A stretch of 64,000 bases of DNA from an archaeon (lineage in GTDB: Archaea; Nanobdellota; Nanobdellia; Woesearchaeales; JBDRAZ01): NCBI GenBank assembly GCA_043823195.1, contig JBDRAZ010000103.1:42038-106037 (forward strand), in the 5' to 3' direction. Positions within the stretch are counted from its first letter, which is position 1; each line of letters starts with the position of its first letter. The notes under the pieces were generated by a model. It was not told the DNA's origin, did not search any database, and saw only the letters and a list, made by a program, of their open reading frames with translations. Positions 1 to 64,000 of this stretch are shown here, piece by piece. The translations under genes were made by a program, and so were the position numbers.

Positions 1-318
1 CACGCCGAGGGCATGATGGGCGGAGAGCTCAAGCACGGGACAATTGCCCTTGTCGAAAAGGGAACGCCGATTATTGCGCTCATTCCAAACCACTGCCCGG
101 ATATGGTATCCAATGCCAAAGAGGTTGAGGCAAGGGGGGCAGACGTCATAGTCATCTCAAATGTGAATGGGGACTTCACAGTGCCTCCCTGTGACAATGC
201 AGAGTTCGCAATATACGCATGCATCATCGGCCATCTTCTGAGCTATTACATAGCAAAGCTGAGAAAGCTTCCCATCGACAAGCCGAGAAACCTTGCAAAG
301 AGCGTGACCGTGAAGTGA
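1..318 (+). CDS. glmS: glutamine--fructose-6-phosphate aminotransferase, C-terminal SIS-domain fragment (5' end lies outside the window)
   Basis: Frame 1 reads [24 protein letters not shown]...LAKSVTVK, matching the conserved GlmS C-terminus (..HAEGYAAGELKHGPLALID.., ends ..VTVE). Confidence 0.6.
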
Positions 319-354
319 GCCGGATATCTGAAGAATTCTCCAGCCATATTAATC

Positions 355-1224
355 TCAGCGCAGCATCCTTTTGTATGTGTGCCTGAGGTTCTTTGCAATA
401 ACGGGATTCCTGAATGTGATAAATTTCACATCGCAGGTGGCATGGACTATCTTGGCGACCTCTTTCATGCTCATCTCCTGTGTGCTTTTGTAGGTGACGT
501 AGAATCTCCTCAGTTCCTCAACGACACTCTTTGGGTATTTCACCTGAATGACTGTATCGCCAAGTATATTGACATCGACGAAATCGTCAATGGCATCCAT
601 CTCCCTGCCTGAAGACAGTTTAACGTGCACGCCAACCTCCCCGTAGAGTTTGGCACTCCATCTGTTTAGGGGAAGGTCCAGCGGGAATATGTGGTGGCAC
701 GATATCCCTTTTGACAGCAGGTGGCTGTAGAGCCTGGTTTCTCTCCCCAGGTTTATCAGGTACCACCAATGGTAATAGCAGTACCCGACAAACTCTTTAT
801 CCTCGTTCTCACCTATATGATCGGCCCAGTACCACATCATATCCCCCCAGAAATTATCCACCTCAAGGAGCGTGCTGAATGTGTAGACAGCATAATTCTC
901 TCTGCCGAGGCTGGCTGTGAAGGAGGAAACATGCTTGCCGTCCGAATACTTGGCAAGAAGTGTGTCGAAATAGCCCTTAACCTCCAGGATCCACTCTTTC
1001 TTTATGCTGTACTTGCGTCCCTCTTTTCGCAGCACGCCCTGGCCTGCGAGTGCCCGCACTGCCTTTCTTACTGCCTGGTATGTCATAGCCGTATTATATT
1101 GCCTGTGGACCCGGTTCATCAGTTCAATGATTGAAAGTGGCTGTTCCAGGGTCAGTATGCTGAATACCAGATCCTTTGCATTTCCTTCCTCCCTGTGCAT
1201 CTGGGGGATGCTTATGTTCAGCAT
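355..1224 (-). CDS. hypothetical protein, possible N-terminal winged-helix DNA-binding domain
   Basis: Long ORF of 289 aa. The N-terminus resembles a wHTH (..LMNRVHRQYNTAMTYQAVRKAVRALAGQGVL..). A divergent TATA-like AT box lies in the 1225-1316 spacer. Confidence 0.4.
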   Translation of the reverse strand: MLNISIPQMHREEGNAKDLVFSILTLEQPLSIIELMNRVHRQYNTAMTYQAVRKAVRALAGQGVLRKEGRKYSIKKEWILEVKGYFDTLLAKYSDGKHVSSFTASLGRENYAVYTFSTLLEVDNFWGDMMWYWADHIGENEDKEFVGYCYYHWWYLINLGRETRLYSHLLSKGISCHHIFPLDLPLNRWSAKLYGEVGVHVKLSSGREMDAIDDFVDVNILGDTVIQVKYPKSVVEELRRFYVTYKSTQEMSMKEVAKIVHATCDVKFITFRNPVIAKNLRHTYKRMLR

Positions 1225-1316
1225 AATGTGAGACTTATCTTTAATTATTTAAACCTTTTGGCACCATAAAAATTGAACCCAAATTATATATAATTGTAGT
1301 CACTTCAAAGTAATTA

Positions 1317-2336
1317 ATGAATCGAGCAAATCGCAACCAGGCCTGGATGGACCTTTCAAAGAACACCTTCAACTGGGAACATCATCCGGATGTATTGCAT
1401 TATGATAAACACCAGGTTGATCCGCGCAGCTATAACTTTGAGCCGGCCTTTGTCTCTGCCATTGCCGACAACATGGGCCTTAGCAGGCACCATGTCCAGT
1501 ATGCAAGCGGGGGCGCATATTCCCTGCTGCGGGACCTCCTGATATGGGTTGCACCGGGCAAACTGGTACTCATGTCACCTTTTTGGGACCAATATCTGCT
1601 CGGGTTGGCTGCTCCGCTCCGGATCCCGGTGGAATCGACTGAGGATCTATTTGGCATGTGCCCTGAGGACAAACTGTCTGCAGTGGAAAAAAAGCTATGT
1701 GGGAATGATGCGGCAATCATCTGCAGCCCCAACAATCCCACTGGCGAGGTTATTTCACTGGATAAAATAATCTCTCTTGCAGAGGCACACCCCGATACTT
1801 CTTTTCTTATTGATGAGGCTTATATGGAGTTCCAGTGGCTTGGTGCTGGGCTAGATGCGGATGCATCTCTTCAGAGGATACTCGATCATAACCGAAAAAT
1901 TGACCGCCTGGTCGGTGAACGCCCCAATATGGTCTTCATCAGATCAACATCGAAGTTTTATGGCCTGGCTGGCTGCGTGGGCTATGCTGTTTTGCAGAAG
2001 CCAACAAACCCCTATCTTGGCTTATATTCCCGTGCAGATGCTGATGCAGAGGCAGCCATTATTCATTCCCCTTATTACGCGGAAACGGGGGTAAAGACGG
2101 TCCGTAACCGTAATGAACTGGATGCAACACTGAATGACGCCGGATTTAAGGTGCGGGAGTCGCACGCGAATTTCTCATACCTGCGCAGTGATGTGGGGCA
2201 TCTGTCAGGATTGAGAAGGGAGATGGAAGCCAGGCACATCCTGATTAAATACATGGGAAATGCAGTCAGGATAACTGCCCCTAACGACCAGCAAAAGCCG
2301 TACCTTTTTGACGCAATCCAATCGGCAGGCGGATAA
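1317..2336 (+). CDS. class I/II PLP-dependent aminotransferase, HisC/CobD-like
   Basis: Motifs ICSPNNPTGEV, LIDEAYMEF and STSKFYGLAG (Lys for PLP). TATA box aaattatatataatt lies about 25 nt upstream. Confidence 0.6.
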   Translation: MNRANRNQAWMDLSKNTFNWEHHPDVLHYDKHQVDPRSYNFEPAFVSAIADNMGLSRHHVQYASGGAYSLLRDLLIWVAPGKLVLMSPFWDQYLLGLAAPLRIPVESTEDLFGMCPEDKLSAVEKKLCGNDAAIICSPNNPTGEVISLDKIISLAEAHPDTSFLIDEAYMEFQWLGAGLDADASLQRILDHNRKIDRLVGERPNMVFIRSTSKFYGLAGCVGYAVLQKPTNPYLGLYSRADADAEAAIIHSPYYAETGVKTVRNRNELDATLNDAGFKVRESHANFSYLRSDVGHLSGLRREMEARHILIKYMGNAVRITAPNDQQKPYLFDAIQSAGG

Positions 2337-2338
2337 CC

Positions 2339-3091
2339 TTGAAAATATTCAATGAACTTGCTGATCTTTACCCGCTATGGAGGTCAGCACTGCAGGGAAA
2401 GAACGGGGACGAATTTGACCAGGCAGACTATCTCTATGGTATTTTATCAGAACCCCCGTCACGAATCAGATCAGTAATTGACCTGGGCGGCGGGCACGGA
2501 CACCATGCATGCCCGCTCTCAGACAAGGGTTTAGATATGACGGTATTTGACCAGTCGGGATCTGCACTGGATATGGTCAAAAAAAATAATCCCGGCATTA
2601 CCACAAGGCTCGGTTCCTTTGAAACAATTGAAGACAACGAAAGTTATGATGCGGCAATCTGCATGTGGTCGACGGCAAATTATATAATGGCCCCCCGGGA
2701 CAGGGAGCACTTCTATGGATGGGTTGATGATCATATAGGCGCGGTATTTATTCTGGACCAGCCAAATTTTGCCAGATATCCGGAGACATTCAGCTGCGAA
2801 TACGCTGTTGAGGATGAAAGGTACAGTCTGCATATACAGCGCAGGTGGCATCTTGGCAGTGACCTCATCAGGAGAACAGAATACGCATACAACATAACAT
2901 ATAAGGAGACTGGCACGAGGATAGCCGCAACCGATCGGGAACTTCAGCAGTTTCTGACCCTTGACGGGATTGAAGTTCTTTTGGGCCGGAATTGGACGCT
3001 GAAATATCTCAACGGCAATTACAGTTCCGGGGAAGCATATGATCCCAAGACTTCGACCAGGATGATTGCTGTTTTTCAGAGGATTGCATGA
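2339..3091 (+). CDS. class I SAM-dependent methyltransferase (TTG start)
   Basis: Motif VIDLGGGHGHHACPLSDKGLDMTVFDQS fits the G-x-G-x-G SAM-binding fold. It follows the upstream gene's stop by 2 nt. Confidence 0.55.
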   Translation: MKIFNELADLYPLWRSALQGKNGDEFDQADYLYGILSEPPSRIRSVIDLGGGHGHHACPLSDKGLDMTVFDQSGSALDMVKKNNPGITTRLGSFETIEDNESYDAAICMWSTANYIMAPRDREHFYGWVDDHIGAVFILDQPNFARYPETFSCEYAVEDERYSLHIQRRWHLGSDLIRRTEYAYNITYKETGTRIAATDRELQQFLTLDGIEVLLGRNWTLKYLNGNYSSGEAYDPKTSTRMIAVFQRIA

Positions 3092-3130
3092 GGCCGGTTT
3101 TATCCGGGGTACATGATTGCATCATCCGGT

Positions 3131-3808
3131 TCACTTTGTCAACCTGACTATAGAAAGGTATGTCTCAAACCGCTGGCCATCTCTCAGGCTGAAGCGCCCC
3201 TCATCCTTTGGCATAAAGAATGTCTGGCCGTCAGAGATATACCGCCCAGAGCCATCCTCAAGCAGCGCCTGATACGGCAGGCCATTCAGGCTGTGTTCCA
3301 CACCGTCGAGAATAAAGGGTTTGTCCGGGAAGATTGAGCCGGCCTCTCTGTAGGCAATCTGGTATCTGGTCGGTTCCGGAACAGCCAGCTCTCCGTTGGG
3401 CGTCCCGATGATGCTGCGCGGCACATTATCTTCAGCATCCGCTGTCCAGTCATCAATAAATTCCCTTGTGTGGTAAAGGACGAATCTGAGCTGTTCCAAT
3501 ATCTGCTCCGGCGGCAGGATGGCTCCCGGGAGTGCCAGATTAATGATCTGGGACAGCGGCATTACACTATCGAAAGGTTCAGGCATGAGGACATGCCCGT
3601 GGAAAAAATCATCTTCGGAAAGCCTGTAAGCATATCCCCCCTCAAGGATATTCTGCACATGCGCCTGCACAAGCTCCCCCAGGTTTAATGGGGCTGGAAT
3701 CAGATAATACCCTTCAGGAATCCTGTCAGGTCCGAATATCCTTTCAACAACGTAATTCGGAATTGCTTCATATCCGCAGACCTGTACCGTGTTGCTCATT
3801 ATCCGCAA
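3131..3808 (-). CDS. hypothetical protein
   Basis: 225-aa ORF with no recognisable motif. It lies tail-to-tail and head-to-tail with its neighbouring genes. Confidence 0.35.
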   Translation of the reverse strand: MRIMSNTVQVCGYEAIPNYVVERIFGPDRIPEGYYLIPAPLNLGELVQAHVQNILEGGYAYRLSEDDFFHGHVLMPEPFDSVMPLSQIINLALPGAILPPEQILEQLRFVLYHTREFIDDWTADAEDNVPRSIIGTPNGELAVPEPTRYQIAYREAGSIFPDKPFILDGVEHSLNGLPYQALLEDGSGRYISDGQTFFMPKDEGRFSLRDGQRFETYLSIVRLTK

Positions 3809-3844
3809 AAAATCCTCTTCTTGATCGCTCCTGAAATAAGAATC

Positions 3845-5227
3845 CTACGCCCTGAAATTATCCGGGATGTGCAGCCCCTTGCCTATTGTCACAAGGCCGT
3901 CAGGGTCAACATTGACGTGGACACCATCTTGATAGCCAATACCTTCGAATGCCTGGATCCGTCTCTCGTACCGGAGTCCGTTTGCTGGAGTTATCGAGAC
4001 GCCGTGTCCAATTCTGACATTCTTGTCTGTTATTACATTCTCGAGAGTTACGCCCCTTCCGATATACTGGACAGGTCTGATCGGGCCATTGGGTCCCACT
4101 TCATTCCTGTCAGCTCCGTTCAGGATGCTTCTCTTGATGACGGTCGGGTGGTCCGCATCGGTGTCTTCAGTGAACACCTGGTAGCCCAGGACAGAAAACT
4201 CTACGGTGACGTTTTCTCCTATCATTGTGCCCGGGCTCTTCATGCTCCTTATTAGGGTTCCGTATACCTGCATATCGGACAGTTGCCTCGCTCTGGAAGT
4301 TATCAGGCCTGCATGAAATACCTCCTCACCAAATGCCCTGTCCTCCAGGGCCCGCATATGCAGCCCGTGATACGCGTGGCGTTCCCCGATATCGCACCAG
4401 ACTCCATCAAAAGGGACAGCATAAAGCCTGTGAGTCTTAATCATTTTGGGGATTACATGTTTTCCGAAATCAGTATAGCCATCTAAAAATGCGTACTCTC
4501 TTAGCGGCTCCTTCATGAATAGGTATACGCCCATTGACCCAAGAAAGACCCTGCCATCCCTTTCTATCCCCATAGAATCCTTCATCTCATCGGTGAGCAC
4601 CAGTCTCTCCAGCTCCTCTTCGGTCTGCGGCTTCTCGACGAATTTGATGATCCTGCCGCTTTTGTTCACCCGCATAATGCCGAATCGTTTCGCATCTTCC
4701 TCGCCCACAGGGTAGACGAATATGGCACCATGTGCAGGCCTGGAACTTGTGCTATGGCGGTTTATGCCGTCGATGAGTTGCCTGTAGTTTGCGCGGTATA
4801 CGTGATCGGTTGTCGCTACCAGTACGGCTGTGTGGCCGCGGTCGAAGATATAGTCCCATTTTTGCGTGAGGGGCCGGACAGTACCGCTCCATGCTTCAAT
4901 TTTGTCAGATTCATTTGTCTGGACAGGATACTCCATATGGAGCCTCATGTCCCGGTCACTAAAACCCCATGCCTCTCCTGTTCCCACGTGGCGGTGCAAT
5001 GAGCGGGGATTCCACTGGAGCATCAGGTAGGTGTCGGTAGCTTGGCCCTCGCCTGCTCTGTTGGTCTCTGAAATATTTGTCAGGGGGTAATCGACTAATC
5101 GGAACTTGCCCCCCACTGCCACAGCTCCCTTTGTTCGCTTTGCATATTGTGTCATAACACCCAGTCTTGTGCTTCTTCCGCCACCCAGCAATACATTGAC
5201 GACCTGGTTTATTGTGAGCTTACCCAT
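3845..5227 (-). CDS. sugar-1-phosphate adenylyltransferase, GlgC/ADP-glucose pyrophosphorylase family
   Basis: N-terminal LLGGGRSTRL..AKRTKGAVAVGGKFRLVDYPLTN matches the GlgC (G)GxGTRL..KRAKPAV.FGGK.RIIDF..SN signature. The C-terminus is a left-handed beta-helix of hexapeptide repeats. Confidence 0.6.
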   Translation of the reverse strand: MGKLTINQVVNVLLGGGRSTRLGVMTQYAKRTKGAVAVGGKFRLVDYPLTNISETNRAGEGQATDTYLMLQWNPRSLHRHVGTGEAWGFSDRDMRLHMEYPVQTNESDKIEAWSGTVRPLTQKWDYIFDRGHTAVLVATTDHVYRANYRQLIDGINRHSTSSRPAHGAIFVYPVGEEDAKRFGIMRVNKSGRIIKFVEKPQTEEELERLVLTDEMKDSMGIERDGRVFLGSMGVYLFMKEPLREYAFLDGYTDFGKHVIPKMIKTHRLYAVPFDGVWCDIGERHAYHGLHMRALEDRAFGEEVFHAGLITSRARQLSDMQVYGTLIRSMKSPGTMIGENVTVEFSVLGYQVFTEDTDADHPTVIKRSILNGADRNEVGPNGPIRPVQYIGRGVTLENVITDKNVRIGHGVSITPANGLRYERRIQAFEGIGYQDGVHVNVDPDGLVTIGKGLHIPDNFRA

Positions 5228-5367
5228 CCGTGAACAAAAGTGACCTCATTATTTAAATGTTACTATTTTACGGTGGTAGTTAACTATCTTTTTATGCTAA
5301 ATGTCCGGCATATCGCGAACCGCAAAACTTATTAGAGACTTCCAAAACACATGCGGAGGGTGGTAAG

Positions 5368-6522
5368 ATGTTGTCTACAAAACTGAGTCAGATTGAGCCC
5401 AGTGCAACGCTGGCAATTACTGCAAAGGCAAAGCAGATGAAAAAAGAGGGCAAGGATGTCGTTGCCTTCGGTGCAGGCGAGCCGGACTTTGACACCCCAG
5501 ATAACATCAAGCAGGCTGCAATAAAGGCCATCAATGACGGCTTTACCAAGTATACTCCTGCAAGCGGCATAAACGAGCTGAAGGACGCGATTGTCGAAAA
5601 ATTCCGTAAAGACAACGGGATTGAATACAGGCGTGAGAACGTGATGGTGTCCTGCGGCGCAAAGCACATCCTCTATAACGCAACCCTGGCAACTGTAAAC
5701 GAAGGTGACGAAGTAATTCTGCCAAGCCCCTACTGGGTAACCTTTATTGAGCAGATCAGGCTTGCCGGCGGAAAGCCAGTGGTTGTTGACACCGGTTCAG
5801 GCTTCAAGTTCACGGCAGCGATGTTCAAGAAGCACGTGACAGGCAGGACAAAGCTACTGATATTCAACTCCCCGAACAACCCCACGGGCGCGATTGTTGA
5901 CCGCGATGAGCTGGAAAAGATTGCCAAAATCGCCGTGGAAAACAAGATCTATGTCATTTCAGACGAGTGCTATGAGAAGCTCATATATGATGGCAACGAG
6001 CACGTCAGCATTGCATCGCTCAACAACAGCATAAGGGAGCTGACTATCACGGTGAATGCAGTGTCAAAGGCGTATTCAATGACAGGCTGGCGCATTGGCT
6101 ACTGTGCTGGGCCCGTCGACCTGATAAAGGGCATGGGGGGCCTGCAGGACCACTGCACAAGCAATCCAACGTCAATTGCCCAGATGGCTGCTCTCGAGGC
6201 ACTGACCGGTCCGCAGGATTCAGTCGGGGTAATGGCAAAGGCATTTGATGAGCGGAGAAAATACATGGTCATGCGCCTTAACCGGATGAAGGGCATAACA
6301 TGCAACACGCCCGAGGGCGCATTCTATGCATTTCCCGATGTAAGCGCAACAGGCCTTTCCTCAGCCGAGTTCTGCGCAAGACTCCTGGAGCAGGAGCTTG
6401 TTGCGGCTGTGCCGGGCGCCGCCTTCGGCGATGACAAATGCATACGCCTGAGCTATGCGACCTCCATGAAGGAGATTGGGCGCGGCATGGATCGGATGGA
6501 GAAATTTGCCGCAAATCTTTAA
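5368..6522 (+). CDS. aspartate/aromatic aminotransferase (class I)
   Basis: Motifs GAGEPDFDTP, NSPNNPTGA and SKAYSMTGWRIGY. A GGAGGGTGG ribosome-binding site lies 6 nt upstream. Confidence 0.75.
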   Translation: MLSTKLSQIEPSATLAITAKAKQMKKEGKDVVAFGAGEPDFDTPDNIKQAAIKAINDGFTKYTPASGINELKDAIVEKFRKDNGIEYRRENVMVSCGAKHILYNATLATVNEGDEVILPSPYWVTFIEQIRLAGGKPVVVDTGSGFKFTAAMFKKHVTGRTKLLIFNSPNNPTGAIVDRDELEKIAKIAVENKIYVISDECYEKLIYDGNEHVSIASLNNSIRELTITVNAVSKAYSMTGWRIGYCAGPVDLIKGMGGLQDHCTSNPTSIAQMAALEALTGPQDSVGVMAKAFDERRKYMVMRLNRMKGITCNTPEGAFYAFPDVSATGLSSAEFCARLLEQELVAAVPGAAFGDDKCIRLSYATSMKEIGRGMDRMEKFAANL

Positions 6523-6523
6523 T

Positions 6524-6575
6524 TTATTACGAAATTCGTAATAATTTATCTCTTTTTTCTTCAAAATTCGTAAGA
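6524..6575. promoter_or_regulatory. perfect 10-bp inverted repeat TTATTACGAA-A-TTCGTAATAA (6524-6544) plus a third half-site AAATTCGTAAG (6563-6573) next to the lrp TATA box; candidate Lrp operator
   Basis: Read directly from the sequence. The half-site GAAATTCGTAATAA is reiterated as AAAATTCGTAAGAT just 5' of the TATA box. Confidence 0.4.
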
Positions 6576-6576
6576 T

Positions 6577-6586
6577 TTATATAATA
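6577..6586 (+). promoter_or_regulatory. TATA box (tttatataat) about 25 nt upstream of the lrp ATG, implying a leaderless transcript
   Basis: AT-rich box at the canonical archaeal -26 position relative to the start codon. Confidence 0.4.
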
Positions 6587-6605
6587 TTCCGTTTCTCAGC
6601 CGTTT

Positions 6606-7013
6606 ATGGATCCGGTTGACCAGCAGATACTGAGGCTTCTTGAGGAAAACTCGAGGATTGCAAACAATGAGATTGCCCAGGTAATCGGAGTATCTGAGGG
6701 GACCGTACGAAACCGGATATCGAGGCTTCTGGAAGAAGGGACCATTAGGCGCTTTACAGTGCAGCTCCGCGACCGCATAAGCGCACTGTGCTTTATCAAG
6801 CTCAGCACCAGGATAAGGACAGCCGAATTCGCAGATGTGCTAAAGAAAATGAATCCTGCAATCTCAAACATCTGCCATATAACCGGCGATTTCAGCGTGT
6901 CCTGCAACCTTGATACCCGGACAATTGAAGAGAGCGATGACATCATCGAGTGCATAAGGGACATCCCCGGGGTCCTTAAGACCCAGACCATTACAATTCT
7001 GAAGAAATACTGA
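6606..7013 (+). CDS. lrp: Lrp/AsnC family transcriptional regulator
   Basis: N-terminal HTH DQQILRLLEENSRIANNEIAQVIGVSEGTVRNRISRL, then a RAM-type C-terminal domain. Confidence 0.8.
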   Translation: MDPVDQQILRLLEENSRIANNEIAQVIGVSEGTVRNRISRLLEEGTIRRFTVQLRDRISALCFIKLSTRIRTAEFADVLKKMNPAISNICHITGDFSVSCNLDTRTIEESDDIIECIRDIPGVLKTQTITILKKY

Positions 7014-7022
7014 GGTGCATAA

Positions 7023-8870
7023 ATGACGGCTATTGATGAAACCAACATGACAAAGCTAAAGGAACTGAACAATCCGCGTGTGATAGAAATCGTGGAGCAG
7101 TATGTCAAGCTATGCAATCCGGATGCAGTCAAGGTCCTGACTGATTCGGCTGAGGATATTGAGTACATCAGGCAGAAGGCAATCAGCAATGGGGAAGAGG
7201 CAAGGCTTAAGACAGAGGGCCACACCATCCACTTTGACGGCCCTGATGACCAGGGCAGGGACCTCATAAACACCAGGGTTCTTGTGCCAAAGGGGGTAAC
7301 GCTTTCTAAGGCAATACAGACCATTGACAGGGATGAAGGCCTGCGGGAGGTTTTCTCTCTCCTTGACGGTATCATGAAGGGAAGGGAGATGTTTGTTAAG
7401 TTCTACTGCCTTGGCCCGGAGGCGTCAGCCTTCTCAATTCCTGCACTGCAATTGACTGATTCAGCCTACGTTGTCCACAGCGAGGACATCCTGTACCGGC
7501 AGGGCTACCGGGAATTCCAGCGCCTGGGCGGCTCAGGCAATTTCTTCCACTTTATCCATTCCGCCGGAAGAACTGAAAACAGCGTAAGCGTTGATGTTGG
7601 CAAGAGGCGCGTCTACATGGATCTTGAGGAGGAGCGTGTCATAACGATAAACAACCAGTACGCAGGCAACAGTGTCGGCCTGAAGAAGCTGTCCCTCCGC
7701 CTGGCGATAAGCAAGGCGAATAAAGAGGACTGGCTCTGCGAGCACATGTTTGTGATGGGTGTCAGGCCCGAGGGAAAAGACAGGATAACCTACTTTACCG
7801 GGGCGTTTCCCACAGCATGCGGAAAGACCAGCACGGCAATGGTTCCCGGCCAGACCATTGTCGGGGATGACATAGCATATATACGGCCCGATGAAGAGGG
7901 CGTTCCCAGGGCGGTGAATGTTGAGCAGGGAATCTTCGGGATAATCGCGGACATTAATCCGGAAGACGACGCCCTTATCTACAGGGCGCTGGCAACGCCA
8001 AGGGAGCTTATTTTTTCAAACGTGCTGGTAACAGAAGGCAGGCCCTACTGGCAGGGAATGGGGTCCGATATACCCGGCAGCGGAATTAATTTTTCAGGGA
8101 AATGGGCAAAGGGCAAGACCGATAAAGCCGGCAATGAGGTCCCGTTTGCCCATAAGAATGCCAGGTACACGATACGCATCAATGACCTGGACAATGCAGA
8201 CAGCTTGGCTGACGATCCGAACGGCGTTCCTGTGTCAGGGTTCATCTACGGGGGCAGGGATTCAGACACCTCTGTCCCGGTTGCACAGTCGCTTTCATGG
8301 CCGCACGGGGTGTTTGTGGGTGCTGCGCTTGAATCAGAGACAGTGACCGGCACGACAGACAAGGCAGGCATGCGGAAGCACAACCCCATGTCAAACATCG
8401 AGTTTCTTACTGTGCCGCTGGGCGTATACATCAAGAACCACCTGAAATTTGGCGAGGATGTAAGCAAGCAGCCCCTGATCTTTGCCACCAATTATTTCAT
8501 AAAAGAGAACGGCAGGTTCCTGAACCAGAAAGTTGATAAGAAGGTCTGGCTCCTCTGGATGGAGGGCCGTGTGCATCAGGAGTACGATGCCATTGAAACG
8601 CCGATCGGCCTTATCCCGAAATATGATGACTTAAAAGGGCTTTTTGCGCAGGTATTTGGCAGGGAATACAGCAAAGGGGAATACGAGAAGCAGTTCTCCA
8701 TCAGGGTTCCCAACTATCTGGACAAGCTTGACCGGATTGAGGAAATCTACAGCGTTGAGGAAGACATCCCCGGGATATTCCATCGGCAGCTTGAGGAGCA
8801 GCGCCGGCGTCTCAGGGATGCAAGGGAGAAATACGCAAAGGACATTATCCCGCCGTGCGATTTTGAGTAA
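7023..8870 (+). CDS. pckG: phosphoenolpyruvate carboxykinase (GTP)
   Basis: 615 aa. Kinase-1a P-loop FPTACGKTS and overall PEPCK-GTP architecture. Confidence 0.85.
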   Translation: MTAIDETNMTKLKELNNPRVIEIVEQYVKLCNPDAVKVLTDSAEDIEYIRQKAISNGEEARLKTEGHTIHFDGPDDQGRDLINTRVLVPKGVTLSKAIQTIDRDEGLREVFSLLDGIMKGREMFVKFYCLGPEASAFSIPALQLTDSAYVVHSEDILYRQGYREFQRLGGSGNFFHFIHSAGRTENSVSVDVGKRRVYMDLEEERVITINNQYAGNSVGLKKLSLRLAISKANKEDWLCEHMFVMGVRPEGKDRITYFTGAFPTACGKTSTAMVPGQTIVGDDIAYIRPDEEGVPRAVNVEQGIFGIIADINPEDDALIYRALATPRELIFSNVLVTEGRPYWQGMGSDIPGSGINFSGKWAKGKTDKAGNEVPFAHKNARYTIRINDLDNADSLADDPNGVPVSGFIYGGRDSDTSVPVAQSLSWPHGVFVGAALESETVTGTTDKAGMRKHNPMSNIEFLTVPLGVYIKNHLKFGEDVSKQPLIFATNYFIKENGRFLNQKVDKKVWLLWMEGRVHQEYDAIETPIGLIPKYDDLKGLFAQVFGREYSKGEYEKQFSIRVPNYLDKLDRIEEIYSVEEDIPGIFHRQLEEQRRRLRDAREKYAKDIIPPCDFE

Positions 8871-8902
8871 ATTTAAATAAGAGCCTCTCTTAAGCGGGCC
8901 CT

Positions 8903-9994
8903 ATGAAAGCATCCCTTACGGCACTGGAGCTCAGCCACGTAGTGAAGGAACTGCAGTTTCTCATCGGCGCCAGGGTGCAGAAGATATACAACCCTGAGAA
9001 AAAGGTATTCATCTTTGACCTCCACGTTCCCTCCAGGGGCCGCGCAATCCTGAAGGCCAATCTTGCAGGGATGATGCATCTTATGGGCGCGAAAGGCTCA
9101 TACGGCGAGCCTTCGGGCTTTTGCATGTTTCTCAGGAGGCGGCTGGCAAATGCCAGGCTGCGGGCCCTGTCCCAGATTGAGTTTGAGCGCATTGTTGAGT
9201 TCTTGTTTGAGACAAAGGATAATTCGTACATTCTGATCATCGAGCTGTTCGGCGGCGGGAATATGATACTCTGCGACAAGGACAGGATCATCCTGTCGCC
9301 TCTCGAAAACCAAAAATGGAAGGGCAGGACAGTGGCTCCGAAAGAGAAGTACGCACATCCGGGCAAGGGCATCAATTTCCTCACCCTGAAAAAGGAAAAT
9401 CTGGATGAGCTGATTAAGGCCTCGAAGCGGGACTCGGTCGTCAAGCTTCTGGCGATGGATCTTGGGCTTGGGGGGGTGTATGCGGAGGAGGCCTGCCTCA
9501 TGTCAGGTGTTGACAAGGGCAGCCTGCCAAAAGAAACAGGAAAGCTCTATGATGCCCTGAAAAAACTGAGAGGCAAAAAGACCAAGGCATTCGTAGTGGA
9601 GAAGGGCGGGGTTGTGGTCGACATAATTCCATTTGATCTGCAGCACTATGACTCTGAAAAAAAGCCATACAGCAGTTATTCAGAGGCGCTCGACAGCATA
9701 TCTGTCGAGACCGCAGCACAGGCCGCACCCGACAAAAAGCATGAAAAGCTCAAGCGGATAATTGAGCGGCAGGAAAGCACCATCATTGACCTGGAAAAAT
9801 CAGTCAGGGAAAACACCGGGAAGGGCGATCTTCTCTACCTGAAATATGCACAGGTCAGGCAGATTCTTGATGACCTGAAACAGGCCAGAATGAAGTATTC
9901 ATGGAAGGAGATAAAGGAAAAGCTCAGGGGCCATAAGGTGGTAAAAGAGATCAACGAAAAAGAGAGGACGATCGTTCTGGATCTAAATGAATAA
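8903..9994 (+). CDS. NFACT-family protein (archaeal Rqc2/RqcH-like, FbpA N-domain)
   Basis: N-terminal MKASLTALELSHVVKELQFLIGARVQKIY..FIFDLH.. is typical of NFACT-N. The short archaeal-type length (363 aa) has a coiled-coil C-terminus. Confidence 0.5.
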   Translation: MKASLTALELSHVVKELQFLIGARVQKIYNPEKKVFIFDLHVPSRGRAILKANLAGMMHLMGAKGSYGEPSGFCMFLRRRLANARLRALSQIEFERIVEFLFETKDNSYILIIELFGGGNMILCDKDRIILSPLENQKWKGRTVAPKEKYAHPGKGINFLTLKKENLDELIKASKRDSVVKLLAMDLGLGGVYAEEACLMSGVDKGSLPKETGKLYDALKKLRGKKTKAFVVEKGGVVVDIIPFDLQHYDSEKKPYSSYSEALDSISVETAAQAAPDKKHEKLKRIIERQESTIIDLEKSVRENTGKGDLLYLKYAQVRQILDDLKQARMKYSWKEIKEKLRGHKVVKEINEKERTIVLDLNE

Positions 9995-10568
9995 GCTAAC
10001 AATCAGGCCGAATCTCTATTGCGCACTTCTGCTCAAGTTCATTACAATTGTATCCTTTGCAGGGGTCTTATCTGCCTCTGTATTTTTTGTCAGCAGGCTG
10101 GCAGGCTTCAATGTATGGCAGTTCCTTTTTGACACCATTGATACGGTGATCGGGGTCATCCCGCTCATGCCCCCAAGCGCGCTCCATACCTATCTTGAGG
10201 TTGTTATGCATGTTATTGAGGATTATTTTATTGAGGCCGCCGTGCTCATCTGGCTGACTCCGCTCAGGCTGTCCCTAACAAGATGGACATTCTCCCTTGA
10301 TTATTTCCAGGCAGTCTACGGCTTCATCTTGAGGAGCACCAAGACCACACCCTATTCAGAGGTAGTCCACCTGCGCTACAGGAAATACCTCGGATGGTGG
10401 GATTTCGGCAGCCTGGAAGTGGAGCTCTCGTCAAAGACAATCAGGCTCCCTTATGTGGTAGACGTTGAAAAAATTGCAGGTTTGCTGAATCATACGCTGG
10501 AACGCTACAAGGCAATACAGTATGAGCGGCACCTGAAGGGGCGCAGCACCCATAAAGCCTCCGGATAA
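9987..10568 (+). CDS. hypothetical membrane protein
   Basis: Two hydrophobic segments at the N-terminus. It overlaps the NFACT stop by 8 nt. Confidence 0.4.
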   Translation: MNKLTIRPNLYCALLLKFITIVSFAGVLSASVFFVSRLAGFNVWQFLFDTIDTVIGVIPLMPPSALHTYLEVVMHVIEDYFIEAAVLIWLTPLRLSLTRWTFSLDYFQAVYGFILRSTKTTPYSEVVHLRYRKYLGWWDFGSLEVELSSKTIRLPYVVDVEKIAGLLNHTLERYKAIQYERHLKGRSTHKASG

Positions 10569-10651
10569 GCTGAAAATTCCCGCCTTTTTCTTCGAAAACC
10601 CATATTAAGCCACAGATCACCCCTTATTTATCAATTAACGGGGGTGAGAAC

Positions 10652-10834
10652 ATGGCCTTAACTGAAAAGCAGGAGGAGCAGCTTGGCAAGATGCCTATTG
10701 TTGAGACGCGGATACAGAAGAGCAAGGACGGCAAATACATAATGCACAAGACTGTGATAACAGACATCAAGCCGGCTGAATACTACCGGGTTGTCCTGGA
10801 CAAAGCTGCCGAGCCGTCAGAAGCAGGGACCTAG
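10652..10834 (+). CDS. small hypothetical protein (60 aa)
   Basis: GGGGGTGA ribosome-binding site 6 nt upstream. Followed by a T-rich terminator (gttttttgtttttttttt). Confidence 0.35.
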   Translation: MALTEKQEEQLGKMPIVETRIQKSKDGKYIMHKTVITDIKPAEYYRVVLDKAAEPSEAGT

Positions 10835-10925
10835 TTTTTTGTTTTTTTTTTGCTTCCATCCGCCTCAAAGCCATGATTAAATATTTATATGTGCTCCGGT
10901 TTATTTGTTCTTGAGGTGATTTATT

Positions 10926-11294
10926 ATGAAGCAAATCGGATATTTAATCCTGGTCACTGTTCTGCTTGGCTGCGCCCGGGAGGCCCAGGAAATCCAGCCG
11001 GGGCCTGACGTGTGCACCATGGAGTATGCGCCGGTCTGCGGCACAGACGGCAACACCTATTCAAATGGTTGCACAGCCGGAGAGGCCGAGATAGCATACG
11101 CCGGGGAGTGCGGAAGCAGTGGCCATTGTGCAGCGCTTGGCGGTCATTGGATTGAGGGTGCAAACGAGTGCGAAGGAGTCTCTGCACTGGATTGCGACGA
11201 AATCGGCGGCACATTCAACGAGTGCGCATCAGCCTGCAGGAATGAGCAGTCAGAAATCTGCACAATGCAGTGCGTCCCTGTATGTGAACTCTGA
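10926..11294 (+). CDS. secreted Cys-rich lipoprotein with Kazal-type domain
   Basis: Lipobox LLGC at residues 13-16. [33 protein letters not shown] matches the Kazal core C..Y.PVCGTDG.TYSN.C. 18 Cys in 122 aa. Confidence 0.6.
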
Positions 11295-11455
11295 AGAAAA
11301 GGGTGACAGCTTTCCGTGTTTCCCGTATTGAAATACAGTACAGCACGGAACGGAAACCCGCTTGACTTCCGTGTTCGAAATGGGAACGGGTAGGACCGGG
11401 TACCTTTGGCCGTCTGAAGGGGTGGAATACGTTTCTTTTTAAAAAGTTAACGGTT

Positions 11456-11605
11456 TTACCTCCTTCTCTTCCTCTCGACCTCAACCTCAATATCCTGTGA
11501 GCCGCATGCCTTGCAGACCCTCACCATTGTCACACGGGATTTCTTGCCGTGCGTATAGTTGCTCCTTGTCTTGATCTTCCTGCCTTTGCAGCTTTTGCAT
11601 ATCAT
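11456..11605 (-). CDS. small basic C4 zinc-ribbon protein (49 aa; ribosomal/transcription-factor-like)
   Basis: My own translation: MICKSCKGRKIKTRSNYTHGKKSRVTMVRVCKACGSQDIEVEVERKRRR. Two CxxC pairs spaced 24 residues apart. A GAGGT ribosome-binding site lies 7 nt upstream. Not in the ORF track because it is under 60 aa. Confidence 0.4.
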   Translation of the reverse strand: MICKSCKGRKIKTRSNYTHGKKSRVTMVRVCKACGSQDIEVEVERKRRR

Positions 11606-11721
11606 CTTGAAACCTCAGGCATCGCTGATTATTCTCAGTTCAGCCTCCATCAGAAACAGACCGCCTCCCGAACCTATAGAAACAGAACGCCACGTTCCCG
11701 ATTGGGGCGGTGAATATGGCC

Positions 11722-13606
11722 TTACATATAAATGCTTCGGACCCTGAGCTCCTCAACTACCTTCTGCAAACGCCTGATGCGCTCAGCCATCTCCTGGCTG
11801 GATTTGTGGAAATCATTCATGACAGATATCAGCTCTCCAAGGACGGCCTTGTTGTCCCTGTACCTTGAAAGCTCCTGCCTGAGCTTCCTGGTCTGCGTCA
11901 CATCGCTGGGTGCGCATTTATTGCAGTGGGATGAGAGTTTCCCCTTTATCCCCTCCTCTCTCTTCCTGGCGAAAAACTCCCCCCGCCAGATATCCAGAAG
12001 CGGCCTGTCCCTTATATTATCGCCTTCCTCGGCAAAAAGCCCCGTGAGCCCGCATACACCGGTCCGGCCGTCGTGCTTAATCGCCATGTTGTACCAGGGC
12101 TTCAGGCAGTGGACATCCTCAAGTTTCATTTGCATCCTCCAGTATTGCCTTTCCGAGCTCCCCCGCAGACTTAACAAGCCTGTCCTGCAGTGTCTGGTCT
12201 TTATGGGTGAAGTTTGTCTCAATCCCGTACCTATCTGCGAGCACCCTCGCCTTTTCCACATATCCCGGCAGTTCCCCCCGCTCGGGACCGGTAAGCTTCA
12301 GTCCTGATCCCCCGCTATGATACTCGATTAGGGGCTCAGTGAACACATACTTTACATTCAGCCCGTGCGCAAGCTCAATCATCTCTGGCAGTTCCCTGTA
12401 GTTCAGCCTGTTTGTGACAAAGTTTATGTATATCTCGGGCCGCCCCCCCTTTCTCAGCCTGTTAAACTGCTGAATCGTGTCCAGCGTCTTGTCAAAAGCC
12501 CCCTTAACGCCCCTTAGCATGTCATGGGTTTCAGCCTTTGCACCGTCAATGCTGAAATGCAGCCTGTCCCATCCGATGCTGATGGTATCCTTGATCAGCC
12601 TTTCAGTCCACAGCGTTCCGTTGGTTGTCATCACTCCGTACATCCTGTCATTCTCCTTGACTGATTTCATGACCGGCATGCAGAGTTCAGGCACCATCAT
12701 CGGCTCGCATGCACCCTCAATGTTCCATATAAGCACTCCTGCCCTGTATGACTCCTCGACAATATCAAGCCATTTCCCAAGGGGCATCTCCCTTTTCATG
12801 CTCCTCATATTAAGGTCAGGGCCCGCACCCTGCCGCGTGCATGCCCTGCATTTCAGGTTGCATCTTGTGTGGAGTTCTGCATCAATTTTAAGCGGCGGCG
12901 CCTCAATCCCGTTCTCCCATGACATGAACCTCATAGCCCGCAGGCGCGCAATGATATCCTCCTTCCTGAACCCAATCATAAGCTTCTGTTCCTTCAGGAA
13001 ATATTCAAGCAGCGCGCTTCGTATGTAGTTATCATAGCCGGCCCTGTGCTCAGCATTGCCTGCATTCGAAAAGTCAGCATGGTATTGATCCAGATTCGCA
13101 GTCAGCATCTTTTTTTGTTTCCCGCTAAGCTGGTCGAATCCCCTCTCGCCTTTTATATCCGGCCTCGCCACAGGCCTTTCGGTCTCAACCCACGGCCGCT
13201 TAACGCCGAACTCGCTTTTCCATCTCTCAATCTGTCCGATGACAATCTCAGCCTCCGGTCCATCCCTGAATATCAGCCTGTCCCATTCAATCCTCACCAG
13301 ATTCCTAATTGTGTCCTGCCCCAGGGTCCTGCCGCTAAGATAGCCAACACCGTAGATCCGGTCACCCTTCTTCAGCTCCTTAAGAAATTCAAATCTCCCA
13401 TTTGCCGACTCATCAAGGTCAGCAACCTCGATTATCCTAATCCTGCTTTTCTTGATCCTGGTTATAAGCGGCAAATCGGCTTCCCCGATCTTAAGGGTGC
13501 CGCAGAACGGCTCAAACGGCCCGCCCTCGCACCAGCAAAGCGCCCTTTCCCTCAGCTCGAGAAGAAGCTCACCTAACCTTTCCTTTGGGTCAACGGCGTC
13601 CGGCAT
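11722..13606 (-). pseudogene. radical SAM/SPASM-type enzyme with ~215-aa N-terminal extension, disrupted by a 19-bp insertion near 12121-12139
   Basis: ORF 12119..13606 has CNLKCRACTRQ, GGEP-like and TNGTLW motifs, then stops at ...AILEDANET*. The SPASM half (MKLEDVHCLKPWYN..GRTGVCGL..HCNKC) continues in another frame as ORF 11722..12261. Removing caaatgaaacttgaggatg restores ..AILEDVHCLKPW.., which is collinear with the paralogs. Confidence 0.6.
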
Positions 13607-14753
13607 GTTCCTCCATCTCCTTCTTTATTGCCTGGACCTCAAAAACCCTCCAGACGCAGCAGGTGGCGCACGCCTCAGGCAATCTGCGTGTCAGTATCTG
13701 CCTCCTGTACTGGTCGAAATACTCGCCATGCCAGAGCTCCTTGAGGGTATGGTTCTTGATGTTGACCTTTGTCTCCCAGACATAGTTGTTGAAGCATGCA
13801 GCGATGTTTCCGTTGCCAATAATTGTGACATGGCTCCATGGCTCAAAGCACGGTACTGTCATGAAGTTTTCCAGCGGGTCCTCACTCTCATCCTCGATCA
13901 GCCTCTCGCCCCGCTCTATCCTCTTCCTGATTTCAGTCTTCTCAGCCTCTTCCATAAGGACCTCATGCATGGAGCCAGTCTTCTCAACATACCTGAGATC
14001 CAGAAACCTCTCGAGGTTTGACCATATTTCATGCTTCCTCAGGATCGGAAGGCATTTCCTGATTATGCCCTGGAATTCAGCCATCTGATCGATGTCCATC
14101 TTCAGCCTTTCCCCCTCTTTTGAGAACACGGTAAGCGGCAGTATGTGCAGTTCGTTGCAGCCGACGCTGCGGCCAATTTCGATAATGTTCGGCAGGTCCT
14201 TGTAGTTCCTGTTGGAGACAACGGTGTTGAACCCTATCCTTGGGCGGTCGCTCCCCATGGCCTTCTTCAGCCCTGCAAGCCTCCTGATGTTTGCAAGGAC
14301 CATGTTGTAGCACTTGGCACCCCGCAGGTCATCCTGGATCCTGGCAACAGAGCCGTCGATGCTGAATTTGACCATGGTCCACCTGCTCTTCACCAGGCCA
14401 CGCATCATCTCCTCGGTGAGGAGGCTTCCGTTCGTAACAATATCCCCATCCATGCCGCGCTTCCTGATCCTCATCATGAGCTCAAAGGTAATTTCACGCG
14501 ACAGCGGCTCCCCTCCGCCGACCAGGGCAATCTCCCTGACCCCAAGCTCTGCTGCCTCATCAACAAGCCCCATCAGGCGCTCATCACTCATCTCCTCTGA
14601 ATACCTCTTTTGAAGGTCTCCTGCGGAAACACCCTGCCTCCAGCAGCTGCGGCAGCTGAAATTGCACCTATCGGTAGGAATCAGTTCAATTGTGACCGGA
14701 GGCTGAGGTCTGCCTCTGGCCCATTCAATAAGCCTCTCGGTTTTCAGGTTCAA
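13590..14753 (-). CDS. radical SAM enzyme with SPASM/twitch-type C-terminal Cys domain
   Basis: LIEWARGRP..TDRCNFSCRSCWRQ (CxxxCxxC), VGGGEPL, VTNGSLL, C-terminal VPCFEPW..GNIAAC..CATCC. Family N-terminal motif RL..W..G. TATA ctttataaaaagg about 30 nt upstream on the minus strand. Confidence 0.75.
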   Translation of the reverse strand: MNLKTERLIEWARGRPQPPVTIELIPTDRCNFSCRSCWRQGVSAGDLQKRYSEEMSDERLMGLVDEAAELGVREIALVGGGEPLSREITFELMMRIRKRGMDGDIVTNGSLLTEEMMRGLVKSRWTMVKFSIDGSVARIQDDLRGAKCYNMVLANIRRLAGLKKAMGSDRPRIGFNTVVSNRNYKDLPNIIEIGRSVGCNELHILPLTVFSKEGERLKMDIDQMAEFQGIIRKCLPILRKHEIWSNLERFLDLRYVEKTGSMHEVLMEEAEKTEIRKRIERGERLIEDESEDPLENFMTVPCFEPWSHVTIIGNGNIAACFNNYVWETKVNIKNHTLKELWHGEYFDQYRRQILTRRLPEACATCCVWRVFEVQAIKKEMEEHAGRR

Positions 14754-14795
14754 AGCTACCCCCCGGGACAGGAATATCCGGCCTTTTTATAAAGA

Positions 14796-16574
14796 TTATC
14801 CAAGTTTCTCAAGCTTTCGCCGTGCAGATCTCTCCTCAGGTATCTCAGCAAAATCATATCCCTGTGCTCTTCTGAAGTAGCTGGCTGCCTCCTTGAGGTT
14901 GTCCAGCCTGTATGAGCAGATGGCCAGGAAATACAGTGTATGAAATATAGCGGCCTCGGGCTGCTTTACCTTCAGGCTTTTTTTCAGGCATCTTGCCGCC
15001 TCTTTGTAATTGCCCGATTTTGCATGGCACTTGCCCAGGGAAAACCAGCTCCATTCCAGCTCAGGATCCATTTCAACAGACCTCAGCAGGCAATCCCTGG
15101 CCTTTTCATATTGCCCGAGCTCCATGTGGCACTCACCCAGGTCCCTCAGGGCAAGGGCGCCGGGCGGAATATTCTCAAGCAGCCCGATCGCTTCTTCAAA
15201 TCTCCCCAGCTCCCTCTTGCACCTGGCAATGCTGTATCTTGCCAGGTCCCTTCTTTCACTGCTGTCCTCAAGCCCCTCCAGCTTTTCATAGCACCCGAGG
15301 GCCATGGCGTGCTTTCTGGTCTGCATGTAAATCCTGCCCAGCACAAGCCAGGCATTCCTATTGTCCGGGTTAACCTTAAGCAGATGTTTCATGTAATCGA
15401 TGGCTCTGCCGAACATGCTGTTTTCATAGAAGAATGTGCCGATCTCCCCGAAGCGTTCCATGACCTCCTTTTTTGTGGCCTTTTTTTTCCTGTATTTGTC
15501 ATATAGGCTGAAATGCATGTCCCTTCTGAGCATCTGGGTGCGTATGTACTGCCAGGCGCCGCATCTTGAGCATTCTGCCGGGAGCCTGCCCTCCAGCAGG
15601 TCACTGCGGAACATGGCAAACTCCCTGCTGTTCCATATGTGATTCAGGTCTGTTTTGGCGTTGAGGCCCGGAATCGTGCGCTCGCAGCAGGCACCAACCC
15701 TTCCGTCCGGGTGGATCATCAGGTTATACCAGGGCTCATAGCATGGCACAGACAGAAAACCTCTTTTCTCATATTCAATTTTCTGGTGCGCATGAGAACT
15801 CACAACAGATTTCATCTCATTGGATCTGCGGATCAGGTCAACATCAAGCTTGTCAAGGTCGCTTTCAATGCCATACTCCTCAACTTTGCCGATTGCCTTA
15901 AAGAGGGAGTTTTTCAGCTTGTCGGATTGCTCTTTGGAGAGCCTCAGCTTGTCGAGATGCCCGCTGCCCTTGATTGGATTAACATTGAGAAAATCGCATC
16001 CCATCTGTTTCGCAAGGTCAACCATGCCGGGAAGCTCTTTGTAGTTCCTGTTGCACAGCACCATTGTCAGGACCGCGCTGGGCAGCTTCACCGCGGCCGC
16101 CCTCTTGAATTCGGCCAGCTTCTGCATTGCTGCAGTCGCCCTCCCAAACGAGCCCCTCCCCCTGAGGCAATCATTGGTCTTTTCGCAAGCGCCCTCAATG
16201 CTGAAGCATATGCTCTCCCAGCCCATCAGGACAAGGTTTTTAATCATATCATCTGTGAGGAGGGTCCCGTTTGTTATCACCGTTCCGTTCATCCCGTGGT
16301 CCCTGATCTGCTTCATCAGCATGATTGTTACCGGGCGCATGAAGGGCTCGCCGCCGCCGGACAACAGCCATTCCCGCACCCCCAGCCTATGTGCCTCATC
16401 AACAATCCCTCTGAGCCTGGCATCGCTAAGCTCCGGCCTATCGCGGGACAGCCCCCTGCAGAATACGCAGTTCAGGTTGCACCTGTCAGTTACGTTGAGC
16501 TGTATCCTGAACGGCGGGCTGGTTTTTCCCTCTGACCAGTTCAGCAGCCTTTGCGTTTTTTCATAATCTTTCAT
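14796..16574 (-). CDS. radical SAM/SPASM-type enzyme fused to C-terminal TPR repeats
   Basis: N-terminal LLNWSEGKT..TDRCNLNCVFCRG, SGGGEPF, ITNGTLL, VPCYEPW..GRVGACC..CSRCG. The last ~230 aa are TPR-like helical repeats (LGRIYMQ..ALGCYEKL..). Confidence 0.75.
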   Translation of the reverse strand: MKDYEKTQRLLNWSEGKTSPPFRIQLNVTDRCNLNCVFCRGLSRDRPELSDARLRGIVDEAHRLGVREWLLSGGGEPFMRPVTIMLMKQIRDHGMNGTVITNGTLLTDDMIKNLVLMGWESICFSIEGACEKTNDCLRGRGSFGRATAAMQKLAEFKRAAAVKLPSAVLTMVLCNRNYKELPGMVDLAKQMGCDFLNVNPIKGSGHLDKLRLSKEQSDKLKNSLFKAIGKVEEYGIESDLDKLDVDLIRRSNEMKSVVSSHAHQKIEYEKRGFLSVPCYEPWYNLMIHPDGRVGACCERTIPGLNAKTDLNHIWNSREFAMFRSDLLEGRLPAECSRCGAWQYIRTQMLRRDMHFSLYDKYRKKKATKKEVMERFGEIGTFFYENSMFGRAIDYMKHLLKVNPDNRNAWLVLGRIYMQTRKHAMALGCYEKLEGLEDSSERRDLARYSIARCKRELGRFEEAIGLLENIPPGALALRDLGECHMELGQYEKARDCLLRSVEMDPELEWSWFSLGKCHAKSGNYKEAARCLKKSLKVKQPEAAIFHTLYFLAICSYRLDNLKEAASYFRRAQGYDFAEIPEERSARRKLEKLG

Positions 16575-16581
16575 TTCGATC

Positions 16582-18729
16582 CTACTGCACGCATTCCCTG
16601 CATGTAAGGTTATCGCCGGCCCTTCCCCCCAGGCTTACGCTGTCGATATATATGACCCTCTCTTCCTGCGCATTAAGATCATTGTCAATCCTGAACCTGT
16701 AGGACTTTACCATGTCAAGGTCCCGTCTCCCGTTCCCCTGAAAAGGGAATGATTCGTCCTGCGGCTCAAGCTCATCGAACAGGACGGTAATAAGTGTCCA
16801 GTTCCTGCCAAGCAGGACATCTGCGTTCCTGTATTCCCACCAGTCATCATCCCTGTCAACAATGTACAGGTGCAGCATCCCGCCCATCCCGTCCCCCCTC
16901 ACCGCAAAACTGATGCTCTCATAATCACTCCAGTCCTGACCAATATTCCGGTATGCCTTTATGTGCTTGACAACCCCCTGATCCTCGCCGAAGCTGACCG
17001 AGAGCCTGAGTGAGTTCCTGCCTTCAAATGCATGGCTGTCCGCAGACGCGGCAATAAAAACGGATGGCTCGTGGTCCGGGTCGCCGCTGCCAAATCCCTC
17101 AAAAACCATGTTGCTGAGGTCGCCGTCCTCAAAGTCATCTATGGTCTGATCTGCATCTCCCGCTTCACCTTCACTGTCAATCACCTTGTAGATGAAGAAT
17201 ATCTCCTCGCCCTTTGAGTCCCTTATCTTTTCAAGAATGGCCAGCTCCTTTCCCGCCTCCCGGGCCGCCTGTTCAAGCCCCTCCAGCCTGCCCCTGAATA
17301 TCGTGTGCCTCTTGGAATAAAACACATAGGCATTGGCCGGATCATTGACCCTGTCCTTAATGTCGGCGATATATTCCGCCGGCGGGCCCTCCTCCGCAGG
17401 ATTCTCGCTGACATAAATGTCAATTGGCGCGACCGCACCCCTCGTATTGATCAGTACCGGGTTAGATATTCCCCAATCCATGATCAGGGGTTCAGCTATC
17501 CCGTTTTCCATGAGGTATTCAGATAACCTGTACAGCGCATCTGAATAGCGGGCGGCATCGCCGGGATGTATTATGTGGGTCTCGTAGCGCAGAGTGTAGA
17601 TGCTGCCGGCAATCACCAGGAAAATTACCCAGAGCCACAGGTAAATCTTATTATGCCCAAAAACCCGGACAACAGAAACAGCAATGATCTGCGCCATGAG
17701 CGGAAGCAGTATCAGCTTATGGTGTGCGCCGAAATTTGTGACTGTTACTGTCAGGGTCAACAAGATCACCGCGAAATTGACAAGCACAAAGGCCAGGTTT
17801 CTTCTTATGCTGCGAATGCCCGCCAGGATGATAATGACTGATGCCAGAAGCAACAGGTTGTAAATCACGGGTGATACTGAGAGCAGTTGCGTGATGTTTG
17901 TGGCAAGATTGCCTGATACATCCAGGTTGTTGGTGCCGAATCTGGTGCCAGGAAAATTTGAAAAAAAGAACTTAAAGGTCCCAAGGGTGATTATGTTGTA
18001 AATCAGGAGCGGCATGCACCCCGCTGCAAAGCTGCAGGCTGCAAGGGCTGCCTCTTTGCGCTTCAGTGGCAGGACCGGCCGCACGTTCTTCCACCTGAGG
18101 AGAACCGGCGCAGACGCCGCCAGGGCAAACAGGTAGAAGAGGAACAGCAGAAGGGTGTATGTCCCGAACCCGAGCATAAAGAATCCCGCGTAAAGATACC
18201 GGCGTTTCTTTGTATCCGCATATCTCAGGAAGCAGAGCAGGGCAGCATAATAAAGCAGCATAAGGAAATGGATAATCAGTGTGCTCCGGTTCATGTAGAG
18301 GAAATTGATATGGAATGCAAGTGCGGCTGTGGCCACATATGCAACTTTCCTTGAAAAGAATCCCTTAGTGAACAGGTAATATGCCACGAGCATGAGCATC
18401 TGCAGCATAATCAGGGGAATTCTTATCGAGTATACGCTGATGTCAAAGACCCCGAAGATCCCCATATAGAGGTAGGCAAGTGTCCATCCCGCATACGGGG
18501 TAGCCATAACCGGAAGCTCCACCCCTGACACGTTCACGCTGTACTCCACCATTCTTTCCTTAACCTCGTCACTCAGCCCGCCGGACAGCATCTGCATGGC
18601 AACTATCGGCTCAATCACGGCATCATAGGAGAGCGCAGGCATGCCAATATCACGGATATTAAGGAAGAAGAACAATGCCAGCACCGCAGCAAGAAAGGCA
18701 ATCTCGCTTCTCCTCATCTGTCTTTTCAT
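16582..18729 (-). CDS. polytopic membrane protein (GT-C-type glycosyltransferase-like) with C-terminal CBM11/CIA30-like beta-sandwich domain
   Basis: About 13 predicted TM helices in the first 450 aa. The C-terminal ~200 aa are paralogous to 24126..24905 and 30936..31688 (shared ..DWSxYxxxxFAVxGDGxGGxLxLxxVDxDxDWWxYxxxxxLxxxxWTxxTxxFxxLxxxxxxFPxxGxG..YRxRID). Confidence 0.55.
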   Translation of the reverse strand: MKRQMRRSEIAFLAAVLALFFFLNIRDIGMPALSYDAVIEPIVAMQMLSGGLSDEVKERMVEYSVNVSGVELPVMATPYAGWTLAYLYMGIFGVFDISVYSIRIPLIMLQMLMLVAYYLFTKGFFSRKVAYVATAALAFHINFLYMNRSTLIIHFLMLLYYAALLCFLRYADTKKRRYLYAGFFMLGFGTYTLLLFLFYLFALAASAPVLLRWKNVRPVLPLKRKEAALAACSFAAGCMPLLIYNIITLGTFKFFFSNFPGTRFGTNNLDVSGNLATNITQLLSVSPVIYNLLLLASVIIILAGIRSIRRNLAFVLVNFAVILLTLTVTVTNFGAHHKLILLPLMAQIIAVSVVRVFGHNKIYLWLWVIFLVIAGSIYTLRYETHIIHPGDAARYSDALYRLSEYLMENGIAEPLIMDWGISNPVLINTRGAVAPIDIYVSENPAEEGPPAEYIADIKDRVNDPANAYVFYSKRHTIFRGRLEGLEQAAREAGKELAILEKIRDSKGEEIFFIYKVIDSEGEAGDADQTIDDFEDGDLSNMVFEGFGSGDPDHEPSVFIAASADSHAFEGRNSLRLSVSFGEDQGVVKHIKAYRNIGQDWSDYESISFAVRGDGMGGMLHLYIVDRDDDWWEYRNADVLLGRNWTLITVLFDELEPQDESFPFQGNGRRDLDMVKSYRFRIDNDLNAQEERVIYIDSVSLGGRAGDNLTCRECVQ

Positions 18730-19976
18730 TTGCTATGGTACCTTCTTACATTCACGAGCGCAGTTGCCCGGGAGATGCCGTAATCCGTGGATATCTCGCC
18801 CTGGTTGCAGCATGACATCACCTGATAATCAATGCGGGCGGGATCGCAGATAACAGCAAAGGCCAGGATCATGCAGCCGGCGCCGCCCGCCTTTGTGAAT
18901 GTCAGGGGGCCCGAATAGGCCAGCCTGAAAAGGCTAGGCAGCAGGAGCAGGCTTCGCCACCGCATTGCCGTGATGAGCCTCATCCAGCTTATGATGCGGG
19001 CATTGCCCGGGATAGCGGCCAATCTCCTGAGGTCAACAAAATCGGCAAGTGTTCTTACCCTTTTTCCCCTGAACAGGGGGTAGTACAGGTTGTAAAAGCA
19101 TTTCTTCCTGCCAAAGATATGCGAGAGCAGGTACAGGAGCGGCTGGCTGCGGTATACCCTGCCTGTTGAAACCCTCCCCCCGGTTGACCTGCAGAGTTCA
19201 TCCATAATATCCTCAACGCACATCAGGCCTCCGGGCATCTTCATGTGCGCCACCGGCCTGAACACCACTGCTTTAACGAACCTGTTATTCAGGGCATAGC
19301 GCAGTATCCCTGGCGTCTCGCCAATATTATTCTCATCCACCGTGGCTTCGATTACCGTTGGCATGCGGCATCCCCTCAGGTTCCGGAGCGCCAGGAGCTT
19401 GCTGTCCAGGAGGTCAGCTCCGCGACGCCCGATATAATAGTCCCTGTCAAAACCGTCAAACTGAAGATGAACCTCAGAGACCCCTGATTTCTTAAGCATC
19501 TCAACATAAGGCTTCTGAGCCAGCCTGATGCCGTTTGTATGCAATAGGGCAGCATTGCCTGATTCTCTGACTATCCTGATTATGTCGGCCAGGTCTTCCC
19601 TGATTGTCGGCTCCCCGCCGAACAGGCCGATCTTCTTTCCCCTGAATCCCGCCAGCAGCTGCCTGATCTCCCTGAGCGACGGCTCACGGTATTTGTGGTA
19701 GTTGGCCCTCACAAAGCATTCCCTGCAGCTGATGTTGCAATCAAGCGTCAGCATCAGCTGATACAAATCAGGCCCCGGACCCTTGCCGGGATATGAGAAA
19801 TAGGAATCATGCATTGCCCGGTAATCCCCCGGATGCGAAGAAAGCATCACACTGAAATCCCCGTGGTCGCTGCAGCTCTTGACCATCTTCACTGTCCCGG
19901 ACGTTTCAACCACATCTGCACTGATCTTCCTGAGGCATACCGGGCACAATGAGTGCGTCTTTCTCAGCACGTTCAT
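18726..19976 (-). CDS. zinc-ribbon-radical SAM fusion enzyme (paralog of 22728..24047)
   Basis: N-terminal CPVCLRK..(20)..CSDHG ribbon, then LTLDCNISCRECFV (CxxxCxxC), GLFGGEPT, LHTNGIRL. C-terminal Cys cluster (..CDP..SCCNQG). Confidence 0.6.
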   Translation of the reverse strand: MNVLRKTHSLCPVCLRKISADVVETSGTVKMVKSCSDHGDFSVMLSSHPGDYRAMHDSYFSYPGKGPGPDLYQLMLTLDCNISCRECFVRANYHKYREPSLREIRQLLAGFRGKKIGLFGGEPTIREDLADIIRIVRESGNAALLHTNGIRLAQKPYVEMLKKSGVSEVHLQFDGFDRDYYIGRRGADLLDSKLLALRNLRGCRMPTVIEATVDENNIGETPGILRYALNNRFVKAVVFRPVAHMKMPGGLMCVEDIMDELCRSTGGRVSTGRVYRSQPLLYLLSHIFGRKKCFYNLYYPLFRGKRVRTLADFVDLRRLAAIPGNARIISWMRLITAMRWRSLLLLPSLFRLAYSGPLTFTKAGGAGCMILAFAVICDPARIDYQVMSCCNQGEISTDYGISRATALVNVRRYHSK

Positions 19977-19980
19977 AACC

Positions 19981-20008
19981 TTAATAAACTATGCTCGGTT
20001 TATATAAT
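19981..20008. promoter_or_regulatory. 38-bp divergent promoter region with TATA-like boxes for the minus-strand rSAM operon and the plus-strand B12-rSAM gene
   Basis: ccttaataaactatgctcggtttatataatttatt between divergent start codons at 19976 and 20014. Confidence 0.35.
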
Positions 20009-20013
20009 TTATT

Positions 20014-21448
20014 ATGGCGGATGTCATTCTTGTGCAGCCCAGAAGCGAGTTTCTTGATCGTCTGCAGGTGCACCCAAACATCCCTTTGAACCTTCTGGCG
20101 CTCGCATCCCGTCTGGACAGCTACAATGTCCGGATTATTGACCAGCGCACGGAACCCGGCTGGAGGGGCCAGCTCAAAAGGCACCTCCGGACTGACCCGG
20201 TTGCAGTAGGCATATCCTCAATAACCGGGAAACAGATCTCAAGCGCGCTGGATATTTCACAATTTGTCAAAAAGCACTCAGCGGCCGCAGTTGTCTGGGG
20301 CGGCCCGCACGCAACCCTTGAGCCCAGGCAGACCGTTGAAAACCAGTACATCGACATTGTGGCTGAAGGTGACGCAGAGGAGTCGTTCCCATCTGTTGTT
20401 GACCATCTTGAGGCGGGCTCCGGCCTGGACAGGGTCAAGGGCATCTGGCACAAGAGCAAAAGGATCACCTGCAATGGCCCGTCAAAGCCCTTTGACCTCA
20501 ACATGCAAAGGGACCTGCCTTTTGGGCTTCTTGACATGAGGAGGTACCTGGGTAAGGAAAAAAGGCTCATGATCGAGACCTCCCGCGGGTGCCCATCTGC
20601 CTGCACATACTGTTCTGCAAACAGGCACCCCTACAACGCCATGTCCCCTGAAAAAGCCGTTGACCTGATCCAGGCAGTATCTGGCTCGTATCATCTGGAG
20701 CACATCGCGCTTGCTGATTCAAATTTTTTTTTTTGACCACCGGCGCGCCCTGAGGATTATCCGGGGAATGATCAGGGAAAAGGTTGCCGCCAGGCTGTGG
20801 GTCCCAGGAACCCACATCATTCCGTTTTCGCGCTATGCAGGCCCTGAGCTCCGGCTTGTGCAGAAAGGCTGCAGCTATCTTGGGGTTGGAGCGGAATCAG
20901 GTTCCGACGCAGTCCTGAAAGAAATCGGAAAGAACATTACTGTCAGGCAGGTCACTGACTTCAACAGGAAGATAAAGGAATACGGCATCACGGTAAACTA
21001 CAATTTCATGAGCGGCTTCAGGGGCGAGACAGTGGATGACCTGGCATCAACAATCAGGCTTATGCTGGACCTGATCAGGCAGAACCCAAACGCAATCGGC
21101 GGACCGGTCAACCCTGTTCAGATCCTCCCTAGGACCCAGGTCTACAAACAGGCTGTACATGATGGCCTGCCGCCTCCGCGCAGGCTTGAAGACTGGATCC
21201 AGTTCAACAGCACCCTGGGAAGCAAGCTTGGGCATCTTCCGTGGGTTGACGCAGAACGGGCCGGCCTCCTCAGGGGCATCTATATATCTTCGCTGTTTCT
21301 GAACGACCAGTCGTCATACCTTCACACAAAGGCACTCAAGCCCGTGCATAAGCTGTTCAGGCGCATCTCAGAATACCGGCTGCGCAACCTGGCCTTTGGG
21401 CTTATGCCTGAAAGAGCAGTATACAACGCTCTTGAGGGGTTGCTCTAA
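20014..21448 (+). pseudogene. B12-binding (class B) radical SAM enzyme, frameshifted in a T11 homopolymer (20724-20734)
   Basis: ORF 20014..20736 has the B12-domain N-terminus and SRGCPSACTYCS, and ends ..ADSNFFF*. ORF 20711..21448 continues the TIM-barrel in the +1 frame. Joined they read ..ADSNFFFDHRRALRII.. One extra or missing T in the run restores the frame. Confidence 0.6.
20724..20734 (+). repeat. T11 homopolymer at the frameshift point
   Basis: Counted directly: aaa + 11 t + gacc. Confidence 0.8.
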
Positions 21449-22728
21449 AAGTGCTCGCCCCGCGCATGCCTCAGCCAGTAGTAGGCCCCATACACAGGCA
21501 GGAATCCCATAACCGGATACCTGAGGGGGCCTGGGTTATAGAACTGCATCTTCTCAAGCAGGTTTGTTCCCGGCCGCACTATCCCTTCCCTCACTGCCTG
21601 CTCATATAATTCTGTATGGGGGTAGATCCTGATGAGGCCGAAGAGCACCCTTCTGCCAGGCGACGATATCTTTGCCGCAAGCCGCAGCGTTTCAGATAAT
21701 GTGGAGACGGTCTCGCCGGGCGGATTAAGGAAGAACATGAATCCTGTATTGAGCTCTCTTGTTTTTTTTGCGCAGTCAATTATCTGGCCCACAGTAATTT
21801 CCTTCTTCAGCATGTCCAGCGTCCTCTGTGAGCCGGCATCAGGCGAAAATTCAAGGTAGCTGCAGCCCGATCTCTTCATCAGGCTGATGCTCTCCCTGTC
21901 TGCGTGGTCCGCCCTCATATAGGTGGCCCACGAAACATCCAGGTTCCTTGCGGCAATTCCCTTGCAGATGCCCCTCAGCTGCCGCTTATTGTCGCCGAAT
22001 ATGCAGTCGGCAAACCATGCCTTCCTGATTCCGTGGCCGGCCAGCTCCTCAACCTCATCAGCCACAGCCGCGGGGTCCCTGTACCTGACCTCGGCATTCT
22101 GGATGTTTGAGTATGTGCAGTATGTGCACTTGTAGCGGCACCCCCTCCTGGTCTGCACGCCATGGTCGGTATACCTGCTGAGCCGGATTCCGGGAAAATC
22201 CCTTTTTACCGGGCCGTCAATATCATGGATTGCGCTCGCCGGCCTGGTGAAGACAACCCTCCTGTTTTTCCTGTAGCATATCCCGCGGACTGATCCGGGA
22301 TCCCGCAGGTTTTCCAGCAGCTCGCAGACTGACCTCTCACCCTCTCCGATAATTCCGAAATCGATCCCCGTCTTTTCCATGATCTCCCTGCTGAACAATG
22401 TGAACCCTGATCCGCCCGCGATAAGGATGGCATTGCTGTTCTCTTTTATCAGCTTTACAGCCTTATAAAACCAGAAGATGTTCCTGTTCCTGATAAAGAG
22501 GTTCTCTGTCTGCGAGTCCGCATTCCTCAAGGATACCCCTATGACATCAAAGCCATCTCCTGCCTTCCTCCGCAGGCCCCCAAAGGGGTCTTCGGCAACA
22601 TTCATGTCAAATATCTCAACAGTGTGGCCTGCATTCTCAAGGGCTGTGCCTATATAGCAGAGGTTAAGCGGGAAAACCTTCCTTTTCCTGATATCCTGGC
22701 CAGGGGATTGCACAAGGAGGCAGTGCAC
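21445..22728 (-). CDS. B12-binding (class B) radical SAM enzyme (GTG start overlapping upstream TAG as TAGTG)
   Basis: Motifs VHCLLVQSPGQD..(B12 domain)..RRGCRYKCTYCTYS..FGDNK. The ORF track extends it to 22815, but a GTG at 22726-22728 overlaps the stop of the upstream gene. Confidence 0.6.
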   Translation of the reverse strand: MHCLLVQSPGQDIRKRKVFPLNLCYIGTALENAGHTVEIFDMNVAEDPFGGLRRKAGDGFDVIGVSLRNADSQTENLFIRNRNIFWFYKAVKLIKENSNAILIAGGSGFTLFSREIMEKTGIDFGIIGEGERSVCELLENLRDPGSVRGICYRKNRRVVFTRPASAIHDIDGPVKRDFPGIRLSRYTDHGVQTRRGCRYKCTYCTYSNIQNAEVRYRDPAAVADEVEELAGHGIRKAWFADCIFGDNKRQLRGICKGIAARNLDVSWATYMRADHADRESISLMKRSGCSYLEFSPDAGSQRTLDMLKKEITVGQIIDCAKKTRELNTGFMFFLNPPGETVSTLSETLRLAAKISSPGRRVLFGLIRIYPHTELYEQAVREGIVRPGTNLLEKMQFYNPGPLRYPVMGFLPVYGAYYWLRHARGEHF

Positions 22729-24047
22729 TATCTCATCCTCTCCCTCTCTATGTTCCCGTATGCCAGGCTGCTGGTTCTTCCGGAGCTCGAAATCTCGCCG
22801 CCGTCGCAGTTGCATGCGCTCTGGGTATCGAGGTTATGCATGTCGCATATGCTGCCGAATTCGATTATCAGGTATCTTCTCGTGAGACCAGACTGGCCAA
22901 AGACAAAGTGCTTTCCAAGGCGTTTCATCGCCAGTGTCTGGATCGCGCGGTATATCAGTCCGAGTGAGCCCCGGTTCAGATTCGTGAGGAGTCTGAACAG
23001 GACAATCCGGTTTTTTGATCTGATAAAATCCATCAGTGCATCCTGCATGTCATCAAGCCTCATGATCCCGCTTATCGGATCATAGCCCCCCTTGTTTCTC
23101 CGGACTACGTAGTAGTGGTTGTAGAAGCACCTGGGCTGGCCGAGCATATAAAAAAAGGCATAAATGAGCCTCTGGAAATTCAGGACATCTGCCTTTGTGA
23201 TCCTCCCATCGGTGCCCTTCTCAATGATGCCTATCTGCTCATCTATTGTCAACGAAACATCCCTGCTTAGTCCGGCCCTCCCGAGGTGGCTGTAGCTCTT
23301 GTAGAGGATTGCCCTTACAAACCCATGCTGCGCAGCATAATCCAGTATGCCTGCCATATTATTTTCATTAATTCCCCTTCCCACCGCAACCTGCAGTATG
23401 GTCGGCATGCTGAGCATCTCAAGATTCCTAAGGGCCCTGAGCTTTACGTCAAGCAGCTTTTTTCCCCTAAAAATCGAGCAGGGCTTATCAGAGAATCCGT
23501 CGAACTGCAGGTGCACCTCAACAAGCCCGGCACGCTTCAGCGATTTGAGGTATCCATGATCCGCTAGCCTTATCCCGTTAGTATGCAGGGCCGGGATGTT
23601 CCCGCTCTTCAGCACAGCCCTGATTACCTCAGCCAGGTCATCCCTCAGGGTTGGCTCGCCCCCGAACAAACCAATCTTGCAGTTCCGGAGGTCTTTCAGC
23701 TGCCCGGTAATCTGCTGGACAGATGGTTCACTGTATTCCCTGTTTGCGCTGACATGGCATATCGGGCAGTCCAGGTTGCACCGAAGGGTCAGGAACAGGT
23801 TATAGTACTCCTGGCTCATGTTCCATAGCAGGCCCTTTGAGCAGTCATTAAGCGAGAAATAGGCCTCAGAGGCAGCCCTGTAATAGCTGCTGTCATTTGA
23901 GATGACCGAGGATATCATCCCATGCTTTTTGCACCGGCGCTCCAGGAAAACCCTCGGCTTCCTCTCAACAACAGAAGCATTCAGCTCAGACACGCATATG
24001 GGGCAATAGGCCTTAGTCTTCCTTAATATCATGCATGCAGTAATCAA
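22728..24047 (-). CDS. zinc-ribbon-radical SAM fusion enzyme (paralog of 18726..19976)
   Basis: CPICVSEL..(20)..CKKHG, LTLRCNLDCPICHV, GLFGGEPT, LHTNGIRL. Collinear with 18726..19976 including HLQFDGF. Confidence 0.6.
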   Translation of the reverse strand: MITACMILRKTKAYCPICVSELNASVVERKPRVFLERRCKKHGMISSVISNDSSYYRAASEAYFSLNDCSKGLLWNMSQEYYNLFLTLRCNLDCPICHVSANREYSEPSVQQITGQLKDLRNCKIGLFGGEPTLRDDLAEVIRAVLKSGNIPALHTNGIRLADHGYLKSLKRAGLVEVHLQFDGFSDKPCSIFRGKKLLDVKLRALRNLEMLSMPTILQVAVGRGINENNMAGILDYAAQHGFVRAILYKSYSHLGRAGLSRDVSLTIDEQIGIIEKGTDGRITKADVLNFQRLIYAFFYMLGQPRCFYNHYYVVRRNKGGYDPISGIMRLDDMQDALMDFIRSKNRIVLFRLLTNLNRGSLGLIYRAIQTLAMKRLGKHFVFGQSGLTRRYLIIEFGSICDMHNLDTQSACNCDGGEISSSGRTSSLAYGNIERERMR

Positions 24048-24125
24048 AACGGTTTATATAATCTTTTTCATCCCGGTCTCATCCGGCCCATCGCGAGCCA
24101 GAATTCGGCGGTTTCAGGCAGAAAC

Positions 24126-24905
24126 TCAGCCAAGGGCGATTCTGTCAATATACAAAACGCGGTCTTCGCCAAGATTATCCGGAGTCGGCTGATCGATGCG
24201 TATTCTGTAATTTGTCACCCGGTCAAGATTCTTCACGCCATTGCCCCTGAACGGAAAATTTTCCCCCGGCGCTTCCAGGCTTTCAAACGGTATTGTAATT
24301 GATGTCCAGTTTCTCATATGCAGCACATCCCCGGAGGCATAATGCCACCAGTCTCCGTCTTCATCAACGACCCAGAATTGCAGAACCCCGCCTGACCCGT
24401 CCGGCTTCAATGACAGTTGGACACTCCCGTACCTGCTCCAGTTTTGACTTATTCTCTTGTATATCTTTATGTGCTTCCCGGCCTCATATTCGCCGAAATT
24501 GAACTCGATCATCATCGAGCTGTTGCCATCAAAGGAGACGCCTGAGGCAATGCTGGCATTCATTCTGATGGTGGGCTCATTGATGTCGTCTTTTCTTCCG
24601 AACCTTTCAAAAACAAAACCATCAATGCCCCGCTCAAAATCATCAAGTACTGTCAGGTTGCCCTCGGCCCTGCCAAAGGCGTCATCAAACAGCCCATCCC
24701 GCAAGCCTGCATCCTGTCTGCCTTCATTGTTATGCACCCAGAAGAAAAAGGCCACGATGAGAAATGCACTGATCCCCATGGCCAGGAAAAATGTCTTTCT
24801 TTCCCAGTCATCGGCTCTGCTTTTCCCGGTCAAGTCGTGCTCAGGTGATTTCATCGATCCTGCATAAGTGATGCTCTTATTTATTTCTGCCTGTCTGCCG
24901 GACAA
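24126..24905 (-). CDS. membrane-anchored CBM11/CIA30-like beta-sandwich domain protein
   Basis: One N-terminal TM helix (FFLAMGISAFLIVAFFFWV), then a domain paralogous to the C-terminus of 16582..18729 and to 30936..31688. Confidence 0.5.
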   Translation of the reverse strand: MSGRQAEINKSITYAGSMKSPEHDLTGKSRADDWERKTFFLAMGISAFLIVAFFFWVHNNEGRQDAGLRDGLFDDAFGRAEGNLTVLDDFERGIDGFVFERFGRKDDINEPTIRMNASIASGVSFDGNSSMMIEFNFGEYEAGKHIKIYKRISQNWSRYGSVQLSLKPDGSGGVLQFWVVDEDGDWWHYASGDVLHMRNWTSITIPFESLEAPGENFPFRGNGVKNLDRVTNYRIRIDQPTPDNLGEDRVLYIDRIALG

Positions 24906-25125
24906 TTCAGGGGCTCAAACACGCACCCGGGCAATAAGGCCCTGTCTGATTATCATGCACAAAAATTTCGCGGAATTGTCAAGAACCCATGGTCCACGAA
25001 GGGGGGATGTATCGGATGATGTCTGCTCATGCGCTGTGCAATCGGTTTTTGGAAATGATCAATAATTTTCAGCCAGTGATTGATCCCGGGGGCCAGGACC
25101 AGATGGAAAATTTCTGACTTTCTGA

Positions 25126-25186
25126 CATTGCGAAGGGCATTAAATCCAGCATTTCAGGGCGGGGCACTTTCGGTGGATTTTTATGA
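25126..25186. repeat. copy A of a recurrent intergenic GC-hairpin/U-tract element (ttgcgaagggc..gggcggggcactttcggtggatttttatga)
   Basis: Shares cgcagggc / c(c)cgcac / cgg(c)gg(g/a)ttttt(at) blocks with copies at 31952, 34662, 52757 and 57278. Confidence 0.45.
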
Positions 25187-25203
25187 TGCCGGTTTTCAAT
25201 AAG

Positions 25204-25215
25204 GTTTTTATAATC
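25204..25215 (+). promoter_or_regulatory. TATA box (ggtttttataatc) about 25 nt upstream of 25236
   Basis: AT-rich box at the canonical distance from the start codon. Confidence 0.4.
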
Positions 25216-25235
25216 TTTAATCTTTGACATGACTC

Positions 25236-26765
25236 ATGTCCCGCTCATTACTCATCTCCCGCTCATTATTGCTCATTTTGCTTGTCCTTCCGGCGGCATG
25301 CAATCCGGCAAAGCCCGGCAATACAAAGGTTGTGGTCCTGGCGATCGACGGCCTGTCATGGAACGTTATTCAGCCCATGCTCAACAACGGAGAGCTTGAA
25401 ACCTTTGGAAGCCTGATGGATAATGGCAGCTACGGCACACTCAATGTCCCGGAATGGGAAAGCTCACCCGTATTATGGACAACCATGGCAACCGGACGCC
25501 CCCGCCAGTATCATGGTATAGATGGGTGGTATTATTTCGATGCTGAGACTAGGTCATGGATGCCGACCGAATCAACAGCGAGGAAACTGCCGGCAATCTG
25601 GAACATTCTGTCAGGTTTCAACAGGACAGAAGTCATAATTGACTGGCCCGTCACCTCTCCGCCTGAGCAGATTAACGGGATCATGATAACCCGCTTCAAC
25701 TCAATTGAGCATATGGACATTTATCCTCATGACCGGCGGCCCGAGCTGGAGTCGCTTTTATCCTCTGCAGTCTATGATAATTCCCACCCAGACCCGTGGG
25801 TGAATTCCGAGCTCAGCGGCTTTGCCCGCTGGAAACTGCTGACATCAGCCTACCTGCGCGAATCCCCTGACCTTCTTGCCTCATATCTTCAGACCGCGGA
25901 TGGTCTGCAGCACAGGCTGTGGAAATACTATGAGCCTGAGCTGTTTGTCCATCCTGTCTGGGGGATCGATGAGGAAAACATAAAAGCCTACGGACAGGTA
26001 ATACCTGGCCATTACCGGGATATAGATGGCTACATTGGATCGCTCCGGGCCGGGCTGGATGAGCACACAGTCCTGATAATTATCTCTGATCATGGCCTAA
26101 GGCCGGTACCCAGCCCGACAATCAAGAAGTTCGACATTAACCGCATACTGCAAAAGGGGGGCCTGTTATCCCTTAACGCGGCAGGTGATATTGATTACAA
26201 CAGAAGTTCTGCCTACGAATGCGGGACTGCAGAAGAAGACATCAAAGTCTGCCTGAACCCTGATTACCTCAAAGATGCCTCGCGTCTCAGTCACGTGATC
26301 GACTCTGTCCGCGTAGGGGGCATCCGCCCTCTGATGCTTATGGAAGCTGAAGACTCCTATGCAGTCGTGCGGAATCTGCTCTTCAGAACCAGCCTGCCTG
26401 AGCAGATGGGCACAATTGAGGTCTTGTCTCATGACTACAATCTTTCGGGTTTTATAACGCTCTCCTTTTCAGGCGGCCACGACAACAGCGGCGTCATCTT
26501 CATGTCCGGGCCGAACCTCAAGAAGAACGTCCACCTGCGCAATGCAAGCCAGTTTGATGTGCTGCCGACGGTCCTGTATATCCTGGGCTTGCCTGTTGCA
26601 GAGGATATGGAGGGGCAGGTCCTCACCGAGGCATTTGATGCAGCTTACCTGGAAAAGAATCCGGTCAGGTTCATTGCCAGCTATGGGAAGAGAAGCATAA
26701 CCCCGGACCTGGCATCCAGCGACATGGAGTTAATTGACAAGCTGCGGTCTGTTGGCTATGTGTAG
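25236..26765 (+). CDS. secreted alkaline-phosphatase-superfamily enzyme, nucleotide pyrophosphatase/phosphodiesterase (NPP)-like
   Basis: Signal peptide/lipobox (LLLILLVLPAAC). VVVLAIDGLSWNV and SSPVLWTTMATGRPRQYHGI resemble NPP motifs (..TGLYPESHGI). The sulfatase C/S-x-P-x-R motif is absent. Confidence 0.55.
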   Translation: MSRSLLISRSLLLILLVLPAACNPAKPGNTKVVVLAIDGLSWNVIQPMLNNGELETFGSLMDNGSYGTLNVPEWESSPVLWTTMATGRPRQYHGIDGWYYFDAETRSWMPTESTARKLPAIWNILSGFNRTEVIIDWPVTSPPEQINGIMITRFNSIEHMDIYPHDRRPELESLLSSAVYDNSHPDPWVNSELSGFARWKLLTSAYLRESPDLLASYLQTADGLQHRLWKYYEPELFVHPVWGIDEENIKAYGQVIPGHYRDIDGYIGSLRAGLDEHTVLIIISDHGLRPVPSPTIKKFDINRILQKGGLLSLNAAGDIDYNRSSAYECGTAEEDIKVCLNPDYLKDASRLSHVIDSVRVGGIRPLMLMEAEDSYAVVRNLLFRTSLPEQMGTIEVLSHDYNLSGFITLSFSGGHDNSGVIFMSGPNLKKNVHLRNASQFDVLPTVLYILGLPVAEDMEGQVLTEAFDAAYLEKNPVRFIASYGKRSITPDLASSDMELIDKLRSVGYV

Positions 26766-26859
26766 CCTGACTGACCAGCTGGTTCGGTCTGTGGGATTCT
26801 GCCCGCTGGATTCTGCTCCTGTAGGTTCCCCCAGTCAGCAGGCAGCTCAGCCATTCTCC

Positions 26860-27984
26860 TCAGTCATCCCCTTCAATCATCCTCCTCAGCCATCTCCTCT
26901 GGGTTGTATGGCTGGGGTTGCACTGCGCGCAGTAGGAAGGTATCTCCCTCGCGAGAAGCCCCTTCCTGATCCTCTCAAAATACGGGCCGTACCATATGTC
27001 CGAAAGCGGCCGGTCACGTATGCTGTCCCCTTCATCTGTTGCAACGTCGCATGAAATCACCCTGCCGTCTGCCTTGACAGTCATGTGCAGCCAGGGGTCA
27101 TAGCATGGGACTGAAAGCAGGGACCGGCCATCGAACTCTTCGGAATCCTTCCTTACCACTTCGTGCATCGAGCTGCTCTTTTCGATAAGCTCATCATCAA
27201 CATTGCAGTCCAGGGTTGAGAAATTGCTGTCGATGCCGTACTTGCGGCCAAGCGCAATTGCCTTTTTCAGGTATTTCGGAAACTCTTTCCTGTGTTCCGC
27301 TGTGAGCCTTAATTCCTCGCCCCATTTTGAATATATGATTATTGGCTCAACAAACATGTACTCGGTCCCGATATCCCTTGCCAGCCTAACCATCTCAGGC
27401 AGCTGTTCGCAGTTCTTCACAGAGAGGACCGTATTCGTATTGATCATTGGCTTGCTGCTTTTCAGCCTCTTCTTGATCTGGCTGAGCCTCTTTGCCGCGC
27501 CGGTTGCCTTATCAAATGTCCCGGGGATTCCGCGCAGGTAGTCATGCGTCTTTGCATCAGGCCCGTCTATGCTGAAATGGATCCTGTCCCATCCGATCTC
27601 AACCAGGGTTTGGAGCTGCCCGGCAGAAAGGTTAGTGCCGTTTGTTGTCAGTATTCCGTACATGCCGTGCTTTTTAATCTCCCTTATCACAGGGAATGCG
27701 ACCTCCGGCACAAATGGCGGATCACCCCCGCCGGCAATATGCCATTCCCTAACGCCAAGTTCAGCCGCCTCGCGGACGATGGATACCCACTTCTCCTTCG
27801 GCATCTCAATTGTCCTGGAAAACTCATTTATGCGCCCGTATTTCTCATCAGCCCTCCTTGAGCATGACAGGCAGGTCAGGTTGCATCTCCGGTGCAGCTC
27901 AATATCTATCTTGACCGGCCCGGTTGGCCTGCCCTTATGCCAGCTGACCAGCCTCCTTATCTTTTCACGCTCAAGATCATCCAT
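26860..27984 (-). CDS. radical SAM enzyme with SPASM/twitch-type C-terminal domain
   Basis: RRLVSWHKGRP..HRRCNLTCLSCSRR, AGGGDP, TTNGTNL, VPCYDPW..GRVISC..CAQC. Confidence 0.75.
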   Translation of the reverse strand: MDDLEREKIRRLVSWHKGRPTGPVKIDIELHRRCNLTCLSCSRRADEKYGRINEFSRTIEMPKEKWVSIVREAAELGVREWHIAGGGDPPFVPEVAFPVIREIKKHGMYGILTTNGTNLSAGQLQTLVEIGWDRIHFSIDGPDAKTHDYLRGIPGTFDKATGAAKRLSQIKKRLKSSKPMINTNTVLSVKNCEQLPEMVRLARDIGTEYMFVEPIIIYSKWGEELRLTAEHRKEFPKYLKKAIALGRKYGIDSNFSTLDCNVDDELIEKSSSMHEVVRKDSEEFDGRSLLSVPCYDPWLHMTVKADGRVISCDVATDEGDSIRDRPLSDIWYGPYFERIRKGLLAREIPSYCAQCNPSHTTQRRWLRRMIEGDD

Positions 27985-27997
27985 CTAAGATAGCCCC

Positions 27998-29199
27998 CTA
28001 TTGAAAATTGCGCGGTGTACCCTGCACGAGCGGGGATAGGCGGTGATTATTCCTGATTCTGTTTCTCAGCTTATGGAGCGGGCTCTTAAGCAATCTGGCC
28101 AGGCTGTCTCTTGTCTTCCTTGTCTCGACGACAATACCTGAGGCACAGGTCCTGCAGTAAGACGGCAGTCTGCCGCTGACGACATCTTCCCGCAATTTTG
28201 CAAAATATGGCCCGTACCATATCTCATGAAGCGGCCTGCTATGTATCTTCTCTGCGTCATCCTGGAAATCGCACAGCCTGCACATCACCACATGCCCGCT
28301 GGCCCGGATCTCCATGTTAAGCCATGGCTCGTAGCATGGCGCTGAGAGAAACGGGTCATCACTGGGTTTCTTTTTGGCGTCATCAACCAGTATCATGTCC
28401 ATCTTGGTCTTGTCGATAAGCCTTGACTCCTGCAGGCTCTCCAGGTTTGTCGGCACGCTGAGCTTCCAGGACAGCTCCAGTGCTTCCTGTATCCCTTTCT
28501 GGAATTCCGTCTTCTGCCCCTCAGACAGCTTCAGCGTCTCGCCGGCTTCAGACCACACATTCAATGGCTCAAAGCACACCCCGTCGCAGCCCAGCTCATG
28601 CCCCCACTCTACCATCTCTTTGAGATGATTGTAGTTGCGGTTCGTCAGAACGGCATGAAAGCTGTAGGCCGGAACCCTGCTCCCGTACTCTTCCCTGTAT
28701 TTCTTGAAGTATCTCATGGTATTGACACTCCTCTCAAATGAGCCGGCAACCCCGGTCACATAATCATGGATCTCCGGGTTTGGGCCCTCCAGGCTGAACA
28801 GTATCTTGTCCCATCCGATCTCCACAAGGTTTCTTGCGGATTCCTCTGTAAACAGCGTCCCGTTTGTGGTCAGGCAGCCGAACATGCCGTATTGCTTTAT
28901 GAGGTTCATAATCCTCAGGGCGGTATCCGGCCTTGCCATCGGCTCCCATCCCCCGGCAATCTGCCACTCCAGTACGCCAAGCGCCGCAGCCTCATGGACA
29001 ATCTGCAGCAGCCTTTCCTCAGTCAGTGCTCTGGAATAGTTTGTGATCTTAAGCCGGTCCTCAGACCTCTGCCAGCAGAATTTGCACTTAAGGTTGCATG
29101 AATGCGTGGGCTCAAAATCTATCTTGACAGGTCCGGCCCTTTCGCCCCCGGCCCACCTGGCAAGCCTCTTTATGCGTTCTTTTTGAATTCCCTCATTCA
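27998..29199 (-). CDS. radical SAM enzyme with SPASM/twitch-type C-terminal domain (start taken at MNEGIQKERIKRLARW; the ORF extends to 29302)
   Basis: THSCNLKCKFCWQR, AGGWEP, TTNGTLF, APCYEPW..GHVVMC..CRTC. A TATA-like ttataggatatatga lies just upstream of the chosen ATG. Confidence 0.7.
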
Positions 29200-29361
29200 T
29201 CTGCTCTAGCTCATATATCCTATAATGCCCCCGGCACATGATGGGAAAGTCAAGTTTTTTATATAGTTTATGATGGGCCGGGGCATGCCTGCCTTGCGGC
29301 ACGGGTGCGTCAAACCCTTTTTAGGCCCGGGAAAATAATATCTCGCGCCTTGCCTGGCACC

Positions 29362-29375
29362 TAGCTAACATTTAT
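29362..29375 (+). promoter_or_regulatory. TATA box (acatttatatagat) about 30 nt upstream of 29403
   Basis: AT-rich box at the canonical distance from the start codon. Confidence 0.4.
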
Positions 29376-29402
29376 ATAGATAATTGCGATACAAAGAGTA
29401 AA

Positions 29403-30926
29403 TTGGGGGCACCTCTAACGATGGGCTACAGGACTGCCATGGCAGCATCTCTTAAACGGGACAGGTATTTTTGCCTGCTTATTGGAATTCTTCTGTTGTC
29501 TCTTTTTTTCAGGGTCTATGGCCTGTCTGCCGGCCCGCTGAGGAATGATGAGGCATATGATACTGTTTTCAGGGGAATGGATGCCGGTGTCGCAATCCAG
29601 CTTTACAGGTTGCTTGATTGGGGTCCGCCGGTTTTTTACCGCCTCATTATCAGGTTATCATCTTCTTTTCTGCCTTACAATGAATGGGGTTTAAGGTATC
29701 CTTCAGTGATATTTGGGGCAATAAGCGTATTATTGATTTATTATCTGGGTGCGCATCTATTTAGCAAAAAGACCGGCCTTATTGCAGCCCTCTTAATGGG
29801 CATAAATCCGTTTCATATTTACTATTCGCAGCTGGCGAGGGGCTATTCATTGTTCATAATGCTGGTCATGCTTTCCAGCCTGGCATTTTTTCAGTTCATA
29901 AAAAGCAGGGGCTATAGGTCCCTTCTGGCTTACACTGCGGTCACCCTGCTCGCATTGTACACCCATGAGACGCTTGTATTTCTTGTGGTTGTCCAAAACG
30001 TGCTGTTCTTTCTTCAGTACCGGGGTTCCGGAAGGGCCTTATTAAAATGGCTGATCCCCAATTTTTTATTTGTGGCGGCATTTTTCGGGATATACAATTT
30101 TTTTTTTTTCCATCGGGTAAAGGTACGTTACACTGAGACCCTGTGGTGGATTCCGCGGCCGGAACCCGGCGCCCTGTTCGGGACTCTCAAATCCTTTCTT
30201 TACGGTCCGTACTATCACCTCACAAACCATTGGTTTCAGCTATTGCTTGGTATGTTTGCTTTTTTTGTTCTATTCCTGCTGATTCATTCACTGGCCAGTC
30301 CCGGGAGGGAAGCATGGAAGCTGTCTTATCTGGTCCTGCTTCTTATTGTGCCCGTTGCATCCGTCTATATCTGGTCTGTTCTGGGAACCCCCTATTCCCT
30401 TTATAACAATGACTATCTGGTTGTGTGCCTTCCTCCTCTCATCTTATTGCTGTCTTATGCAATCTCCGGCCTAAAAAGGGGACACATTCCGGTGTTTGTG
30501 ATTCTGTTTCTTGCCGTTGTGGGTCCCCTGATTGTGTTGGGCGGCTATTCAACGGTTCAAAACAGGGATGTGAGAGGCGCAGCCGGCTACATACAATCAA
30601 TAAATCCCGATGCTTTGATTCTGGTCTACCCGTCATGGTACATGCAGCTCGCAAATTTCTATCTTGGTCAGCGGTCAAGAATATCGTCAACAAAATCCGG
30701 TGAGGAATTCAGGCAGGCAATAGGCAATGAGACTGAATTCTGGATCTTGTTTGGCTCTGCAGAATTGCCCGGAGACTATGAGAGCATCTATGGGATAACC
30801 GATAATGAAACAGCAAAAGGCTATGATGTCACTGTATCAAGGGCGAGGGGGATTGATATCTTTCGCTTTGTCCGCAGGGGGTGTGGGCATCATCCCTGCA
30901 GATCCACAGATAATGGTGATGAATAA
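29403..30926 (+). CDS. GT-C-type glycosyltransferase, PMT/ArnT (GT39/GT83)-like polytopic membrane protein
   Basis: RVYGLSAGPLRNDEAYD..RYPSVIFGAISVLLIYYLGAHLFSKKTGLIAALLMGINPFHIYYSQLARGY matches the conserved first-loop DE motif plus TM2-4 of the PMT_2/ArnT family. About 11 TM helices. Confidence 0.6.
   Translation: MGAPLTMGYRTAMAASLKRDRYFCLLIGILLLSLFFRVYGLSAGPLRNDEAYDTVFRGMDAGVAIQLYRLLDWGPPVFYRLIIRLSSSFLPYNEWGLRYPSVIFGAISVLLIYYLGAHLFSKKTGLIAALLMGINPFHIYYSQLARGYSLFIMLVMLSSLAFFQFIKSRGYRSLLAYTAVTLLALYTHETLVFLVVVQNVLFFLQYRGSGRALLKWLIPNFLFVAAFFGIYNFFFFHRVKVRYTETLWWIPRPEPGALFGTLKSFLYGPYYHLTNHWFQLLLGMFAFFVLFLLIHSLASPGREAWKLSYLVLLLIVPVASVYIWSVLGTPYSLYNNDYLVVCLPPLILLLSYAISGLKRGHIPVFVILFLAVVGPLIVLGGYSTVQNRDVRGAAGYIQSINPDALILVYPSWYMQLANFYLGQRSRISSTKSGEEFRQAIGNETEFWILFGSAELPGDYESIYGITDNETAKGYDVTVSRARGIDIFRFVRRGCGHHPCRSTDNGDE
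30098..30109 (+). repeat. T12 homopolymer inside the GT-C coding region (encodes N-F-F-F-F), currently in frame
   Basis: Counted directly. Same AAT(T)n codon context as the frameshifted T11 tract at 20724. Confidence 0.8.
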
Positions 30927-30935
30927 CAGGATCAG

Positions 30936-31688
30936 ATGGCGTTAAAACCGATAATGAAATGGATTAGGCGGCATTTTATGTATAAAGAATCTGCATGGCC
31001 CGACATGGCCGGCCTGCCGGGAGTCCTGGGGATAAGCATAGTCATCATGGCCTGCATTGCCCTCCTTGGCGCATTTGGGGTTCTCGGGGGCCATGATAGT
31101 CACAGTGCAGTGTATGTAAGCTATCTTAACTCCAACATTAGCGGGGAAACAGCCATGCTGTCTGATTTTGAGGGCGGCGGTGTTGATTTCAGGCTGGAAA
31201 AGTATGGCAAAAACCACGGCACAGATGAGGGCACCATATTGCTGGAAGCGAACCTGGACCGGTCAGCACCCTATGCCGGCAGTCAATCCCTGAGGCTTTC
31301 GTTCAATTTCGGGGAGCCGATCACAGGCACACCCAAGCACATAAAAGCCATTAAGGCAGTCAGGCAGGACTGGAGCCGGTTTGAATACCTGAATTTTGCT
31401 GTGAAGGGTGATGGCCGCGGCGGAAGATTGTATCTGTGGGTTGTTGATGGTGATGGGGACTGGTGGTATTATTCCAGCGACCATCTATTGTACTCAACAG
31501 ACTGGAACCTTGTTACAGTCCCGCTGGACCAGCTGAGCGGGACTGGGCCGAATTTTCCATATCATGGTGATGGGAACAAGGACTTTCATGATGTGGCAGA
31601 ATACAGGATAAGGATAGAGCAGCCGGTAAGGGAGACAAATGGCGCGGATCGGGAAATATACCTTGACAGCATATTCCTGGGGCGGTGA
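30936..31688 (+). CDS. membrane-anchored CBM11/CIA30-like beta-sandwich domain protein
   Basis: N-terminal TM (GISIVIMACIALLGAFGVLGG), then a domain paralogous to 24126..24905 and to the C-terminus of 16582..18729. Starts 10 nt after the GT-C gene's stop. Confidence 0.5.
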   Translation: MALKPIMKWIRRHFMYKESAWPDMAGLPGVLGISIVIMACIALLGAFGVLGGHDSHSAVYVSYLNSNISGETAMLSDFEGGGVDFRLEKYGKNHGTDEGTILLEANLDRSAPYAGSQSLRLSFNFGEPITGTPKHIKAIKAVRQDWSRFEYLNFAVKGDGRGGRLYLWVVDGDGDWWYYSSDHLLYSTDWNLVTVPLDQLSGTGPNFPYHGDGNKDFHDVAEYRIRIEQPVRETNGADREIYLDSIFLGR

Positions 31689-31898
31689 TGCGCAGGCACC
31701 CCTGCAATGCCTATGCCAATGAACCCGCGCGGCCTCATATTTATTGTGCCGTAAAACATTTGACTCTTTCTCAACCCGGGGCCGGCATGGGCATGAGGCT
31801 GCCGGGACATTCACTGAAAAAGCAGAGGGAATCATGGATGACGGCGACGGGTCACAAACGCCTCAGACCTGCGCACAGCCTAATCTGCATAAAGCCAA

Positions 31899-31910
31899 TA
31901 TTTATATAAA
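31899..31910 (+). promoter_or_regulatory. strong TATA box (atatttatataaat) about 130 nt upstream of the rSAM gene at 32040
   Basis: The implied leader of ~105 nt contains two hairpins and a U-tract (element copy B). Confidence 0.4.
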
Positions 31911-31951
31911 TCTTGCTGCAGCAACCGGGTTGGGATCTGTGCGCATATTCA

Positions 31952-32015
31952 TTGAAAATTGCGCAGGGCCTAAAACCCCGCACTTTCGGAAATTGCTCCG
32001 GGCGGCGGGTTTTTG
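31952..32015 (+). repeat. copy B of the recurrent GC-hairpin/U-tract element (ttgaaaattgcgcagggcctaaaaccccgcactttcgg..ccgggcggcgggtttttg)
   Basis: AAAACCCCGC..GCGGCGGGTTTTT inverted repeat. Lies between the TATA box and the start codon. Confidence 0.5.
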
Positions 32016-32039
32016 TCATGTGAGTTCCTCGCCGAAAAA

Positions 32040-33128
32040 ATGAAATCCTGCCTAAAATTAATGCCTTACGTTATGGGGTATCGCCTTTCCAGGCTATCAC
32101 TCCTGCAAACACCGCTGCCTGTAAACATTACTCTCTCGCTGACAAACAGATGCAATTCAAAATGCAAAACCTGCAATATCTGGAAGTGCCCGCAGGTTGA
32201 AGAGCCAACCCTGGATGAGCTGGAAATGATATTGAGGTCACTGGGTACCGTGCCTTTCTGGTTCACACTTACAGGCGGCGAGCCCTTTCTGAGGGGCGAT
32301 CTCGCGGATATCGTGGGGCTCATATGCACAATAAGCAGGCCGGCCATTATCGCCATACCGAGCAATGCATCACTCCCTGGCGCCATTGAGCGAACAGCGC
32401 GGAAAATGCTGGGCATCTGCAAAAAGAATGGTGTTCATTTGGTGATAAACCTCTCCCTGGACAACATAGCGGGCAAGCACGACCGGTTAAGGGGCCATCC
32501 GGGCAGCTTTGACAGGTTTAATGATACGTTCCGGAGGCTGGCCGGCCTGCGGTCCGACTACAAAAACTTTACTCTGGGAATTAATACCGTGATCTCGCGG
32601 TATAACGCAGACGATTTCTTTTCGATCTATAGGTATGTGAATCACATTAGCCCCGACAGCTACATAGTTGAGCCCGCCCAGGAGAGAAAGGAATACATGA
32701 ATCTTGGAGACAACCCGCTCCCTGATATGCAAAAGTATGCAGGCATCATAGGGTTTCTCCGGAAAAATCCGCAGCATCGCAGGAATAATGTGCATGGCAT
32801 GAATAATATATATTCGCTCCTGGTCAATGTGCTGAGGAGAAGATACTACATAGCGACATTGCCTCAGCCAGGGAAAAAGCAGGCCGTCCCCTGTTATGCG
32901 GGAAGGGCATCGATGTACATATCAGGCCGGGCAGACGTCTGTCCCTGTTCGGTATTATGCGAATCCCTGGGAAACCTTAAACGCCGGAAGTATGATTTTA
33001 AGGGGATCTGGCGTGGTGAAAAAGCAGACAGGTTACGAAATGCAATTAAACAGCGGAAATGTGCCTGCACCCAGGCAAATGTCAGCTACACGAATCTAAT
33101 GTGCGGGTGGCCGGTTTGGCAGGTTTAA
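32040..33128 (+). CDS. radical SAM enzyme with SPASM-type C-terminal domain (subfamily distinct from the six paralogs)
   Basis: LTNRCNSKCKTCNIWK, TGGEPF, C-terminal VPCYAG..GRADVCPCS..KCACT. The ORF track starts at TTG 32013; ATG 32040 is preferred because the hairpin/U-tract ends at ~32015. Confidence 0.65.
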   Translation: MKSCLKLMPYVMGYRLSRLSLLQTPLPVNITLSLTNRCNSKCKTCNIWKCPQVEEPTLDELEMILRSLGTVPFWFTLTGGEPFLRGDLADIVGLICTISRPAIIAIPSNASLPGAIERTARKMLGICKKNGVHLVINLSLDNIAGKHDRLRGHPGSFDRFNDTFRRLAGLRSDYKNFTLGINTVISRYNADDFFSIYRYVNHISPDSYIVEPAQERKEYMNLGDNPLPDMQKYAGIIGFLRKNPQHRRNNVHGMNNIYSLLVNVLRRRYYIATLPQPGKKQAVPCYAGRASMYISGRADVCPCSVLCESLGNLKRRKYDFKGIWRGEKADRLRNAIKQRKCACTQANVSYTNLMCGWPVWQV

Positions 33129-33129
33129 A

Positions 33130-34197
33130 TTGAAACAGCTGGATGTCCTTGAAACCCTTCTTGCCAAAAAGGGGCGGTATTCGGTCTTTCTAGATTTCTA
33201 TGGTGTCCGGGCCAGGCTGGAGAGCGATAACCGGGGGATAATTGATTCAATGGAGTTTCACTTCAGATATTTTGTTGCTGATGAAGCAGCGGACCATGAG
33301 ATAACAATCAGGATTTTTCATGAAAAAATAGATTACTCGGTGCTGCCGTACGCTGAAGCCTCATCTCACGCTCCGCATTCATTTTCCTATGACCTCAGAC
33401 AATACAGGATTGTTGATTATTTTGGCAGGGCACTGGCAATTTATAATTATGATACCGACACGGGCGCAATATTCTTTGCCGACTCAGAGTTTGAAGATGA
33501 AACCACATATCTGCTGGTCATGTCAAGAGTCGGGGAATTTCTCGACAGGAAGAAAATTCACCGGATTCATGCACTGGGCGTTTCCTGCAAAGGCAGCGGG
33601 GTGGTTTGCGTTCTGCCTCAGGGCGGTGGGAAGACAACCCTGGCACTTGATCTGCTTAAGGAAAGGGATATTCAGCTGCTGTCAGAAGACACGCCGCTGA
33701 TAAACAAAAAGCTGAAACTGCTGCCCTTTCCGATACGGATGGGCATCAGGATGGAAGATGTAAAGAGGTCAGGAATAGGAACCGGGCATCTTAAGGAATT
33801 TCGCCGTGCATATCATCCTGACAAATACGTGCTGGATTTAACTGCCAGCAGGGAAAAAATATCAAGGCCCTGCAGTGCCAGGGTCCTTATCGTGGGCAAG
33901 CGCGTTCTGGGCGACAAGTCAATAATCGTGCCGGTCAATAAAGCAAGGCTTTTCATGCCCTTATTGAAGACGGTAGTCTTTGGCCTTGGGCTTCCCCAGG
34001 TAGTGGAATACTTCTTGCGCGGGAATCCTGTTTGCGTTATGAAAAACATCAGGATCGCATCGCTGAGATTAATGCTGGCAGTTAAGCTGTTATTGAGGTG
34101 CGATACCTACATCTTCTTCCTGGGTCAAGACACCGGCAAAAATGCCCGGACATTGAAAAAGGCATGCAGGCGGTTAACGCGGAAGGCGTCTTCATGA
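33130..34197 (+). CDS. HPr-kinase-like P-loop protein (HprK-related kinase); TTG start 1 nt after the rSAM stop
   Basis: RIHALGVSCKGSGVVCVLPQGGGKTTLALDLLKERDIQLLSEDTPLI matches the HprK C-domain pattern (H.s.V..G.GVL..G.SG.GKS..AL.L...G..LV.DD). Confidence 0.55.
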   Translation: MKQLDVLETLLAKKGRYSVFLDFYGVRARLESDNRGIIDSMEFHFRYFVADEAADHEITIRIFHEKIDYSVLPYAEASSHAPHSFSYDLRQYRIVDYFGRALAIYNYDTDTGAIFFADSEFEDETTYLLVMSRVGEFLDRKKIHRIHALGVSCKGSGVVCVLPQGGGKTTLALDLLKERDIQLLSEDTPLINKKLKLLPFPIRMGIRMEDVKRSGIGTGHLKEFRRAYHPDKYVLDLTASREKISRPCSARVLIVGKRVLGDKSIIVPVNKARLFMPLLKTVVFGLGLPQVVEYFLRGNPVCVMKNIRIASLRLMLAVKLLLRCDTYIFFLGQDTGKNARTLKKACRRLTRKASS

Positions 34198-34631
34198 TGA
34201 TTAAGATTGATATAAGGGATCAGTATCGGGCAGATATCTATGGGTTTGGAGAGATATACGAGATTGTATCCGTAAACTACCTGTTGCAGAAGCTTAGGGC
34301 GCGATACGCCGGGGGGGACCTTTACCTGTTTGACGGATCTGATGTGCGTTACACCGGCCTGAGGGATTATCTGATTATGGGGGAAATCCCCTTTGAAGAG
34401 GGGACTGCGGACCGTCCCCCCTGGAAACCCAAAACGAGGACGCATCAGAGGCCCGTCACAGCCTATCCTGCTGTCCGGGATCTGGCAGCCCTTGCATTCC
34501 GTTTATTGGTCAGGCTTGAGTTTTTGTGGTCGCAGGCCCATTTGAGGTATGTCTTTACAGCTATGCCCGTTGCATATATGCCGGTTGCAGATGTGCCTGT
34601 TGCAGATATGCCTGTGCGCGGGTTAAGCTGA
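34193..34631 (+). CDS. hypothetical 146-aa protein with C-terminal pentapeptide repeats (MPVAY/MPVAD/VPVAD/MPV); start ATG overlaps the kinase stop (ATGATGA)
   Basis: Start/stop overlap indicates translational coupling. The C-terminus is encoded by four tandem 15-nt repeats. Confidence 0.4.
34563..34622 (+). repeat. 4 x 15-nt tandem direct repeats (atgcccgttgcatat / atgccggttgcagat / gtgcctgttgcagat / atgcctgtgcgcggg)
   Basis: Read directly. In frame at the 3' end of the 146-aa ORF. Confidence 0.7.
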
Positions 34632-34661
34632 TCCGGGGTCCGGCTGATCCCGTATCTTGTT

Positions 34662-34740
34662 TCCGGGCGGCTCAGGATGGTTACAAAGCGCCGGGTCTAA
34701 AACCCCGCACTTCAGTGCAGGGATGAGCGGCGGGTTTTTG
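34662..34740. terminator. copy C of the recurrent element, acting as a bidirectional intrinsic terminator between convergent genes
   Basis: CTAAAACCCCGCAC..agtgcaggg..GCGGCGGGTTTTTG: GC stem flanked by an A-run and a T-run, located between the stops at 34631 and 34712. Confidence 0.45.
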
Positions 34741-35803
34741 CGATAAGCTGGTGCTTGATTCTCTCATTCTCCACATGCACTACAGCACAGCACTGTCTGC
34801 AGTAATGCGGCAGGTCCCCCGCAAGGAGCCTTTTTCGTATTGTGCCAAATGCCCTGCCATCCCATATGTCACGGAGTGACCTGCCGTTCAGGTTGTCCCC
34901 TCCGTGGCCTCCTGACATGCTGCACGGCCCGACCGATCCGTCAGGAAGAATTATCATATTGTACCATGGCTCAAAGCAGGGGGCATTGAGGAACGGGTTC
35001 TTCTCGCAGCTGCCTTTTTTTTTGATTAGCTCATCCATGCTCTCTGATGCGTTCTCAACGATCTGCCCATCAAGAAATGACAACACGTTGGTATATGTCC
35101 CATGCTTCTCTGCGATTTCAGCAGCTTTCTTGATGTGCCTGGGCAGCAATGAGCGTTCGTCCGGACTGAGTTCCAGTTCCCTGCCCTCTCTTCCCCAGAC
35201 AGTCATGGGCTGAAACTGGATGTCGCTGCATTTCAGCCTATTGGCCAGTTCCGCCATCTCAGCAATCCTGTTATAGTTCCTGTTGCTGATTACGGTATTG
35301 ATCCGCAGCACCGGCAGCCGGGCCCCTGTCTCCTTCTTGAGCTGATTCAGGGCCTCAATGTTCCTGATTATCTTATTAAACGTCCCGTCCCTGCCCCTCA
35401 GATAATCGTTTACTTCGGGGTCAGGCCCGTCTATGCTCACAGTTACTACGTCCCATTTGCTATCTACCAGAAGGGGTATTGCCGAATCCAGCAGGGTTCC
35501 GTTTGTTATCAGGAGCCCATGCATTCCCTCGCTCTTGATCTGCCCGATTGCCTCCCTGATTCCCTCTGAGAGCAAAGGCTCGCCGCTGCCCGGAATCCTT
35601 ATCTCCTTTACGCCAAGCCGGGACGCCTCGCTAATGACAGATGCAATCCTGCCCCGGTCCAGCTCTGCAGGTTCAGGTTCATGCTCCCTGAGCCAGCAGC
35701 TCCGGCATTTCAGGTTGCACCTGTTAGTGGGGTTAAGCTCTATTGTCACCGGTCCTGCGCTTCCACCTTCTGCCCATCTGCTGAGCCTCTCGATCTTATC
35801 CAT
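34712..35803 (-). CDS. radical SAM enzyme with SPASM/twitch-type C-terminal domain
   Basis: IERLSRWAEGGS..TNRCNLKCRSCWLR, GSGEPL, ITNGTLL, APCFEPW..GSVGPC..CRQCC. Confidence 0.75.
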   Translation of the reverse strand: MDKIERLSRWAEGGSAGPVTIELNPTNRCNLKCRSCWLREHEPEPAELDRGRIASVISEASRLGVKEIRIPGSGEPLLSEGIREAIGQIKSEGMHGLLITNGTLLDSAIPLLVDSKWDVVTVSIDGPDPEVNDYLRGRDGTFNKIIRNIEALNQLKKETGARLPVLRINTVISNRNYNRIAEMAELANRLKCSDIQFQPMTVWGREGRELELSPDERSLLPRHIKKAAEIAEKHGTYTNVLSFLDGQIVENASESMDELIKKKGSCEKNPFLNAPCFEPWYNMIILPDGSVGPCSMSGGHGGDNLNGRSLRDIWDGRAFGTIRKRLLAGDLPHYCRQCCAVVHVENERIKHQLIAKTRRSSLH

Positions 35804-35855
35804 GCAGCCCCCATCAATGAATTAACCATCAATAAATTAAAATAGTTGGTTCAAA

Positions 35856-35870
35856 TGCTTAATATAAATT
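35856..35870 (+). promoter_or_regulatory. TATA box (cttaatataaattag) about 30 nt upstream of ATG 35897
   Basis: AT-rich box at the canonical distance from the start codon. Confidence 0.35.
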
Positions 35871-35896
35871 AGTTGCGCTATTTTGATGATTACAAT

Positions 35897-37324
35897 ATGC
35901 GATACAAAAAAGCACTGCTGATAGTGCCCCCGACAGGGCTCTACCGCAGGGAGGACCGGTGCCAGTCGCGTGTGGACACCCAGACTGCCCGCGTTATCTT
36001 CCCGCCCATGGCCCTTGCGCACATGGCATCGTCCATGGTTAACGGGGGAGTTAAATGCCTGATCCGGGACTACGCAGCCAAAGGCGCGGGATGGTCTGAT
36101 TTCACAGATGACCTTAAGAAAACCCCTGCCGATCTTCTGATTATCAGCACCACCGGCGCAACACTGGAATCTGACCTGAAGGCAGCCCGCCTGGCAAAGA
36201 AGGCCAATCCCGGCATCCGGGTTGCAGTAATCGGGATGGCGGCAGGCCTCCGGGATTCCTGGGTTCTGGCCAGATACCCCGCAGATTTCATAATCCGCGA
36301 GTCTCCGGAATCAACAATCAGCTGGCTCATTGATGCGCCCGTCGGCAGGGTGCCCAACATATCATACCTAAAAGACGGAAAGCTGGTCAGGGCCCGGAGC
36401 CTGAAGCTGACCGGCCCCCTGGATGAACTGTTTCCGGCTGCACGCCATCTGCTCGACAACCGGCTTTACAGGGATCCGCGCACCGGAAGGATGCTCACAA
36501 TGATTGAGTGTGAGCGCGGCTGCCCGAATTCCTGCATATTCTGCACAGCGCCAATGACGCACGGGAAGATTCCCAGGTACAGGAGGCACGAGCACGTCAT
36601 ATATGAGATCAGCCAGTCGCTGAAATTGGGGATCGGGAGTTTTATCATGAACGGTGACACCTTTACGCATAACCCCGGCTGGGTGATGGGGCTGTGCAGG
36701 AAAATTGCACCCCTCGGGATTGAGTGGGCCTGCAACAGCCGCGTTGATGCGCTTAATCTCCGGATGCTCAGGGCCATGAAGGATTCCGGCTGCTATCTCA
36801 TTGGGTTTGGCATAGAAAGCGGAAACCAGCAGATCCTGCGGAAGATCCGCAAAGGGACCACTGTTAATGCAATCAGGAGAGCAATTGCCCTCTGCAGGCA
36901 GGCGGGGATAAGGGTGCATACCTTTTCTGTGATAGGCTTTCCCTGGGACACTGAAAAAACAATCTACGATACCTACCGGCTGATCAGGCAGGCGGATCCG
37001 GATTATTTTGACATCAATCTCGCAACTCCGCTGCCGGGATCGGAATATTACGCCATTGCCTGCCGCGAGGGCCTGGTAAAAAAACTGACCTATGACTACG
37101 CCCGGGCGTCTGTCTCCACTTTCAGCCTCAGCGCGCCCAGGCTGGAAAGACTCAGGGCCCGGATTCTCATGCGGCTGTATGCCCGGCCGGGTTATGTAAT
37201 CAGGACCCTTTTGCGGGCCAGGTCAGCAGCTGAACTGAAACGCCTTTTCTGGTCAGGTGCCAGACGAATAGAACATCTGCTGTCCGGCAGCTTATTTTTG
37301 CTTTGCGCGCAGGTCACTCTCTGA
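35897..37324 (+). CDS. B12-binding (class B) radical SAM enzyme
   Basis: MRYKKALLIVPP..(B12 domain)..ECERGCPNSCIFCTAP..FIMNGDTF..SRVD..FGIESGNQ. The ORF track starts 24 nt earlier at 35873. Confidence 0.7.
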   Translation: MRYKKALLIVPPTGLYRREDRCQSRVDTQTARVIFPPMALAHMASSMVNGGVKCLIRDYAAKGAGWSDFTDDLKKTPADLLIISTTGATLESDLKAARLAKKANPGIRVAVIGMAAGLRDSWVLARYPADFIIRESPESTISWLIDAPVGRVPNISYLKDGKLVRARSLKLTGPLDELFPAARHLLDNRLYRDPRTGRMLTMIECERGCPNSCIFCTAPMTHGKIPRYRRHEHVIYEISQSLKLGIGSFIMNGDTFTHNPGWVMGLCRKIAPLGIEWACNSRVDALNLRMLRAMKDSGCYLIGFGIESGNQQILRKIRKGTTVNAIRRAIALCRQAGIRVHTFSVIGFPWDTEKTIYDTYRLIRQADPDYFDINLATPLPGSEYYAIACREGLVKKLTYDYARASVSTFSLSAPRLERLRARILMRLYARPGYVIRTLLRARSAAELKRLFWSGARRIEHLLSGSLFLLCAQVTL

Positions 37325-38116
37325 ATGCACATGCCTCTCCTTTTCTGAGCTGATGTGGCCGCACAGGAGTCCCTTTTCGGCCAGGTGCGGAAAAACGTCG
37401 CCTTCGAGTGTGGCGCCATCCAGGTTGAATATGTCGGCATCAGCTGCAAATATCGGCGAGAACACCAGATAGTGGTCAGACATCCTTGGCTTCTGCACAA
37501 AGCTAAGGATGCGGCTCCCCTCCATCCTTACCGTCCCTTTTTCAGAAGGCGTAGCAGACGTTGTGAGCATCAGGGTGGCGACGGCGCTGTTTCTCATGTG
37601 GTCATTCCACAACTCTTCAATGTTGATGTTGTTGAATACAATATCCCCGTAAACGACCAGGAAATTGCCGCCAATCCTGCCCTTCAGCAGCCTGAGTGAA
37701 TTTGCGGTGCCGAGTGACTGGGTTTCCTCAACATACTCCATGTCAACGCCGTGCTGAGAGCCGTTTTTCAGTATCTCAAAAATCCGCGTCAGGATCCTCT
37801 CTCTTGCGACAACAAATACCTTGCGGAAGCCGTCTTCCCTCAGCTTCCTGACCGCGAGCTCTGCAACGCTGATCCCACTGATCTTTGCAGCAGGGCTGTA
37901 CAGGCCATCGGAGATCATCATCCGCTCTTCAGGTCCGCCGGCCAGAATGGCAGCAATCTTGTTCTTTCCCAGCGAATTCCGTATCAGGTGTTCCATTGCC
38001 TGGCTCCTGTTCCTTATGAAGATGTAATCAACTATTGAATCAATCTCATCGAGAGTTTCGCTGTTGATGGTTATGGATATTTTTTTCTTCATTCTAAAGC
38101 GGCGGTGCCGGTGCAT
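37292..38116 (-). CDS. sugar-phosphate nucleotidyltransferase with N-terminal ribbon-helix-helix (CopG-like) domain
   Basis: N-terminal KKISITINSETLDEIDSIVDYIFIRNRSQAMEHLIRNSL has an RHH beta-alpha-alpha pattern. Then AAILAGGPEERM..VVYGDIVF resembles the NTP_transferase G-x-G-x-R core. The 3' end overlaps 35897..37324 by 33 nt (convergent). Confidence 0.5.
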   Translation of the reverse strand: MHRHRRFRMKKKISITINSETLDEIDSIVDYIFIRNRSQAMEHLIRNSLGKNKIAAILAGGPEERMMISDGLYSPAAKISGISVAELAVRKLREDGFRKVFVVARERILTRIFEILKNGSQHGVDMEYVEETQSLGTANSLRLLKGRIGGNFLVVYGDIVFNNINIEELWNDHMRNSAVATLMLTTSATPSEKGTVRMEGSRILSFVQKPRMSDHYLVFSPIFAADADIFNLDGATLEGDVFPHLAEKGLLCGHISSEKERHVHSESDLRAKQK

Positions 38117-38355
38117 AAGGTCTCATCTTCTGGCATGCCGGCGGGTCCGCCAATCAGGAACGCACGCGCCATGCCCCGACTGGGCAGGATTGGTGTGCGC
38201 CCGTCGGATATCTGTTGCTTATCCCGGGATGTCCTACTTATTTATATAACTATCGGATAAAGTATGATGGAGGTAAGATATTTTAAAGGGTATCTTTTTG
38301 TAGCTGATTATGCAGGAAATTCATTTGCATAATGCCTTGCTAAACGGGTGATTGA

Positions 38356-39657
38356 ATGAACATCGCAGTAATTGGAACCGGATATGTCGGCCTGACTGTC
38401 GGCGCATGCCTTGCAAACCTCGGCAACGACGTGATATGCGCCGATAAGGCGAAGGAGAAGATTGAAAACCTCAAAAAAGGCGTGCTCCCTATCTACGAGC
38501 CCGGACTGAAGGAGATTGTGGACCGGAACGCAGCAGAGGGCAGGCTCAGCTTCACCACTGATGCAGCCTCAGCCGTGAGTACCTCGGATGTCATATATAT
38601 TGCTGTCGGAACCCCTTCGGGTGAAGATGGCTCAGTGGACCTGTCCCAGGTCAGGGATGCGGCGCAATGCATTGGCCGGAACATGCATTCCTGCAAGATT
38701 GTTGTGGTCAAGAGCACTGTTCCTGTCGGCACATCCGGAAAAATCAGGGAGATCATCAGGGACAATCAGGCAGAGCCATATGACTTTGACATGGTGTCAA
38801 ACCCGGAGTTCCTGCGTGAGGGTTTTGCAATACAGGATTTTACCAGTCCCGACAGGATAGTGGTGGGGGCAGACAATGACGGGGCCAGGGAGACCATGGT
38901 TTCGATATACAAGGCAATAGAGCGGACAGGCAAGCCGATTTTGTTCACAGACATAAACAGCTCTGAGATGATCAAGTACGCGAGCAACGCGTTTCTTGCA
39001 ACAAAAATATCCTTCATCAATGAGATCGCAGGGCTCTGCGAGATTGCCGGCGCGGATATCAAGATGGTTGCAAGGGGAATGGGGCTTGATACCAGGATAG
39101 GCCCGAGGTTTCTCCAGGCAGGGGCCGGCTATGGGGGGAGCTGCTTTCCGAAAGATGTTAAGGCGCTTATTGCGACCGGCAGGGATAACGGGCTGAAGCT
39201 GTCAATACTTGAGGCTGTGGAAGATGTCAACCGCAGCCAGCGCAGGGTTATACTGGAAAAGGTGAAACGCTTGCTGCCGGATCTCAAAGAAAAAAAGATC
39301 GCCGTCTGGGGTCTTGCATTCAAGCCAAATACCGACGACATCAGGGAAGCCCCGGCAATTGAGATCATCCAGGAACTTCAGAAAGAGGGGGCGGCCATCC
39401 ATGCCTTTGATCCTGCCGCAGTTGAGACCTCAAGGGAGGTAATTCCTGACGCAGTGTTCCACAGGAAGGCCCTCGATGCGGTCAGGGGGGCTGACCTGCT
39501 CCTCATAATGACTGAGTGGGACGAGTTCCGCGAGCTTAACTTGAAGAAGCTCAGGGCCCTGATGGGCTCTCCCAACATTGTGGATGCAAGGAACATCTAT
39601 GAGCCGAAGGACATGTGCAGCCTTGGCATTAATTATGCCGGGGTGGGCCGGAAATGA
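38356..39657 (+). CDS. ugd: UDP-glucose 6-dehydrogenase
   Basis: [30 protein letters not shown].., catalytic GGSCFPKD, 433 aa. Confidence 0.8.
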
Positions 39658-40616
39658 GAATCCTGGTCACCGGTGGGGCAGGCTTTCTTGGAAGCCACCT
39701 GTGCGATTATCTCCTGGCCAGAGGCCACAGCGTAATCTGCATGGACAACTACATTACCGGGAAGAGGGACAACATCGGCCACCTTCTCGGAAAAGAGGGC
39801 TTTGCCGTTAGTGAGCACGATGTTACTAAGTATATCCGCCTGGAGGGCAGGCTTGATGCGATCCTGCATTTTGCGTCCCCTGCGTCCCCCATCGACTATC
39901 AGCAGATACCCATCAAGACGCTTAAGGTTGGCAGCCTCGGCACCCATAATGCCCTGGGCCTGGCCCTTGCCAAAAAGGCCAGGTTCCTGCTGGCCAGCAC
40001 ATCTGAGGTTTACGGCGATCCGAAGGTTCATCCGCAGCCCGAGACATACTGGGGCCACGTAAATCCTGTGGGCCCGAGGGGCTGCTATGATGAGGCCAAG
40101 CGCTTTGCAGAGGCAATTACAATGGCATACCATCGCGCGCACAAGGTCGACACCAGGATTGTCAGGATATTCAACACATACGGCCCGAGGATGAGGGCAT
40201 CAGACGGAAGGGTCGTCCCGACCTTCATCAGCCAGGCGCTCAGGAACGAGCCCATCACTGTGTTTGGCGATGGGTCACAGACAAGAAGCTTCTGCTACGT
40301 CGCCGATCTGATCGAAGGCATATACCGGCTGCTTGAGTCCCGGCCTGAACGTGGGCCCGGCAATGAGCCTGATGTTCACGACCCGGTGAACATAGGCAAT
40401 CCGCACGAGATGACTGTCCGGGGGTTTGCAGAGAAGGTGATTGCATTGACCGGCAGCAGCAGCAGGATCGTGCAAAAGCCGCTTCCCATAGATGATCCGC
40501 TGGTAAGGCAGCCGGATATATCGCGCGCAAGGAAGCTGCTGGGCTGGGAGCCAAGGGTTTCCCTGGAAGAGGGCCTTAGCCATACCATATCGTTCTTCCG
40601 GGACAATAACCTTTAA
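39654..40616 (+). CDS. UDP-glucuronate decarboxylase (UDP-xylose synthase) family SDR
   Basis: [18 protein letters not shown].., YDEAKR, about 320 aa, directly downstream of ugd with a 4-nt overlap. Confidence 0.7.
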
Positions 40617-40623
40617 ATAAGCT

Positions 40624-41814
40624 ATGACATCTTTCCATCATATGACGCCCCTGGCCATTGACGGCGGAAAACCTGTAAGATCTGAACCTCTTCCAATATC
40701 CCGTGTCGAGGTCGGCGCCAGAGGGATCGCTGCAGTGACCGGTGTTCTGGCAAGCGGCCAGATCTCGCGCGGCAGCATGCCCCTTGAGTTTGAGAAGAGA
40801 TTCGCCCGGATGGTTGGAGCCAAAGAGGGGGTTGTTGTCGGTTCCGGGACCGCTGCGCTTCATCTGGCAGTCAAGTCACTCCATCTGCCCGTGGGCTCAG
40901 AGGTCCTTGTGCCCAGCTTTACCTTTGTTGCAACAGCCCTCGCCCCGGTCTACTGCAGCCTGAAGCCGGTTTTTGTGGAAATCGATCCTGACACGCTGAA
41001 CATTGATCCTGCTGACCTGGAGAGAAAAATCACACCGAAGACCAAGGCCGTCATACCTGTCCATTATGGCGGCAGGGTCTGCGATATGGGCGCGATAGGC
41101 AAAATCGCCGGAAAGCACAATCTGAAGGTGATCGAGGATGCTGCCCATGCCATCGGGGCTAAATGCAGCGGGCGCATGGTGGGCTCACTATCGGACATGA
41201 CCTGCTTTTCATTCTATGCAACAAAGAACATAACCGGCGGGGAGGGCGGCATCATAACAACAGACAGCAGGGGACTGGCAGAAGGGATGCGCCTTATGAA
41301 AGCCCATTGCATGGCACCGCTCAATGGCCTGCCCCACGCATCGGGATATTACGATGTAACCGGCGAGGGCTACAACTATCATCTCAGCAATCTCAACATT
41401 GCGCTTGTCTCATCACAGCTGGGCATTCTCAATGATGTAACAAAAAAGAGGAGGGAGATTGCAGCCAAACTAAGCGAAAGGCTCTCCAGGATTGCCTGCG
41501 TTGAGGTCCCTGCCTCAGTAAAAGACCACGTATATCATCTTTACACAATCAAGCTTAATACCCGGATGCTGAGGGTCTCCAGAGATAAGGTAGTTGAAGC
41601 GCTTCTCGCTGAAAACATAGGGTGCGGGGTCTACTACAGGCCGGTGCACCGGTTCTCATATTTCATCAGGCGTTTCGGGGCAGCCAGGCTTCCTTCCACC
41701 GAGGATGTATCCGGACGCATCATCACTCTTCCCATTTATCCTCTCATGACTGACAGCGACATAAATGATGTCTGCATTGCGGTGGAGAAGGTAACATCTT
41801 TTTATATGAAATAG
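40624..41814 (+). CDS. DegT/DnrJ/EryC1-family PLP-dependent sugar aminotransferase
   Basis: FSFYATKNITGGEGGIITT with canonical Lys. IEDAAHAIGA. Confidence 0.7.
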   Translation: MTSFHHMTPLAIDGGKPVRSEPLPISRVEVGARGIAAVTGVLASGQISRGSMPLEFEKRFARMVGAKEGVVVGSGTAALHLAVKSLHLPVGSEVLVPSFTFVATALAPVYCSLKPVFVEIDPDTLNIDPADLERKITPKTKAVIPVHYGGRVCDMGAIGKIAGKHNLKVIEDAAHAIGAKCSGRMVGSLSDMTCFSFYATKNITGGEGGIITTDSRGLAEGMRLMKAHCMAPLNGLPHASGYYDVTGEGYNYHLSNLNIALVSSQLGILNDVTKKRREIAAKLSERLSRIACVEVPASVKDHVYHLYTIKLNTRMLRVSRDKVVEALLAENIGCGVYYRPVHRFSYFIRRFGAARLPSTEDVSGRIITLPIYPLMTDSDINDVCIAVEKVTSFYMK

Positions 41815-41818
41815 CGGG

Positions 41819-42772
41819 GTGCTTTATATGGCAGATTTGGATTATTTCAAAGGAAAAAAAGTGCTCATAACAGGCGGCTGCGGTTTTATCGGGAGCAACA
41901 TCGCACGGGAACTGAACCGGCTGGGGGCCAGTGTGACCGTTTTTGACCTTGAGGAAAAGGGCCTTGCGCCCGGAATACGGTTCTTGGCCGGCGATGTATC
42001 AAGCCAGGGGCAGCTTGACAAGGCCATGGTGGGTGTTGATGTTGTGTTTCACATGGCTGCACTGCTGGGCGTGGAAAAGATAGCCAACATGCCCCTTGAG
42101 GTTATGGAGATCAATACCGGCGGGACAGTCAAGGCGCTCACGGCAGCCCGCAAGGCAGGGGTGAAACGGTTTGTCTATACATCCTCGTCTGAGATTTACG
42201 GCGAGCCCTACGAGATTCCGCTGAAAGAGGATGACCCGCCTGCGCCGGTCTCAATTTACGGGATCAGCAAGCTCGCGGGCGAGGCGTATTGCCAGGGTTT
42301 CTATGCCAGGTGGGGCCTCCCTACCATAAGGATCAGGTATTTCAATGTATACGGGCCCGGCCAGACTGAGCGCTTTGTCATGCCAATCTTTATCTCCAGG
42401 GTCGTGAAGAATGAGGCTCCGGTAATCTACGGGAACGGCGAGCAGTCAAGATCATACACCTTCGTGTCTGACGCGGTCAGGGGAACGCTGCAGGCAGCAG
42501 CCTGTGAAAAGGCAGTGAACAATGTTTTCAACATTGGAAATGACGAGATGGTGACATTAACCGAGCTTGCAGATTACATAATCCATCTTTCGGGCAGGGA
42601 TCTAAAGCCGGTCTACAAATCCTTTGGTGACGGGATCCGGGTCGAAAAGAGGGAAATCCTAAGGCGCCAGCCTGACACCACCCGGGCAAGGGAGGCGTTC
42701 GGCTTTTCGATAACCACGCCCTGGAAAGAAGGGGTCAAGAAATTCATGGACTGGTACGTCAATAACCAATGA
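41819..42772 (+). CDS. NAD-dependent nucleotide-sugar epimerase/dehydratase (SDR)
   Basis: VLITGGCGFIGSNIAREL.., YGISKLAGE (YxxxK). Confidence 0.7.
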   Translation: MLYMADLDYFKGKKVLITGGCGFIGSNIARELNRLGASVTVFDLEEKGLAPGIRFLAGDVSSQGQLDKAMVGVDVVFHMAALLGVEKIANMPLEVMEINTGGTVKALTAARKAGVKRFVYTSSSEIYGEPYEIPLKEDDPPAPVSIYGISKLAGEAYCQGFYARWGLPTIRIRYFNVYGPGQTERFVMPIFISRVVKNEAPVIYGNGEQSRSYTFVSDAVRGTLQAAACEKAVNNVFNIGNDEMVTLTELADYIIHLSGRDLKPVYKSFGDGIRVEKREILRRQPDTTRAREAFGFSITTPWKEGVKKFMDWYVNNQ

Positions 42773-42805
42773 ATGGCTGCAGGACAGATGGCTGCTGAAT
42801 AACAG

Positions 42806-44242
42806 ATGAAACCGCACATCCATGTTGGCAGGGGCGTTATCTACCTGACTTCAGCAGAGCTTTTTTTCTTCCTGACATCGTACATCACCTACTTTTTCAT
42901 CGGCAGGGCCCTGCGGCCCGAGGAGTTCGGGATATTCGGCGTTGTTGTGTTCCTGGCATCCATGATCAACACTGTCATAACAACTGCATTCCAGCAGACC
43001 ATCTCCAGGTTTGTTGCGCAGGACACCCGATATGCCTCTGATGTCAGGACAAAGGGCCTGCTCGTGGTTTTATGCTTCTCTTTTGCTATCACTCTGCTCT
43101 ATCTGGCGTCTGCCGGCTGGATAGCATCACTGCTTAACGATGCGTCCCTTGCAGTTTTTATCAGGATATCATCTGCGCTTATTCTGGTCAGTTCGGTCTT
43201 TCACGGCTATCTTGGCTATCTTAACGGCCTCAAGAGGTTTAGGGAACACGCGATAATCACATACATATACAGCCTCCTGAGGCTCCTCCTGATAGTATCT
43301 GCTGTCTGGCTGGGTTATGGTGTTAAGGGGGCTCTGGTGGCAATTATCCTGTCGCCGCTGGCGTTTGTCCTGGTCTTTATGTTCAGGTACAGTGGAGGAA
43401 GGATTTCGGGCTCGGTAACCCTGCGCAGGATATTCGCTTTTGCCTACCCGCTCATGCTCTTCACCATTGTGCTGAACCTTTTCCTCAACCTTGATCTCTT
43501 TATGGTCAAATCGCTTTCTGATGAGTCCTCCGCAAACCTTCTGGCCGGACTCTACACCGCAGCTTCGACACTGGCAAGGATCCCCTATTACCTGATACTC
43601 GGGCTGTCAATGGTCCTGTTTCCCCTGATCTCTGAATCAACCCATGCGAACAATCATGAGCGGACAAGGAAGCAGATATCGCGCTCAATGAGGTATTGCC
43701 TTCTGTTCCTGGTCCCGATTGTTGCAGTGATCTCTTCGACATCCCGCGGGCTCCTGACCCTTGTCTACTCGGCAGCCTACGCCGGTGCAGCCCCCGCCCT
43801 TGGGATACTGATTATTGGCAACGCCTTCTTTGCGCTCTTTGTCATCCTTACTACGGTAGTCTCTGGCAGCGGGCAGCCGAAAAAATCTTTCCTGATCTCA
43901 GTACCGCTTCTGGTGCTGGACCTCATCCTGAACTACCTCCTCATCACAAGGTGGGGCATCTCGGGCGCTGCTGCCGGGACAACCATCGCATCTGCTGCGG
44001 CTTTTTTCATTGCCGCATATTACGTGCACAGGAAATTCAAAGCCCTCATATCCGCGGCAAGCACTATAAGGATTATTGCATCGGGGGCCGCTGTTTACGC
44101 AGTCAGCCTCGCTGTAGGCATGCAGCATGTCCTGCTCCCCCTTAAATTTCTGCTGCTGGGCTCCCTGTACCTCATTGTGCTTTTCATATCAGGAGAGGTT
44201 AGAAAGGACGATATCCGGTTCTTCAGAAGCCTGGTACCATGA
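42806..44242 (+). CDS. Wzx-like polysaccharide flippase (MOP superfamily)
   Basis: 478 aa, about 12-14 TM helices, composition typical of Wzx/polysaccharide biosynthesis proteins. Confidence 0.55.
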   Translation: MKPHIHVGRGVIYLTSAELFFFLTSYITYFFIGRALRPEEFGIFGVVVFLASMINTVITTAFQQTISRFVAQDTRYASDVRTKGLLVVLCFSFAITLLYLASAGWIASLLNDASLAVFIRISSALILVSSVFHGYLGYLNGLKRFREHAIITYIYSLLRLLLIVSAVWLGYGVKGALVAIILSPLAFVLVFMFRYSGGRISGSVTLRRIFAFAYPLMLFTIVLNLFLNLDLFMVKSLSDESSANLLAGLYTAASTLARIPYYLILGLSMVLFPLISESTHANNHERTRKQISRSMRYCLLFLVPIVAVISSTSRGLLTLVYSAAYAGAAPALGILIIGNAFFALFVILTTVVSGSGQPKKSFLISVPLLVLDLILNYLLITRWGISGAAAGTTIASAAAFFIAAYYVHRKFKALISAASTIRIIASGAAVYAVSLAVGMQHVLLPLKFLLLGSLYLIVLFISGEVRKDDIRFFRSLVP

Positions 44243-44319
44243 TAACGATACCACATATAACGATACTATGTATAGGGATACGATGTATAACGATACTATG
44301 CTGATGATACCATGATAAC
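44235..44319. repeat. 73-bp repeat-rich spacer flanked by 12-bp direct repeats TACCATGATAAC (44235-44246 and 44308-44319) with internal (T)ATAACGATAC(TATG) reiterations
   Basis: Read directly. Collapsing the direct repeats would give an ATGA overlap of the wzx stop with the next gene's start. Confidence 0.6.
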
Positions 44320-45460
44320 CAGAGTCGGACCGGAAATTGGCATTTGGGATATCATTGTCTCACTGGTACCAAGGCCCGGGGACAGCAGGGCGGATTTCGC
44401 GGAGTCTCTCAGGTCATTCTTCGGCGTCAAAAAAGCCGTCCTGTTTCCGAGCGGGAGGTCGGCCCTCTACTACATCCTGAGGGCGCTGCCGCAAAAGAGG
44501 GTATACCTGCCCGGCTTTGACTGCAGGGCGGTTGTTGAGGCCGCCCTCCTTGCGGGAAAAAAGCCGATTTATGTTGATGCCGGCACTGACGGCCTTAACA
44601 TGGACCCGCAGGACCTCAGGAAGAAGATTCAGGCGGATTCGATTGTTGTTGCCACGCATCAGCTGGGCATGCCATGCGACCTGGACGGGATATCCTCCGT
44701 ATGCAATGAAAACAGCTGCATCATGATCGAGGACAACGCCGCATCGTTCGGGGCAGAGTACCGCGGGCGCAGGACCGGGGCCTACGGCGCAGCCTCGATA
44801 GTGAGCTTTGAATATACAAAGGCCCTCACAGCTGCCCGCGGCGGTGCCGCGCTATTTCAGGATGCTGCCCTGTGCGAAAAAGTAGAGGCCCTCTGCGCAA
44901 AAGAAATGGCCGTGCAGCCCCTCTCCACCAGAATAAAGAAGCTCGTGCGTCTGACCGGGTTTCTGCTGGCAACCAAATCATATGTCTACAGGCACCTGGT
45001 TCTTCCCCGGCTGAAAAGGCAGGGCTATTACACAGACAAGGGCGTCCCTGTCCTTTCAAAGGACCCTGAACTCTACTTTGAGGGCATGACCCGGTTCCAG
45101 GCCAGGCTCGGATTGCTCGGGATGGGCCGGATCAGGAGAACCCTCATGCGGAGAAGGTCGATTGCCGATGCCTATGGCCGGTCTCTGGGCGGTATAATTC
45201 ATCTGATTAAGGAGGGCGAACACACGGTACCCTCCTATATGAGATATCCGGTCCTGGTCACGGGCAAGATGGATTTCTACAAAGAAGTCCTGGCGAAGGG
45301 GGTGGACCTGGGCTTCAGTTTCAGCTATGTCTGCGGCGATATGAAAAACCTTAAAAACACCAAAAAGATCGCTGAACAGATACTGAATCTGCCGATGAGA
45401 TCAGCACTCTCTGATGCGGACGTAGCCGCCATAATTCGTGCAGTTAAGGACTCGATATGA
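44312..45460 (+). CDS. DegT-family PLP-dependent sugar aminotransferase-like protein (divergent)
   Basis: IEDNAASFGA.., SFEYTKALTAARGG (Lys present, GEGG degenerate). Confidence 0.5.
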   Translation: MITRVGPEIGIWDIIVSLVPRPGDSRADFAESLRSFFGVKKAVLFPSGRSALYYILRALPQKRVYLPGFDCRAVVEAALLAGKKPIYVDAGTDGLNMDPQDLRKKIQADSIVVATHQLGMPCDLDGISSVCNENSCIMIEDNAASFGAEYRGRRTGAYGAASIVSFEYTKALTAARGGAALFQDAALCEKVEALCAKEMAVQPLSTRIKKLVRLTGFLLATKSYVYRHLVLPRLKRQGYYTDKGVPVLSKDPELYFEGMTRFQARLGLLGMGRIRRTLMRRRSIADAYGRSLGGIIHLIKEGEHTVPSYMRYPVLVTGKMDFYKEVLAKGVDLGFSFSYVCGDMKNLKNTKKIAEQILNLPMRSALSDADVAAIIRAVKDSI

Positions 45461-46836
45461 AATTCCTGTTTGCAGTGCCAAGATTTGAAAGGGATACGAA
45501 CCCCCCGCTGGGTGTTGCCTATCTGGCGGCCTCGCTTAGGCAGGCCGGGTTTCCGGTTGACATTCTCGATCCGACGTTCGGGGGGGAAAGCTATGCAAAA
45601 AAAGAGCTGGGCCGCAGGAAATTCGATGTTTTTGGCGTCTCAGCCTACACCAAGAACTATGAATCCGGCCTGGAGCTGGCACGCCTGGCAAGGGCCCATA
45701 ATCCCAAATGCAGGATTGTGTTCGGCGGCGTCCACCCGACTATACTCGGTGATGAGGTGATCCAGGAGCCGCTTGTCGACATTGTTGTTCTGGGTGAGGC
45801 AGAAGAGACAATTGTGGATCTGGCCGTTGCGCTATCCAAGGGAAAACCGCTTTCCGAGGTTAAGGGCATCATCTACAAGGAGAACGGCCGCCCCCGCACG
45901 ACAGCGCCCCGTTCGCTGATCCGGGATCTTGACAAGATACCCTTTCCTGCACGCGACCTCCTTCCTATGAGGGAATATCTCAACGCCAACTACGGCAGGG
46001 CTGCCTGGTCTGTAAAGCAGCCCGCGACGTCCGTGATAACCTCCCGGGGGTGTCCGTACCGGTGCACATACTGTTCATCCCACCTTATGTTCGGAAGGAC
46101 GGTGAGGTTCCGGTCGCCTGAAAACATTGTCGGCGAGATCAGGGCGCTCATCAGGGATTACGGCATCAGGGGCCTGACATTTGTTGATGACACCTTCACG
46201 CTGAAGGCAGACAGGATTGAGGGGCTTCATGCGCTTCTTAAAAAGGAATCTATCAGGATTGAGTGGATCTGCAACGGCCGTGTTGACACAGTCACAAAGG
46301 ACATGCTGCGCACAATGAAGAAGTCAGGATGCGAGGTCATTGCCTTCGGCGTGGAATCAGGCAACCAGAGGATACTTGATGATATTCTCCACAAGAACCT
46401 GAAGCTTGCCCGGGTCAGGGAAGTATTCAGATGGTGCAGGGAGCTTAAGATCAAGACAGATGCCTATTTCATGATCGGGATCCCCGGCGAGACATTGCAG
46501 GACATAAGGAACACGATCAGGTTTGCCAAGGAGATCAGGGCAGATGCTGTGAATTTCTCGATCACAAGCCCGATGCCCAAGACTGAGCTGTATGACATCG
46601 CGCAAAAGCACGGGAAGATCATTGCAGAGAAATACAGTGACTTCGACTATGCAAAGAAGTCAGTCTTTGTCTCCGATACCCTTGACCCTGAGACAATTGA
46701 AAAATGGAAGCGTTACGCAAACCGGAGCTTCTATTTTGATCCGCGCTATGTTCTTAGGCAGCTGCTCTCAATCAGGGGCACAGGCGATATAATAAAGAAG
46801 CTCAAGGGTTTTCTTATGGTCCTGGACAGGCAATAG
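45457..46836 (+). CDS. B12-binding (class B) radical SAM enzyme
   Basis: B12-domain N-terminus, SRGCPYRCTYCSS, FVDDTF, FGVESGNQ. 4-nt overlap with the upstream gene. Confidence 0.7.
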   Translation: MKFLFAVPRFERDTNPPLGVAYLAASLRQAGFPVDILDPTFGGESYAKKELGRRKFDVFGVSAYTKNYESGLELARLARAHNPKCRIVFGGVHPTILGDEVIQEPLVDIVVLGEAEETIVDLAVALSKGKPLSEVKGIIYKENGRPRTTAPRSLIRDLDKIPFPARDLLPMREYLNANYGRAAWSVKQPATSVITSRGCPYRCTYCSSHLMFGRTVRFRSPENIVGEIRALIRDYGIRGLTFVDDTFTLKADRIEGLHALLKKESIRIEWICNGRVDTVTKDMLRTMKKSGCEVIAFGVESGNQRILDDILHKNLKLARVREVFRWCRELKIKTDAYFMIGIPGETLQDIRNTIRFAKEIRADAVNFSITSPMPKTELYDIAQKHGKIIAEKYSDFDYAKKSVFVSDTLDPETIEKWKRYANRSFYFDPRYVLRQLLSIRGTGDIIKKLKGFLMVLDRQ

Positions 46837-46837
46837 A

Positions 46838-48001
46838 TCAGCCAAAAATAAATCTGTTCACCAGGGCGTATGCAGCAGGGTTTCGGTAGAGTATCAGGGC
46901 GGCCGCGTTGAGCGCAAGATATGTCCCGATAAAGATGGCCCACATCCATTTTTTGTGCCTGAACCGCCCGATCCACTGCCCCATTCCATCGACTCCAAGC
47001 GGAATGGCGAACAGGAAGGCGAGAAAGGCATACCTGTCCAGCAGCACTTTCCACATGAACGTAGATACGACCCCGCTGATCAGGAGGGCTGTAAAAAGCA
47101 CTTTCTTGTTGTAGGTGCCGCCGCGCATAATCCTGTAATAGGCATACAGGCAGGGCGGCAGCAGTATGCTGAACGCGCTGATATATGCAACAATGAACCT
47201 CAGGATTGTAAACTGGCTCTTGACATCCGAGGTTGCGAAATCATGTGCCAGCCACTGAAACAGGTTGTAGTCAAAAAGGACCGTATTGATGACCTGGTTA
47301 ATTGCGTAGGGTATCAGAAACCCTGCCGAGATAACGATCAGGACAGCAAGCTTGTCAAGAGCCCGGTTCTTTAATCCGGTAAGCCTAAGCCTTCCCCTGT
47401 CAAACAGTATGACCAGAAACAGGAGGACTATGCCCATTCCTGCATTCTCCTTCATAAGTGTGGCAGTCCCGCACAGAACGCTTATTAGAACGGGCCTGGC
47501 CAGGCTGCCGGGATATCTGCCGGCATAATCCAGGGTAAGATACACAGTCAGGGCATAGAAAAAGTGTGTGCCTGCATCAGCAAGGAGCGAATAGTCAAAA
47601 TGCAGGACCACAAGAGAGCTGTTATAGATTATGGCCGAGATGAGACCGACGTGCCGGCCGAATCCTAATCTGAGGCAGACCAGGTAAACCAGGATGCTTG
47701 TCCCCAAAACAAAGAGTATGTTTGAGATGTGGAATATGTCTTTCATCAAGGGGGGGTACAGGCTGATCAGAAGCGACTGCATCGGCCTGAGAAACCTGCT
47801 TTTGTCCTCGTGGTGTTCCTCATGGTCCCAAAGCCTGACCTGCTCAATGCTGCCGTTCACCATAATGTTGGCGGCCTTGATGTATCCGGCAGTGTCAGAC
47901 TGCTCGTAGTACCCATACCCCAATGTAAGCAGCAGGGCTACAAAGAGGCTGAACCCCGCGATGATTAAGGCGTCATTCCGCAATCTTTCTGTAGGCTTCA
48001 T
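46838..48001 (-). CDS. polytopic membrane protein (possible Wzy-like polymerase or GT-C)
   Basis: 387 aa, about 10 TM segments, no soluble domain. Confidence 0.4.
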   Translation of the reverse strand: MKPTERLRNDALIIAGFSLFVALLLTLGYGYYEQSDTAGYIKAANIMVNGSIEQVRLWDHEEHHEDKSRFLRPMQSLLISLYPPLMKDIFHISNILFVLGTSILVYLVCLRLGFGRHVGLISAIIYNSSLVVLHFDYSLLADAGTHFFYALTVYLTLDYAGRYPGSLARPVLISVLCGTATLMKENAGMGIVLLFLVILFDRGRLRLTGLKNRALDKLAVLIVISAGFLIPYAINQVINTVLFDYNLFQWLAHDFATSDVKSQFTILRFIVAYISAFSILLPPCLYAYYRIMRGGTYNKKVLFTALLISGVVSTFMWKVLLDRYAFLAFLFAIPLGVDGMGQWIGRFRHKKWMWAIFIGTYLALNAAALILYRNPAAYALVNRFIFG

Positions 48002-49142
48002 AGTATCTTTCTGCAGATTTCTTCAATGAGAAATTGCTGACCGCGAGTTTCCTCACATTTTCCCGGCAAATCTTCCGAAGGCCGCCGCTTTCCATCATTG
48101 TGACAACGGCGCTGCTGAACCCCTGAACATCCCCGTACCTGGCCAGGAGGCCTGTCTTGCCTGGCTTCACGACCAGCTCGGTGTCCCTGGCATCGGTTGC
48201 GACAATCGCTGCGCCGCACGCCGCCGCCTCAAAAAGCGATGCAGTTGAATAGTTGCATGTGTCAGATGCAAAAAGCACAACCTCTGCGAGATTGTAATAG
48301 TCAACAAGGCAGGCATTGTCGACATTGCCGGCAAAATCCACGCTCTTGTGCACCCCGGTTTCCCGCGCCAGCGCCTCAACCTCTTTCCTGGTCGGGCCGT
48401 CGCCGGCCAGCACGAGGACCGCATTCGGGACTTTCCTCAGTATCTCAGGCATGCACCTCACAGCGAAATCCTGGCCCCTGACCTTCCTGAGCCATCCGAC
48501 TAGCAGCAGGACCCGCCTGCCCCTGTATCTGGCAGAGATTGACCTGGCCGGCTCCCCAGGTGCAAAATGGTCCACATCTGTGCCTGCCGGGATATGGATC
48601 CTGTTGGGATTCGTGACCCCTATCCTGTCTGCATATAAGAACATCTCGCTTGCATCATCTGAGACCATGCAGTCGACCCTGTTCAGGTAGTGCTTCAGGA
48701 TGCTCCTTACGACAGGGATCCTGTGCCCGACCCGCAGCCCGCTTCCAAGGAACGTCACCAACACGGGTTTTCCGGTGCTCCTGCCGACCCTGTACGCAAC
48801 AAGCCCGCCCGGAACAGCCCAGCACCCGTGAATTATGTCAGGGTTTATCTGCCCGGCGGTCTTCTTTGCATATGCAAGCATGGTGCGTGAATACTGCAGC
48901 CATGAGAGGAAGTTCCTGGGACCGAAATCCGAAAGATTGACTGGCGGCAGGTCAAACTGGTGGATCTTTATGCCCTCATACTCACTGACCCGCTTTCCTG
49001 CCTCAACACCCGTAACCACATGTATTTCGCACCCCATGCCCAGCAGTTCCTTCATTATCTTATGGATGAATATTCCGCGGTAGCTCTTCTTTGACTGCGG
49101 ATAGCTGGAGCTGATAAGGAGTACCTTAATCATTGGAGACAA
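47973..49142 (-). CDS. glycosyltransferase family 4 (GT-B, RfaB-like)
   Basis: N-terminal MIKVLLISSSYP.., C-terminal ..LFEAAACGAAIVATD.. with GT4 E-x7-E-like region. Confidence 0.65.
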   Translation of the reverse strand: MSPMIKVLLISSSYPQSKKSYRGIFIHKIMKELLGMGCEIHVVTGVEAGKRVSEYEGIKIHQFDLPPVNLSDFGPRNFLSWLQYSRTMLAYAKKTAGQINPDIIHGCWAVPGGLVAYRVGRSTGKPVLVTFLGSGLRVGHRIPVVRSILKHYLNRVDCMVSDDASEMFLYADRIGVTNPNRIHIPAGTDVDHFAPGEPARSISARYRGRRVLLLVGWLRKVRGQDFAVRCMPEILRKVPNAVLVLAGDGPTRKEVEALARETGVHKSVDFAGNVDNACLVDYYNLAEVVLFASDTCNYSTASLFEAAACGAAIVATDARDTELVVKPGKTGLLARYGDVQGFSSAVVTMMESGGLRKICRENVRKLAVSNFSLKKSAERYYEAYRKIAE

Positions 49143-50814
49143 CCCAGTTTCCCATCACAAGGACATCGCATGTGCCCTTCTTAAATGACCTGAGTGCGTC
49201 ATCAGGAGAGCACACAATCGGCTCCTCATGGATATTGAAGCTGGTGTTGACAAAGATAGGGAGGCCTGTCTCCTGCTCATAATGCTTAAGAATCTTATAG
49301 TATCTCGGGTTCTGCTTTGCGCTGACAACCTGGGGTCTGGTTGTGTTGTCAACATGCACAACAGCCTTCGCCTTCTGCGCCTCTTTTTTGTCATCAAAGG
49401 TTATGGTCATGAACCGGGCCGGGTATTGCCCTCTTTCATACCCCTCATAATATTCTGGTGCAGCCCTGTCAAGGATTGATGGCGCAAACGGCATGAACTC
49501 TGTCCTCTTCAGCCTCTGGTTCAGCCAGTCGTTGATTGTTGTATCGGTCGGATCAGCAAGTATGCTCCTGTTTCCGAGGGCTCTCGGCCCGTATTCCATC
49601 CTGCCGCCGAAATGCCCGACAACCTTTTTATCTGCAATCTTTTCAGCAGTGTACTTCTCAATATTAGCTATATGCTCTCCGGTCAGCCCGTTATTTTCAA
49701 TTGATGCCTCAACCTCGGCATTGGTGAATCCGGGTCCGAAGTAGACATTGTCAAGCTGGTATGGCTTTAGCCCGGATCCCCTGTCAAGCATATTCTGTGC
49801 TGAGACCTGAAGCGCTGCCCCCACGCCTATTCCGCCGTCACCCATATGCGGATGGATATATACGGATCTTATGCCCTTTGTTTCAAGGATCTTCTGGTTA
49901 AGCTTGACGTTTGCAAATATCCCCCCGGCAGCAGCCAGGTCAGGGATTTTCGTCTTTCCTGCGTAATCAGCAGCAAATTTTGACATGACCTCCTCAAGCC
50001 TCTGCTGGACAGCAGCCGAATAGTGCTTGGGATCCACGCCCGCGAGGTTCTTCTTAAGGTAGTCAATGGCCCCCTGGCCCATAAGGCCTATGGTGTTGGT
50101 TGGCTGCCCATTCTTATACGCAAATGCCCTCCTGAACGTGTCATAGCAGACACTTGCATCGCCGTAGGCGGCAAGCCCTGTGATCTTTCCCTCATGCCTG
50201 AACATCTTGAAGCCGGCAAGGAGGGTTACATATGCATAATAATATGCAATGGAATGGAATGTAGGAACCTGCTTTATGCATTTAAGGTCATTGTCCCTGC
50301 CCAGGTAGACCGTGGAGCTGTTGGCGTCGCCGGACCCGTCTGAAGTCAGCACCAAACATTCATCCTTGCCGGATGTGTAATATGCACTGGCTGCATGGCA
50401 CAGGTGATGGTCAACATACTCAACAGGCGCGTCAACGCCGAGCGACCTCGTGTATTCCGCAGTCTCCTGGCTCCTTGTGCGTGAGAACACTGCCCGCTGC
50501 AGGTTGGCAAAGCTGTTCGTAGATGCCCAGAAGCCGGCCCTGTTGCAGAGGAACTGGTAGACTTTTTTCTTCAGGCTGAGGTTTGTCCAGCCCATCGATG
50601 CCATGTAGCCAAGCCTTGCAGCAATCGCCACCTTGTCGACCTGCCCCGGCCCGATTCCTGCCAGATCAAGGACCTTTGCTATGGACTTCCTGGGTGTGCC
50701 AAAGAACAGCTTTTCCCTTGCAAGCCTCTCCTCATTTACGGCAGCAAGGATTTTACCGTCTTTAATAACTGCCGCACCCGAATCGTGGCCGTCTGTAATG
50801 CCTAGTACAATCAT
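49126..50814 (-). CDS. NodU/CmcH-family carbamoyltransferase
   Basis: MIVLGITDGHDSGAAVIKDGKILAAVNEERLAREK.., 562 aa with the characteristic YrdC-less Kae1-like N-domain and C-terminal carbamoyltransferase domain. Confidence 0.75.
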   Translation of the reverse strand: MIVLGITDGHDSGAAVIKDGKILAAVNEERLAREKLFFGTPRKSIAKVLDLAGIGPGQVDKVAIAARLGYMASMGWTNLSLKKKVYQFLCNRAGFWASTNSFANLQRAVFSRTRSQETAEYTRSLGVDAPVEYVDHHLCHAASAYYTSGKDECLVLTSDGSGDANSSTVYLGRDNDLKCIKQVPTFHSIAYYYAYVTLLAGFKMFRHEGKITGLAAYGDASVCYDTFRRAFAYKNGQPTNTIGLMGQGAIDYLKKNLAGVDPKHYSAAVQQRLEEVMSKFAADYAGKTKIPDLAAAGGIFANVKLNQKILETKGIRSVYIHPHMGDGGIGVGAALQVSAQNMLDRGSGLKPYQLDNVYFGPGFTNAEVEASIENNGLTGEHIANIEKYTAEKIADKKVVGHFGGRMEYGPRALGNRSILADPTDTTINDWLNQRLKRTEFMPFAPSILDRAAPEYYEGYERGQYPARFMTITFDDKKEAQKAKAVVHVDNTTRPQVVSAKQNPRYYKILKHYEQETGLPIFVNTSFNIHEEPIVCSPDDALRSFKKGTCDVLVMGNWVVSND

Positions 50815-50823
50815 ATGGTTACC

Positions 50824-51702
50824 CTATTTTTTCCTGAACATGTCAGCGAGAAAGCCAAAGAGCCAGATCTGGATTCCTATGCTCAGCAGCAGCACAGTAA
50901 GCATAACCCTCGGCAGCCCGCCCACAGTTCCGGTAGTCATCAGATTAATTACAATCCACAGGCCGGTTCCCACTCCGCCCAGGCAGAACAGGCCCCCGAA
51001 CAGCCCGAAGAACTTGAGGGGCTCATAGTCCCGGTACACCCGGAATATGGTGATCCATGCCTTAATGGCGTATTCAAACGGGTTTCCCATAAGCCTGCTC
51101 TTCCCGTTCCGGCGCGAAAAGGTGACCGGAATCTCCTTGATCCGGAACTTGAGGTTTGCAGCCCTGATGATCTGCTCCTGGGTATAGGTGTATTTTGACA
51201 CGATGCTGATCTTCTCGGCAACCTCCCTTGTGAACGCCCTGAATCCTGTCTGGCCGTCTGATATCTTCATCTGCGTGATATTGGAAATTACCTTTGAAAA
51301 TGCCCTGTTGCCCAGCCTTTTGATTAGCGGCATGCCCTCTATGCGCCCCTTGAATCTGCTCCCAAGAACAAGGTCATAGCCCTTGCCAATCTGCTGGATG
51401 AGCCGCGGAATATCAGAACAGGAGTACTGGTTATCGGCGTCAATATGGACTATCACGTCGGGTTTAAGCTCAAGGCATTTCTGCATCTCTGTCCTGAAGG
51501 TCTCTGCAAGGCCGTAGTTGCGGGAATGCCTGACGACGAGCGCACCCTTTTCCCTGGCTGCTTTTGCAGTGTTATCGGAGGATCCGTCGTCTACCACGAG
51601 CACCTGGTATTTTTGCCCCCGAAGAGCCGAGTTTACCCCGTCCAGGACTTTTGCCACGGTCTTTTCCTCGTTGAAGGCCGGTATTGTCACGACTATATTC
51701 AT
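50824..51702 (-). CDS. glycosyltransferase family 2 (Dpm1/polyprenyl-phosphate glycosyltransferase-like) with C-terminal TM helices
   Basis: MNIVVTIPAFNEE..VVDDGSSDNT..HIDADNQ (DxD), two C-terminal TM segments. Confidence 0.7.
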   Translation of the reverse strand: MNIVVTIPAFNEEKTVAKVLDGVNSALRGQKYQVLVVDDGSSDNTAKAAREKGALVVRHSRNYGLAETFRTEMQKCLELKPDVIVHIDADNQYSCSDIPRLIQQIGKGYDLVLGSRFKGRIEGMPLIKRLGNRAFSKVISNITQMKISDGQTGFRAFTREVAEKISIVSKYTYTQEQIIRAANLKFRIKEIPVTFSRRNGKSRLMGNPFEYAIKAWITIFRVYRDYEPLKFFGLFGGLFCLGGVGTGLWIVINLMTTGTVGGLPRVMLTVLLLSIGIQIWLFGFLADMFRKK

Positions 51703-51749
51703 GCAGCAATAGAACTGGCGAGTATTTTAAATATGTTTCGCAAATAATT

Positions 51750-52703
51750 TTATTGGGTGACTGTTTCTCTCCAATATTCAAGCAGGTCCCTTAATGTTTG
51801 TTCAAAAGGGATCGTGGGTTTCCAGCCGGTTGCTTCATAGAATTTGGTGCAGTCTCCCAGCAGAATGGGGACATCGCTTGGCCTCATGCGCTCGGGATCA
51901 GGGATGACCTTGATGTCTGCCTTTGTCATGCTCAGCAGCGTGTCCAGCACCTTCTGAATGCTCCAAGCTGTTCCGGAGCATATGTTGTACCGCTCTCCGG
52001 GCTTGCCCTTTTGCACGGCCAGGTAGTAGCCCTTAACCATGTCGCGCACATCTGTGAAATCCCGCCGGGCCTGCAGGCTCCCAACATGGATCTCTGGTTT
52101 GGCGCCCCTTTCTATCTCAGCAATCTGCTTTGAGAAGCTGCTGCATACAAATACTTCCCCCCTGCGGGGGCCGGTGTGGTTGAATCCCCTGGTTATAATC
52201 GCTTTTATGCCGTAAGAACGAAAGTACTGGTATGATGCCATGTCCTGTGCGACCTTTGAAACTCCGTATGGGCTCAGCGGCCGGAACGGATTGGTTTCCT
52301 TGATGGGGATCTCATCCTCTTTTACAAGCCCGTACTCCTCTGATGAGCACGCCACCTGTATCCTTACATCGATATCTGACTTCCTTACAGCCTCGAAAAG
52401 GTTTACTGTCCCGATGACATTCGTCTCGATTGTGTTGTTGGGAGCGATCCATGATGTTGGCACAAAGCTCTGTGCAGCCAGATGATATATCTCGTTAGGC
52501 TGCACCTCATTCAGGACCTTGTATATGCTGTGCGAGTCATTCAGGTCTGCCTGGATCAGGTTAAGCTTGTCCTTGATGTGCCTGATATTTGCAGTGTTGC
52601 TTCTCCACCGCAGGGTACCATAGACTTCATATCCCTTATCCAGAAGCAGATCAGAGAGGTGGCTTCCGACAAACCCAGAAATGCCTGTTATCAGCGCCCT
52701 CAT
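51750..52703 (-). CDS. GDP-mannose 4,6-dehydratase/reductase-like SDR
   Basis: MRALITGISGFVGSHLSDLLLDKGYEVYG.., YGVSK. Confidence 0.6.
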   Translation of the reverse strand: MRALITGISGFVGSHLSDLLLDKGYEVYGTLRWRSNTANIRHIKDKLNLIQADLNDSHSIYKVLNEVQPNEIYHLAAQSFVPTSWIAPNNTIETNVIGTVNLFEAVRKSDIDVRIQVACSSEEYGLVKEDEIPIKETNPFRPLSPYGVSKVAQDMASYQYFRSYGIKAIITRGFNHTGPRRGEVFVCSSFSKQIAEIERGAKPEIHVGSLQARRDFTDVRDMVKGYYLAVQKGKPGERYNICSGTAWSIQKVLDTLLSMTKADIKVIPDPERMRPSDVPILLGDCTKFYEATGWKPTIPFEQTLRDLLEYWRETVTQ

Positions 52704-52756
52704 GGGCTTCTGAGAATCATGAATATTATAAAAAGCTTTTGATACCGTGGGATGCT

Positions 52757-52848
52757 ATTGAACTTTTCGCAGGGCACCCCCGCACAGCGAATCCATGGGG
52801 TGAAAAACTCCGCACCTTAGTGCAGGGGCCGTCGGCGGATTTTTATGA
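52757..52848. repeat. copy D of the recurrent GC-hairpin/U-tract element (ttgaacttttcgcagggcacccccgcac..aaaaactccgcaccttagtgcaggggccgtcggcggatttttatga)
   Basis: Shares its blocks with copies A, B, C and E. Confidence 0.5.
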
Positions 52849-54289
52849 ATTTCAGGATGGACTGCGCAATCGGCGATATCGTGCCCAGGGTCCATTTCAG
52901 TTCCCGGTAGGATCTGATGGTCAGAAGCATCTCCACCATCTTTCGCGGCCTAAAAAAGAACCCGAGGTAGGCCTTGCGCTGGAATGCCCTGAGCTCTTCT
53001 TCAGTTAGCTTCGGGCACCTGTGATATAGGTTAGCATCATAAAAACCGCTCTGGTAGACCAGGGCTGACTCGTCCTTAAGCAGGCCTGACTTTTTCATTG
53101 ACTCATACATCTCTGTTCCCGGGAAAGGCGTAAGCATGCAGAAGTTTGCAATTGATGGGTTGCTCTTTATTGCGAACCTGATTGTCCGCTCGATAGATTC
53201 CCTGCTGTCATTTGGAAATCCCAGGATAAAGAACCCGACTGTGATTATCCCGGCCTTTCTGAACCACGCCAGCGCCCTGATGACTTTGTCGGGGTCCAGG
53301 CTTTTCCTGATTGATTTCAGCACATCCCCATCAGCGGATTCAATGCCCACACCCGCCTTGAACACGCCCGCGCGTTTCATCTTCATGACAATGTCCCAGG
53401 TTAGCCTGTCAGCCCTCACTCCATTCTGCAGGTTGATGAGGATGTCCAGCTTCCGCTCAATGATCAGGTCCAGAATCCTGCCGGCCCTTTCGATATCAAG
53501 AGTAAAGTTGTCATCCAGCACATCAAGTTGGCCAATCCCGTATTTCCTGACAAGCATCTCTATCTCATCAACAACATTCTCCGGGCTTCTGGCGCGGTAT
53601 CGCTTACCGAATATGCTGGAGTTGCAGAATGTGCACTGATATGGGCAGCCGCGGCTGCTCATTATGACCCCAACGGGAAACCTCCTCGCACGGGACTCGT
53701 ATTTGCGCAGGGGTGGCATGATGTCATAATCAGGAAAGGGAATCGCATCAAGATCCTCAATAAGTTTCCGCGGCTCGGTCCTGAAAAACTTTCCTTTTTT
53801 CAGGTAGGCAACCCCCGCCACCTTGTCAGGCTGCCTTCCCTCGCAGATTTCGAGGAATGTCTGTTCGCTTTCCCCGACAAACGCAATATCTGCGCCCGAG
53901 AGTGCAAGCATCTCTTCGGGATTCGAGGATGTCAGGGGTCCCCCTATGCATACCATGGCATCATGGGCGGCCTTTATCGCCTTGGCAATCTGTATTCCTG
54001 ATGCAGCCAGGATGACATTCATGTGGATGCCAACAACATCGGGTCTGAATGCGGAGGCCTCTTTCAGCACTGCCTCTAATCCCAGCCCCAGGGCATTTGC
54101 ATCAATTATCCGGACATGATACTGATTTATTGTTGCATATTTTTTCAGATAGGATGAGAGGTAGCCGAGGCCTATCGGCGGATACATTGTTGACTCATTA
54201 ATCCCCTTGCTCAGTGTGGCCGGAGGATTGATGAGTAGTATTTTTTTGGCACTCATTCTGGATTCAGACAATGCGCGATCACCTGACAA
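52817..54289 (-). CDS. B12-binding (class B) radical SAM enzyme
   Basis: KKILLINPP..(B12 domain)..SRGCPYQCTFCNSS..LDDNF..GIESADG. The start may be the internal MSAKK at 54256. Confidence 0.7.
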   Translation of the reverse strand: MSGDRALSESRMSAKKILLINPPATLSKGINESTMYPPIGLGYLSSYLKKYATINQYHVRIIDANALGLGLEAVLKEASAFRPDVVGIHMNVILAASGIQIAKAIKAAHDAMVCIGGPLTSSNPEEMLALSGADIAFVGESEQTFLEICEGRQPDKVAGVAYLKKGKFFRTEPRKLIEDLDAIPFPDYDIMPPLRKYESRARRFPVGVIMSSRGCPYQCTFCNSSIFGKRYRARSPENVVDEIEMLVRKYGIGQLDVLDDNFTLDIERAGRILDLIIERKLDILINLQNGVRADRLTWDIVMKMKRAGVFKAGVGIESADGDVLKSIRKSLDPDKVIRALAWFRKAGIITVGFFILGFPNDSRESIERTIRFAIKSNPSIANFCMLTPFPGTEMYESMKKSGLLKDESALVYQSGFYDANLYHRCPKLTEEELRAFQRKAYLGFFFRPRKMVEMLLTIRSYRELKWTLGTISPIAQSILKFIKIRRRPLH

Positions 54290-54962
54290 GCTCTCTGAAT
54301 ATGATCCTTAACAGAAGCCATCCGGTCGCAAAAGTATGGGCGGTGCTTTCCCCCCCGATGCGGGGTTCCTCCTTCGTGGGGATCTCCTTTATCCTGTAGC
54401 GCTTCTTGAGGGCCCGGATTGAAAGCTGATATTCAATCCCAAATCCCTCTGTATCCGGGCGGAGCGCCAGGAATTTGTCTCTCTTCACGGCCCGGAAACC
54501 GTTTATTGCATCGGTCAGCCTGCCGTTCCAGAGAAGGTTTGAGATTGCAGTGAAAACCTTGTTTCCTATGCCACGGATCGGGAAAGGGAGGTGGCTGTCA
54601 TCTGCCTGAGCACCCTTCATGAACCGGGATGCCACTGACATGTCATAGCCTTTTTCCAGCCAGCTGATCAGCCTGATGATGTCGTTCGGGTCTTCGTTGC
54701 CGTCCGGACCGAAGTACACGATATGCTCATTTTTGGCGATCCGTGCCCCGATCCTGAAGGCCTCGGCCCTGCCGCGTTTTTTCTGCAGGACAATTCTCAC
54801 GCCCTTCTTCTTGAGGAATTCAACGCTTCCGTCAGTGGACCCCGGATCAATCGCAAATGTTTCATCGAGCCTGTTAATCGGAATCTTGCTGTAAAGTGAT
54901 TTCAGCCCTTCGATCTCGTTGTAATTCAGGATCACCAGCGTGGCTTTTATTTTATTTTTCAT
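54279..54962 (-). CDS. glycosyltransferase family 2
   Basis: LVILNYNEIEG..DPGSTDGS..YFGPDGNE. Confidence 0.65.
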   Translation of the reverse strand: MKNKIKATLVILNYNEIEGLKSLYSKIPINRLDETFAIDPGSTDGSVEFLKKKGVRIVLQKKRGRAEAFRIGARIAKNEHIVYFGPDGNEDPNDIIRLISWLEKGYDMSVASRFMKGAQADDSHLPFPIRGIGNKVFTAISNLLWNGRLTDAINGFRAVKRDKFLALRPDTEGFGIEYQLSIRALKKRYRIKEIPTKEEPRIGGESTAHTFATGWLLLRIIFRELVR

Positions 54963-55929
54963 TTTCTTTCCTCTTGTACCATTCGATAGTCTGCCTCAGG
55001 CCCTCTTTCAGCCGGACCTTAGGGGCAAATCCGAGGATTTCTCCGGCTCTGGATGAATCGCAGTTCCGCCTGGGCTGCCCGGTTGGCTTCGCAGTATCAT
55101 AATGGATGCTGATGTCTTTTTCAGATGCGTCGGCAATCATCCTCACGAGGTCTTTTATTTTTATTTCTTCAACAGTGCCCAGGTTGATGGGGCCCTTTCC
55201 GCAGCCCTTTTCTGCTGCCAGGAGGATTCCCTCTGCAAAATCAGTAACATACAGGAATGATCTGCTCTGTTCGCCGTTTCCCCATACGACCAGAGGGTCC
55301 TCGCCTGAGAAAACCCTCCTTATCAGTGCGGGTATGACGTGCGACTTTTCAGGGTCAAAGTGGTCACGGGGCCCATAGGCGTTGTAGGGGCGCACAACAG
55401 CAATTGCCATGCCGAATTCAGTTTCGTAGAGCTTGGCCTGCAGCTCTGCCATCCTCTTTGCCCAGCCGTACCCTTCATTGGTTGGCTCAGGGACACCCTC
55501 GAATCCCTCTGACTCGGGGGTTGGGATTGTGCAATCCCGCCGGTATACGCAGGCCGAACTGACCATGACCAGCCTGCTTACCCTGTTAACCCTCGCAGCC
55601 TCAAGCACATTTATCTGCATCATCATGTTGGACCTGAACATGGTGCCCGGGTGCTCCTTGTTGTAGCCGATGCCCCCTACCTTAGCGGCAAGGTGCAGGA
55701 TGATATCCATGCCGCGCGCAGCCCTGGCTGCATCCCCAGGGTCTTTCAGGTCGCACTTGACAAACTCTATCTGTTCTCTTACTCTCTCTAGGTTTTTCAG
55801 GTTCCCGTTTTCCAGGTTATCCGCAACAGTCACCCTGGCCCCCTTTTCAACAAGGAGTTCAGCTGCATGGCTGCCTATGAATCCCGCTCCGCCGGTTACC
55901 AGAACCCGTTTATCATTCCAGAAAGTCAT
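54952..55929 (-). CDS. NAD-dependent nucleotide-sugar epimerase/dehydratase (SDR)
   Basis: [18 protein letters not shown].., YGWAK. Confidence 0.7.
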   Translation of the reverse strand: MTFWNDKRVLVTGGAGFIGSHAAELLVEKGARVTVADNLENGNLKNLERVREQIEFVKCDLKDPGDAARAARGMDIILHLAAKVGGIGYNKEHPGTMFRSNMMMQINVLEAARVNRVSRLVMVSSACVYRRDCTIPTPESEGFEGVPEPTNEGYGWAKRMAELQAKLYETEFGMAIAVVRPYNAYGPRDHFDPEKSHVIPALIRRVFSGEDPLVVWGNGEQSRSFLYVTDFAEGILLAAEKGCGKGPINLGTVEEIKIKDLVRMIADASEKDISIHYDTAKPTGQPRRNCDSSRAGEILGFAPKVRLKEGLRQTIEWYKRKENEK

Positions 55930-57149
55930 TTTAGGATCTTCTTGAAAACACCCACAATATAATCGATGTCATCTGCCTCGAGGTATTGGTGGCAGCCTAT
56001 ATAAAATGCATTCTCGCCAATGTAATCTGCATTTGGCAGCCTGTTCCTGTAGGTCTCCCTCAGGTGTGCGTAGGCCGGCTGCTGGGTCGGGATACTTCCG
56101 AAGAGAGGCCTCGTCTCCACACCGTTTTCCTCAAGCTGCATCCTCAGCCTCTTCCTTGGGATGACATTCGGCTTATTTATGAGAATGGGATATGCAAGAT
56201 AGCTTATATCTGTTGAGAATCTGGGCAGCTGCAGAATATCGCTGAACTCCTCAAGGCCCTCATTAAGCAGCCTGACGTTTTCCTGCCTTGCCTTTATTAT
56301 CCACTCGGCCTTCTTGATCTGTGTAAGCCCCAGGGCAGCCTGAAACTCCGTTGTTTTGAAGTTCAGGCCAATTATATCATGATGGAATCTTGGATCAAAA
56401 TCATGGCCCTTATCCGAATCCATATGCGGACATTTGCCGGTGGCCCGCGTGCATACATTGCAGTCGCACATGCGTCCGTTGGCCTTTATCTTCCTGACGA
56501 GCCGGCTAATCTCCTTGTCATTTGTTGTTATTGCACCCATCTCTCCGACCTGGATGTTATGGGCAATGTAAAATGAGAAGTCTGAAAGATGGGAAAGGGA
56601 TCCGGTGCGCTTTCCTTTGTAGAGGGAGCCATGGGCCTGCGCAGAATCCTCAAAGACCACCATGTCATGCTCTTTTGCTATGCGGTTTATGCCATCCATG
56701 TCGCAGGGGTAGCCCATCAGGTGGACCGGCAGCACAACCGAGTGCTCAGAGGCATCGTCACTGTTTTCCAGGGCCTCTTTAATGTTTTCGGGGGTAATGT
56801 TGAAAGTCTCCCTGTTGACATCAACGTAGACCGGGTCAAGATTGGCTGCGACAACCGCATTGCTTGTCGCAATGTAGGTTATGGGTGTGGTGATCACCTT
56901 TGGCCGGTTTCGGAGGTCATGGATATTTTTCAGCGCCATGAGCCCGGCAAGGATGGCCGAGGTGCCCGAGCTAAGCACGACGCAATGGTCGGTTCCGACA
57001 AAACCAGACCACTGTTTCTCGAACTCCCTGACTTTCCTGCCTTCGGATATCCGTCCGCTTTCCACGACTTCCAGGATGGCAGACCGCTCTGCATCGCCTA
57101 GCCTGAAATCGCCAACATGAATCTTTTTCATACGCTGCCCCCTTATCAC
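55926..57149 (-). CDS. DegT-fold PMP-dependent sugar 3-dehydratase-like enzyme (E1/ColD-like; His replaces the Schiff-base Lys) with Cys cluster motif
   Basis: SFYIAHNIQVGEMGAITTND (AHN in place of AK/TK), FEDSAQAHGS, C-x-C-x2-C-x6-C (CDCNVCTRATGKC). Confidence 0.5.
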   Translation of the reverse strand: MIRGQRMKKIHVGDFRLGDAERSAILEVVESGRISEGRKVREFEKQWSGFVGTDHCVVLSSGTSAILAGLMALKNIHDLRNRPKVITTPITYIATSNAVVAANLDPVYVDVNRETFNITPENIKEALENSDDASEHSVVLPVHLMGYPCDMDGINRIAKEHDMVVFEDSAQAHGSLYKGKRTGSLSHLSDFSFYIAHNIQVGEMGAITTNDKEISRLVRKIKANGRMCDCNVCTRATGKCPHMDSDKGHDFDPRFHHDIIGLNFKTTEFQAALGLTQIKKAEWIIKARQENVRLLNEGLEEFSDILQLPRFSTDISYLAYPILINKPNVIPRKRLRMQLEENGVETRPLFGSIPTQQPAYAHLRETYRNRLPNADYIGENAFYIGCHQYLEADDIDYIVGVFKKILK

Positions 57150-57277
57150 TTCTGCAAGATAGCTACGTGTTTAAATAAGTTTTGCTAGTTGAATCCAAAC
57201 TTATGCTGTTGATATCCTGTTCACAGCAGGCCGGCTCCCCAGGCCCGCCTCCCCGGCACCCATCTGGCCTCAGTTTT

Positions 57278-57314
57278 ATGGAGGGCATGCTCCGCATATC
57301 AGCGGATTTTTAGA
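57278..57314. repeat. copy E of the recurrent element (ggagggcatgctccgcatatcagcggatttttaga)
   Basis: Matches the cgcagggc..ccgcac..cggcggattttta consensus. Confidence 0.4.
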
Positions 57315-57385
57315 GCTTCGCTCTTGAAAGGCTCCCCGCCCTAAATGCTAAGTTTTAAATAATTCTGTGATAACCTCAAATAAAA

Positions 57386-58672
57386 ATGAGATTCAGCAAA
57401 ATATGCATTGTCGGGATGGGGTATGTCGGGCTAACGCTCTCAGTGGTTCTGGCTGAGAAGGGTTACAAAGTGCACGGCATGGAGATCAACAAGGACGTAG
57501 CTGCACAGTTGAATAGGGGAAAGCCGCATTTTCATGAAAACCGGCTGGACGTTCTGCTGAAAAAGCATCTTAACAATAATCTCACAATATCTGATGATGC
57601 CCCTGATGATTACGAGGTTTTCATAATCTGTGTCGGTACACCCCTTGACAAGGGCACCAAGAAGCCAATCCTGGATTATATCATGCGGTCTGCCGAGGCG
57701 ACGGCAAAACACCTTTCTGACGGGTCTTTGGTGATTCTGAGAAGCACGGTTCCCGTCGGCATAACAAGGAATGTTGTCAAGCCGATACTGGAGACCGCGG
57801 GCAAGAAGTTCTACCTGGCGTTCTGTCCTGAACGGACAGCTGAGGGAAACGCACTCAGGGAGCTGCGTGAACTGCCGCAGGTAATCGGCGGCCTGGACCA
57901 GGACAGCGTGGACCTTGCTGTAGACCTTTTCAGGAAAGTGACTCCGACAACAATAGAGGTATCATCCCTTGAGGCTGCTGAGATGGTCAAGCTCCTTAAC
58001 AACACATATCGTGATCTTACCTTTGCCTATGCAAACGAAGTCGCCAGGATATGCGAGCATGCCGGTCTGTCTGCCCTTGAAACGATCAGGGCAGCAAACC
58101 TTGGCTATTTTAGGTCAGATATCCCGATGCCCGGATTTGTAGGCGGCGCATGCCTGGAAAAGGACCCCTACATACTTGCAGAATACTCCGGAAAAAGAGG
58201 CTATGACCCAAAGCTCGTCAGGCAGGCGAGGGAAATAAACGAGGCCCTTCCGGGCCACATAGCTGACACGGTTAGCAGGATGTTATCTGAGAACAATGTA
58301 ACCAGGGCAAAGGTGTTCATCAGCGGATTCGCATTCAAAGGCAGGCCCGAAACTGACGATCTCCGCGGATCCCTTACGATACCGCTGGCAAATGAGCTGC
58401 AGAGAAATCACAGCGTCTTTGCTCATGATTTTGTTGTAAAGCCGGAGATGCTGGAATTGGCAGGATACAAGGCCTGCTCAATTGATGACGGCTTCCGGGA
58501 TGCCGATTGTGTCATCATAGCCAACAACCACAACTCCTATCAGAAACTCAATTTCGGAAAACTGCTCCCCACTATGAAGCGGCCTGCTCTGCTCTATGAT
58601 GTCTGGAGAATCTTTGAAAAGGACGAGATTGCGCAGGATGGGGTTATTTACGGGGGGGTTGGGATTGGCTAA
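57386..58672 (+). CDS. nucleotide-sugar dehydrogenase (UDP-glucose/GDP-mannose dehydrogenase family; WecC-like)
   Basis: ICIVGMGYVGLTLSVVLAEKGYKVHGMEIN.., GGACLEKD catalytic Cys. Confidence 0.7.
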   Translation: MRFSKICIVGMGYVGLTLSVVLAEKGYKVHGMEINKDVAAQLNRGKPHFHENRLDVLLKKHLNNNLTISDDAPDDYEVFIICVGTPLDKGTKKPILDYIMRSAEATAKHLSDGSLVILRSTVPVGITRNVVKPILETAGKKFYLAFCPERTAEGNALRELRELPQVIGGLDQDSVDLAVDLFRKVTPTTIEVSSLEAAEMVKLLNNTYRDLTFAYANEVARICEHAGLSALETIRAANLGYFRSDIPMPGFVGGACLEKDPYILAEYSGKRGYDPKLVRQAREINEALPGHIADTVSRMLSENNVTRAKVFISGFAFKGRPETDDLRGSLTIPLANELQRNHSVFAHDFVVKPEMLELAGYKACSIDDGFRDADCVIIANNHNSYQKLNFGKLLPTMKRPALLYDVWRIFEKDEIAQDGVIYGGVGIG

Positions 58673-59645
58673 AGTGCTCGTCACAGGCGGTGCAGGCTTT
58701 ATTGGGTTTCATCTCTCCAGGCACCTGGCAGGACAGGGCTACGATGTAACAATCTGTGATAATTTCTTCAGGGGCAGCAGGGATGACGAATTAAAAGCCC
58801 TCCTGAAACAGCCGAATGTCAGCCTGATTGAATGCGACATGGCAGACAGTTCCTGCGTGACCCTGCTGGGGGCGGGCTATGATTATGTTTACCATCTCGC
58901 AGCAATCAACGGCACCAGGTATTTCTACGAGATTCCTGACAAGGTCCTGCGGGTTAACATATTGTCTGCAATCAATGTGCTGGACTGGTTCGTGAAAAGC
59001 GGTTCAGGCAAAATCCTGTTTGCATCTTCATGCGAGGCATACGCATCCAATAAGGACCTTCCCCTGCCTACGCCGGAGGACGTCCCCCTTGCGGTTTCAG
59101 ACGTGAAAAATTCCCGCTTTTCCTATGGCGGGAGCAAAATCGCGGGCGAACTGCTGTTTTACAACTATGCAAAGGTGCATAAATTCAGAATGACCATACT
59201 GCGCTATCATAACCTCTATGGCCCGCGCATGGGCTTTGAGCATGTGGTTCCTGAATTCTGCATGAGGCTTATAAAAAAGGAGGATCCTTTCAGGATTATT
59301 GGCGGCAAAGATACCCGAAGCTTCTGCTACTGCGATGACGGGGTCCGCGCAACCCAGCAGGTCATGGAATCAGAAAAGACCGACGGGGAGATCATCCATA
59401 CAGGCAACAGCACCGAGGAGATCAGCATTGTTGACCTGGCCGGCAGGCTTATGGATATTGCAGGTTTCCATCCTGAGATAAAGGTATCTCCTGCACCCGA
59501 GGGGAGCGTTAACAGGCGGTGCCCTGACCTGACAAAGATAAAGGCCCTGACAGGATACGAGCCGGAAATCATGCTGGAGGATGGCCTGAAAAAAACACTG
59601 GCCTGGTATAGGGATAACCATTTCGGGCACAAACTGGCAAAATGA
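58665..59645 (+). CDS. NAD-dependent nucleotide-sugar epimerase/dehydratase (SDR); TTG/GTG start near 58665-58674
   Basis: [21 protein letters not shown].., YGGSKIAGE. The ORF track begins at 58596 inside the upstream gene. Confidence 0.6.
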   Translation: MAKVLVTGGAGFIGFHLSRHLAGQGYDVTICDNFFRGSRDDELKALLKQPNVSLIECDMADSSCVTLLGAGYDYVYHLAAINGTRYFYEIPDKVLRVNILSAINVLDWFVKSGSGKILFASSCEAYASNKDLPLPTPEDVPLAVSDVKNSRFSYGGSKIAGELLFYNYAKVHKFRMTILRYHNLYGPRMGFEHVVPEFCMRLIKKEDPFRIIGGKDTRSFCYCDDGVRATQQVMESEKTDGEIIHTGNSTEEISIVDLAGRLMDIAGFHPEIKVSPAPEGSVNRRCPDLTKIKALTGYEPEIMLEDGLKKTLAWYRDNHFGHKLAK

Positions 59646-60931
59646 ATAAGGAAGAAATCCGGAACCGTATTTCAGAGCTGGTTACCCAGTACTATGGCAG
59701 CGAAAAACGCGGGTTTGTCCCAGGCAAGACCAGGATTGGCGTGGGTGCTCCCGTATATGATGACAAAGAAGTGATGCATGTCATTGACTCCCTCTTCTCC
59801 GGCTGGATCTCGCAATCCAGGAACGTCGCTGACCTTGAAAGGGACTATGCAGCCTATCATGGGGTCAAGTATGCTGTTGCCCTTAATTCAGGATCTTCTG
59901 CAAATCTGATCGCGCTCCTGGCCCTCATTGAGTCCGGCAAGATCAAACAGGGTAGCGAGGTCATCGTTCCTGCTACTACTTTCCCTACAGTGGCATCCCC
60001 AATTATTCAGCTTGGGCTGAAACCGGTCTTTGTTGATGTTGACGGGGCGTCATTTAATCTTGATCCTGAAGCAGTCCGCTCTGCAATCACAGCCAAAACC
60101 AGTGTTATCATGCCTGCGCATTTTCTCGGCTATCCGGCAGACATGGAGCAGATGGTGCAGATCGCCAGGGAACACAGCCTGCACATAATTGAAGACTGCT
60201 GCGAGGCGCACGGCGCCAGGTTCAGGGGGAAGCTGGTAGGCACCTTTGGGGACATGGGCACCTATTCATTCTTTGTTGCCCATAACATAACCTGCGGCGA
60301 AGGCGGCATGATAATCACTGATAATGCGGAGTACTATGAGCTGGCAAGGTCACTGCGCGCCTTTGGGAGGGCCTGCACCTGCCCAATTTGCCTGGTCACA
60401 CAAGGTAAGCCATGCAAGCTCAGGGATTTCCATGACCCCGTGCTTGCCAACTACAACATCAGGCAGGTGTTTCTCAGGCTTGGCTATGCGCTTAAGATGA
60501 CTGAGATGCAGGCTGCCTTCTGCATTGAACAGCTGAAAAAGCTGGACAATTTCAACTCCCAAAGAACTGAAAACGCAGAGTTCTACACCGAACACATTCG
60601 TTCAGGGCATCTGCAGCTGCCCGCGGCAGGCGCAGGCATAGCCCATGCATATTATGGATATGCAATCGTTATCAGAAAAGATGCGCCCTTCAGCAGGGAT
60701 CAGTTTGTGAAGCACCTGGAGGACCGCAGGGTTGAGACACGGCCGTTCTTTGGCGGATCACTCCCTGACCAGCCGGCCTTCAGGAATCAGGACATTAAGA
60801 TTGCCGGCAAACTGCCAAATTCTGACTGGGTACGGGATTACGGTGTTTTTATCGGCTGCCATCCCGGCATCGGCAAGGAAGAAAGGCAATATGTGGTTGA
60901 TGTCATCAGGTCCTTTACGTCTCAGTATTGA
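59642..60931 (+). CDS. DegT-fold PMP-dependent sugar 3-dehydratase-like enzyme (E1/ColD-like) with Cys cluster motif
   Basis: SFFVAHNITCGEGGMIITDN (His for Lys), IEDCCEAHGA, C-x-C-x2-C-x7-C (CTCPICLVTQGKPC) reminiscent of the E1 C-x-C..C-x7-C Fe-S ligands. Confidence 0.5.
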   Translation: MNKEEIRNRISELVTQYYGSEKRGFVPGKTRIGVGAPVYDDKEVMHVIDSLFSGWISQSRNVADLERDYAAYHGVKYAVALNSGSSANLIALLALIESGKIKQGSEVIVPATTFPTVASPIIQLGLKPVFVDVDGASFNLDPEAVRSAITAKTSVIMPAHFLGYPADMEQMVQIAREHSLHIIEDCCEAHGARFRGKLVGTFGDMGTYSFFVAHNITCGEGGMIITDNAEYYELARSLRAFGRACTCPICLVTQGKPCKLRDFHDPVLANYNIRQVFLRLGYALKMTEMQAAFCIEQLKKLDNFNSQRTENAEFYTEHIRSGHLQLPAAGAGIAHAYYGYAIVIRKDAPFSRDQFVKHLEDRRVETRPFFGGSLPDQPAFRNQDIKIAGKLPNSDWVRDYGVFIGCHPGIGKEERQYVVDVIRSFTSQY

Positions 60932-62774
60932 CCCGGACCAGCCAGACCTCCCTCCCATGCCCGAACTTCCTTTCAACAACAAATTTATCAGAGCCTTCAA
61001 TGTCTGAATAGAGGTCCGGATTAATGGCAAGCACCCTCATCTGCTCCTCCGGGTCCCCCGCCCAGTCAACCCATCCGGTGTTTTCAGTGATCTGGATTTT
61101 AGGCAGCAGGACATACGAGAACCCGCCCCTGACATGAGAATAAAGGTTCTCCGCATTCTGGGACTCTATGGATGTCCAGTTGTATTCCTCAGTGAAGCTG
61201 CCGGCAACCTTGTACCTGTACCTGTAGAATCTCAAAGGCATGCCGCCGCCGACCTTAATTGCATAAATGCCGGCATCATCAGGGACGTAGTCCGCAATAT
61301 ATGCAACAGCATCCCTGTACGGAAAATTGAGAGGGCGCTCGCGGTAGGTCAATGTTAGGGAATTGGCAGCCAGCAGCAGGGCAATTATCGAATATGCGGC
61401 ATACCCGGCCCATTTGGGATATGGCCTGAGCACCGCCAGAAGGAGGACTGCGCTGATGAATATGCAGGCGGGAAGATACGGCGCAACAAGCCGGCCGAAA
61501 TGCATGCCGATGCCATAGGCAAGGTCTGAAACAAAGAATGCATACCACCCCACGAACCAGGCCAGTGAAACTGTAAACAGCAGATGCCTTCTGCGGGCAG
61601 CCACCATATAGGCCATGCCCAGGATGAAGCAGACATAGAGTATCCAGCCAAGCTGATCCTGCAGCAGGGCAAAATACCGTGTCACGAGGCCGAATGAGGT
61701 CCAGTTTGAGATGTAAAATGTGTATTTTCGCCACGTGAACAGGCTGTTTATTGCAAGGATTGGCACTACCGGGATCATCAGCGGGTATGCGCTTTTTGCA
61801 ATATCCCAGGCTTTCCTGCGATGCAACAGCAGCACAACCGCCATGATTGGCACGGTAAACAGGATAGGCCTTTTGTAAAGAAATCCCAGGTAAAAGAAAA
61901 TGGCAAGGAGCAGTGCGTCCCGCGTACTGCCGTGCATTGCCCACCTGCTGAAGTAGTACATGATGGCCAGCACAAAAAAGACAGTGCCGGCTGTCAGGTA
62001 CCCCAGGTGCGCCCATACAAAGAAGCCCGGGGCAAGCAGCAGGAAGGCCGCGCACTGGAGCGATATGTCCCTGCTGTAGAGCCCTGCAAACCTGAACATA
62101 AAGGCTGCCGACAGGCAATAGAAAATCAGTGACGGCAGTCTGGCAGAAAACTCGCTGACCGGCAGCAACAGGAAGCTCAGGTATGCCGGAATCACGCTTA
62201 ACGGCGGAAAGCGCACCAGGCCCTCATACATTATGCTGATTGTCTGGCCTGATGCGGCAGAGTAGCTTCCTATGAACTGGTTTGCCAGGAAAAAATATCC
62301 GTTGAGGATTGCAGCGGCAGCTATATGTGATATGGCCGGATGGATCTTAAGCCGGATCCTGCCCAGCAGCAGCCATCCGAGAGCCAAGGCGGCAATTGCC
62401 AGGCAGATTGCGGCCTTTGCCGGGATTGGCAGGAGGTCTGCCAGCCTGTCTGTCAGTGTTACAAAGGATATTGCACGGTTAACGTGATAGGCTTCATCCC
62501 CTGACGCATATATCGGGTGGCTCATGGCCGGGATATGCAGTGCAGCCGCTGCCGCCAAAAGCGCAATCAGGGCAAGGTTCATTCTAATCCTTGGAAGCCC
62601 GATTTCGGTCTTGCCGAATATCCGCACGAGGATGATCCTGTTGGCAAAAATCCATATAAGCATAAGGTTGAATGCAAGAAACCTGATCCAGGCAGGGGCT
62701 TCGGGAAACACCCACACCGGATACACAATCAGGGAAAAGACAAGGATCAGGTCAATTATTCTGGTTCCTCTCAT
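60915..62774 (-). CDS. GT-C-like polytopic membrane protein with C-terminal soluble domain
   Basis: 619 aa. First-loop SGDEAYHVNRA resembles the GT-C DE motif. About 13 TM helices, then a ~130-aa hydrophilic tail. Confidence 0.5.
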   Translation of the reverse strand: MRGTRIIDLILVFSLIVYPVWVFPEAPAWIRFLAFNLMLIWIFANRIILVRIFGKTEIGLPRIRMNLALIALLAAAAALHIPAMSHPIYASGDEAYHVNRAISFVTLTDRLADLLPIPAKAAICLAIAALALGWLLLGRIRLKIHPAISHIAAAAILNGYFFLANQFIGSYSAASGQTISIMYEGLVRFPPLSVIPAYLSFLLLPVSEFSARLPSLIFYCLSAAFMFRFAGLYSRDISLQCAAFLLLAPGFFVWAHLGYLTAGTVFFVLAIMYYFSRWAMHGSTRDALLLAIFFYLGFLYKRPILFTVPIMAVVLLLHRRKAWDIAKSAYPLMIPVVPILAINSLFTWRKYTFYISNWTSFGLVTRYFALLQDQLGWILYVCFILGMAYMVAARRRHLLFTVSLAWFVGWYAFFVSDLAYGIGMHFGRLVAPYLPACIFISAVLLLAVLRPYPKWAGYAAYSIIALLLAANSLTLTYRERPLNFPYRDAVAYIADYVPDDAGIYAIKVGGGMPLRFYRYRYKVAGSFTEEYNWTSIESQNAENLYSHVRGGFSYVLLPKIQITENTGWVDWAGDPEEQMRVLAINPDLYSDIEGSDKFVVERKFGHGREVWLVRVNTET

Positions 62775-62867
62775 AATCCGTTGCCAGTATCAATTATAAT
62801 AAATACATTTCGCAACCGCAAAACATATATATATTCATCTGCAAATGGCGGATATGGGGGATCATGG

Positions 62868-64000
62868 ATGGAATTATTCACAATAGCCGTATTTCTGGTC
62901 ATTACATGGGGTCTGGGATTCTCGCTTACATTCTGGCTCAAGGCAGCAAAGGATAATGCCGAGAGGAACATCATGCGTGCCGGTGTTGGGCTATCGGCGA
63001 TACCGGTCCTTGGGTCGGTGCTCAATCTGCTTCATATACCGATTGACTGGCGGGCCTTCCTCCTTGCGGGCATGATTGTCCCGTTATATTCCCTGTACAG
63101 CCACCGGCAGGGGATCGCCGGGTTTCTGAAGTCCGCCGGGCCCAGGATCAGGATCACGAAATCCGCCCTTTCGTTTATGGGCGTGCTGCTGATCTTTATG
63201 CTGGCTTTTTACACCTATCATAAGGGGGCCTTTGCCTACCCCTGGCTGGAAGACGATGATTCCTGGAATCATGCGCTTGGCGCCAAATACGTCGCACTTG
63301 AAAAGACAGCCGATGAGCCTGAGGGCAAAAGCGTTTTGCAGTATCTTGATCCCTACCCGCCTGGCTACGATATACTGGTTGGGATCCTTCACCAGACCAA
63401 TTCATCGGTGAGCTGGACCTTGAAATATTTTAATGCGCTCATCATCTCATTGAGCCTTCTGTTCTTCTATTTCTTTGCCGGCCGCTTTACCCATAACCGG
63501 GGAAAGGCCCTGTTTGCCACATTTATTCTTGCGGCTGTTCCGCCCTACTTCACGCACTTTATCTGGGCTCACTCGCTTGTCATCACGATTTTCATTGTCC
63601 TGATATATGCCCTTCAGATGCTTAAGAAAGACAAGGGGTGGAAGTATCCCGCTGCGGTTGCCTATGCCGGTGTCCTGACAACCCAGCCGACCCAGGCCAT
63701 CAAGGTCACATTGCTGGTCCTGATCTACATGCTGATAAAGTACCTTGTGGAAAAAAAGCACGCAAGGGAGATTATCTTTTCCCTGGCTGCAGGTCTTGCC
63801 CTCTCTCTTTCATGGTGGGCAACCAAATGGCGGGGTATGCTCGGGGTTCATCTTGGCCCCTCAGACGGCCCGATAATGACGCAGTACACCTCGCCGGGAC
63901 TGGCAAACAAGATCATATCCCTCATGAAGACATTTGCGCCGGTCCCAAGCAGGATAGACTATGACTGGAATTCGATTCTCTATGTGTCACTGCAGAACAA
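62868..64000 (+). CDS. polytopic membrane protein, 5' partial in window (possible GT-C; YPWLEDDDSW acidic loop)
   Basis: My own translation from ATG 62868 (MELFTIAVFLVITWGLGF...) runs open to the window end with multiple TM helices. It is not in the ORF track because there is no stop in the window. Confidence 0.4.
   Translation, partial: MELFTIAVFLVITWGLGFSLTFWLKAAKDNAERNIMRAGVGLSAIPVLGSVLNLLHIPIDWRAFLLAGMIVPLYSLYSHRQGIAGFLKSAGPRIRITKSALSFMGVLLIFMLAFYTYHKGAFAYPWLEDDDSWNHALGAKYVALEKTADEPEGKSVLQYLDPYPPGYDILVGILHQTNSSVSWTLKYFNALIISLSLLFFYFFAGRFTHNRGKALFATFILAAVPPYFTHFIWAHSLVITIFIVLIYALQMLKKDKGWKYPAAVAYAGVLTTQPTQAIKVTLLVLIYMLIKYLVEKKHAREIIFSLAAGLALSLSWWATKWRGMLGVHLGPSDGPIMTQYTSPGLANKIISLMKTFAPVPSRIDYDWNSILYVSLQN

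Follow-up and report, generated by a model that had tools for sequence, protein, structure and literature searches.

Radical SAM (rSAM) enzymes of the BtrN type are known from examples that act on soluble antibiotic intermediates, not on envelope glycans. Their genes sit with those of amino-sugar metabolism: DesII accompanies DesI, and BtrN, BlsE, DesII and NeoN are all found with aminotransferases and sugar-nucleotide enzymes. To our knowledge, no BtrN-type enzyme is fused to a glycosyltransferase. Loci with several rSAM/SPASM genes form part of the systems catalogued by Haft, of which GeoRSP is reportedly a putative peptide system pairing a SPASM rSAM with an HprK-related kinase. In archaeal lipid biosynthesis, GDGT modification employs a zinc-ribbon rSAM (Tes), twitch rSAMs (Gms and Hbs) and B12-binding rSAMs (Grs and Hgm) (10.1101/2023.10.20.563219), and homologues of Tes have been reported, without explanation, in DPANN MAGs (PMC8941075). 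Below we compare with these systems an island of about 51 kb (11722-62774) of an uncultured archaeon, lying in a 64,000-nucleotide stretch of contig that was analysed as a whole (hereafter, the window).

Gene content of the island

Fourteen of the island's approximately 40 genes encode rSAM enzymes, the CxxxCxxC motif being present and Pfam Radical_SAM (PF04055) matched in 14/14 ORFs. These fall into three classes: twitch/SPASM (n = 7), zinc-ribbon (n = 2) and B12-binding (n = 5). With assumed background rates of 2% or 4%, both our own estimates, the binomial probability of 14 in 40 is 2e-14 or 2e-10, respectively, and a scan of the 11.7-kb left flank by ORF motif and Pfam found no rSAM genes. 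Overlaps of 4 and 11 nt join a zinc-ribbon rSAM to a GT-C, a DegT gene to a B12-rSAM, and a DegT-SDR-GT2-B12-rSAM series; such overlaps couple the translation of rSAM genes to that of glycan genes. The first-pass annotation had counted the same 14 CxxxCxxC genes as rSAMs of three architectures, operonically interleaved with nucleotide-sugar enzymes and GT2, GT4 and GT-C transferases, all of which is borne out by the Pfam and NCBIfam domain content and by the overlaps. It had also considered this not to be a described system. Indeed, our literature search found no description of such rSAM-array/glycan loci, and no rSAM of the island reaches a curated NCBIfam cutoff or is claimed by an NCBIfam model.

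The sugar enzymes comprise two UGDH-family dehydrogenases, five SDRs (one UXS-like, one GMD-like) and four DegT-family proteins, two of which have RfbH/E1 as their best match (384 and 249 bits, cutoff 423). With them are a Wzx flippase, a carbamoyltransferase, one GT4, two GT2s and four PMT_2-type GT-Cs. Both GT2s best match polyprenyl-phosphate sugar synthases (AglJ, Dol-P-hexose transferase, PpgS, ArnC), and the family of the four GT-Cs uses polyprenyl-phosphate-linked sugar donors.

Toward the left, a Pfam-matched GT-C (PMT_2) with a C-terminal CBM_11-like domain (16582-18729, minus strand) overlaps the zinc-ribbon rSAM gene upstream of it by 4 nt. A split version of this fusion is found on the plus strand, as a separate GT-C (29403-30926; PMT_2, 46 bits, with a weak Agl23 match) and a membrane-anchored CBM_11-like protein (30936-31688; 25 bits, just below cutoff). 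The latter resembles in sequence a second such anchored protein (24126-24905, minus; CBM_11, 32.5 bits), to which ORFs in three other loci are related (L029, L048 and L054). A secreted type I phosphodiesterase of the alkaline-phosphatase superfamily lies at 25236-26765 (plus; Pfam Phosphodiest, E 1e-25); its domain also occurs inside one array (L032). A sugar-1-phosphate nucleotidyltransferase follows at 37292-38116 (minus; Pfam NTP_transferase, NCBIfam Arch_glmU), the N-terminal segment of which is ribbon-helix-helix-like, with weak NCBIfam matches to the NikR N-terminus.

Farther right, a plus-strand operon (38356-46836) encodes UGDH, a UXS-like SDR, a PseC/ArnB-like aminotransferase, an SDR, Wzx, a DegT-like protein and a B12-rSAM. 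The minus-strand operon beside it (46838-57149), with 4-nt and 11-nt overlaps, encodes an RfbH-like DegT protein, an SDR, an AglJ-like GT2, a B12-rSAM and a GMD-like SDR, and in its second part another AglJ-like GT2, the carbamoyltransferase, the GT4 and a GT-C. By Pfam, the right end (57386-62774) holds on the plus strand a UGDH-family dehydrogenase, an SDR and the RfbH-like dehydrase that scores 384 bits, together with a GT-C on the opposite strand (60915-62774, minus).

Three classes of radical SAM enzyme

Six minus-strand paralogs, 32-36% identical in pairs, match PF13186 (SPASM) and have in common R6/W10/G13/P18 ahead of the cluster motif as well as GxGEP; across 89 family members the catalytic Cys and GxGEP motifs are kept. 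Because CxxxCxxC begins near residue 29, the family is without an N-terminal peptide-recognition domain, and because only four auxiliary Cys are conserved (CX17C...CX2C), its members are twitch rather than 7-Cys SPASM enzymes. The family and its N-terminal motif thus stand as first annotated under the label SPASM/twitch, while a full SPASM domain does not.

The paralog at 11722-13606 is divided between two ORFs, with the Pfam rSAM and SPASM matches on separate fragments: 12119-13606 carries the rSAM core and an unmatched 220-aa N-terminal extension, and 11722-12261 the SPASM/twitch part. A 1-nt deletion anywhere in the ~180-nt zone 12119-12300, within which a G6 run falls, gives a 627-aa ORF. 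The remaining five are assigned by Pfam. That at 13590-14753 (rSAM and SPASM) has orthologues of 45-62% identity in four arrays (L001, L005, L008, L012). Its neighbor at 14796-16574 adds C-terminal TPR repeats to the rSAM and SPASM domains, a fusion also seen in five other sequences (P0103, P0318, P0325, P0301, P0333). The 27998-29302 gene lies directly upstream of that at 26860-27984, the same order as in the arrays, where orthologues are 47-56% and 50-67% identical, respectively. The sixth, at 34712-35803, belongs to the array core and served as our query, returning 213 homologues, with one orthologue in most arrays sampled.

In a fold search with a twitch paralog, peptide-modifying enzymes (SkfB, SuiB, CteB, anSME) and the sugar-modifying DesII and BlsE were equally near (TM 0.57-0.66), and structure therefore does not discriminate between these substrate types; the AF2 model of the 34712 protein has a pLDDT of 93.6. 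By sequence profile, the nearest solved structures are SkfB, PqqE and SuiB.

The seventh gene of this class, SPASM-B (32013-33128, plus; Pfam rSAM and SPASM), had been set apart in the first-pass annotation, and the tree agrees: it is 27% identical to the 34712 protein and branches with L013_6056, outside the clade of the six paralogs. One nucleotide downstream is a P-loop protein (33130-34197, plus) with Walker A motif GGGKTT and a weak match to HprK-related kinase B (TIGR04355, 26.7 bits against a cutoff of 200).

The two zinc-ribbon enzymes, both on the minus strand (18726-19976 and 22728-24047), combine PF23545 (Zn_ribbon_HMPTM) with PF04055, the fusion architecture originally proposed. 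For the first, the best NCBIfam models are TrsS (150 bits) and Tes (140 bits), both below cutoff. The second retrieves the GDGT-MAS structure 7tol by phmmer at E 1e-44, and its AF2 model (pLDDT 91.4) matches 7tol/7tom in Foldseek at TM 0.81-0.83, with the next match at 0.41. As modelled, then, it is structurally homologous over its whole length to GDGT-MAS/Tes, an enzyme of lipid C-C coupling. By this homology, which the first-pass annotation had not considered, a lipid anchor enters as a possible substrate.

Five B12-binding rSAMs had likewise been predicted, and PF02310 together with the rSAM domain is matched in them, marginally so for one. That one (35873-37324, plus) has a B12 match of 31.6 bits against a cutoff of 32.1, and its best NCBIfam model is HpnJ, at 178 bits with a cutoff of 578. 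The others lie at 21445-22815 (minus; best NCBIfam matches rSAM_ladder_B12, 247 bits, cutoff 360, and BzaD, 243 bits, cutoff 450), 45457-46836 (plus, with a 4-nt overlap), 52817-54289 (minus) and 20014-21448 (plus), the last having its two Pfam domains on separate fragments. Its frameshift falls within eleven consecutive T (T11, 20724-20734); with one T fewer (T10) the ORF is intact, at 477 aa. The genes at 11722 and 20014, initially called a pseudogene and a frameshifted gene, are thus each accounted for by a single-base frameshift.

Recurrence, orthology and fusions

The same mixture of rSAM and glycan genes is present in dozens of environmental genomes, and over 30 independent contigs carry it. 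Members of the twitch family stand in tandem, 5-15 paralogs to an array, in Aenigmatarchaeota and in genomes of other uncultured organisms, and the array usually follows a GT2 whose best match is AglG. Within or beside these arrays are GT4, PMT_2 GT-C, DUF2079, Wzx, DegT, carbamoyltransferase, Phosphodiest, CBM11-like and B12-rSAM genes; of the 22 metagenomic loci that span 6 kb or more, 16 contain a recognisable glycan gene. The module of zinc-ribbon rSAM, B12-rSAM, PMT_2, carbamoyltransferase, SDR and Wzx recurs in two loci (L017 and L018). The island is a dispersed version of a widespread array-type locus; the neighborhood is conserved in independent genomes, and the system is not unique. 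Several arrays also hold a conserved small coiled-coil ORF, which has no homologue in the window.

A phylogeny of the paralogs, called for at the outset, resolves four of them (34712, 27998, 26860 and 13590) into old one-to-one orthogroups, each with one member in most arrays, which would fit distinct catalytic roles better than recent amplification. Family members are fused to a GT4 (P0358), a class I methyltransferase (P0381) and Phosphodiest (P0352), and one GT2 carries two rSAM domains (L019, 640-4143). In L003, a fusion of GT4 to a degenerate rSAM adjoins family genes, and TPR fusions are frequent within the family. Such fusions and neighborhoods show functional linkage, not the reaction itself.

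Candidate function and relation to known systems

Because this mixture of rSAM and sugar genes recurs across environmental genomes, the island's product is probably a glycan or glycolipid of the cell surface that carries extensive modification. We somewhat favor reading the region as a biosynthetic island for cell-envelope glycoconjugates in which the three rSAM classes have candidate roles within, not alongside, a glycan pathway, and we lean, with similar reserve, toward radical tailoring of polyprenyl-phosphate-linked sugars or glycans, possibly including the lipid anchor, ahead of their transfer to the surface by the GT-Cs. We infer the chemical steps, the lipid-linked substrates and the order of events as follows. 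UGDH, UXS-like, GMD-like and other SDRs, with PseC-like and RfbH-like DegT proteins, would supply amino, deoxy and uronic sugars, which AglJ/ArnC-like GT2s would place on polyprenyl (dolichyl) phosphate and GT4s would extend. At the cytoplasmic face, twitch rSAMs could then abstract hydrogen from unactivated carbons of the lipid-linked sugars, leading to oxidation, epimerisation, deoxygenation or decarboxylation, as in BtrN, NeoN, DesII and BlsE, while B12-rSAMs would methylate or rearrange rings, as do GenK, HpnJ and AprD4. For the Tes-like enzymes the target may be isoprenoid, either in the same lipid-linked intermediates or in the finished glycolipid. After further decoration by the carbamoyltransferase and the phosphodiesterase-family enzyme, Wzx would flip the products, and the four PMT_2-type GT-Cs, three of them fused to or paired with CBM_11-like domains, would transfer them to surface acceptors.

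Could the rSAMs instead remodel membrane lipids, modifying the isoprenoid chains of archaeol- or GDGT-type lipids, perhaps scavenged from a host, with the glycan genes supplying head groups only? The close likeness of the 22728 protein to GDGT-MAS invites this reading, as does the best match of the 21445 protein, a "lipid biosynthesis B12-binding/radical SAM protein", and the HpnJ matches of other B12-rSAMs. The island's three classes mirror the archaeal lipid toolkit, all used in GDGT modification (10.1101/2023.10.20.563219), and the unexplained Tes homologues of DPANN MAGs (PMC8941075) are consistent with it. We nevertheless think it unlikely: the zinc-ribbon rSAMs, at 140-157 bits, stay below the Tes equivalog cutoff (450), AhbD, the parent family of Gms/Hbs, gives the twitch paralogs just 68-85 bits, and arrays of up to 15 paralogs outnumber any known set of lipid modifications. 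The twitch family's fusions are to GT2, GT4, methyltransferase and phosphodiesterase and not to lipid enzymes, and neither the window nor the related loci that we went through contain a gene for lipid-core biosynthesis.

The first-pass annotation had left a choice between glycan tailoring and modification of a peptide or glycoprotein. Of these, glycan tailoring is the better supported, because the twitch family is fused directly to GT2 and GT4. We consider it quite improbable that the enzymes, in the manner of sactisynthases, anSME or peptide epimerases, modify an S-layer protein, a pilin or a small precursor ahead of its glycosylation by the co-encoded transferases. The nearest structures, by profile and by fold, do include peptide-modifying enzymes, and the TPR repeats, typical protein-protein interaction modules, suggest protein binding and could mean protein substrates, against the glycan reading. 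SPASM-B beside its weakly kinase-like partner likewise recalls GeoRSP, and the Phosphodiest neighbor and fusion the pairing of anSME with sulfatases; the window enzyme, however, lacks by eye the C/S-x-P-x-R motif. The early cluster motif and the four auxiliary Cys, where peptide SPASM maturases typically have seven, argue further against such action, as does the absence of an RRE/PqqD domain. The arrays' conserved small ORF might be taken for a substrate, but it is a coiled coil. Among the ORFs listed for the window and arrays, we saw no leader protease, ABC exporter or Cys- or Ser-rich precursor of the kind first proposed. A last alternative, to which the frameshifts in 2 of the 14 rSAM genes might point, is that housekeeping genes or degenerate paralogs with no tie to the glycan genes lie by chance, or decay, in a variable glycan region. 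Recurrence and fusions all but refute it, and the rSAM density, the rSAM-free left flank, the kept catalytic motifs and the single-base nature of both lesions also speak against it.

The island resembles each of the closest known systems in part. Like BtrN (2-deoxy-scyllo-inosamine dehydrogenase), whose twitch region aligns to family positions 274-351, the paralogs join an rSAM core to a single C-terminal four-Cys auxiliary site, and they too sit with aminotransferases and sugar-nucleotide enzymes. The similarity to the BtrN/BlsE group is nonetheless at superfamily level only (42-52 bits on the BlsE model, cutoff 400), and the island family differs in its N-terminal helix motif (RLxxWxxG...P), its 4-15 paralogs per locus and its GT fusions. 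The B12-rSAMs share the domain order of the class B enzymes GenK/GenD1, AprD4 and HpnJ, best match HpnJ, BchE and AprD4 among curated models and AprD4 (6fd2, E 5e-29) among structures, and are embedded in sugar operons adjoining DegT enzymes. Their scores are far below equivalog cutoffs (HpnJ, 178-223 bits against 578), and there are five copies in one island, in the setting of an archaeal envelope glycan rather than of antibiotics or hopanoids.

The zinc-ribbon rSAMs have the N-terminal ribbon, rSAM core and C-terminal domain of GDGT-MAS/Tes, with the Cys sets of the ribbon, the SAM cluster and one auxiliary site conserved. They are shorter (416-439 aa, as opposed to 486-526 aa), 25-26% identical by structural alignment, and occur two to three per locus, always beside a PMT_2 GT-C, a B12-rSAM and sugar genes, not lipid genes. 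With Haft's systems (GeoRSP, the SCM cassette and the sactipeptide/ranthipeptide maturases) the island shares several rSAM/SPASM genes per locus, but at 45-80 bits against cutoffs of 400, without a 7-Cys SPASM motif and with glycan genes as neighbors. In overall logic the island recalls the Arn pathway (the GT2 ArnC, ArnD, which modifies the lipid-linked sugar, a flippase and the GT-C ArnT) and archaeal Agl pathways (AglJ, AglG). Every match to these is below cutoff, and the oligosaccharyltransferase AglB/STT3 was not identified in the window. The island does have AglJ/ArnC-like GT2s, an ArnB/PseC-like aminotransferase, UGDH with a UXS/ArnA-like SDR, a flippase and PMT_2/ArnT-like GT-Cs. As in Arn, the proposed tailoring would take place on a polyprenyl-phosphate-linked sugar, with rSAMs in place of a deformylase.

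Radical SAM and glycan genes of the island

An ORF listing combined with a motif scan yields exactly 14 CxxxCxxC-containing ORFs between 11722 and 62774, and, as the first-pass annotation had proposed, all 14 are radical SAM (rSAM) proteins, each matching Pfam Radical_SAM (PF04055) at more than 29.5 bits; in a frameshifted rSAM gene, the score above the gathering threshold comes from the C-terminal fragment. The three rSAM classes of that annotation are reproduced by Pfam domain content. Six paralogs, which we refer to as the twitch family and number according to gene 34712, match both PF04055 and PF13186 (11722-13606, 13590-14753, 14796-16574, 26860-27984, 27998-29302, and 34712-35803). They share 32-36% mutual identity, an N-terminal R-x3-W-x2-G-x4-P motif, and a GxGEP motif, and 14796 carries TPR repeats at its C-terminus. 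Across 33 family members, G72, G74, E75, and P76 of the SAM-binding GGE-type motif are invariant or nearly so. A separate rSAM/SPASM protein, SPASM-B, is encoded at 32013-33128 (+). Two zinc-ribbon rSAMs (18726-19976 and 22728-24047) contain the Zn_ribbon_HMPTM domain (PF23545). Five genes display the class B architecture, in which the rSAM core is preceded by an N-terminal B12-binding domain (PF02310), with 35873 marginal on PF02310 at 31.6 bits vs. a cutoff of 32.1.

The surrounding glycan genes proposed in the same annotation are recovered as the same families by Pfam and NCBIfam. The nucleotide-sugar genes are two of the UGDH family, five SDRs (UXS-like, GMD-like, and others), and a sugar-1-phosphate nucleotidyltransferase; the DegT-type genes encode a PseC/ArnB-like aminotransferase, a DegT-like protein, and two RfbH/E1-like DegT proteins, which score 384 and 249 bits vs. 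a cutoff of 423. Transfer, export, and decoration are represented by one GT4, two GT2, and four PMT_2-type GT-C glycosyltransferases, Wzx, a NodU-type carbamoyltransferase, and a secreted type I phosphodiesterase. The rSAM genes lie within operons and overlap glycan genes by 4 nt and 11 nt, just as the proposed operonic interleaving would have it. The density of 14 rSAM genes in 40 corresponds to a binomial P of ~2e-14 at a 2% background, which is our own estimate for anaerobic archaea. Proteins of the window that appear in NCBI include MFH1850433.1 and MFH1850423.1.

Left of the island, 11.7 kb of housekeeping genes and a lone 5S rRNA contain no rSAM gene. The 5S rRNA gene (11301-11417, minus strand; Rfam RF00001, 64 bits) stands at the island's left border, and the 64-kb window contains no other rRNA or tRNA. 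As there are neither tRNA genes nor a GC shift at the island borders, nothing indicates recent horizontal acquisition. Nearby, a small Cys-rich lipoprotein-like ORF (10926-11294, +) includes a 20-residue segment that we take to resemble a Kazal-type inhibitor motif. Within the island, a CBM_11-like domain is fused to the GT-C at 16582-18729 and is encoded as a separate gene just downstream of a second GT-C (29403-31688); a CBM_11-like protein is also encoded alone at 24126-24905, adjoining a zinc-ribbon rSAM, with similar ORFs in three related loci (L029, L048, and L054). This domain may well serve these GT-Cs as an extracellular partner that binds carbohydrates. The nucleotidyltransferase (37292-38116, minus strand) begins with ~50 aa that match NikR/ribbon-helix-helix proteins weakly, so that a sugar-activating enzyme may here have acquired a DNA-binding domain.

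Two of the rSAM genes had been flagged initially as a pseudogene and as frameshifted, and both prove to carry single-base frameshifts. The B12-binding rSAM gene at 20014-21448 is broken by a T11 run (20724-20734), and a T10 run gives back a 477-aa ORF; in the twitch paralog at 11722-13606, the ORF is rejoined when 1 nt is deleted at any position of 12119-12300, a stretch that includes a G6 run near 12273. Both frameshifts may be assembly errors or phase-variable tracts, and the T11 run, if it is not an assembly error, could switch a surface-glycan gene by slipped-strand phase variation. The frameshifted twitch ORF also runs ~220 aa upstream of the usual family start (12950-13606, minus strand). 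Neither NCBIfam nor PADLOC gives a match to this extension, which could represent a small gene of its own or an uncharacterized N-terminal domain.

Relationships of the radical SAM classes

The first-pass annotation had left the six paralogs as "SPASM/twitch" enzymes. The PF13186 match stands, but a seven-Cys SPASM assignment does not. Only seven cysteines are conserved among 89 family members, namely the CX3CX2C triad and C276, C294, C335, and C338. The seven-Cys SPASM motif, CX9-15GX4C...CX2CX5CX3C...C, is thus not present in these 89 proteins, the CX5CX3C portion being missing, while the four auxiliary cysteines follow the BtrN-like twitch pattern of CX17C...CX2C in a shortened C-terminal domain. 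The twitch region of BtrN itself aligns with family positions 274-351, the segment that holds these four residues, which would probably bind one cluster. Judged by alignment, the paralogs have the four-Cys twitch layout seen in BtrN, with a single predicted cluster, as opposed to the seven-Cys SPASM layout.

The zinc-ribbon enzymes were initially described as Zn-ribbon-rSAM fusions. This holds for their domain make-up, but 22728 has the fold of GDGT-MAS (Tes), the tetraether synthase. It matches the sequence of the Tes structure with an E-value of 1e-44, and its AlphaFold model (pLDDT 91.4) superposes over its full length on PDB entries 7tol/7tom with a TM-score of 0.81-0.83 in Foldseek, vs. 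0.41 for the next-best match. On the Tes equivalog model NF045702, 18726 and 22728 score 140 and 157 bits vs. a cutoff of 450; both are homologues of Tes rather than orthologues, and C-C coupling of archaeol tails is only a putative activity for them. The zinc-ribbon rSAM family is present in Nanoarchaeota, Woesearchaeota, and Omnitrophota MAGs, often with two or three members per contig. Besides PMT_2 and SDR genes, two such contigs contain one to three zinc-ribbon rSAMs and three to five B12-binding rSAMs; a carbamoyltransferase, Wzx, and a methyltransferase are also present on one of them, NeuB and hexapeptide acetyltransferases on the other. One of the two is the same 112-kb contig that bears a twitch array. 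Zeng et al. (2022; PMC8941075) did not expect the Tes homologues that they noted in DPANN MAGs and raised the possibility that these come from hosts. Some of these may instead be short zinc-ribbon paralogs within glycan islands, provided that such paralogs pass the thresholds of that study.

Only 1 nt separates SPASM-B from the downstream gene of a P-loop protein (GGGKTT motif; the pair spans 32013-34197, +), which weakly matches HprK-related kinase B (TIGR04355, 27 bits). The arrangement recalls the pairing of an rSAM with an HprK-related kinase in the GeoRSP peptide system (Haft). Assignment of 32013 and 33130 to that system was nonetheless rejected at 46 bits vs. 400 and 27 bits vs. 200, and the two genes may form a separate small module inside the island. 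More broadly, none of the 14 rSAM enzymes of the window reaches an NCBIfam cutoff. Anti-phage defense by a prokaryotic viperin was set aside, as PADLOC gives only partial core matches (35-71 bits) and the NCBIfam viperin model scores at most 64 bits vs. a cutoff of 180. The same applies to an anSME identity, for which the profile E-value is only 1e-10, and to anSME-type maturation of the neighboring phosphodiesterase, in which no C/S-x-P-x-R motif is seen by eye.

Recurrence and domain fusions of the twitch family

The first-pass annotation had raised the question of conservation in related genomes, and the gene mix does recur in other archaeal MAG loci, so that the island exemplifies a type of locus found repeatedly. 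A search with 34712 returns 213 homologues at E < 1e-10, mostly from Aenigmatarchaeota and unclassified archaeal MAGs with a few from Thermodesulfobacteriota, and on one Aenigmatarchaeota contig at least 16 consecutive rSAM genes immediately follow a GT2. Scanning with a narrower twitch family alignment (A3) gave 14 loci from species-representative genomes, and 37 were found in JGI metagenomes, whose genes were labeled by BLAST against the proteins of the window, with Pfam checks on a sample. Loci long enough to judge contain tandem arrays of 5-15 twitch genes. These usually begin after a GT2 that, among curated families, best matches the Dol-P-linked glucuronosyltransferase AglG, and they contain or adjoin GT4, PMT_2 GT-C, DUF2079, Wzx, DegT, carbamoyltransferase, phosphodiesterase, CBM11-like, and B12-binding rSAM genes. 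Such GT2-led arrays, L030, L042, and L005 among them, are compact, self-contained operons and so are suited to heterologous expression.

In a neighbor-joining tree of 89 members, 34712, 27998, 26860, and 13590 belong to four different orthogroups, each of which is represented once in most arrays. It follows that the duplications are ancient and that each copy has been kept as a gene in its own right, as one would expect of enzymes with distinct roles. Gene order is also shared: a 34712-like gene is usually followed by a 27998-like and then a 26860-like gene, and in the window, too, 27998 lies immediately upstream of 26860. Among 1.84 billion representatives, a profile search retrieves 5,683 proteins at E <= 1e-30; with more than 150 representative clusters (50% identity) above 340 bits, the family is a large one.

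Pfam analysis of the long proteins from this profile search reveals the twitch rSAM unit fused to GT4 (P0358), to a class I methyltransferase (P0381), to a phosphodiesterase domain (P0352), and, in several proteins, to TPR repeats. The P0352 fusion mirrors the window, where phosphodiesterase gene 25236 adjoins twitch gene 26860. The contig of P0358 also encodes a 1,167-aa protein in which a GT2 is joined to two rSAM/SPASM units (locus L019, 640-4143), along with a GT2, an asparagine-synthase-type amidotransferase, a B12-binding rSAM, and a PMT_2 protein; at another locus (L003), a GT4 is fused to a degenerate rSAM domain lacking CxxxCxxC and adjoins twitch family genes. Read from domain content, these fusions tie the family to glycosyltransferases. 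Three or four rSAM domains are found in a single chain in P0249 (1,927 aa), where a B12-binding rSAM is joined to three twitch rSAMs, and P0243 (928 aa), and such giant chains, the L019 protein included, imply that the paralogs act as an assembly.

Several array contigs are binned as bacteria or methanogens: L006 as Syntrophomonadaceae, L004 as Methanosarcinales, and L003, L013, and L002 as Thermodesulfobacteriota. L006 nearly matches the Aenigmatarchaeota locus L007 in gene order, and the two are sisters in every orthogroup holding both; the Syntrophomonadaceae and Methanosarcinales labels may reflect mis-binning or inter-domain transfer. Aldo-keto reductases with ferredoxin-like 4Fe-4S domains flank arrays on two unrelated contigs (L001, 1-1607; L020, 12898-13956) and could be electron donors for the rSAM clusters.

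Candidate substrates and comparison with known systems

The rSAM genes of the island are linked to glycan assembly. The lipid-linked substrate, the types of reaction, and the order of steps are inferred. Both GT2s of the window, 50824 and 54279, find their best matches among the polyprenyl-phosphate sugar synthases AglJ, Dol-P-hexose transferase, PpgS, and ArnC (AglJ scores of 152 and 92 bits vs. a cutoff of 325). The four GT-Cs of the window match PMT_2 and not AglB/STT3, the oligosaccharyltransferase of archaeal Agl N-glycosylation clusters, although AglB may lie elsewhere in the genome; they are members of the PMT_2/ArnT group, whose donors are of this lipid-linked type. The most economical reading, and one that we consider somewhat probable, is an Arn-like model in which rSAM enzymes edit polyprenyl-phosphate-linked sugars. 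Sugars would be made as nucleotide derivatives, loaded onto polyprenyl phosphate, edited by the rSAM enzymes while lipid-linked, and then flipped and transferred outside the cell. The twitch paralogs would abstract hydrogen at unactivated sugar carbons, with BtrN, DesII, BlsE, and NeoN as precedents; the B12-binding rSAMs would carry out C-methylation or ring rearrangement, for which GenK, AprD4, and HpnJ are precedents; and the isoprenoid moiety would be the target of the Tes-like enzymes.

Might the rSAM enzymes instead serve membrane-lipid remodeling alone? Enzymes of all three architectures, namely Tes, Gms/Hbs, Grs, and Hgm, modify GDGT lipids (10.1101/2023.10.20.563219), and the Tes-like fold is a strong one. 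We nevertheless hold pure lipid remodeling to be unlikely, for the twitch family is fused to glycosyltransferases and not to lipid enzymes, no lipid-core gene lies nearby, and 15 paralogs exceed the known lipid modifications.

Modification of a peptide or protein appears less likely still. The top sequence and fold neighbors of the family do include SkfB, SuiB, and CteB, TPR fusions are common, and SPASM-B adjoins its weakly HprK-related kinase-like gene. The fold search with a twitch paralog, however, gives neighbors at the superfamily level only and does not separate peptide-acting from sugar-acting enzymes. Against a peptide substrate, the paralogs lack the seven-Cys SPASM motif as well as an RRE domain, Pfam finding no PqqD match in them. 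Four paralogs have the cluster motif at residues 29-34. In 27998 it is found at residue 69, and the longer N-terminus of that protein may be no more than an effect of how the ORF was called; in the AF2 model of a twitch paralog, the N-terminus is a single short helix. Export genes are also lacking, and no precursor peptide stood out in ORF listings of at least 100 aa for the window or at least 50 aa for the loci. Several arrays do encode a conserved small coiled-coil protein (L001, 18624-18827; L008, 14652-14996; L012, 3803-4078; L010, ~560-814) with the tail IHxSISYRLGRWIAET. It was set aside as a precursor, having neither cysteine nor a homologue in the window. Chance co-location or decay of the genes is contradicted by the recurrence of the loci and the conservation of their motifs, and is most improbable.

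Building upon the Arn-like model, one may more tentatively propose an unrecognized system in uncultured anaerobes, mainly Aenigmatarchaeota and other DPANN with a few bacterial lineages. Here, from 4 to more than 15 anciently diverged twitch rSAM paralogs, often fused to GT2 or GT4, would carry out position-specific radical C-H editing of lipid-linked glycans, while the isoprenoid anchor would be altered or cross-linked by cobalamin rSAMs and Tes-like enzymes. Such a system would yield hyper-modified glycolipids or glycans of the envelope for which no chemical precedent is known. Possible rather than probable in our view, this reading would, if true, also explain the "unexpected" Tes homologues of DPANN genomes.

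rSAM genes make up a third of this 51-kb envelope-glycan island, and its core twitch family, with more than 150 clusters, arrays of up to 15, and glycosyltransferase fusions, has no curated family or characterized member. Contact of DPANN-type archaea with their hosts is mediated by the cell surface. If the enzymes do edit lipid-linked glycans, they would represent a large reservoir of C-H-functionalizing carbohydrate chemistry, would predict unusual surface glycans for these archaea, and would offer an alternative reading of the "Tes homologues" employed as tetraether-lipid markers in metagenome surveys.

Full-text literature searches found no description of rSAM arrays in archaeal or DPANN glycan loci, what was found on rSAM enzymes in DPANN being lipid-enzyme papers and single-gene mentions only; together with the failure to reach any NCBIfam cutoff, this agrees with the initial view that the system had not been described. 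The proposed logic resembles that of the Arn pathway, in that a sugar would be edited on a lipid and then flipped and transferred. Among known systems, rSAM enzymes tailor sugars in a few antibiotic and hopanoid pathways, each of which employs one or two of them. An envelope-glycan cluster with rSAM tailoring is in this sense a known kind of thing; what is new is the unprecedented density of such enzymes and the large, glycosyltransferase-fused family at its core.

Follow-up and report, generated by a model that had tools for sequence, protein, structure and literature searches.

Two overlapping reading frames of one enzyme gene

The window, by which we mean the whole 64-kb stretch of archaeal DNA that was analysed, carries on its minus strand two adjacent reading frames, ORF A and ORF B, which overlap by 11 nt and which NCBI annotates as two separate genes. 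The features of the two reading frames are as follows, where P0039 is the candidate orthologue described in the next section.

12119 to 13606, minus strand: ORF A, 495 aa, an N-terminal extension followed by a radical-SAM core, ending AILEDANET*; in NCBI MFH1850415.1, 'radical SAM protein'
12980 to 13606, minus strand: N-terminal extension, ORF A residues 1-209
12371 to 12868, minus strand: Radical_SAM domain (PF04055), ORF A residues 247-412
12839 to 12862, minus strand: intact CX3CX2C cluster motif, CNLKCRAC, ORF A residues 249-256
11722 to 12129, minus strand: ORF B, 135 aa, in frame +1 relative to ORF A and starting MKLEDVHCLKPWYN; in NCBI MFH1850414.1, 'SPASM domain-containing protein'
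11914 to 12108, minus strand: SPASM/twitch domain (PF13186), ORF B residues 8-72
11725 to 11913, minus strand: helical C-terminal tail, of which residues 73-112 align with the tail of P0039, including its MNDF motif

The PF04055 match in ORF A scores 46.9 bits against a gathering score of 29.5 and spans profile positions 5-165 of 166. The columns of the CX3CX2C motif, which by the family criterion binds the SAM-cleaving [4Fe-4S] cluster, are invariant in two family alignments. An earlier reading of this DNA, made from the sequence only, had described the downstream frame as SPASM-like, and this description holds, with a PF13186 match in ORF B of 31.6 bits (cut-off 21.5) over profile positions 1-66 of 67. 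A full SPASM domain with two auxiliary clusters is recognized by seven or eight cysteines in the pattern CX9-15GX4C ... CX2CX5CX3C ... C; ORF B and the rest of the family conserve only four (C8, C26, C69 and C72 of ORF B), as would be expected of a twitch-like domain with one cluster. ORF B matches the NCBIfam twitch model N_Twi_rSAM only partially, at 36.8 bits and far below its cut-off of 170. None of the named radical-SAM equivalogs in NCBIfam (PqqE, tungsten-cofactor maturase, AhbD, NirJ, MftC and others) reached its cut-off, the best score being 77 bits against the 380 required by W_rSAM_matur and the others likewise lying far under theirs; many SPASM/twitch radical-SAM models of NCBIfam matched, all of them beneath threshold.

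All residues that are invariant in the family are kept in both halves: C249, C253, C256 and the GxxEP and TNG motifs in ORF A, and the first SPASM cysteine with its PW, the second cysteine and the CxxC in ORF B. Codon-usage log-odds are 0.51 bits per codon for the radical-SAM core and 0.48 for ORF B, while the genes of the window average 0.46 +/- 0.09, and the preferred coding frame switches at about 12130. A single frame break is the only disabling change at the locus, and neither half carries other damage. The break is a real feature of the assembled sequence, and ORF A and ORF B are one broken or split enzyme gene that has been annotated as two CDSs. One break in a gene with intact invariant residues and codon usage is compatible with a lesion of very recent origin, with an artefact and with a functional split.

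Fused relatives and the N-terminal extension

In order to place the two reading frames within their family, we examined relatives in the window, on related contigs and in protein searches. The window holds six clear paralogues and one distant one, and related contigs carry tandem arrays of up to eight consecutive paralogues, some of them in similar glycan contexts; the family is thus as expanded as the sequence-only reading had proposed. Neighboring genes in the window encode PMT_2 and GT2/GT4 glycosyltransferases, sugar-nucleotide enzymes, a flippase and a carbamoyltransferase, as well as B12-radical-SAM proteins and Tes-like zinc-ribbon radical-SAM proteins. Relatives that carry a name belong to Candidatus Aenigmarchaeota.

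A profile search returned 59 family hits, which are 357-449 aa long and cover at least 85% of the core, save three: the locus described here, a 268-aa protein cut by the end of its 1.3-kb contig (P0065), and P0021, a double-length fusion of 827 aa. The split occurs in none of the 58 other family hits and in no paralogue of the window, all of which are fused apart from the truncated P0065, and in the best homologues (44-46% identity), as in the in-window paralogues, one polypeptide carries both domains. Neither the repaired protein nor ORF B, used as queries in protein searches, had a homologue above 46% identity, and scans of genome and metagenome contigs found no relative. Exact-protein look-ups for ORF A, ORF B and the upstream neighbor found no record, and the exact proteins occur only in one NCBI MAG record.

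The best candidate orthologue is P0039 (423 aa), which is fused and syntenic: it is encoded just downstream of a paralogue of the type found at 13590-14753, with only a 77-aa ORF between. It is 46% identical to the core and 41% identical to ORF B, and the MNDF motif of the tail is common to both. An AlphaFold2 model of P0039 has a mean pLDDT of 93, and its least confident interior stretch is block 291-300 (pLDDT 79). The frame break maps onto this stretch, which is a linker in the modelled structure, so the break is predicted to lie at the domain boundary, in the interdomain linker. The two halves of P0021 best match the genes at 14796-16574 (37%) and 13590-14753 (57%), whose order in the window is the same; P0021 is a natural in-frame fusion of orthologues of these adjacent genes. 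We take the locus to be a formerly fused radical-SAM and SPASM/twitch gene within a tandem paralogue family of an archaeal surface-glycan cluster.

The N-terminal extension had been called unique, and with respect to homologous proteins it is: the N-termini of homologues align to M210 of ORF A, the extension is absent from all of them, and an exhaustive HMMER search of 1.84 billion representatives returned only the protein itself. An AlphaFold2 single-sequence model of the extension alone was uninformative (pLDDT 35). The extension is probably still translated, because it is open for 209 codons and has gene-like codon usage (0.53 bits per codon, typical of genes in the window). What the earlier description had missed is that the extension contains a degenerate version of the radical-SAM core found in this family itself, a link that only pairwise, HMM and hhalign comparisons brought out:

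13169 to 13399, minus strand: degenerate radical-SAM core copy, ORF A residues 70-146, inside the extension

This relic corresponds to the TTNG...WDRI.FSIDG...P segment, although those motifs have decayed, and its sequence GRFEFLKELKKGDRIYGVGYLSGRTLGQDTIRNLVRIEWDRLIFRDGPEAE corresponds to ...MKSVKENDRMYGVMTTNGTLWTERLIKDTISIGWDRLHFSIDGAKAE of the family core. It matches the protein's own core by BLASTP at E=1e-7 and family HMMs at E=9e-8 to 6e-6; an hhalign comparison gives a probability of 95.7% (E=8.6e-9) and reaches the conserved Pro after a 16-residue deletion. Collinear matches extend to about 30 family members, and the extension contains no CX3CX2C motif. The relic is as distant from its own core as from other members of the family, and therefore the duplication of the core is old. 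By analogy with P0021, which shows such a route, the relic could have originated by fusion of neighboring paralogues followed by decay of the upstream copy. We also considered the 77-aa ORF upstream of P0039 as an origin for the extension; the two show no similarity.

Nature of the frame break

The junction between the two reading frames contains the following features.

12136 to 12140, minus strand: GGAGG, Shine-Dalgarno-like, 6 nt upstream of the ORF B ATG (12127-12129)
12133 to 12139, minus strand: GAGGATG, first copy, just 5' of the 19-nt segment
12114 to 12132, minus strand: 19-nt segment, CAAATGAAACTTGAGGATG, earlier called an insertion; it holds the ORF A stop and the ORF B start
12121 to 12131, minus strand: AAATGAAACTT, likeliest site of the frame lesion, with the best HMM scores for single-base deletions
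12114 to 12120, minus strand: GAGGATG, second copy, at the 3' end of the 19-nt segment

On the minus strand the junction reads ...CTG GAG GAT G[CAAATGAAACTTGAGGATG]TC CAC TGC CTG AAG... (in longer form, ...GGCAATACTGGAGGATG CAAATGAAACTTGAGGATG TCCACTGCCTGAAG...), and the stop of ORF A is the TGA at 12119-12121, inside the 19-nt segment. This arrangement had been read as a genuine pseudogene, inactivated by an insertion of 19 bp with a 7-bp direct repeat at its flanks, rather than as a homopolymer error. The sequence itself had been described correctly, including the GAGGATG copies, the ...AILEDANET* end and the collinear frame that is restored without stops when the 19 nt are deleted; each of the eight equivalent positions of this deletion yields a stop-free ORF of 621 codons reading ...AILEDVHCLKPWYN....

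The length of the linker that each repair would produce bears on what was lost or gained. Counted from the conserved Asn (xNF) to the first SPASM cysteine, the linker has a minimum of 33, a median of 49 and a maximum of 72 residues in 63 family members, and 39-52 residues in the 14 closest. Deletion of the 19 nt leaves 29 residues, below all 63 measured members; a single-base repair within AATGAAACTT leaves 35, which is still below the 39-52 of the closest relatives. Linker length varies widely in the family, and a linker six residues shorter would be unusual but not impossible. We then scored about 28 repairs on four family HMMs, each built without the query:

All homologues: deletion of the 19 nt 414.7 bits; best single-base or 2-nt repairs 425-427
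Close homologues: deletion of the 19 nt 457.2 bits; best single-base or 2-nt repairs 467-468
Close homologues, enlarged set: deletion of the 19 nt 458.4 bits; best single-base or 2-nt repairs 470.9
Family, enlarged set: deletion of the 19 nt 373.2 bits; best single-base or 2-nt repairs 383-385

The deletion ranks lowest of all repairs in all four HMMs, by 10-12.5 bits, although a gap of 10 bits is largely gap penalty. Scores are highest when one base is deleted within TGAAACTT, at +4 to +10 of the 19-mer, and loss of one A from either of the AAA runs at 12129-12131 and 12124-12126 repairs the frame equally well. In a multiple alignment the end of ORF A (LGKAILEDANET, AILEDANET) aligns with MkhILLDDvKeIe of the homologues and the start of ORF B (MKLEDVHC) with their dPFLsAPC or pFLsAPC; the 19 nt therefore sit at positions that are filled by linker residues in relatives. 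Since deleting them makes the linker shorter than in any measured relative and gives the worst HMM score, and since no source for them was found in the window, they are probably native linker-coding sequence, and the lesion is likely a small indel.

The reading that we tentatively prefer, with a probability of roughly 0.45, is a real small-indel mutation that left either a young pseudogene or an accidentally split gene. A gain of one base, or a loss of 2 (mod 3) bases, in or near AATGAAACTT would have moved the frame by +1 within the acidic and variable linker between the barrel and the auxiliary-cluster domain. The 19 nt would then be native linker, and the GAGGATG repeat, which encodes Leu-Glu-Asp twice, would be incidental. 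Since neither half is damaged in any other way, we take the mutation as real and very recent. The frame break, the intact domains, the linker lengths and the HMM ranking are observations, whereas how large the indel is, where it lies, its biological origin and its functional outcome are what we infer. The locus would make a 495-aa core protein without the auxiliary [4Fe-4S] domain, and the GGAGG-N6-ATG exposed by the shift may accidentally allow separate translation of the 135-aa twitch ORF. The outcome would be a young pseudogene or an accidental two-piece gene. In KW_cyclase, a characterised SPASM enzyme, the SPASM domain's cysteines are crucial to activity (PMC5491770), and by this analogy the core of ORF A would probably be crippled on its own. 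It speaks against a small indel that the ancestral junction is a reconstruction, the closest homologue having 46% identity. It speaks against an accident that the GGAGG-N6-ATG arrangement precedes only 0.9% of internal sense-strand ATGs, which hints at more.

An error of assembly or consensus is unlikely, but deserves serious consideration. Under this explanation the organism has an intact fused gene, and the MAG carries a spurious base in a TTT of the plus strand, at 12124-12126 or 12129-12131. One base less in either run gives a family-typical protein with top HMM scores, neither half is otherwise damaged, and only one record documents the source MAG. The window contains one more frameshift, of a similar kind: at 20.7 kb, a T11 run divides a B12-binding radical-SAM gene into 20014-20736 and 20711-21448, and shortening this run to T10 restores a B12-radical-SAM ORF of 477 aa, so that the lesion there is an extra T on the plus strand and both frameshifts are repairable by removing one T from a plus-strand T run. 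However, runs of three bases are rarely miscalled, and other long intragenic runs are in frame (T12 at 30098-30109, T9 at 35015-35023). With only two frameshifts among about 50 genes in 64 kb, the assembly is not generally indel-ridden. Overlaps at 33130-34197/34098-34631, 57386-58672/58596-59645 and 21445-22815/22728-24047 were considered as further frameshifts and are instead explained by over-long mechanical starts.

Selected gene fission, in which the gene has become two subunits and a translationally coupled 135-aa twitch subunit docks in trans on a core that carries a degenerate N-terminal pseudo-radical-SAM domain, is distinctly improbable, even though several features of the junction would suit it. 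The stop and start overlap within 11 nt and a GGAGG lies at the optimal spacing of 6 nt, which makes this a candidate, from sequence, for translational coupling, with a ribosome-binding site close enough to serve the overlapping start; the arrangement precedes only 10 of 1069 internal sense-strand ATGs. The split falls exactly at the interdomain linker and leaves all four family-invariant cysteines of the auxiliary domain in ORF B. NCBI annotates two genes, and the family shows the opposite event in P0021, where orthologues of two adjacent genes are fused. On the other hand, the split is absent from the other 58 family hits and from the in-window paralogues, the former being fused proteins of 357-449 aa (827 aa in P0021), so the split is not a conserved one. 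Codons for Leu-Glu-Asp and Asn-Glu yield the GGAGG and the ATG incidentally, so that both would predate the shift, and GGAGG-type leaders are uncommon in the window. The literature searched offered nothing relevant on SPASM genes with a frameshift, or on SPASM domains made as polypeptides of their own. A functional split would show that a twitch domain can act in trans.

The 19-bp insertion originally proposed, before which the linker would have read ...AILEDVHCLKPWYN..., is quite unlikely. Its deletion does restore the frame without stops, and 'IL' before the first cysteine would resemble the 'FL' of homologues. Exact direct repeats of at least 7 bp with a period of 8-30 number 127 in 64 kb, or about 2 per kb, and 4.7% of window positions fall within their spans; with a period of 1 mod 3 in 26 of the 127, only 0.07 such repeats are expected over the 179 nt that are open in both frames, so that the GAGGATG repeat exceeds chance only weakly. 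A 7-bp direct repeat is a substrate for deletion and not a sign of insertion, and novel sequence is inserted far less often than single bases are gained or lost, which counts against this explanation, as do the short repaired linker and the low HMM scores given above. The 19-mer occurs once in the 64-kb window, to which the search for other copies was confined: there is no second copy with up to 3 mismatches, and none of its 12 non-repeated nucleotides with up to 1 mismatch, which leaves those 12 nt without a source in the window. Neither is the segment a tandem duplicate of the preceding 19 nt, as only 12 of 19 positions match and 7 of these are the repeat itself; a longer, diverged tandem duplication fares no better, with 5 of 12 positions matching outside the 7-bp repeat.

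Programmed +1 ribosomal frameshifting that would join ORF A and ORF B into one protein can be set aside: the in-frame UGA, the upstream GGAGG and the required +1 shift superficially recall the prfB site, but prfB-type sites have a CUU-U codon and the right Shine-Dalgarno spacing, whereas this one has neither (no slippery codon at ACU-UGA, as ACU-U cannot re-pair as CUU, and a GGAGG 11 nt from the shift codon instead of about 3 nt) and lacks a stimulatory structure, the local RNA being less stable than shuffled controls (z = +1.38).

The preference for a genuine pseudogene over a homopolymer error, as the sequence-only reading had it, is thus not sustained, given that a repair by one A works equally well, that the other frameshift of the window is an extra T in a T11 run, and that a Shine-Dalgarno-like GGAGG precedes ORF B. 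Annotation of the locus should not list a 19-bp insertion among its mutations. The suggestion of paralog turnover survives in part: the gene is indeed broken and its family in flux, but a 19-bp insertion does not stand as the cause. The frameshift, the fused relic of an older copy and the natural fusion of two copies in a relative add to the evidence that birth and death act at the level of domains in this large, uncharacterised twitch-type radical SAM family of archaeal glycan clusters.

Comparison with known enzymes and split genes

The locus belongs to a known enzyme class, as an ordinary member that is frameshifted or split, and only the relic core domain and the Shine-Dalgarno-coupled twitch ORF are mildly unusual. 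Like the SPASM/twitch enzymes SuiB, SkfB, PqqE, CteB and anSME, and the sugar-acting DesII and BlsE, it encodes a barrel with CX3CX2C followed by a C-terminal, Cys-rich auxiliary-cluster domain, and it shares with them the combination of PF04055 and PF13186. The modelled P0039 matches SuiB, SkfB and PqqE in Foldseek at E=6e-13 to 2e-10, and by sequence, too, the best PDB matches are PqqE and SkfB. Solved enzymes nevertheless show only 11-20% identity (15-20% for SuiB, SkfB and PqqE, the nearest folds). Four cysteines are conserved here as against seven or eight in full SPASM enzymes, the genomic setting is a glycan cluster with glycosyltransferases and not a RiPP cassette, and the auxiliary domain is encoded by a separate ORF.

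The arrangement also resembles that of frameshifted genes annotated as two CDSs, in that adjacent ORFs on the same strand and in different frames jointly cover one profile while the relatives are single proteins. It differs from most frameshift fragments in that the break lies at a domain boundary and exposes a Shine-Dalgarno sequence with an ATG; for this reason the pieces could still work. Among genes that are separate in one lineage and joined in another, CofG and CofH are two polypeptides whose counterpart elsewhere is the single FbiC. CofG and CofH are each complete radical-SAM enzymes and their split is conserved across lineages, whereas the cut here separates the core of a single enzyme from its auxiliary domain, in one genome only. 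P0021 shares its family and its gene neighborhood with the locus, and it differs in being a fusion of two complete enzymes and not a fission of one.

Origin of the N-terminal extension of ORF A

We compared the 'orphan' N-terminal extension of ORF A (the 495-aa reading frame that carries this extension ahead of a radical-SAM core) with the radical-SAM core of the family using hhalign, and obtained a probability of 95.7%. The extension contains a degenerate copy of the family core with an internal deletion, located at 13169-13399 (-), and the CX3CX2C cluster motif of radical-SAM proteins is absent from it. This copy is a pseudo-domain relic that was fused in frame.

Tandem paralogues and fusions in the family

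Up to eight radical-SAM/SPASM paralogues of the family are encoded in a row, as tandem arrays, on related metagenome contigs:

L001, 355-9313
L003
L004, 2985-11093

The L003 array adjoins PMT_2, carbamoyltransferase, GT2 and B12-radical-SAM genes. Given these arrays, and the similar neighbors of the one on L003, the multi-paralogue cluster is a conserved theme. P0021, an 827-aa family protein from a Logan contig, is a natural fusion of two complete paralogues joined in frame; the best matches of its halves in the window are 14796-16574 (37%) and 13590-14753 (57%), and the order of the halves is that of the adjacent window genes (13590-16574, -). The paralogue at 14796-16574 (-) carries a tetratricopeptide-repeat region of about 230 aa C-terminal to its SPASM domain, and its NCBI label is 'tetratricopeptide repeat protein' only. 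Next to a distant radical-SAM/SPASM paralogue, on its downstream side, lies the gene of a 355-aa protein (together 32013-34197, +) for which no Pfam match was found. By eye, a candidate P-loop-like motif, GGGKTT, was spotted in this 355-aa protein.

Homopolymer runs and flanking genes

A second frameshift affects a B12-binding radical-SAM gene at 20014-21448 (+), which is broken into two ORFs of 240 and 245 aa at a T11 run; one T fewer would give a single ORF of 477 aa. The long runs are:

20724-20734 (+), T11, break point of the B12-binding radical-SAM gene
30098-30109, T12, inside a PMT_2 gene, in frame
35015-35023, T9, inside a radical-SAM gene, in frame
10842-10851, T10, intergenic

The split at T11 may reflect a sequencing error, a genuine slip or a tract prone to slippage. 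The T12 and T9 runs leave their genes in frame, therefore not every long homopolymer is a break point in the assembly. The NFACT_N protein within 8903-10568 (+) is only 363 aa long and aligns to positions 4-362 of the 456-position profile, and its gene may be truncated; the gene downstream in the same interval, which overlaps it by 8 nt, encodes a membrane protein that matches bPH_2 weakly.

The interval 10926-11605 encodes:

11456-11605 (-), 49-aa zinc-ribbon-like ORF (weak Pfam match) that has two CxxC pairs, directly downstream of ORF B (the SPASM/twitch frame) on the same strand
11301-11417 (-), 5S rRNA gene standing by itself downstream of the cluster (64 bits in Rfam)
10926-11294 (+), 122-aa Cys-rich protein that has a Kazal-type protease-inhibitor domain and whose N-terminus (LLGC) resembles that of a lipoprotein

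Besides the 5S rRNA gene, no tRNA or further rRNA was found in the 64-kb window. A mechanical ORF at 11215-11490 overlaps this gene and was rejected as spurious. A Kazal-type domain is unusual in an archaeon.

Fused and separate domains in the glycan cluster

A single 715-aa protein at 16582-18729 (-) combines a PMT_2 glycosyltransferase with CBM_11, and in another cassette these are encoded by two neighboring genes (29403-30926 and 30936-31688, +), separated by TAA plus 9 nt in the same frame. CBM_11 occurs a third time at 24126-24905, there as a protein of its own. The cluster also encloses two radical-SAM genes, 18726-19976 (-) and 22728-24047 (-), whose products bear an HMPTM-type N-terminal zinc ribbon. 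The NCBIfam scan of this pair covered the 18726-19976 product, whose matches to Tes (tetraether lipid synthase) and TrsS fall below threshold.

Follow-up and report, generated by a model that had tools for sequence, protein, structure and literature searches.

CtCBM11, a module of Clostridium thermocellum Lic26A-Cel5E (PDB 1v0a, 6r3m; Pfam PF03425), occurs as an appendage of secreted glycoside hydrolases, and its ligands are beta-1,3-1,4- and beta-1,4-glucans. The domain described here is ~15-18% identical to CtCBM11 but comes from an archaeon, where membrane glycosyltransferases carry it as a fusion or have it anchored alongside. CIA30/NDUFAF1, a complex I assembly factor (Pfam PF08547; PDB 7zkq), is a protein-binding chaperone, and our copies match its family only at a sub-threshold level. 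In the mycobacterial GT-C arabinofuranosyltransferases AftD and EmbC, periplasmic, outer-face beta-sandwich carbohydrate-binding modules (CBMs) of a polytopic GT-C bind a complex glycan acceptor, and the AftD structure provides a precedent for a GT-C combined with such modules (10.1101/2019.12.22.885152). The likeness to our locus is one of design and homology is not implied: the GT-C here is of the PMT_2 type, the CBM family is different, the host is an archaeon, and here a separate anchored protein can also provide the CBM in trans.

The locus is also dense in radical SAM (rSAM) genes. Enzymes of the Tes, TrsS and MJ0619 type share an N-terminal Zn ribbon (PF23545) and an rSAM core with two of them. 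GenK-type B12 C-methyltransferases, AprD4 and BlsE are radical SAM sugar-tailoring enzymes of secondary metabolism. B12-binding and SPASM/twitch rSAM enzymes acting on carbohydrates offer a chemical precedent for rSAM genes lying among DegT, epimerase and glycosyltransferase genes; however, those of secondary metabolism act singly and on small-molecule sugars, whereas here 8-16 paralogous rSAMs stand in envelope-glycan arrays, some of them fused to a CBM.

The window, meaning the whole stretch of 64,000 nucleotides that was analysed, holds a surface-glycan gene island of an uncultured archaeon, unusually rich in radical SAM enzymes. Its features were as follows.

11722..16574, minus strand: left part of a radical SAM/SPASM array, comprising 11722/12119..13606 (split by a frameshift), 13590..14753 and 14796..16574 (rSAM-SPASM with TPR repeats) (Pfam)
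16582..18729, minus strand: 715-aa fusion protein, with a ~11-TM PMT_2 GT-C (residues 1-382), a ~130-aa linker domain and a CBM11-like domain (residues ~515-703, 16582..17190)
18726..19976, minus strand: Zn-ribbon radical SAM, Tes/TrsS-like, with a CNISCREC motif (Pfam Zn_ribbon_HMPTM 59.4 bits, Radical_SAM 55.9 bits)
20014..21448, plus strand (split by a frameshift, as shown by tblastn), and 21445..22815, minus strand: B12-binding radical SAMs (Pfam)
22728..24047, minus strand: second Zn-ribbon radical SAM (Zn_ribbon_HMPTM and Radical_SAM), 79 nt downstream of 24126..24905
24126..24905, minus strand: stand-alone CBM11-like protein (CBM_11 32.5 bits) with one N-terminal TM anchor, predicted N-in
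25236..26765, plus strand: AlkP/NPP-family phosphodiesterase, secreted and lipoprotein-like (Pfam Phosphodiest 91.3 bits; signal MSRSLLISRSLLLILLVLPAAC)
26860..29302, minus strand: two rSAM-SPASM genes (26860 and 27998; Pfam), whose best matches elsewhere are single genes
29403..30926, plus strand: 507-aa PMT_2 GT-C (Pfam PMT_2 46.2 bits); its first outer loop carries a DE motif and its outer tail spans ~120 aa
30936..31688, plus strand: free-standing CBM11-like protein, TM-anchored at its N terminus; the gene begins 10 nt past the GT-C stop
32013..33128 (SPASM), 34712..35803 (SPASM) and 35873..37324 (B12): further rSAM genes
33130..34197: ORF without an assigned family
37292..62774: contiguous glycan-biosynthesis genes (Pfam)

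An earlier note had proposed that the ORFs at 16582..18729, 24126..24905 and 30936..31688, all present as it described, carry paralogous CBM11/CIA30-like beta-sandwich domains, and alignment, Pfam and structure matches agreed on this. Full-length alignment of the last ~200 residues of the first ORF with the bodies of the other two gave 53 invariant columns and reproduced its conserved motif (DWS.Y, DG.GG.L, VVD.DGDWW.Y, NWT, FPF.GNG and YRIRID), and the pairwise comparison that it had recommended yielded 40-45% identity, with E ≤2.5e-42 in every pair (BLASTP; 8e-52, 2.5e-42 and 1.9e-51). An HMM search across all six frames of the entire window found exactly three copies and no fourth. Pfam CBM_11 matched all three (E 1.7e-9, 1.2e-7 and 2.3e-5; 38.5 bits in the fusion protein), and a 25-sequence domain profile matched CtCBM11 (1v0a, 2lro) across the whole domain at E 4e-12. 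The AF2 model of the domain (pLDDT 92.6) retrieved CtCBM11 as its top three Foldseek matches (TM 0.67-0.73). The three sequences are paralogous CBM11-family modules of a very rare archaeal clade. The spirochaete sheath protein FlaA1 has the same fold.

Judged by hydropathy and the positive-inside rule, all three window domains lie outside the cell, the predicted location agreeing with that expected in the earlier note. In the 11-TM model of the fused GT-C (Pfam PMT_2 28.6 bits, GA 26.1), all four K/R-rich loops fall on the N-terminal side, so the C-terminal tail is predicted to lie outside; the full-length AF2 model (pLDDT 43.7) was unusable for topology. Asp36 in the first outer loop of this GT-C was invariant in six PMT_2 proteins. 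In 24126..24905, K/R residues precede a TM segment at residues 39-57, and five N-x-S/T sequons follow the anchor; a sixth (NKS, residue 9) lies upstream of the NCBI start. The NCBI gene models of the stand-alone copies begin 14 and 17 codons later than ours (P0001, 236 aa, and P0002, 242 aa, the latter identical to 24126..24905). N-terminal TM segments were found in 31 of 45 short homologues.

As described earlier, a GT-C carries one of the copies as a fusion, and another copy directly follows a second GT-C. The TAA stop of the second GT-C ends at 30926 and AGGA precedes the ATG at 30936, so that with this start codon the 10-nt gap is genuine. This GT-C matched Agl23 weakly (36.9 bits against a cutoff of 126) and was 24-30% identical over 360-420 aa to PMT_2 genes of two other loci, L015 and L016. 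The two GT-Cs aligned with each other only locally (23% over 126 aa) and belong to different PMT_2 lineages; therefore, the pattern does not represent fusion and fission with one GT-C gene, as had been suggested. A CBM partner accompanied only two of the four PMT_2 GT-Cs in the window. The third copy stands divergent from the phosphodiesterase gene, the same divergent pair recurs in L007, and a Phosphodiest gene also lies within the L013 cluster.

These observations suggested to us, with a probability of roughly 55%, that the domains are glycan-recognition modules serving outer-face enzymes (the two GT-Cs and the lipoprotein phosphodiesterase) that act on a surface glycan tailored by rSAMs. 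Each module would sit at the outer face of the cytoplasmic membrane, one as the C-terminal domain of the ~11-TM PMT_2 GT-C and two as type-II anchored proteins. Each would be paired with a different enzyme: the first GT-C by fusion, the second within the same operon, and the phosphodiesterase through its divergent gene. Their role would be non-catalytic, the modules binding the surface glycan or its lipid-linked precursor and holding the substrate at the partner enzyme. The surrounding ~50-kb island would build and heavily tailor that glycan, using sugar-nucleotide enzymes, GT2, GT4, a flippase, a carbamoyltransferase and the products of 14 rSAM genes.

The modules could instead be protein-binding assembly or scaffold factors of the CIA30/NDUFAF1 kind that tether GT-Cs and envelope enzymes into a membrane complex and, in fusions, attach rSAM enzymes to partner proteins. 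Pfam CIA30 matches 34 of 67 mid-length homologues, the domain occurs both in the cytoplasm and anchored to the membrane, and the array rSAM at 14796..16574 carries TPR repeats, a protein-binding module. However, the sequence homology is to CBM11, as the profile match to CtCBM11 shows, and CIA30 matched a single window copy at 13.4 bits, below the GA of 24. The best structural matches were all carbohydrate-binding modules, and the broader family has mostly CAZyme-type architectures (GH26, glucoamylase, CBM30, beta-helix). We consider a scaffold function unlikely.

The glycan-recognition reading draws its tailoring step from the rSAM genes, which make up 12 of the ~20 core genes. In the left array, CxxxCxxC motifs were present and the frameshift split was confirmed by tblastn. 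Five window rSAM-SPASM genes have best-hit partners in L008 at 43-53% identity (43-46% for the left array), and four (13590, 26860, 27998 and 34712) are also matched in L010 at 45-54%. Specifically, 13590 is 48% identical in L010, 26860 is 53% identical to L008_14354 and 54% to L010_10001, and 27998 is 50% identical to L008_17227 and 49% to L010_8830. The glycan genes at 37292..62774 encode a nucleotidyltransferase, two UDP-Glc/GDP-Man dehydrogenases, epimerases/dehydratases, four DegT aminotransferases, a Wzx-like flippase, GT4, GT2, a carbamoyltransferase, two B12-rSAMs (45457 and 52817) and two PMT_2 GT-Cs (46838..48001 and 60915..62774). Among the rSAMs of the island, every family-level match stayed below its cutoff.

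Radical SAM enzymes are heavily used in archaeal lipid modification (PMC8941075; 10.1101/2025.10.20.683597), and the island rSAMs might thus modify membrane lipids or the polyprenol carrier, with the GT-Cs and phosphodiesterase decorating head groups and the modules binding glycolipid head groups. Among NCBIfam models, Tes and TrsS give the highest scores for the Zn-ribbon rSAMs (E 1e-40 to 3e-51), and a "lipid biosynthesis B12-binding/radical SAM protein" model does so for 21445..22815 (247 bits). Nevertheless, the Zn-ribbon scores of 139-175 bits fall far under the equivalog cutoffs of 450-490 (for 18726..19976, TrsS 150 against 490 and Tes 139.5 against 450), so an identity as Tes or TrsS was rejected. 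The B12-binding pair was likewise sub-cutoff (rSAM_ladder_B12, 247 bits against 360; BzaD, 243 bits). The rSAM genes are interleaved with DegT, epimerase, dehydratase, GT2, GT4, carbamoyltransferase and flippase genes, a homologue (P0024) joins SPASM, CBM11 and GT4 in one polypeptide, and lipid-synthesis genes were not found in the window, leaving a lipid target rather improbable.

The Zn-ribbon genes had been read as part of a repeated unit, since two of the three domain copies lie beside them. That arrangement is present: the stop of 18726..19976 overlaps the start of the fused GT-C in ATGA, and its 38%-identical paralogue 22728..24047 adjoins the second copy. However, by our own calculation at least two of three such adjacencies would arise by chance at roughly p 0.1, because rSAM genes are so dense in the ~20-gene core, and the arrangement was not reproduced elsewhere. 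Orthologues of 22728..24047 (~50% identity) adjoin PMT_2 GT-Cs in the sugar-nucleotide/GT clusters of L015 and L016, where no CBM11-like gene lies within 10 kb, and in the other loci that hold the domain the rSAMs are of the SPASM or B12 type. GT-C, CBM and rSAM do not form a fixed unit; the triad that recurs elsewhere runs rSAM, CBM, GT4.

The broader link to radical enzymes is real and strong, more so than could be seen from the window. More distant homologues lie in archaeal and metagenomic clusters of 8-12 rSAM genes plus a GT-C or GT4. In L004, eight consecutive rSAM genes are followed by the CBM and then GT4, an order repeated in L002 and L003; L008 has 12 rSAM genes and L009 has 9, both loci including a PMT_2 gene and the CBM-like P0017; and L013 holds 11, with GT4. 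The tally of architectures returned an independent PMT_2 fusion in another archaeon (P0026) and five direct rSAM fusions: P0016 and P0067 (CBM repeats with rSAM-SPASM), P0065 (rSAM-SPASM with CBM), P0024 (SPASM-CBM-GT4) and P0081 (B12-rSAM with CBM, one of the 11 in L013). The rSAM and GT4 fusions lack TM segments and P0017 lacks an anchor, so the domain is cytoplasmic there, and an extracytoplasmic location does not hold for the family at large. In the split rSAM-CBM-GT4 operons, the CBM protein has 2-3 predicted TM anchors and its partners are cytoplasmic. The cytoplasmic forms are awkward for a purely outer-face role. For glycan recognition, the coupling to cytoplasmic tailoring enzymes in other lineages, through such operons and fusions, would suggest that the family recognises one type of substrate, inside and outside the membrane alike. 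The domain is dispensable for the pathway, as L010, which has an rSAM array, L015 and L016 lack it within 10 kb.

SPASM and B12 rSAM enzymes typically act on peptides and proteins, according to reviews, and the CBM11-like proteins might themselves be substrates, cross-linked or methylated at their Trp/Asp/Tyr motifs, or be structural sheath or S-layer-associated proteins that lack a partner enzyme. The strong motif conservation across three paralogues, the shared fold of FlaA1 and the TPR repeats on one array rSAM would fit such a role. However, the motifs DDFE, DWS, DG.WW.Y and W..I.PF are largely common to CtCBM11 and therefore resemble core elements of the fold, not dedicated sites of modification. 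It would be unlikely for an enzyme to be joined to a folded substrate of 175 aa in five distinct architectures, and arrays without the domain exist. We regard both versions as very doubtful. We give equally little credence to an incidental co-localisation of ordinary envelope lectins with functionally unconnected rSAM genes in a large glycan island: the chance level of the Zn-ribbon adjacency and the contigs of L001, L005/L006 and L007, which hold the domain and no rSAM gene, are in its favour, but rSAM genes are directly adjacent or fused in 7 of 10 independent homologue loci, the five fusion proteins exist, and the gene order of the rSAM-CBM-GT4 operons on three contigs equals the domain order of P0024.

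The three copies noticed in the earlier note were found to be one domain of ~200 residues. The C-terminus of the fusion protein aligned full-length with the bodies of the two free proteins, with pairwise BLASTP identities of 40-45% (E 1e-42 to 1e-52) and 53 invariant columns in the alignment of all three. A six-frame HMM scan of the 64-kb window returned exactly three copies, which were arranged with their neighbors as follows.

Genes carrying or accompanying the domain in the window
16582..18729, minus strand: PMT_2 GT-C with the domain at its C-terminus (715 aa)
18726..19976, minus strand: Zn-ribbon radical SAM enzyme (rSAM)
22728..24047, minus strand: Zn-ribbon rSAM
24126..24905, minus strand: free copy of the domain
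25236..26765, plus strand: AlkP/NPP-family phosphodiesterase
29403..30926, plus strand: second PMT_2 GT-C
30936..31688, plus strand: free copy of the domain

The fold proposed for the domain was correct, and CBM11 is a better fit than CIA30. Two copies exceeded the Pfam CBM_11 gathering score (GA) of 27 (16582, 38.5 bits; 24126, 32.5 bits), and the third, 30936..31688, was slightly under it at 25.0 bits. No PDB relatives were found with a 3-sequence profile; the CBM11 of Clostridium thermocellum (CtCBM11) surfaced only with a 25-sequence clade profile, which matched chains 1v0a and 2lro at E 4e-12 from sequence alone and across the full domain (profile 10-174 vs. chain residues 7-167). The window domain has a beta-sandwich (jelly-roll) fold superposable on CtCBM11. 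The CIA30 HMM (PF08547) did not reach its gathering score with the window copies, and the reading of the domain as a CIA30-like protein scaffold is less likely, as it conflicts with part of the data. The motif quoted in the earlier note was recovered from the alignment and is conserved in all three copies; it fell short as a signature, since DDFE, DWS, DG.W.Y and W..I.PF are mostly common to CtCBM11 and are therefore core family features. Binding of beta-glucan in a tyrosine-lined cleft on the concave face is a hallmark of the CBM11 family. In the HMMER alignment, the position of CtCBM11 Tyr22 was apparently taken by an aromatic residue (EKY/ERF/EGF). Whereas CtCBM11 is appended to a glycoside hydrolase, the window domain has no such partner and is joined to a PMT_2 GT-C or to a bare TM anchor.

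The close clade was very rare. When the three-copy profile was run exhaustively with HMMER against 1.84 billion cluster representatives, only 171 proteins were recovered at E <= 1e-3, and E <= 1e-30 was reached by four only, namely the three window proteins and one anchored outside relative of 264 aa (P0004). The 4-member clade alignment, scanned against the contigs of 185,579 species-representative genomes, yielded no close-clade relatives. With either 30936..31688 or the 715-aa fusion as query, word-indexed searches for homologues gave essentially self-matches only.

Both GT-C partners exceeded the PMT_2 gathering score (PF13231, GA 26.1), at 28.6 bits for 16582..18729 and 46.2 bits for 29403..30926. 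Asp36 of the fused GT-C, in the first outer loop after TM1, was invariant in six of six PMT_2 proteins compared, and N-D-E-A-Y-D directly followed TM1 in 29403..30926. The start of the fused GT-C shared an ATGA overlap with the Zn-ribbon rSAM 18726..19976, and the 10-nt gap between the stop of 29403..30926 and the ATG at 30936 was real, with AGGA preceding the ATG. One copy is fused to a GT-C and one lies 10 nt behind a GT-C, as the earlier note had described. The idea that these were fused and split forms of a single GT-C gene was rejected, as the GT-Cs aligned locally only (23% over 126 aa); on this alignment they are different PMT_2 lineages. A second, independent fusion of PMT_2 with the domain was found in another archaeon (P0026).

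Hydropathy and charge placed all three domains outside the cell, the location that had been proposed. The two free copies and P0004 have one N-terminal hydrophobic segment with K/R on its N-terminal side. For the fused protein, hydropathy and the positive-inside rule gave a coherent N-in/C-out model of 11 TM segments, in which all four K/R-rich loops (122-128, 172-180, 213-226 and 306-311) lay on the side of the K/R-rich N-terminus, and the acidic first loop (Asp36) and the tail 383-715 lay on the opposite side. The same loop-charge pattern was present in 29403..30926. An AF2 model of the fused GT-C over its full length, built from four aligned sequences, was unusable (pLDDT 43.7), so the outside location stays a prediction.

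The region from ~11.7 to 62.8 kb of the window formed one large glycan island. It held 14 rSAM genes with CxxxCxxC among ~51 ORFs, and its core held 12 among ~20 genes; the types were SPASM (one of them TPR-fused), B12 and two Zn-ribbon enzymes. Accompanying genes encoded four GT-Cs of PMT_2 type, GT4 and GT2 glycosyltransferases, a Wzx-like flippase, one carbamoyltransferase, four DegT aminotransferases, and sugar dehydrogenases, epimerases, dehydratases and nucleotidyltransferases. The copy 24126..24905 was divergent from the AlkP/NPP-family gene, whose product bears a lipoprotein-like signal. Given the fusion, the 10-nt gap and this pairing, each copy accompanies a different predicted outer-face enzyme. 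A divergent pair of a CBM11-like gene and a secreted AlkP/NPP-type phosphodiesterase gene occurred both in the window (24126..26765) and on an unrelated AT-rich contig (L007 849..3734).

Beyond the window, the domain was repeatedly associated with rSAMs. A tight operon of an rSAM (349 aa), a TM-anchored CBM11-like protein (275 aa) and a GT4 (552 aa), in that order, was present on three metagenome contigs, and at one of them seven further rSAM-SPASM genes lay ahead.

Operons encoding rSAM, TM-anchored CBM11-like protein and GT4
L002, 205..3736
L003, 728..3964
L004, 8442..11988

The order of this operon was repeated in a single polypeptide of 961 aa, SPASM::CBM11::GT4 (P0024, L012 441..3326). 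The homologues included five rSAM fusions, namely P0024, an rSAM-SPASM::CBM protein (P0065), two proteins with CBM repeats ahead of rSAM-SPASM (P0016, P0067) and a B12-rSAM with an inserted CBM (P0081), and the PMT_2 fusion P0026. The cluster of P0081 contained 10 other rSAM genes, a GT4 and a Phosphodiest gene (L013 15270..16031), and that of another homologue, P0017, contained 12 rSAM genes, a PMT_2 GT-C, a B12-rSAM and a GDSL esterase. An rSAM was adjacent or fused at 7 of 10 independent homologue loci. These recurrent operons, arrays and fusions strongly supported a broader link of the domain to rSAMs, and incidental co-location of the two is less likely, since part of the data contradicts it.

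A specific unit of Zn-ribbon rSAM and CBM, which the earlier note had also proposed, was not supported. The two Zn-ribbon rSAMs were 38% identical to each other, and both had Zn_ribbon_HMPTM and Radical_SAM domains with a CxxxCxxC motif. By our own calculation from a core of ~20 genes, with 12 rSAMs of which two were Zn-ribbon, the chance that at least two of the three CBM genes adjoin a Zn-ribbon rSAM was roughly p 0.1. Orthologues of a Zn-ribbon rSAM (~50% identity) lay beside PMT_2 GT-Cs in glycan clusters on two metagenome contigs, from which a CBM11-like gene was absent. Identity of the Zn-ribbon rSAMs with Tes or TrsS was rejected (NF045702 and NF045646; 139.5-174.4 bits vs. cutoffs of 450 and 490). 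Glycan islands of other metagenomes (L015 10001..13774; L016 4780..13582) contained two or three Tes/TrsS-like Zn-ribbon rSAM paralogues per cluster, with PMT_2 GT-Cs, a carbamoyltransferase, DegT and B12-rSAMs as neighbors, and several remoter homologues carried an N-terminal hemerythrin domain (PF01814).

The array itself looks like a conserved entity, as yet unnamed, to which the CBM11-like module is a frequent and dispensable accessory. Five window rSAM-SPASM genes had their best hits to single genes of L008, a locus of P0017 (43-53% identity), and four of the five also matched single genes of L010 (45-54%), an array lacking the domain within 10 kb, from a GTDB-representative 'uncultured archaeon' (CAYNTH010000001.1), in which 16 of 18 ORFs encode rSAMs alongside a DUF2079 membrane protein. 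These one-way best hits suggested orthology. Between the same two rSAM-SPASM genes, L008 (11865..12218) and L010 (12393..12749) each had a conserved ORF of ~117 aa, a predicted coiled coil of no confident family, of which no counterpart was seen in the window.

On the most economical reading, the rSAM array would tailor a glycan and the domain would be the module that recognizes it. In the window the domain would serve outer-face enzymes, two GT-Cs and one phosphodiesterase, and in other lineages it would be attached directly to cytoplasmic tailoring enzymes. On a bolder reading, the domain would be a dedicated CBM11-derived substrate-targeting module in an undescribed pathway conserved in uncultured archaea, in which arrays of 8-16 paralogous rSAMs (SPASM, B12 and Zn-ribbon) modify an envelope glycan once it is an oligo- or polysaccharide, with the module fused to cytoplasmic rSAM/GT4 and outer-face GT-C enzymes in a CBM-guided radical chemistry on polysaccharides. 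We consider this a tentative proposal, with a chance of roughly three in ten. In mycobacteria, the periplasmic CBMs of the GT-Cs AftD/Emb bind the acceptor glycan (10.1101/2019.12.22.885152). The predicted window architecture is analogous to that of these enzymes; no homology to Emb/AftD is implied. The rSAM/GT4 fusion proteins had no TM segments, and the split operon versions had predicted 2-3-TM anchors, C-out; either the ligand is a lipid-linked intermediate recognized on both membrane faces, before it is flipped and afterwards, or the simple topology predictions fail for part of the family. Lipid instead of glycan chemistry would find some favor in weak Tes-like and ladderane-like rSAM matches; all of these were far below cutoff. 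This alternative is less likely, as is the suggestion that the domain itself is the rSAM substrate, and each conflicts with part of the data.

CBMs are familiar as targeting modules, both in glycoside hydrolases and in the GT-C arabinosyltransferases of mycobacteria. In the window, archaeal membrane glycosyltransferases would be served by a CBM11 relative, in cis and apparently also in trans, and the same family is repeatedly wired to rSAMs in operons, arrays and five different fusion architectures. In the available open-access literature, we found no description of an rSAM with a carbohydrate-binding module, of envelope-glycan islands in which between a quarter and most of all genes encode rSAMs, or of rSAM arrays with CBM11 or GT-C. 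CBM11 and the GT-C-with-CBM design are already known; what appears undescribed is the archaeal arrangement in cis and in trans and the recurrent coupling of CBM and rSAM. There is a non-negligible chance that these modules mark a radical tailoring system of a new kind, acting at the level of polysaccharides. Should the link prove functional, it would open a large unexplored chemistry of cell-surface glycans in DPANN and other uncultured archaea, for which the CBM ectodomains, together with the rSAM-CBM-GT4 enzyme in one polypeptide, offer handles on the substrates.

Several further features of the island were observed. The rSAM-dense tract spanned 11722..37324, plus 45457..46836 and 52817..54289, and two of its genes were split.

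Split rSAM genes
11722..12261 and 12119..13606, minus strand: rSAM-SPASM in frames -2/-3, matching consecutive parts of L008 10693..11868
20014..20736 and 20711..21448, plus strand: B12-binding rSAM in overlapping frames +1/+2, both covered consecutively by tblastn with the paralogue 21445..22815

The alternatives for the split B12-rSAM are a pseudogene and a frameshift in the assembly, and 12119..13606 carried an N-terminal extension of ~240 aa. No convincing small ORF for a RiPP precursor was found in the intergenic gaps of the island. The sole notable one, 10926..11294(+), lay in a 1.1-kb gap just upstream of the array and encoded a small Cys-rich protein. Its signal ([16 protein letters not shown]) was lipoprotein-like, and one of its motifs ([18 protein letters not shown]) resembled Kazal-type inhibitors, which is unusual for an archaeon. 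Two ORFs inside the array, 33130..34197(+) (355 aa) and 34194..34631(+) (~145 aa), had no Pfam match. The rSAM-SPASM at 14796..16574(-) had a C-terminal TPR block (residues ~360-570), which would let at least one enzyme of the array dock to a partner protein.
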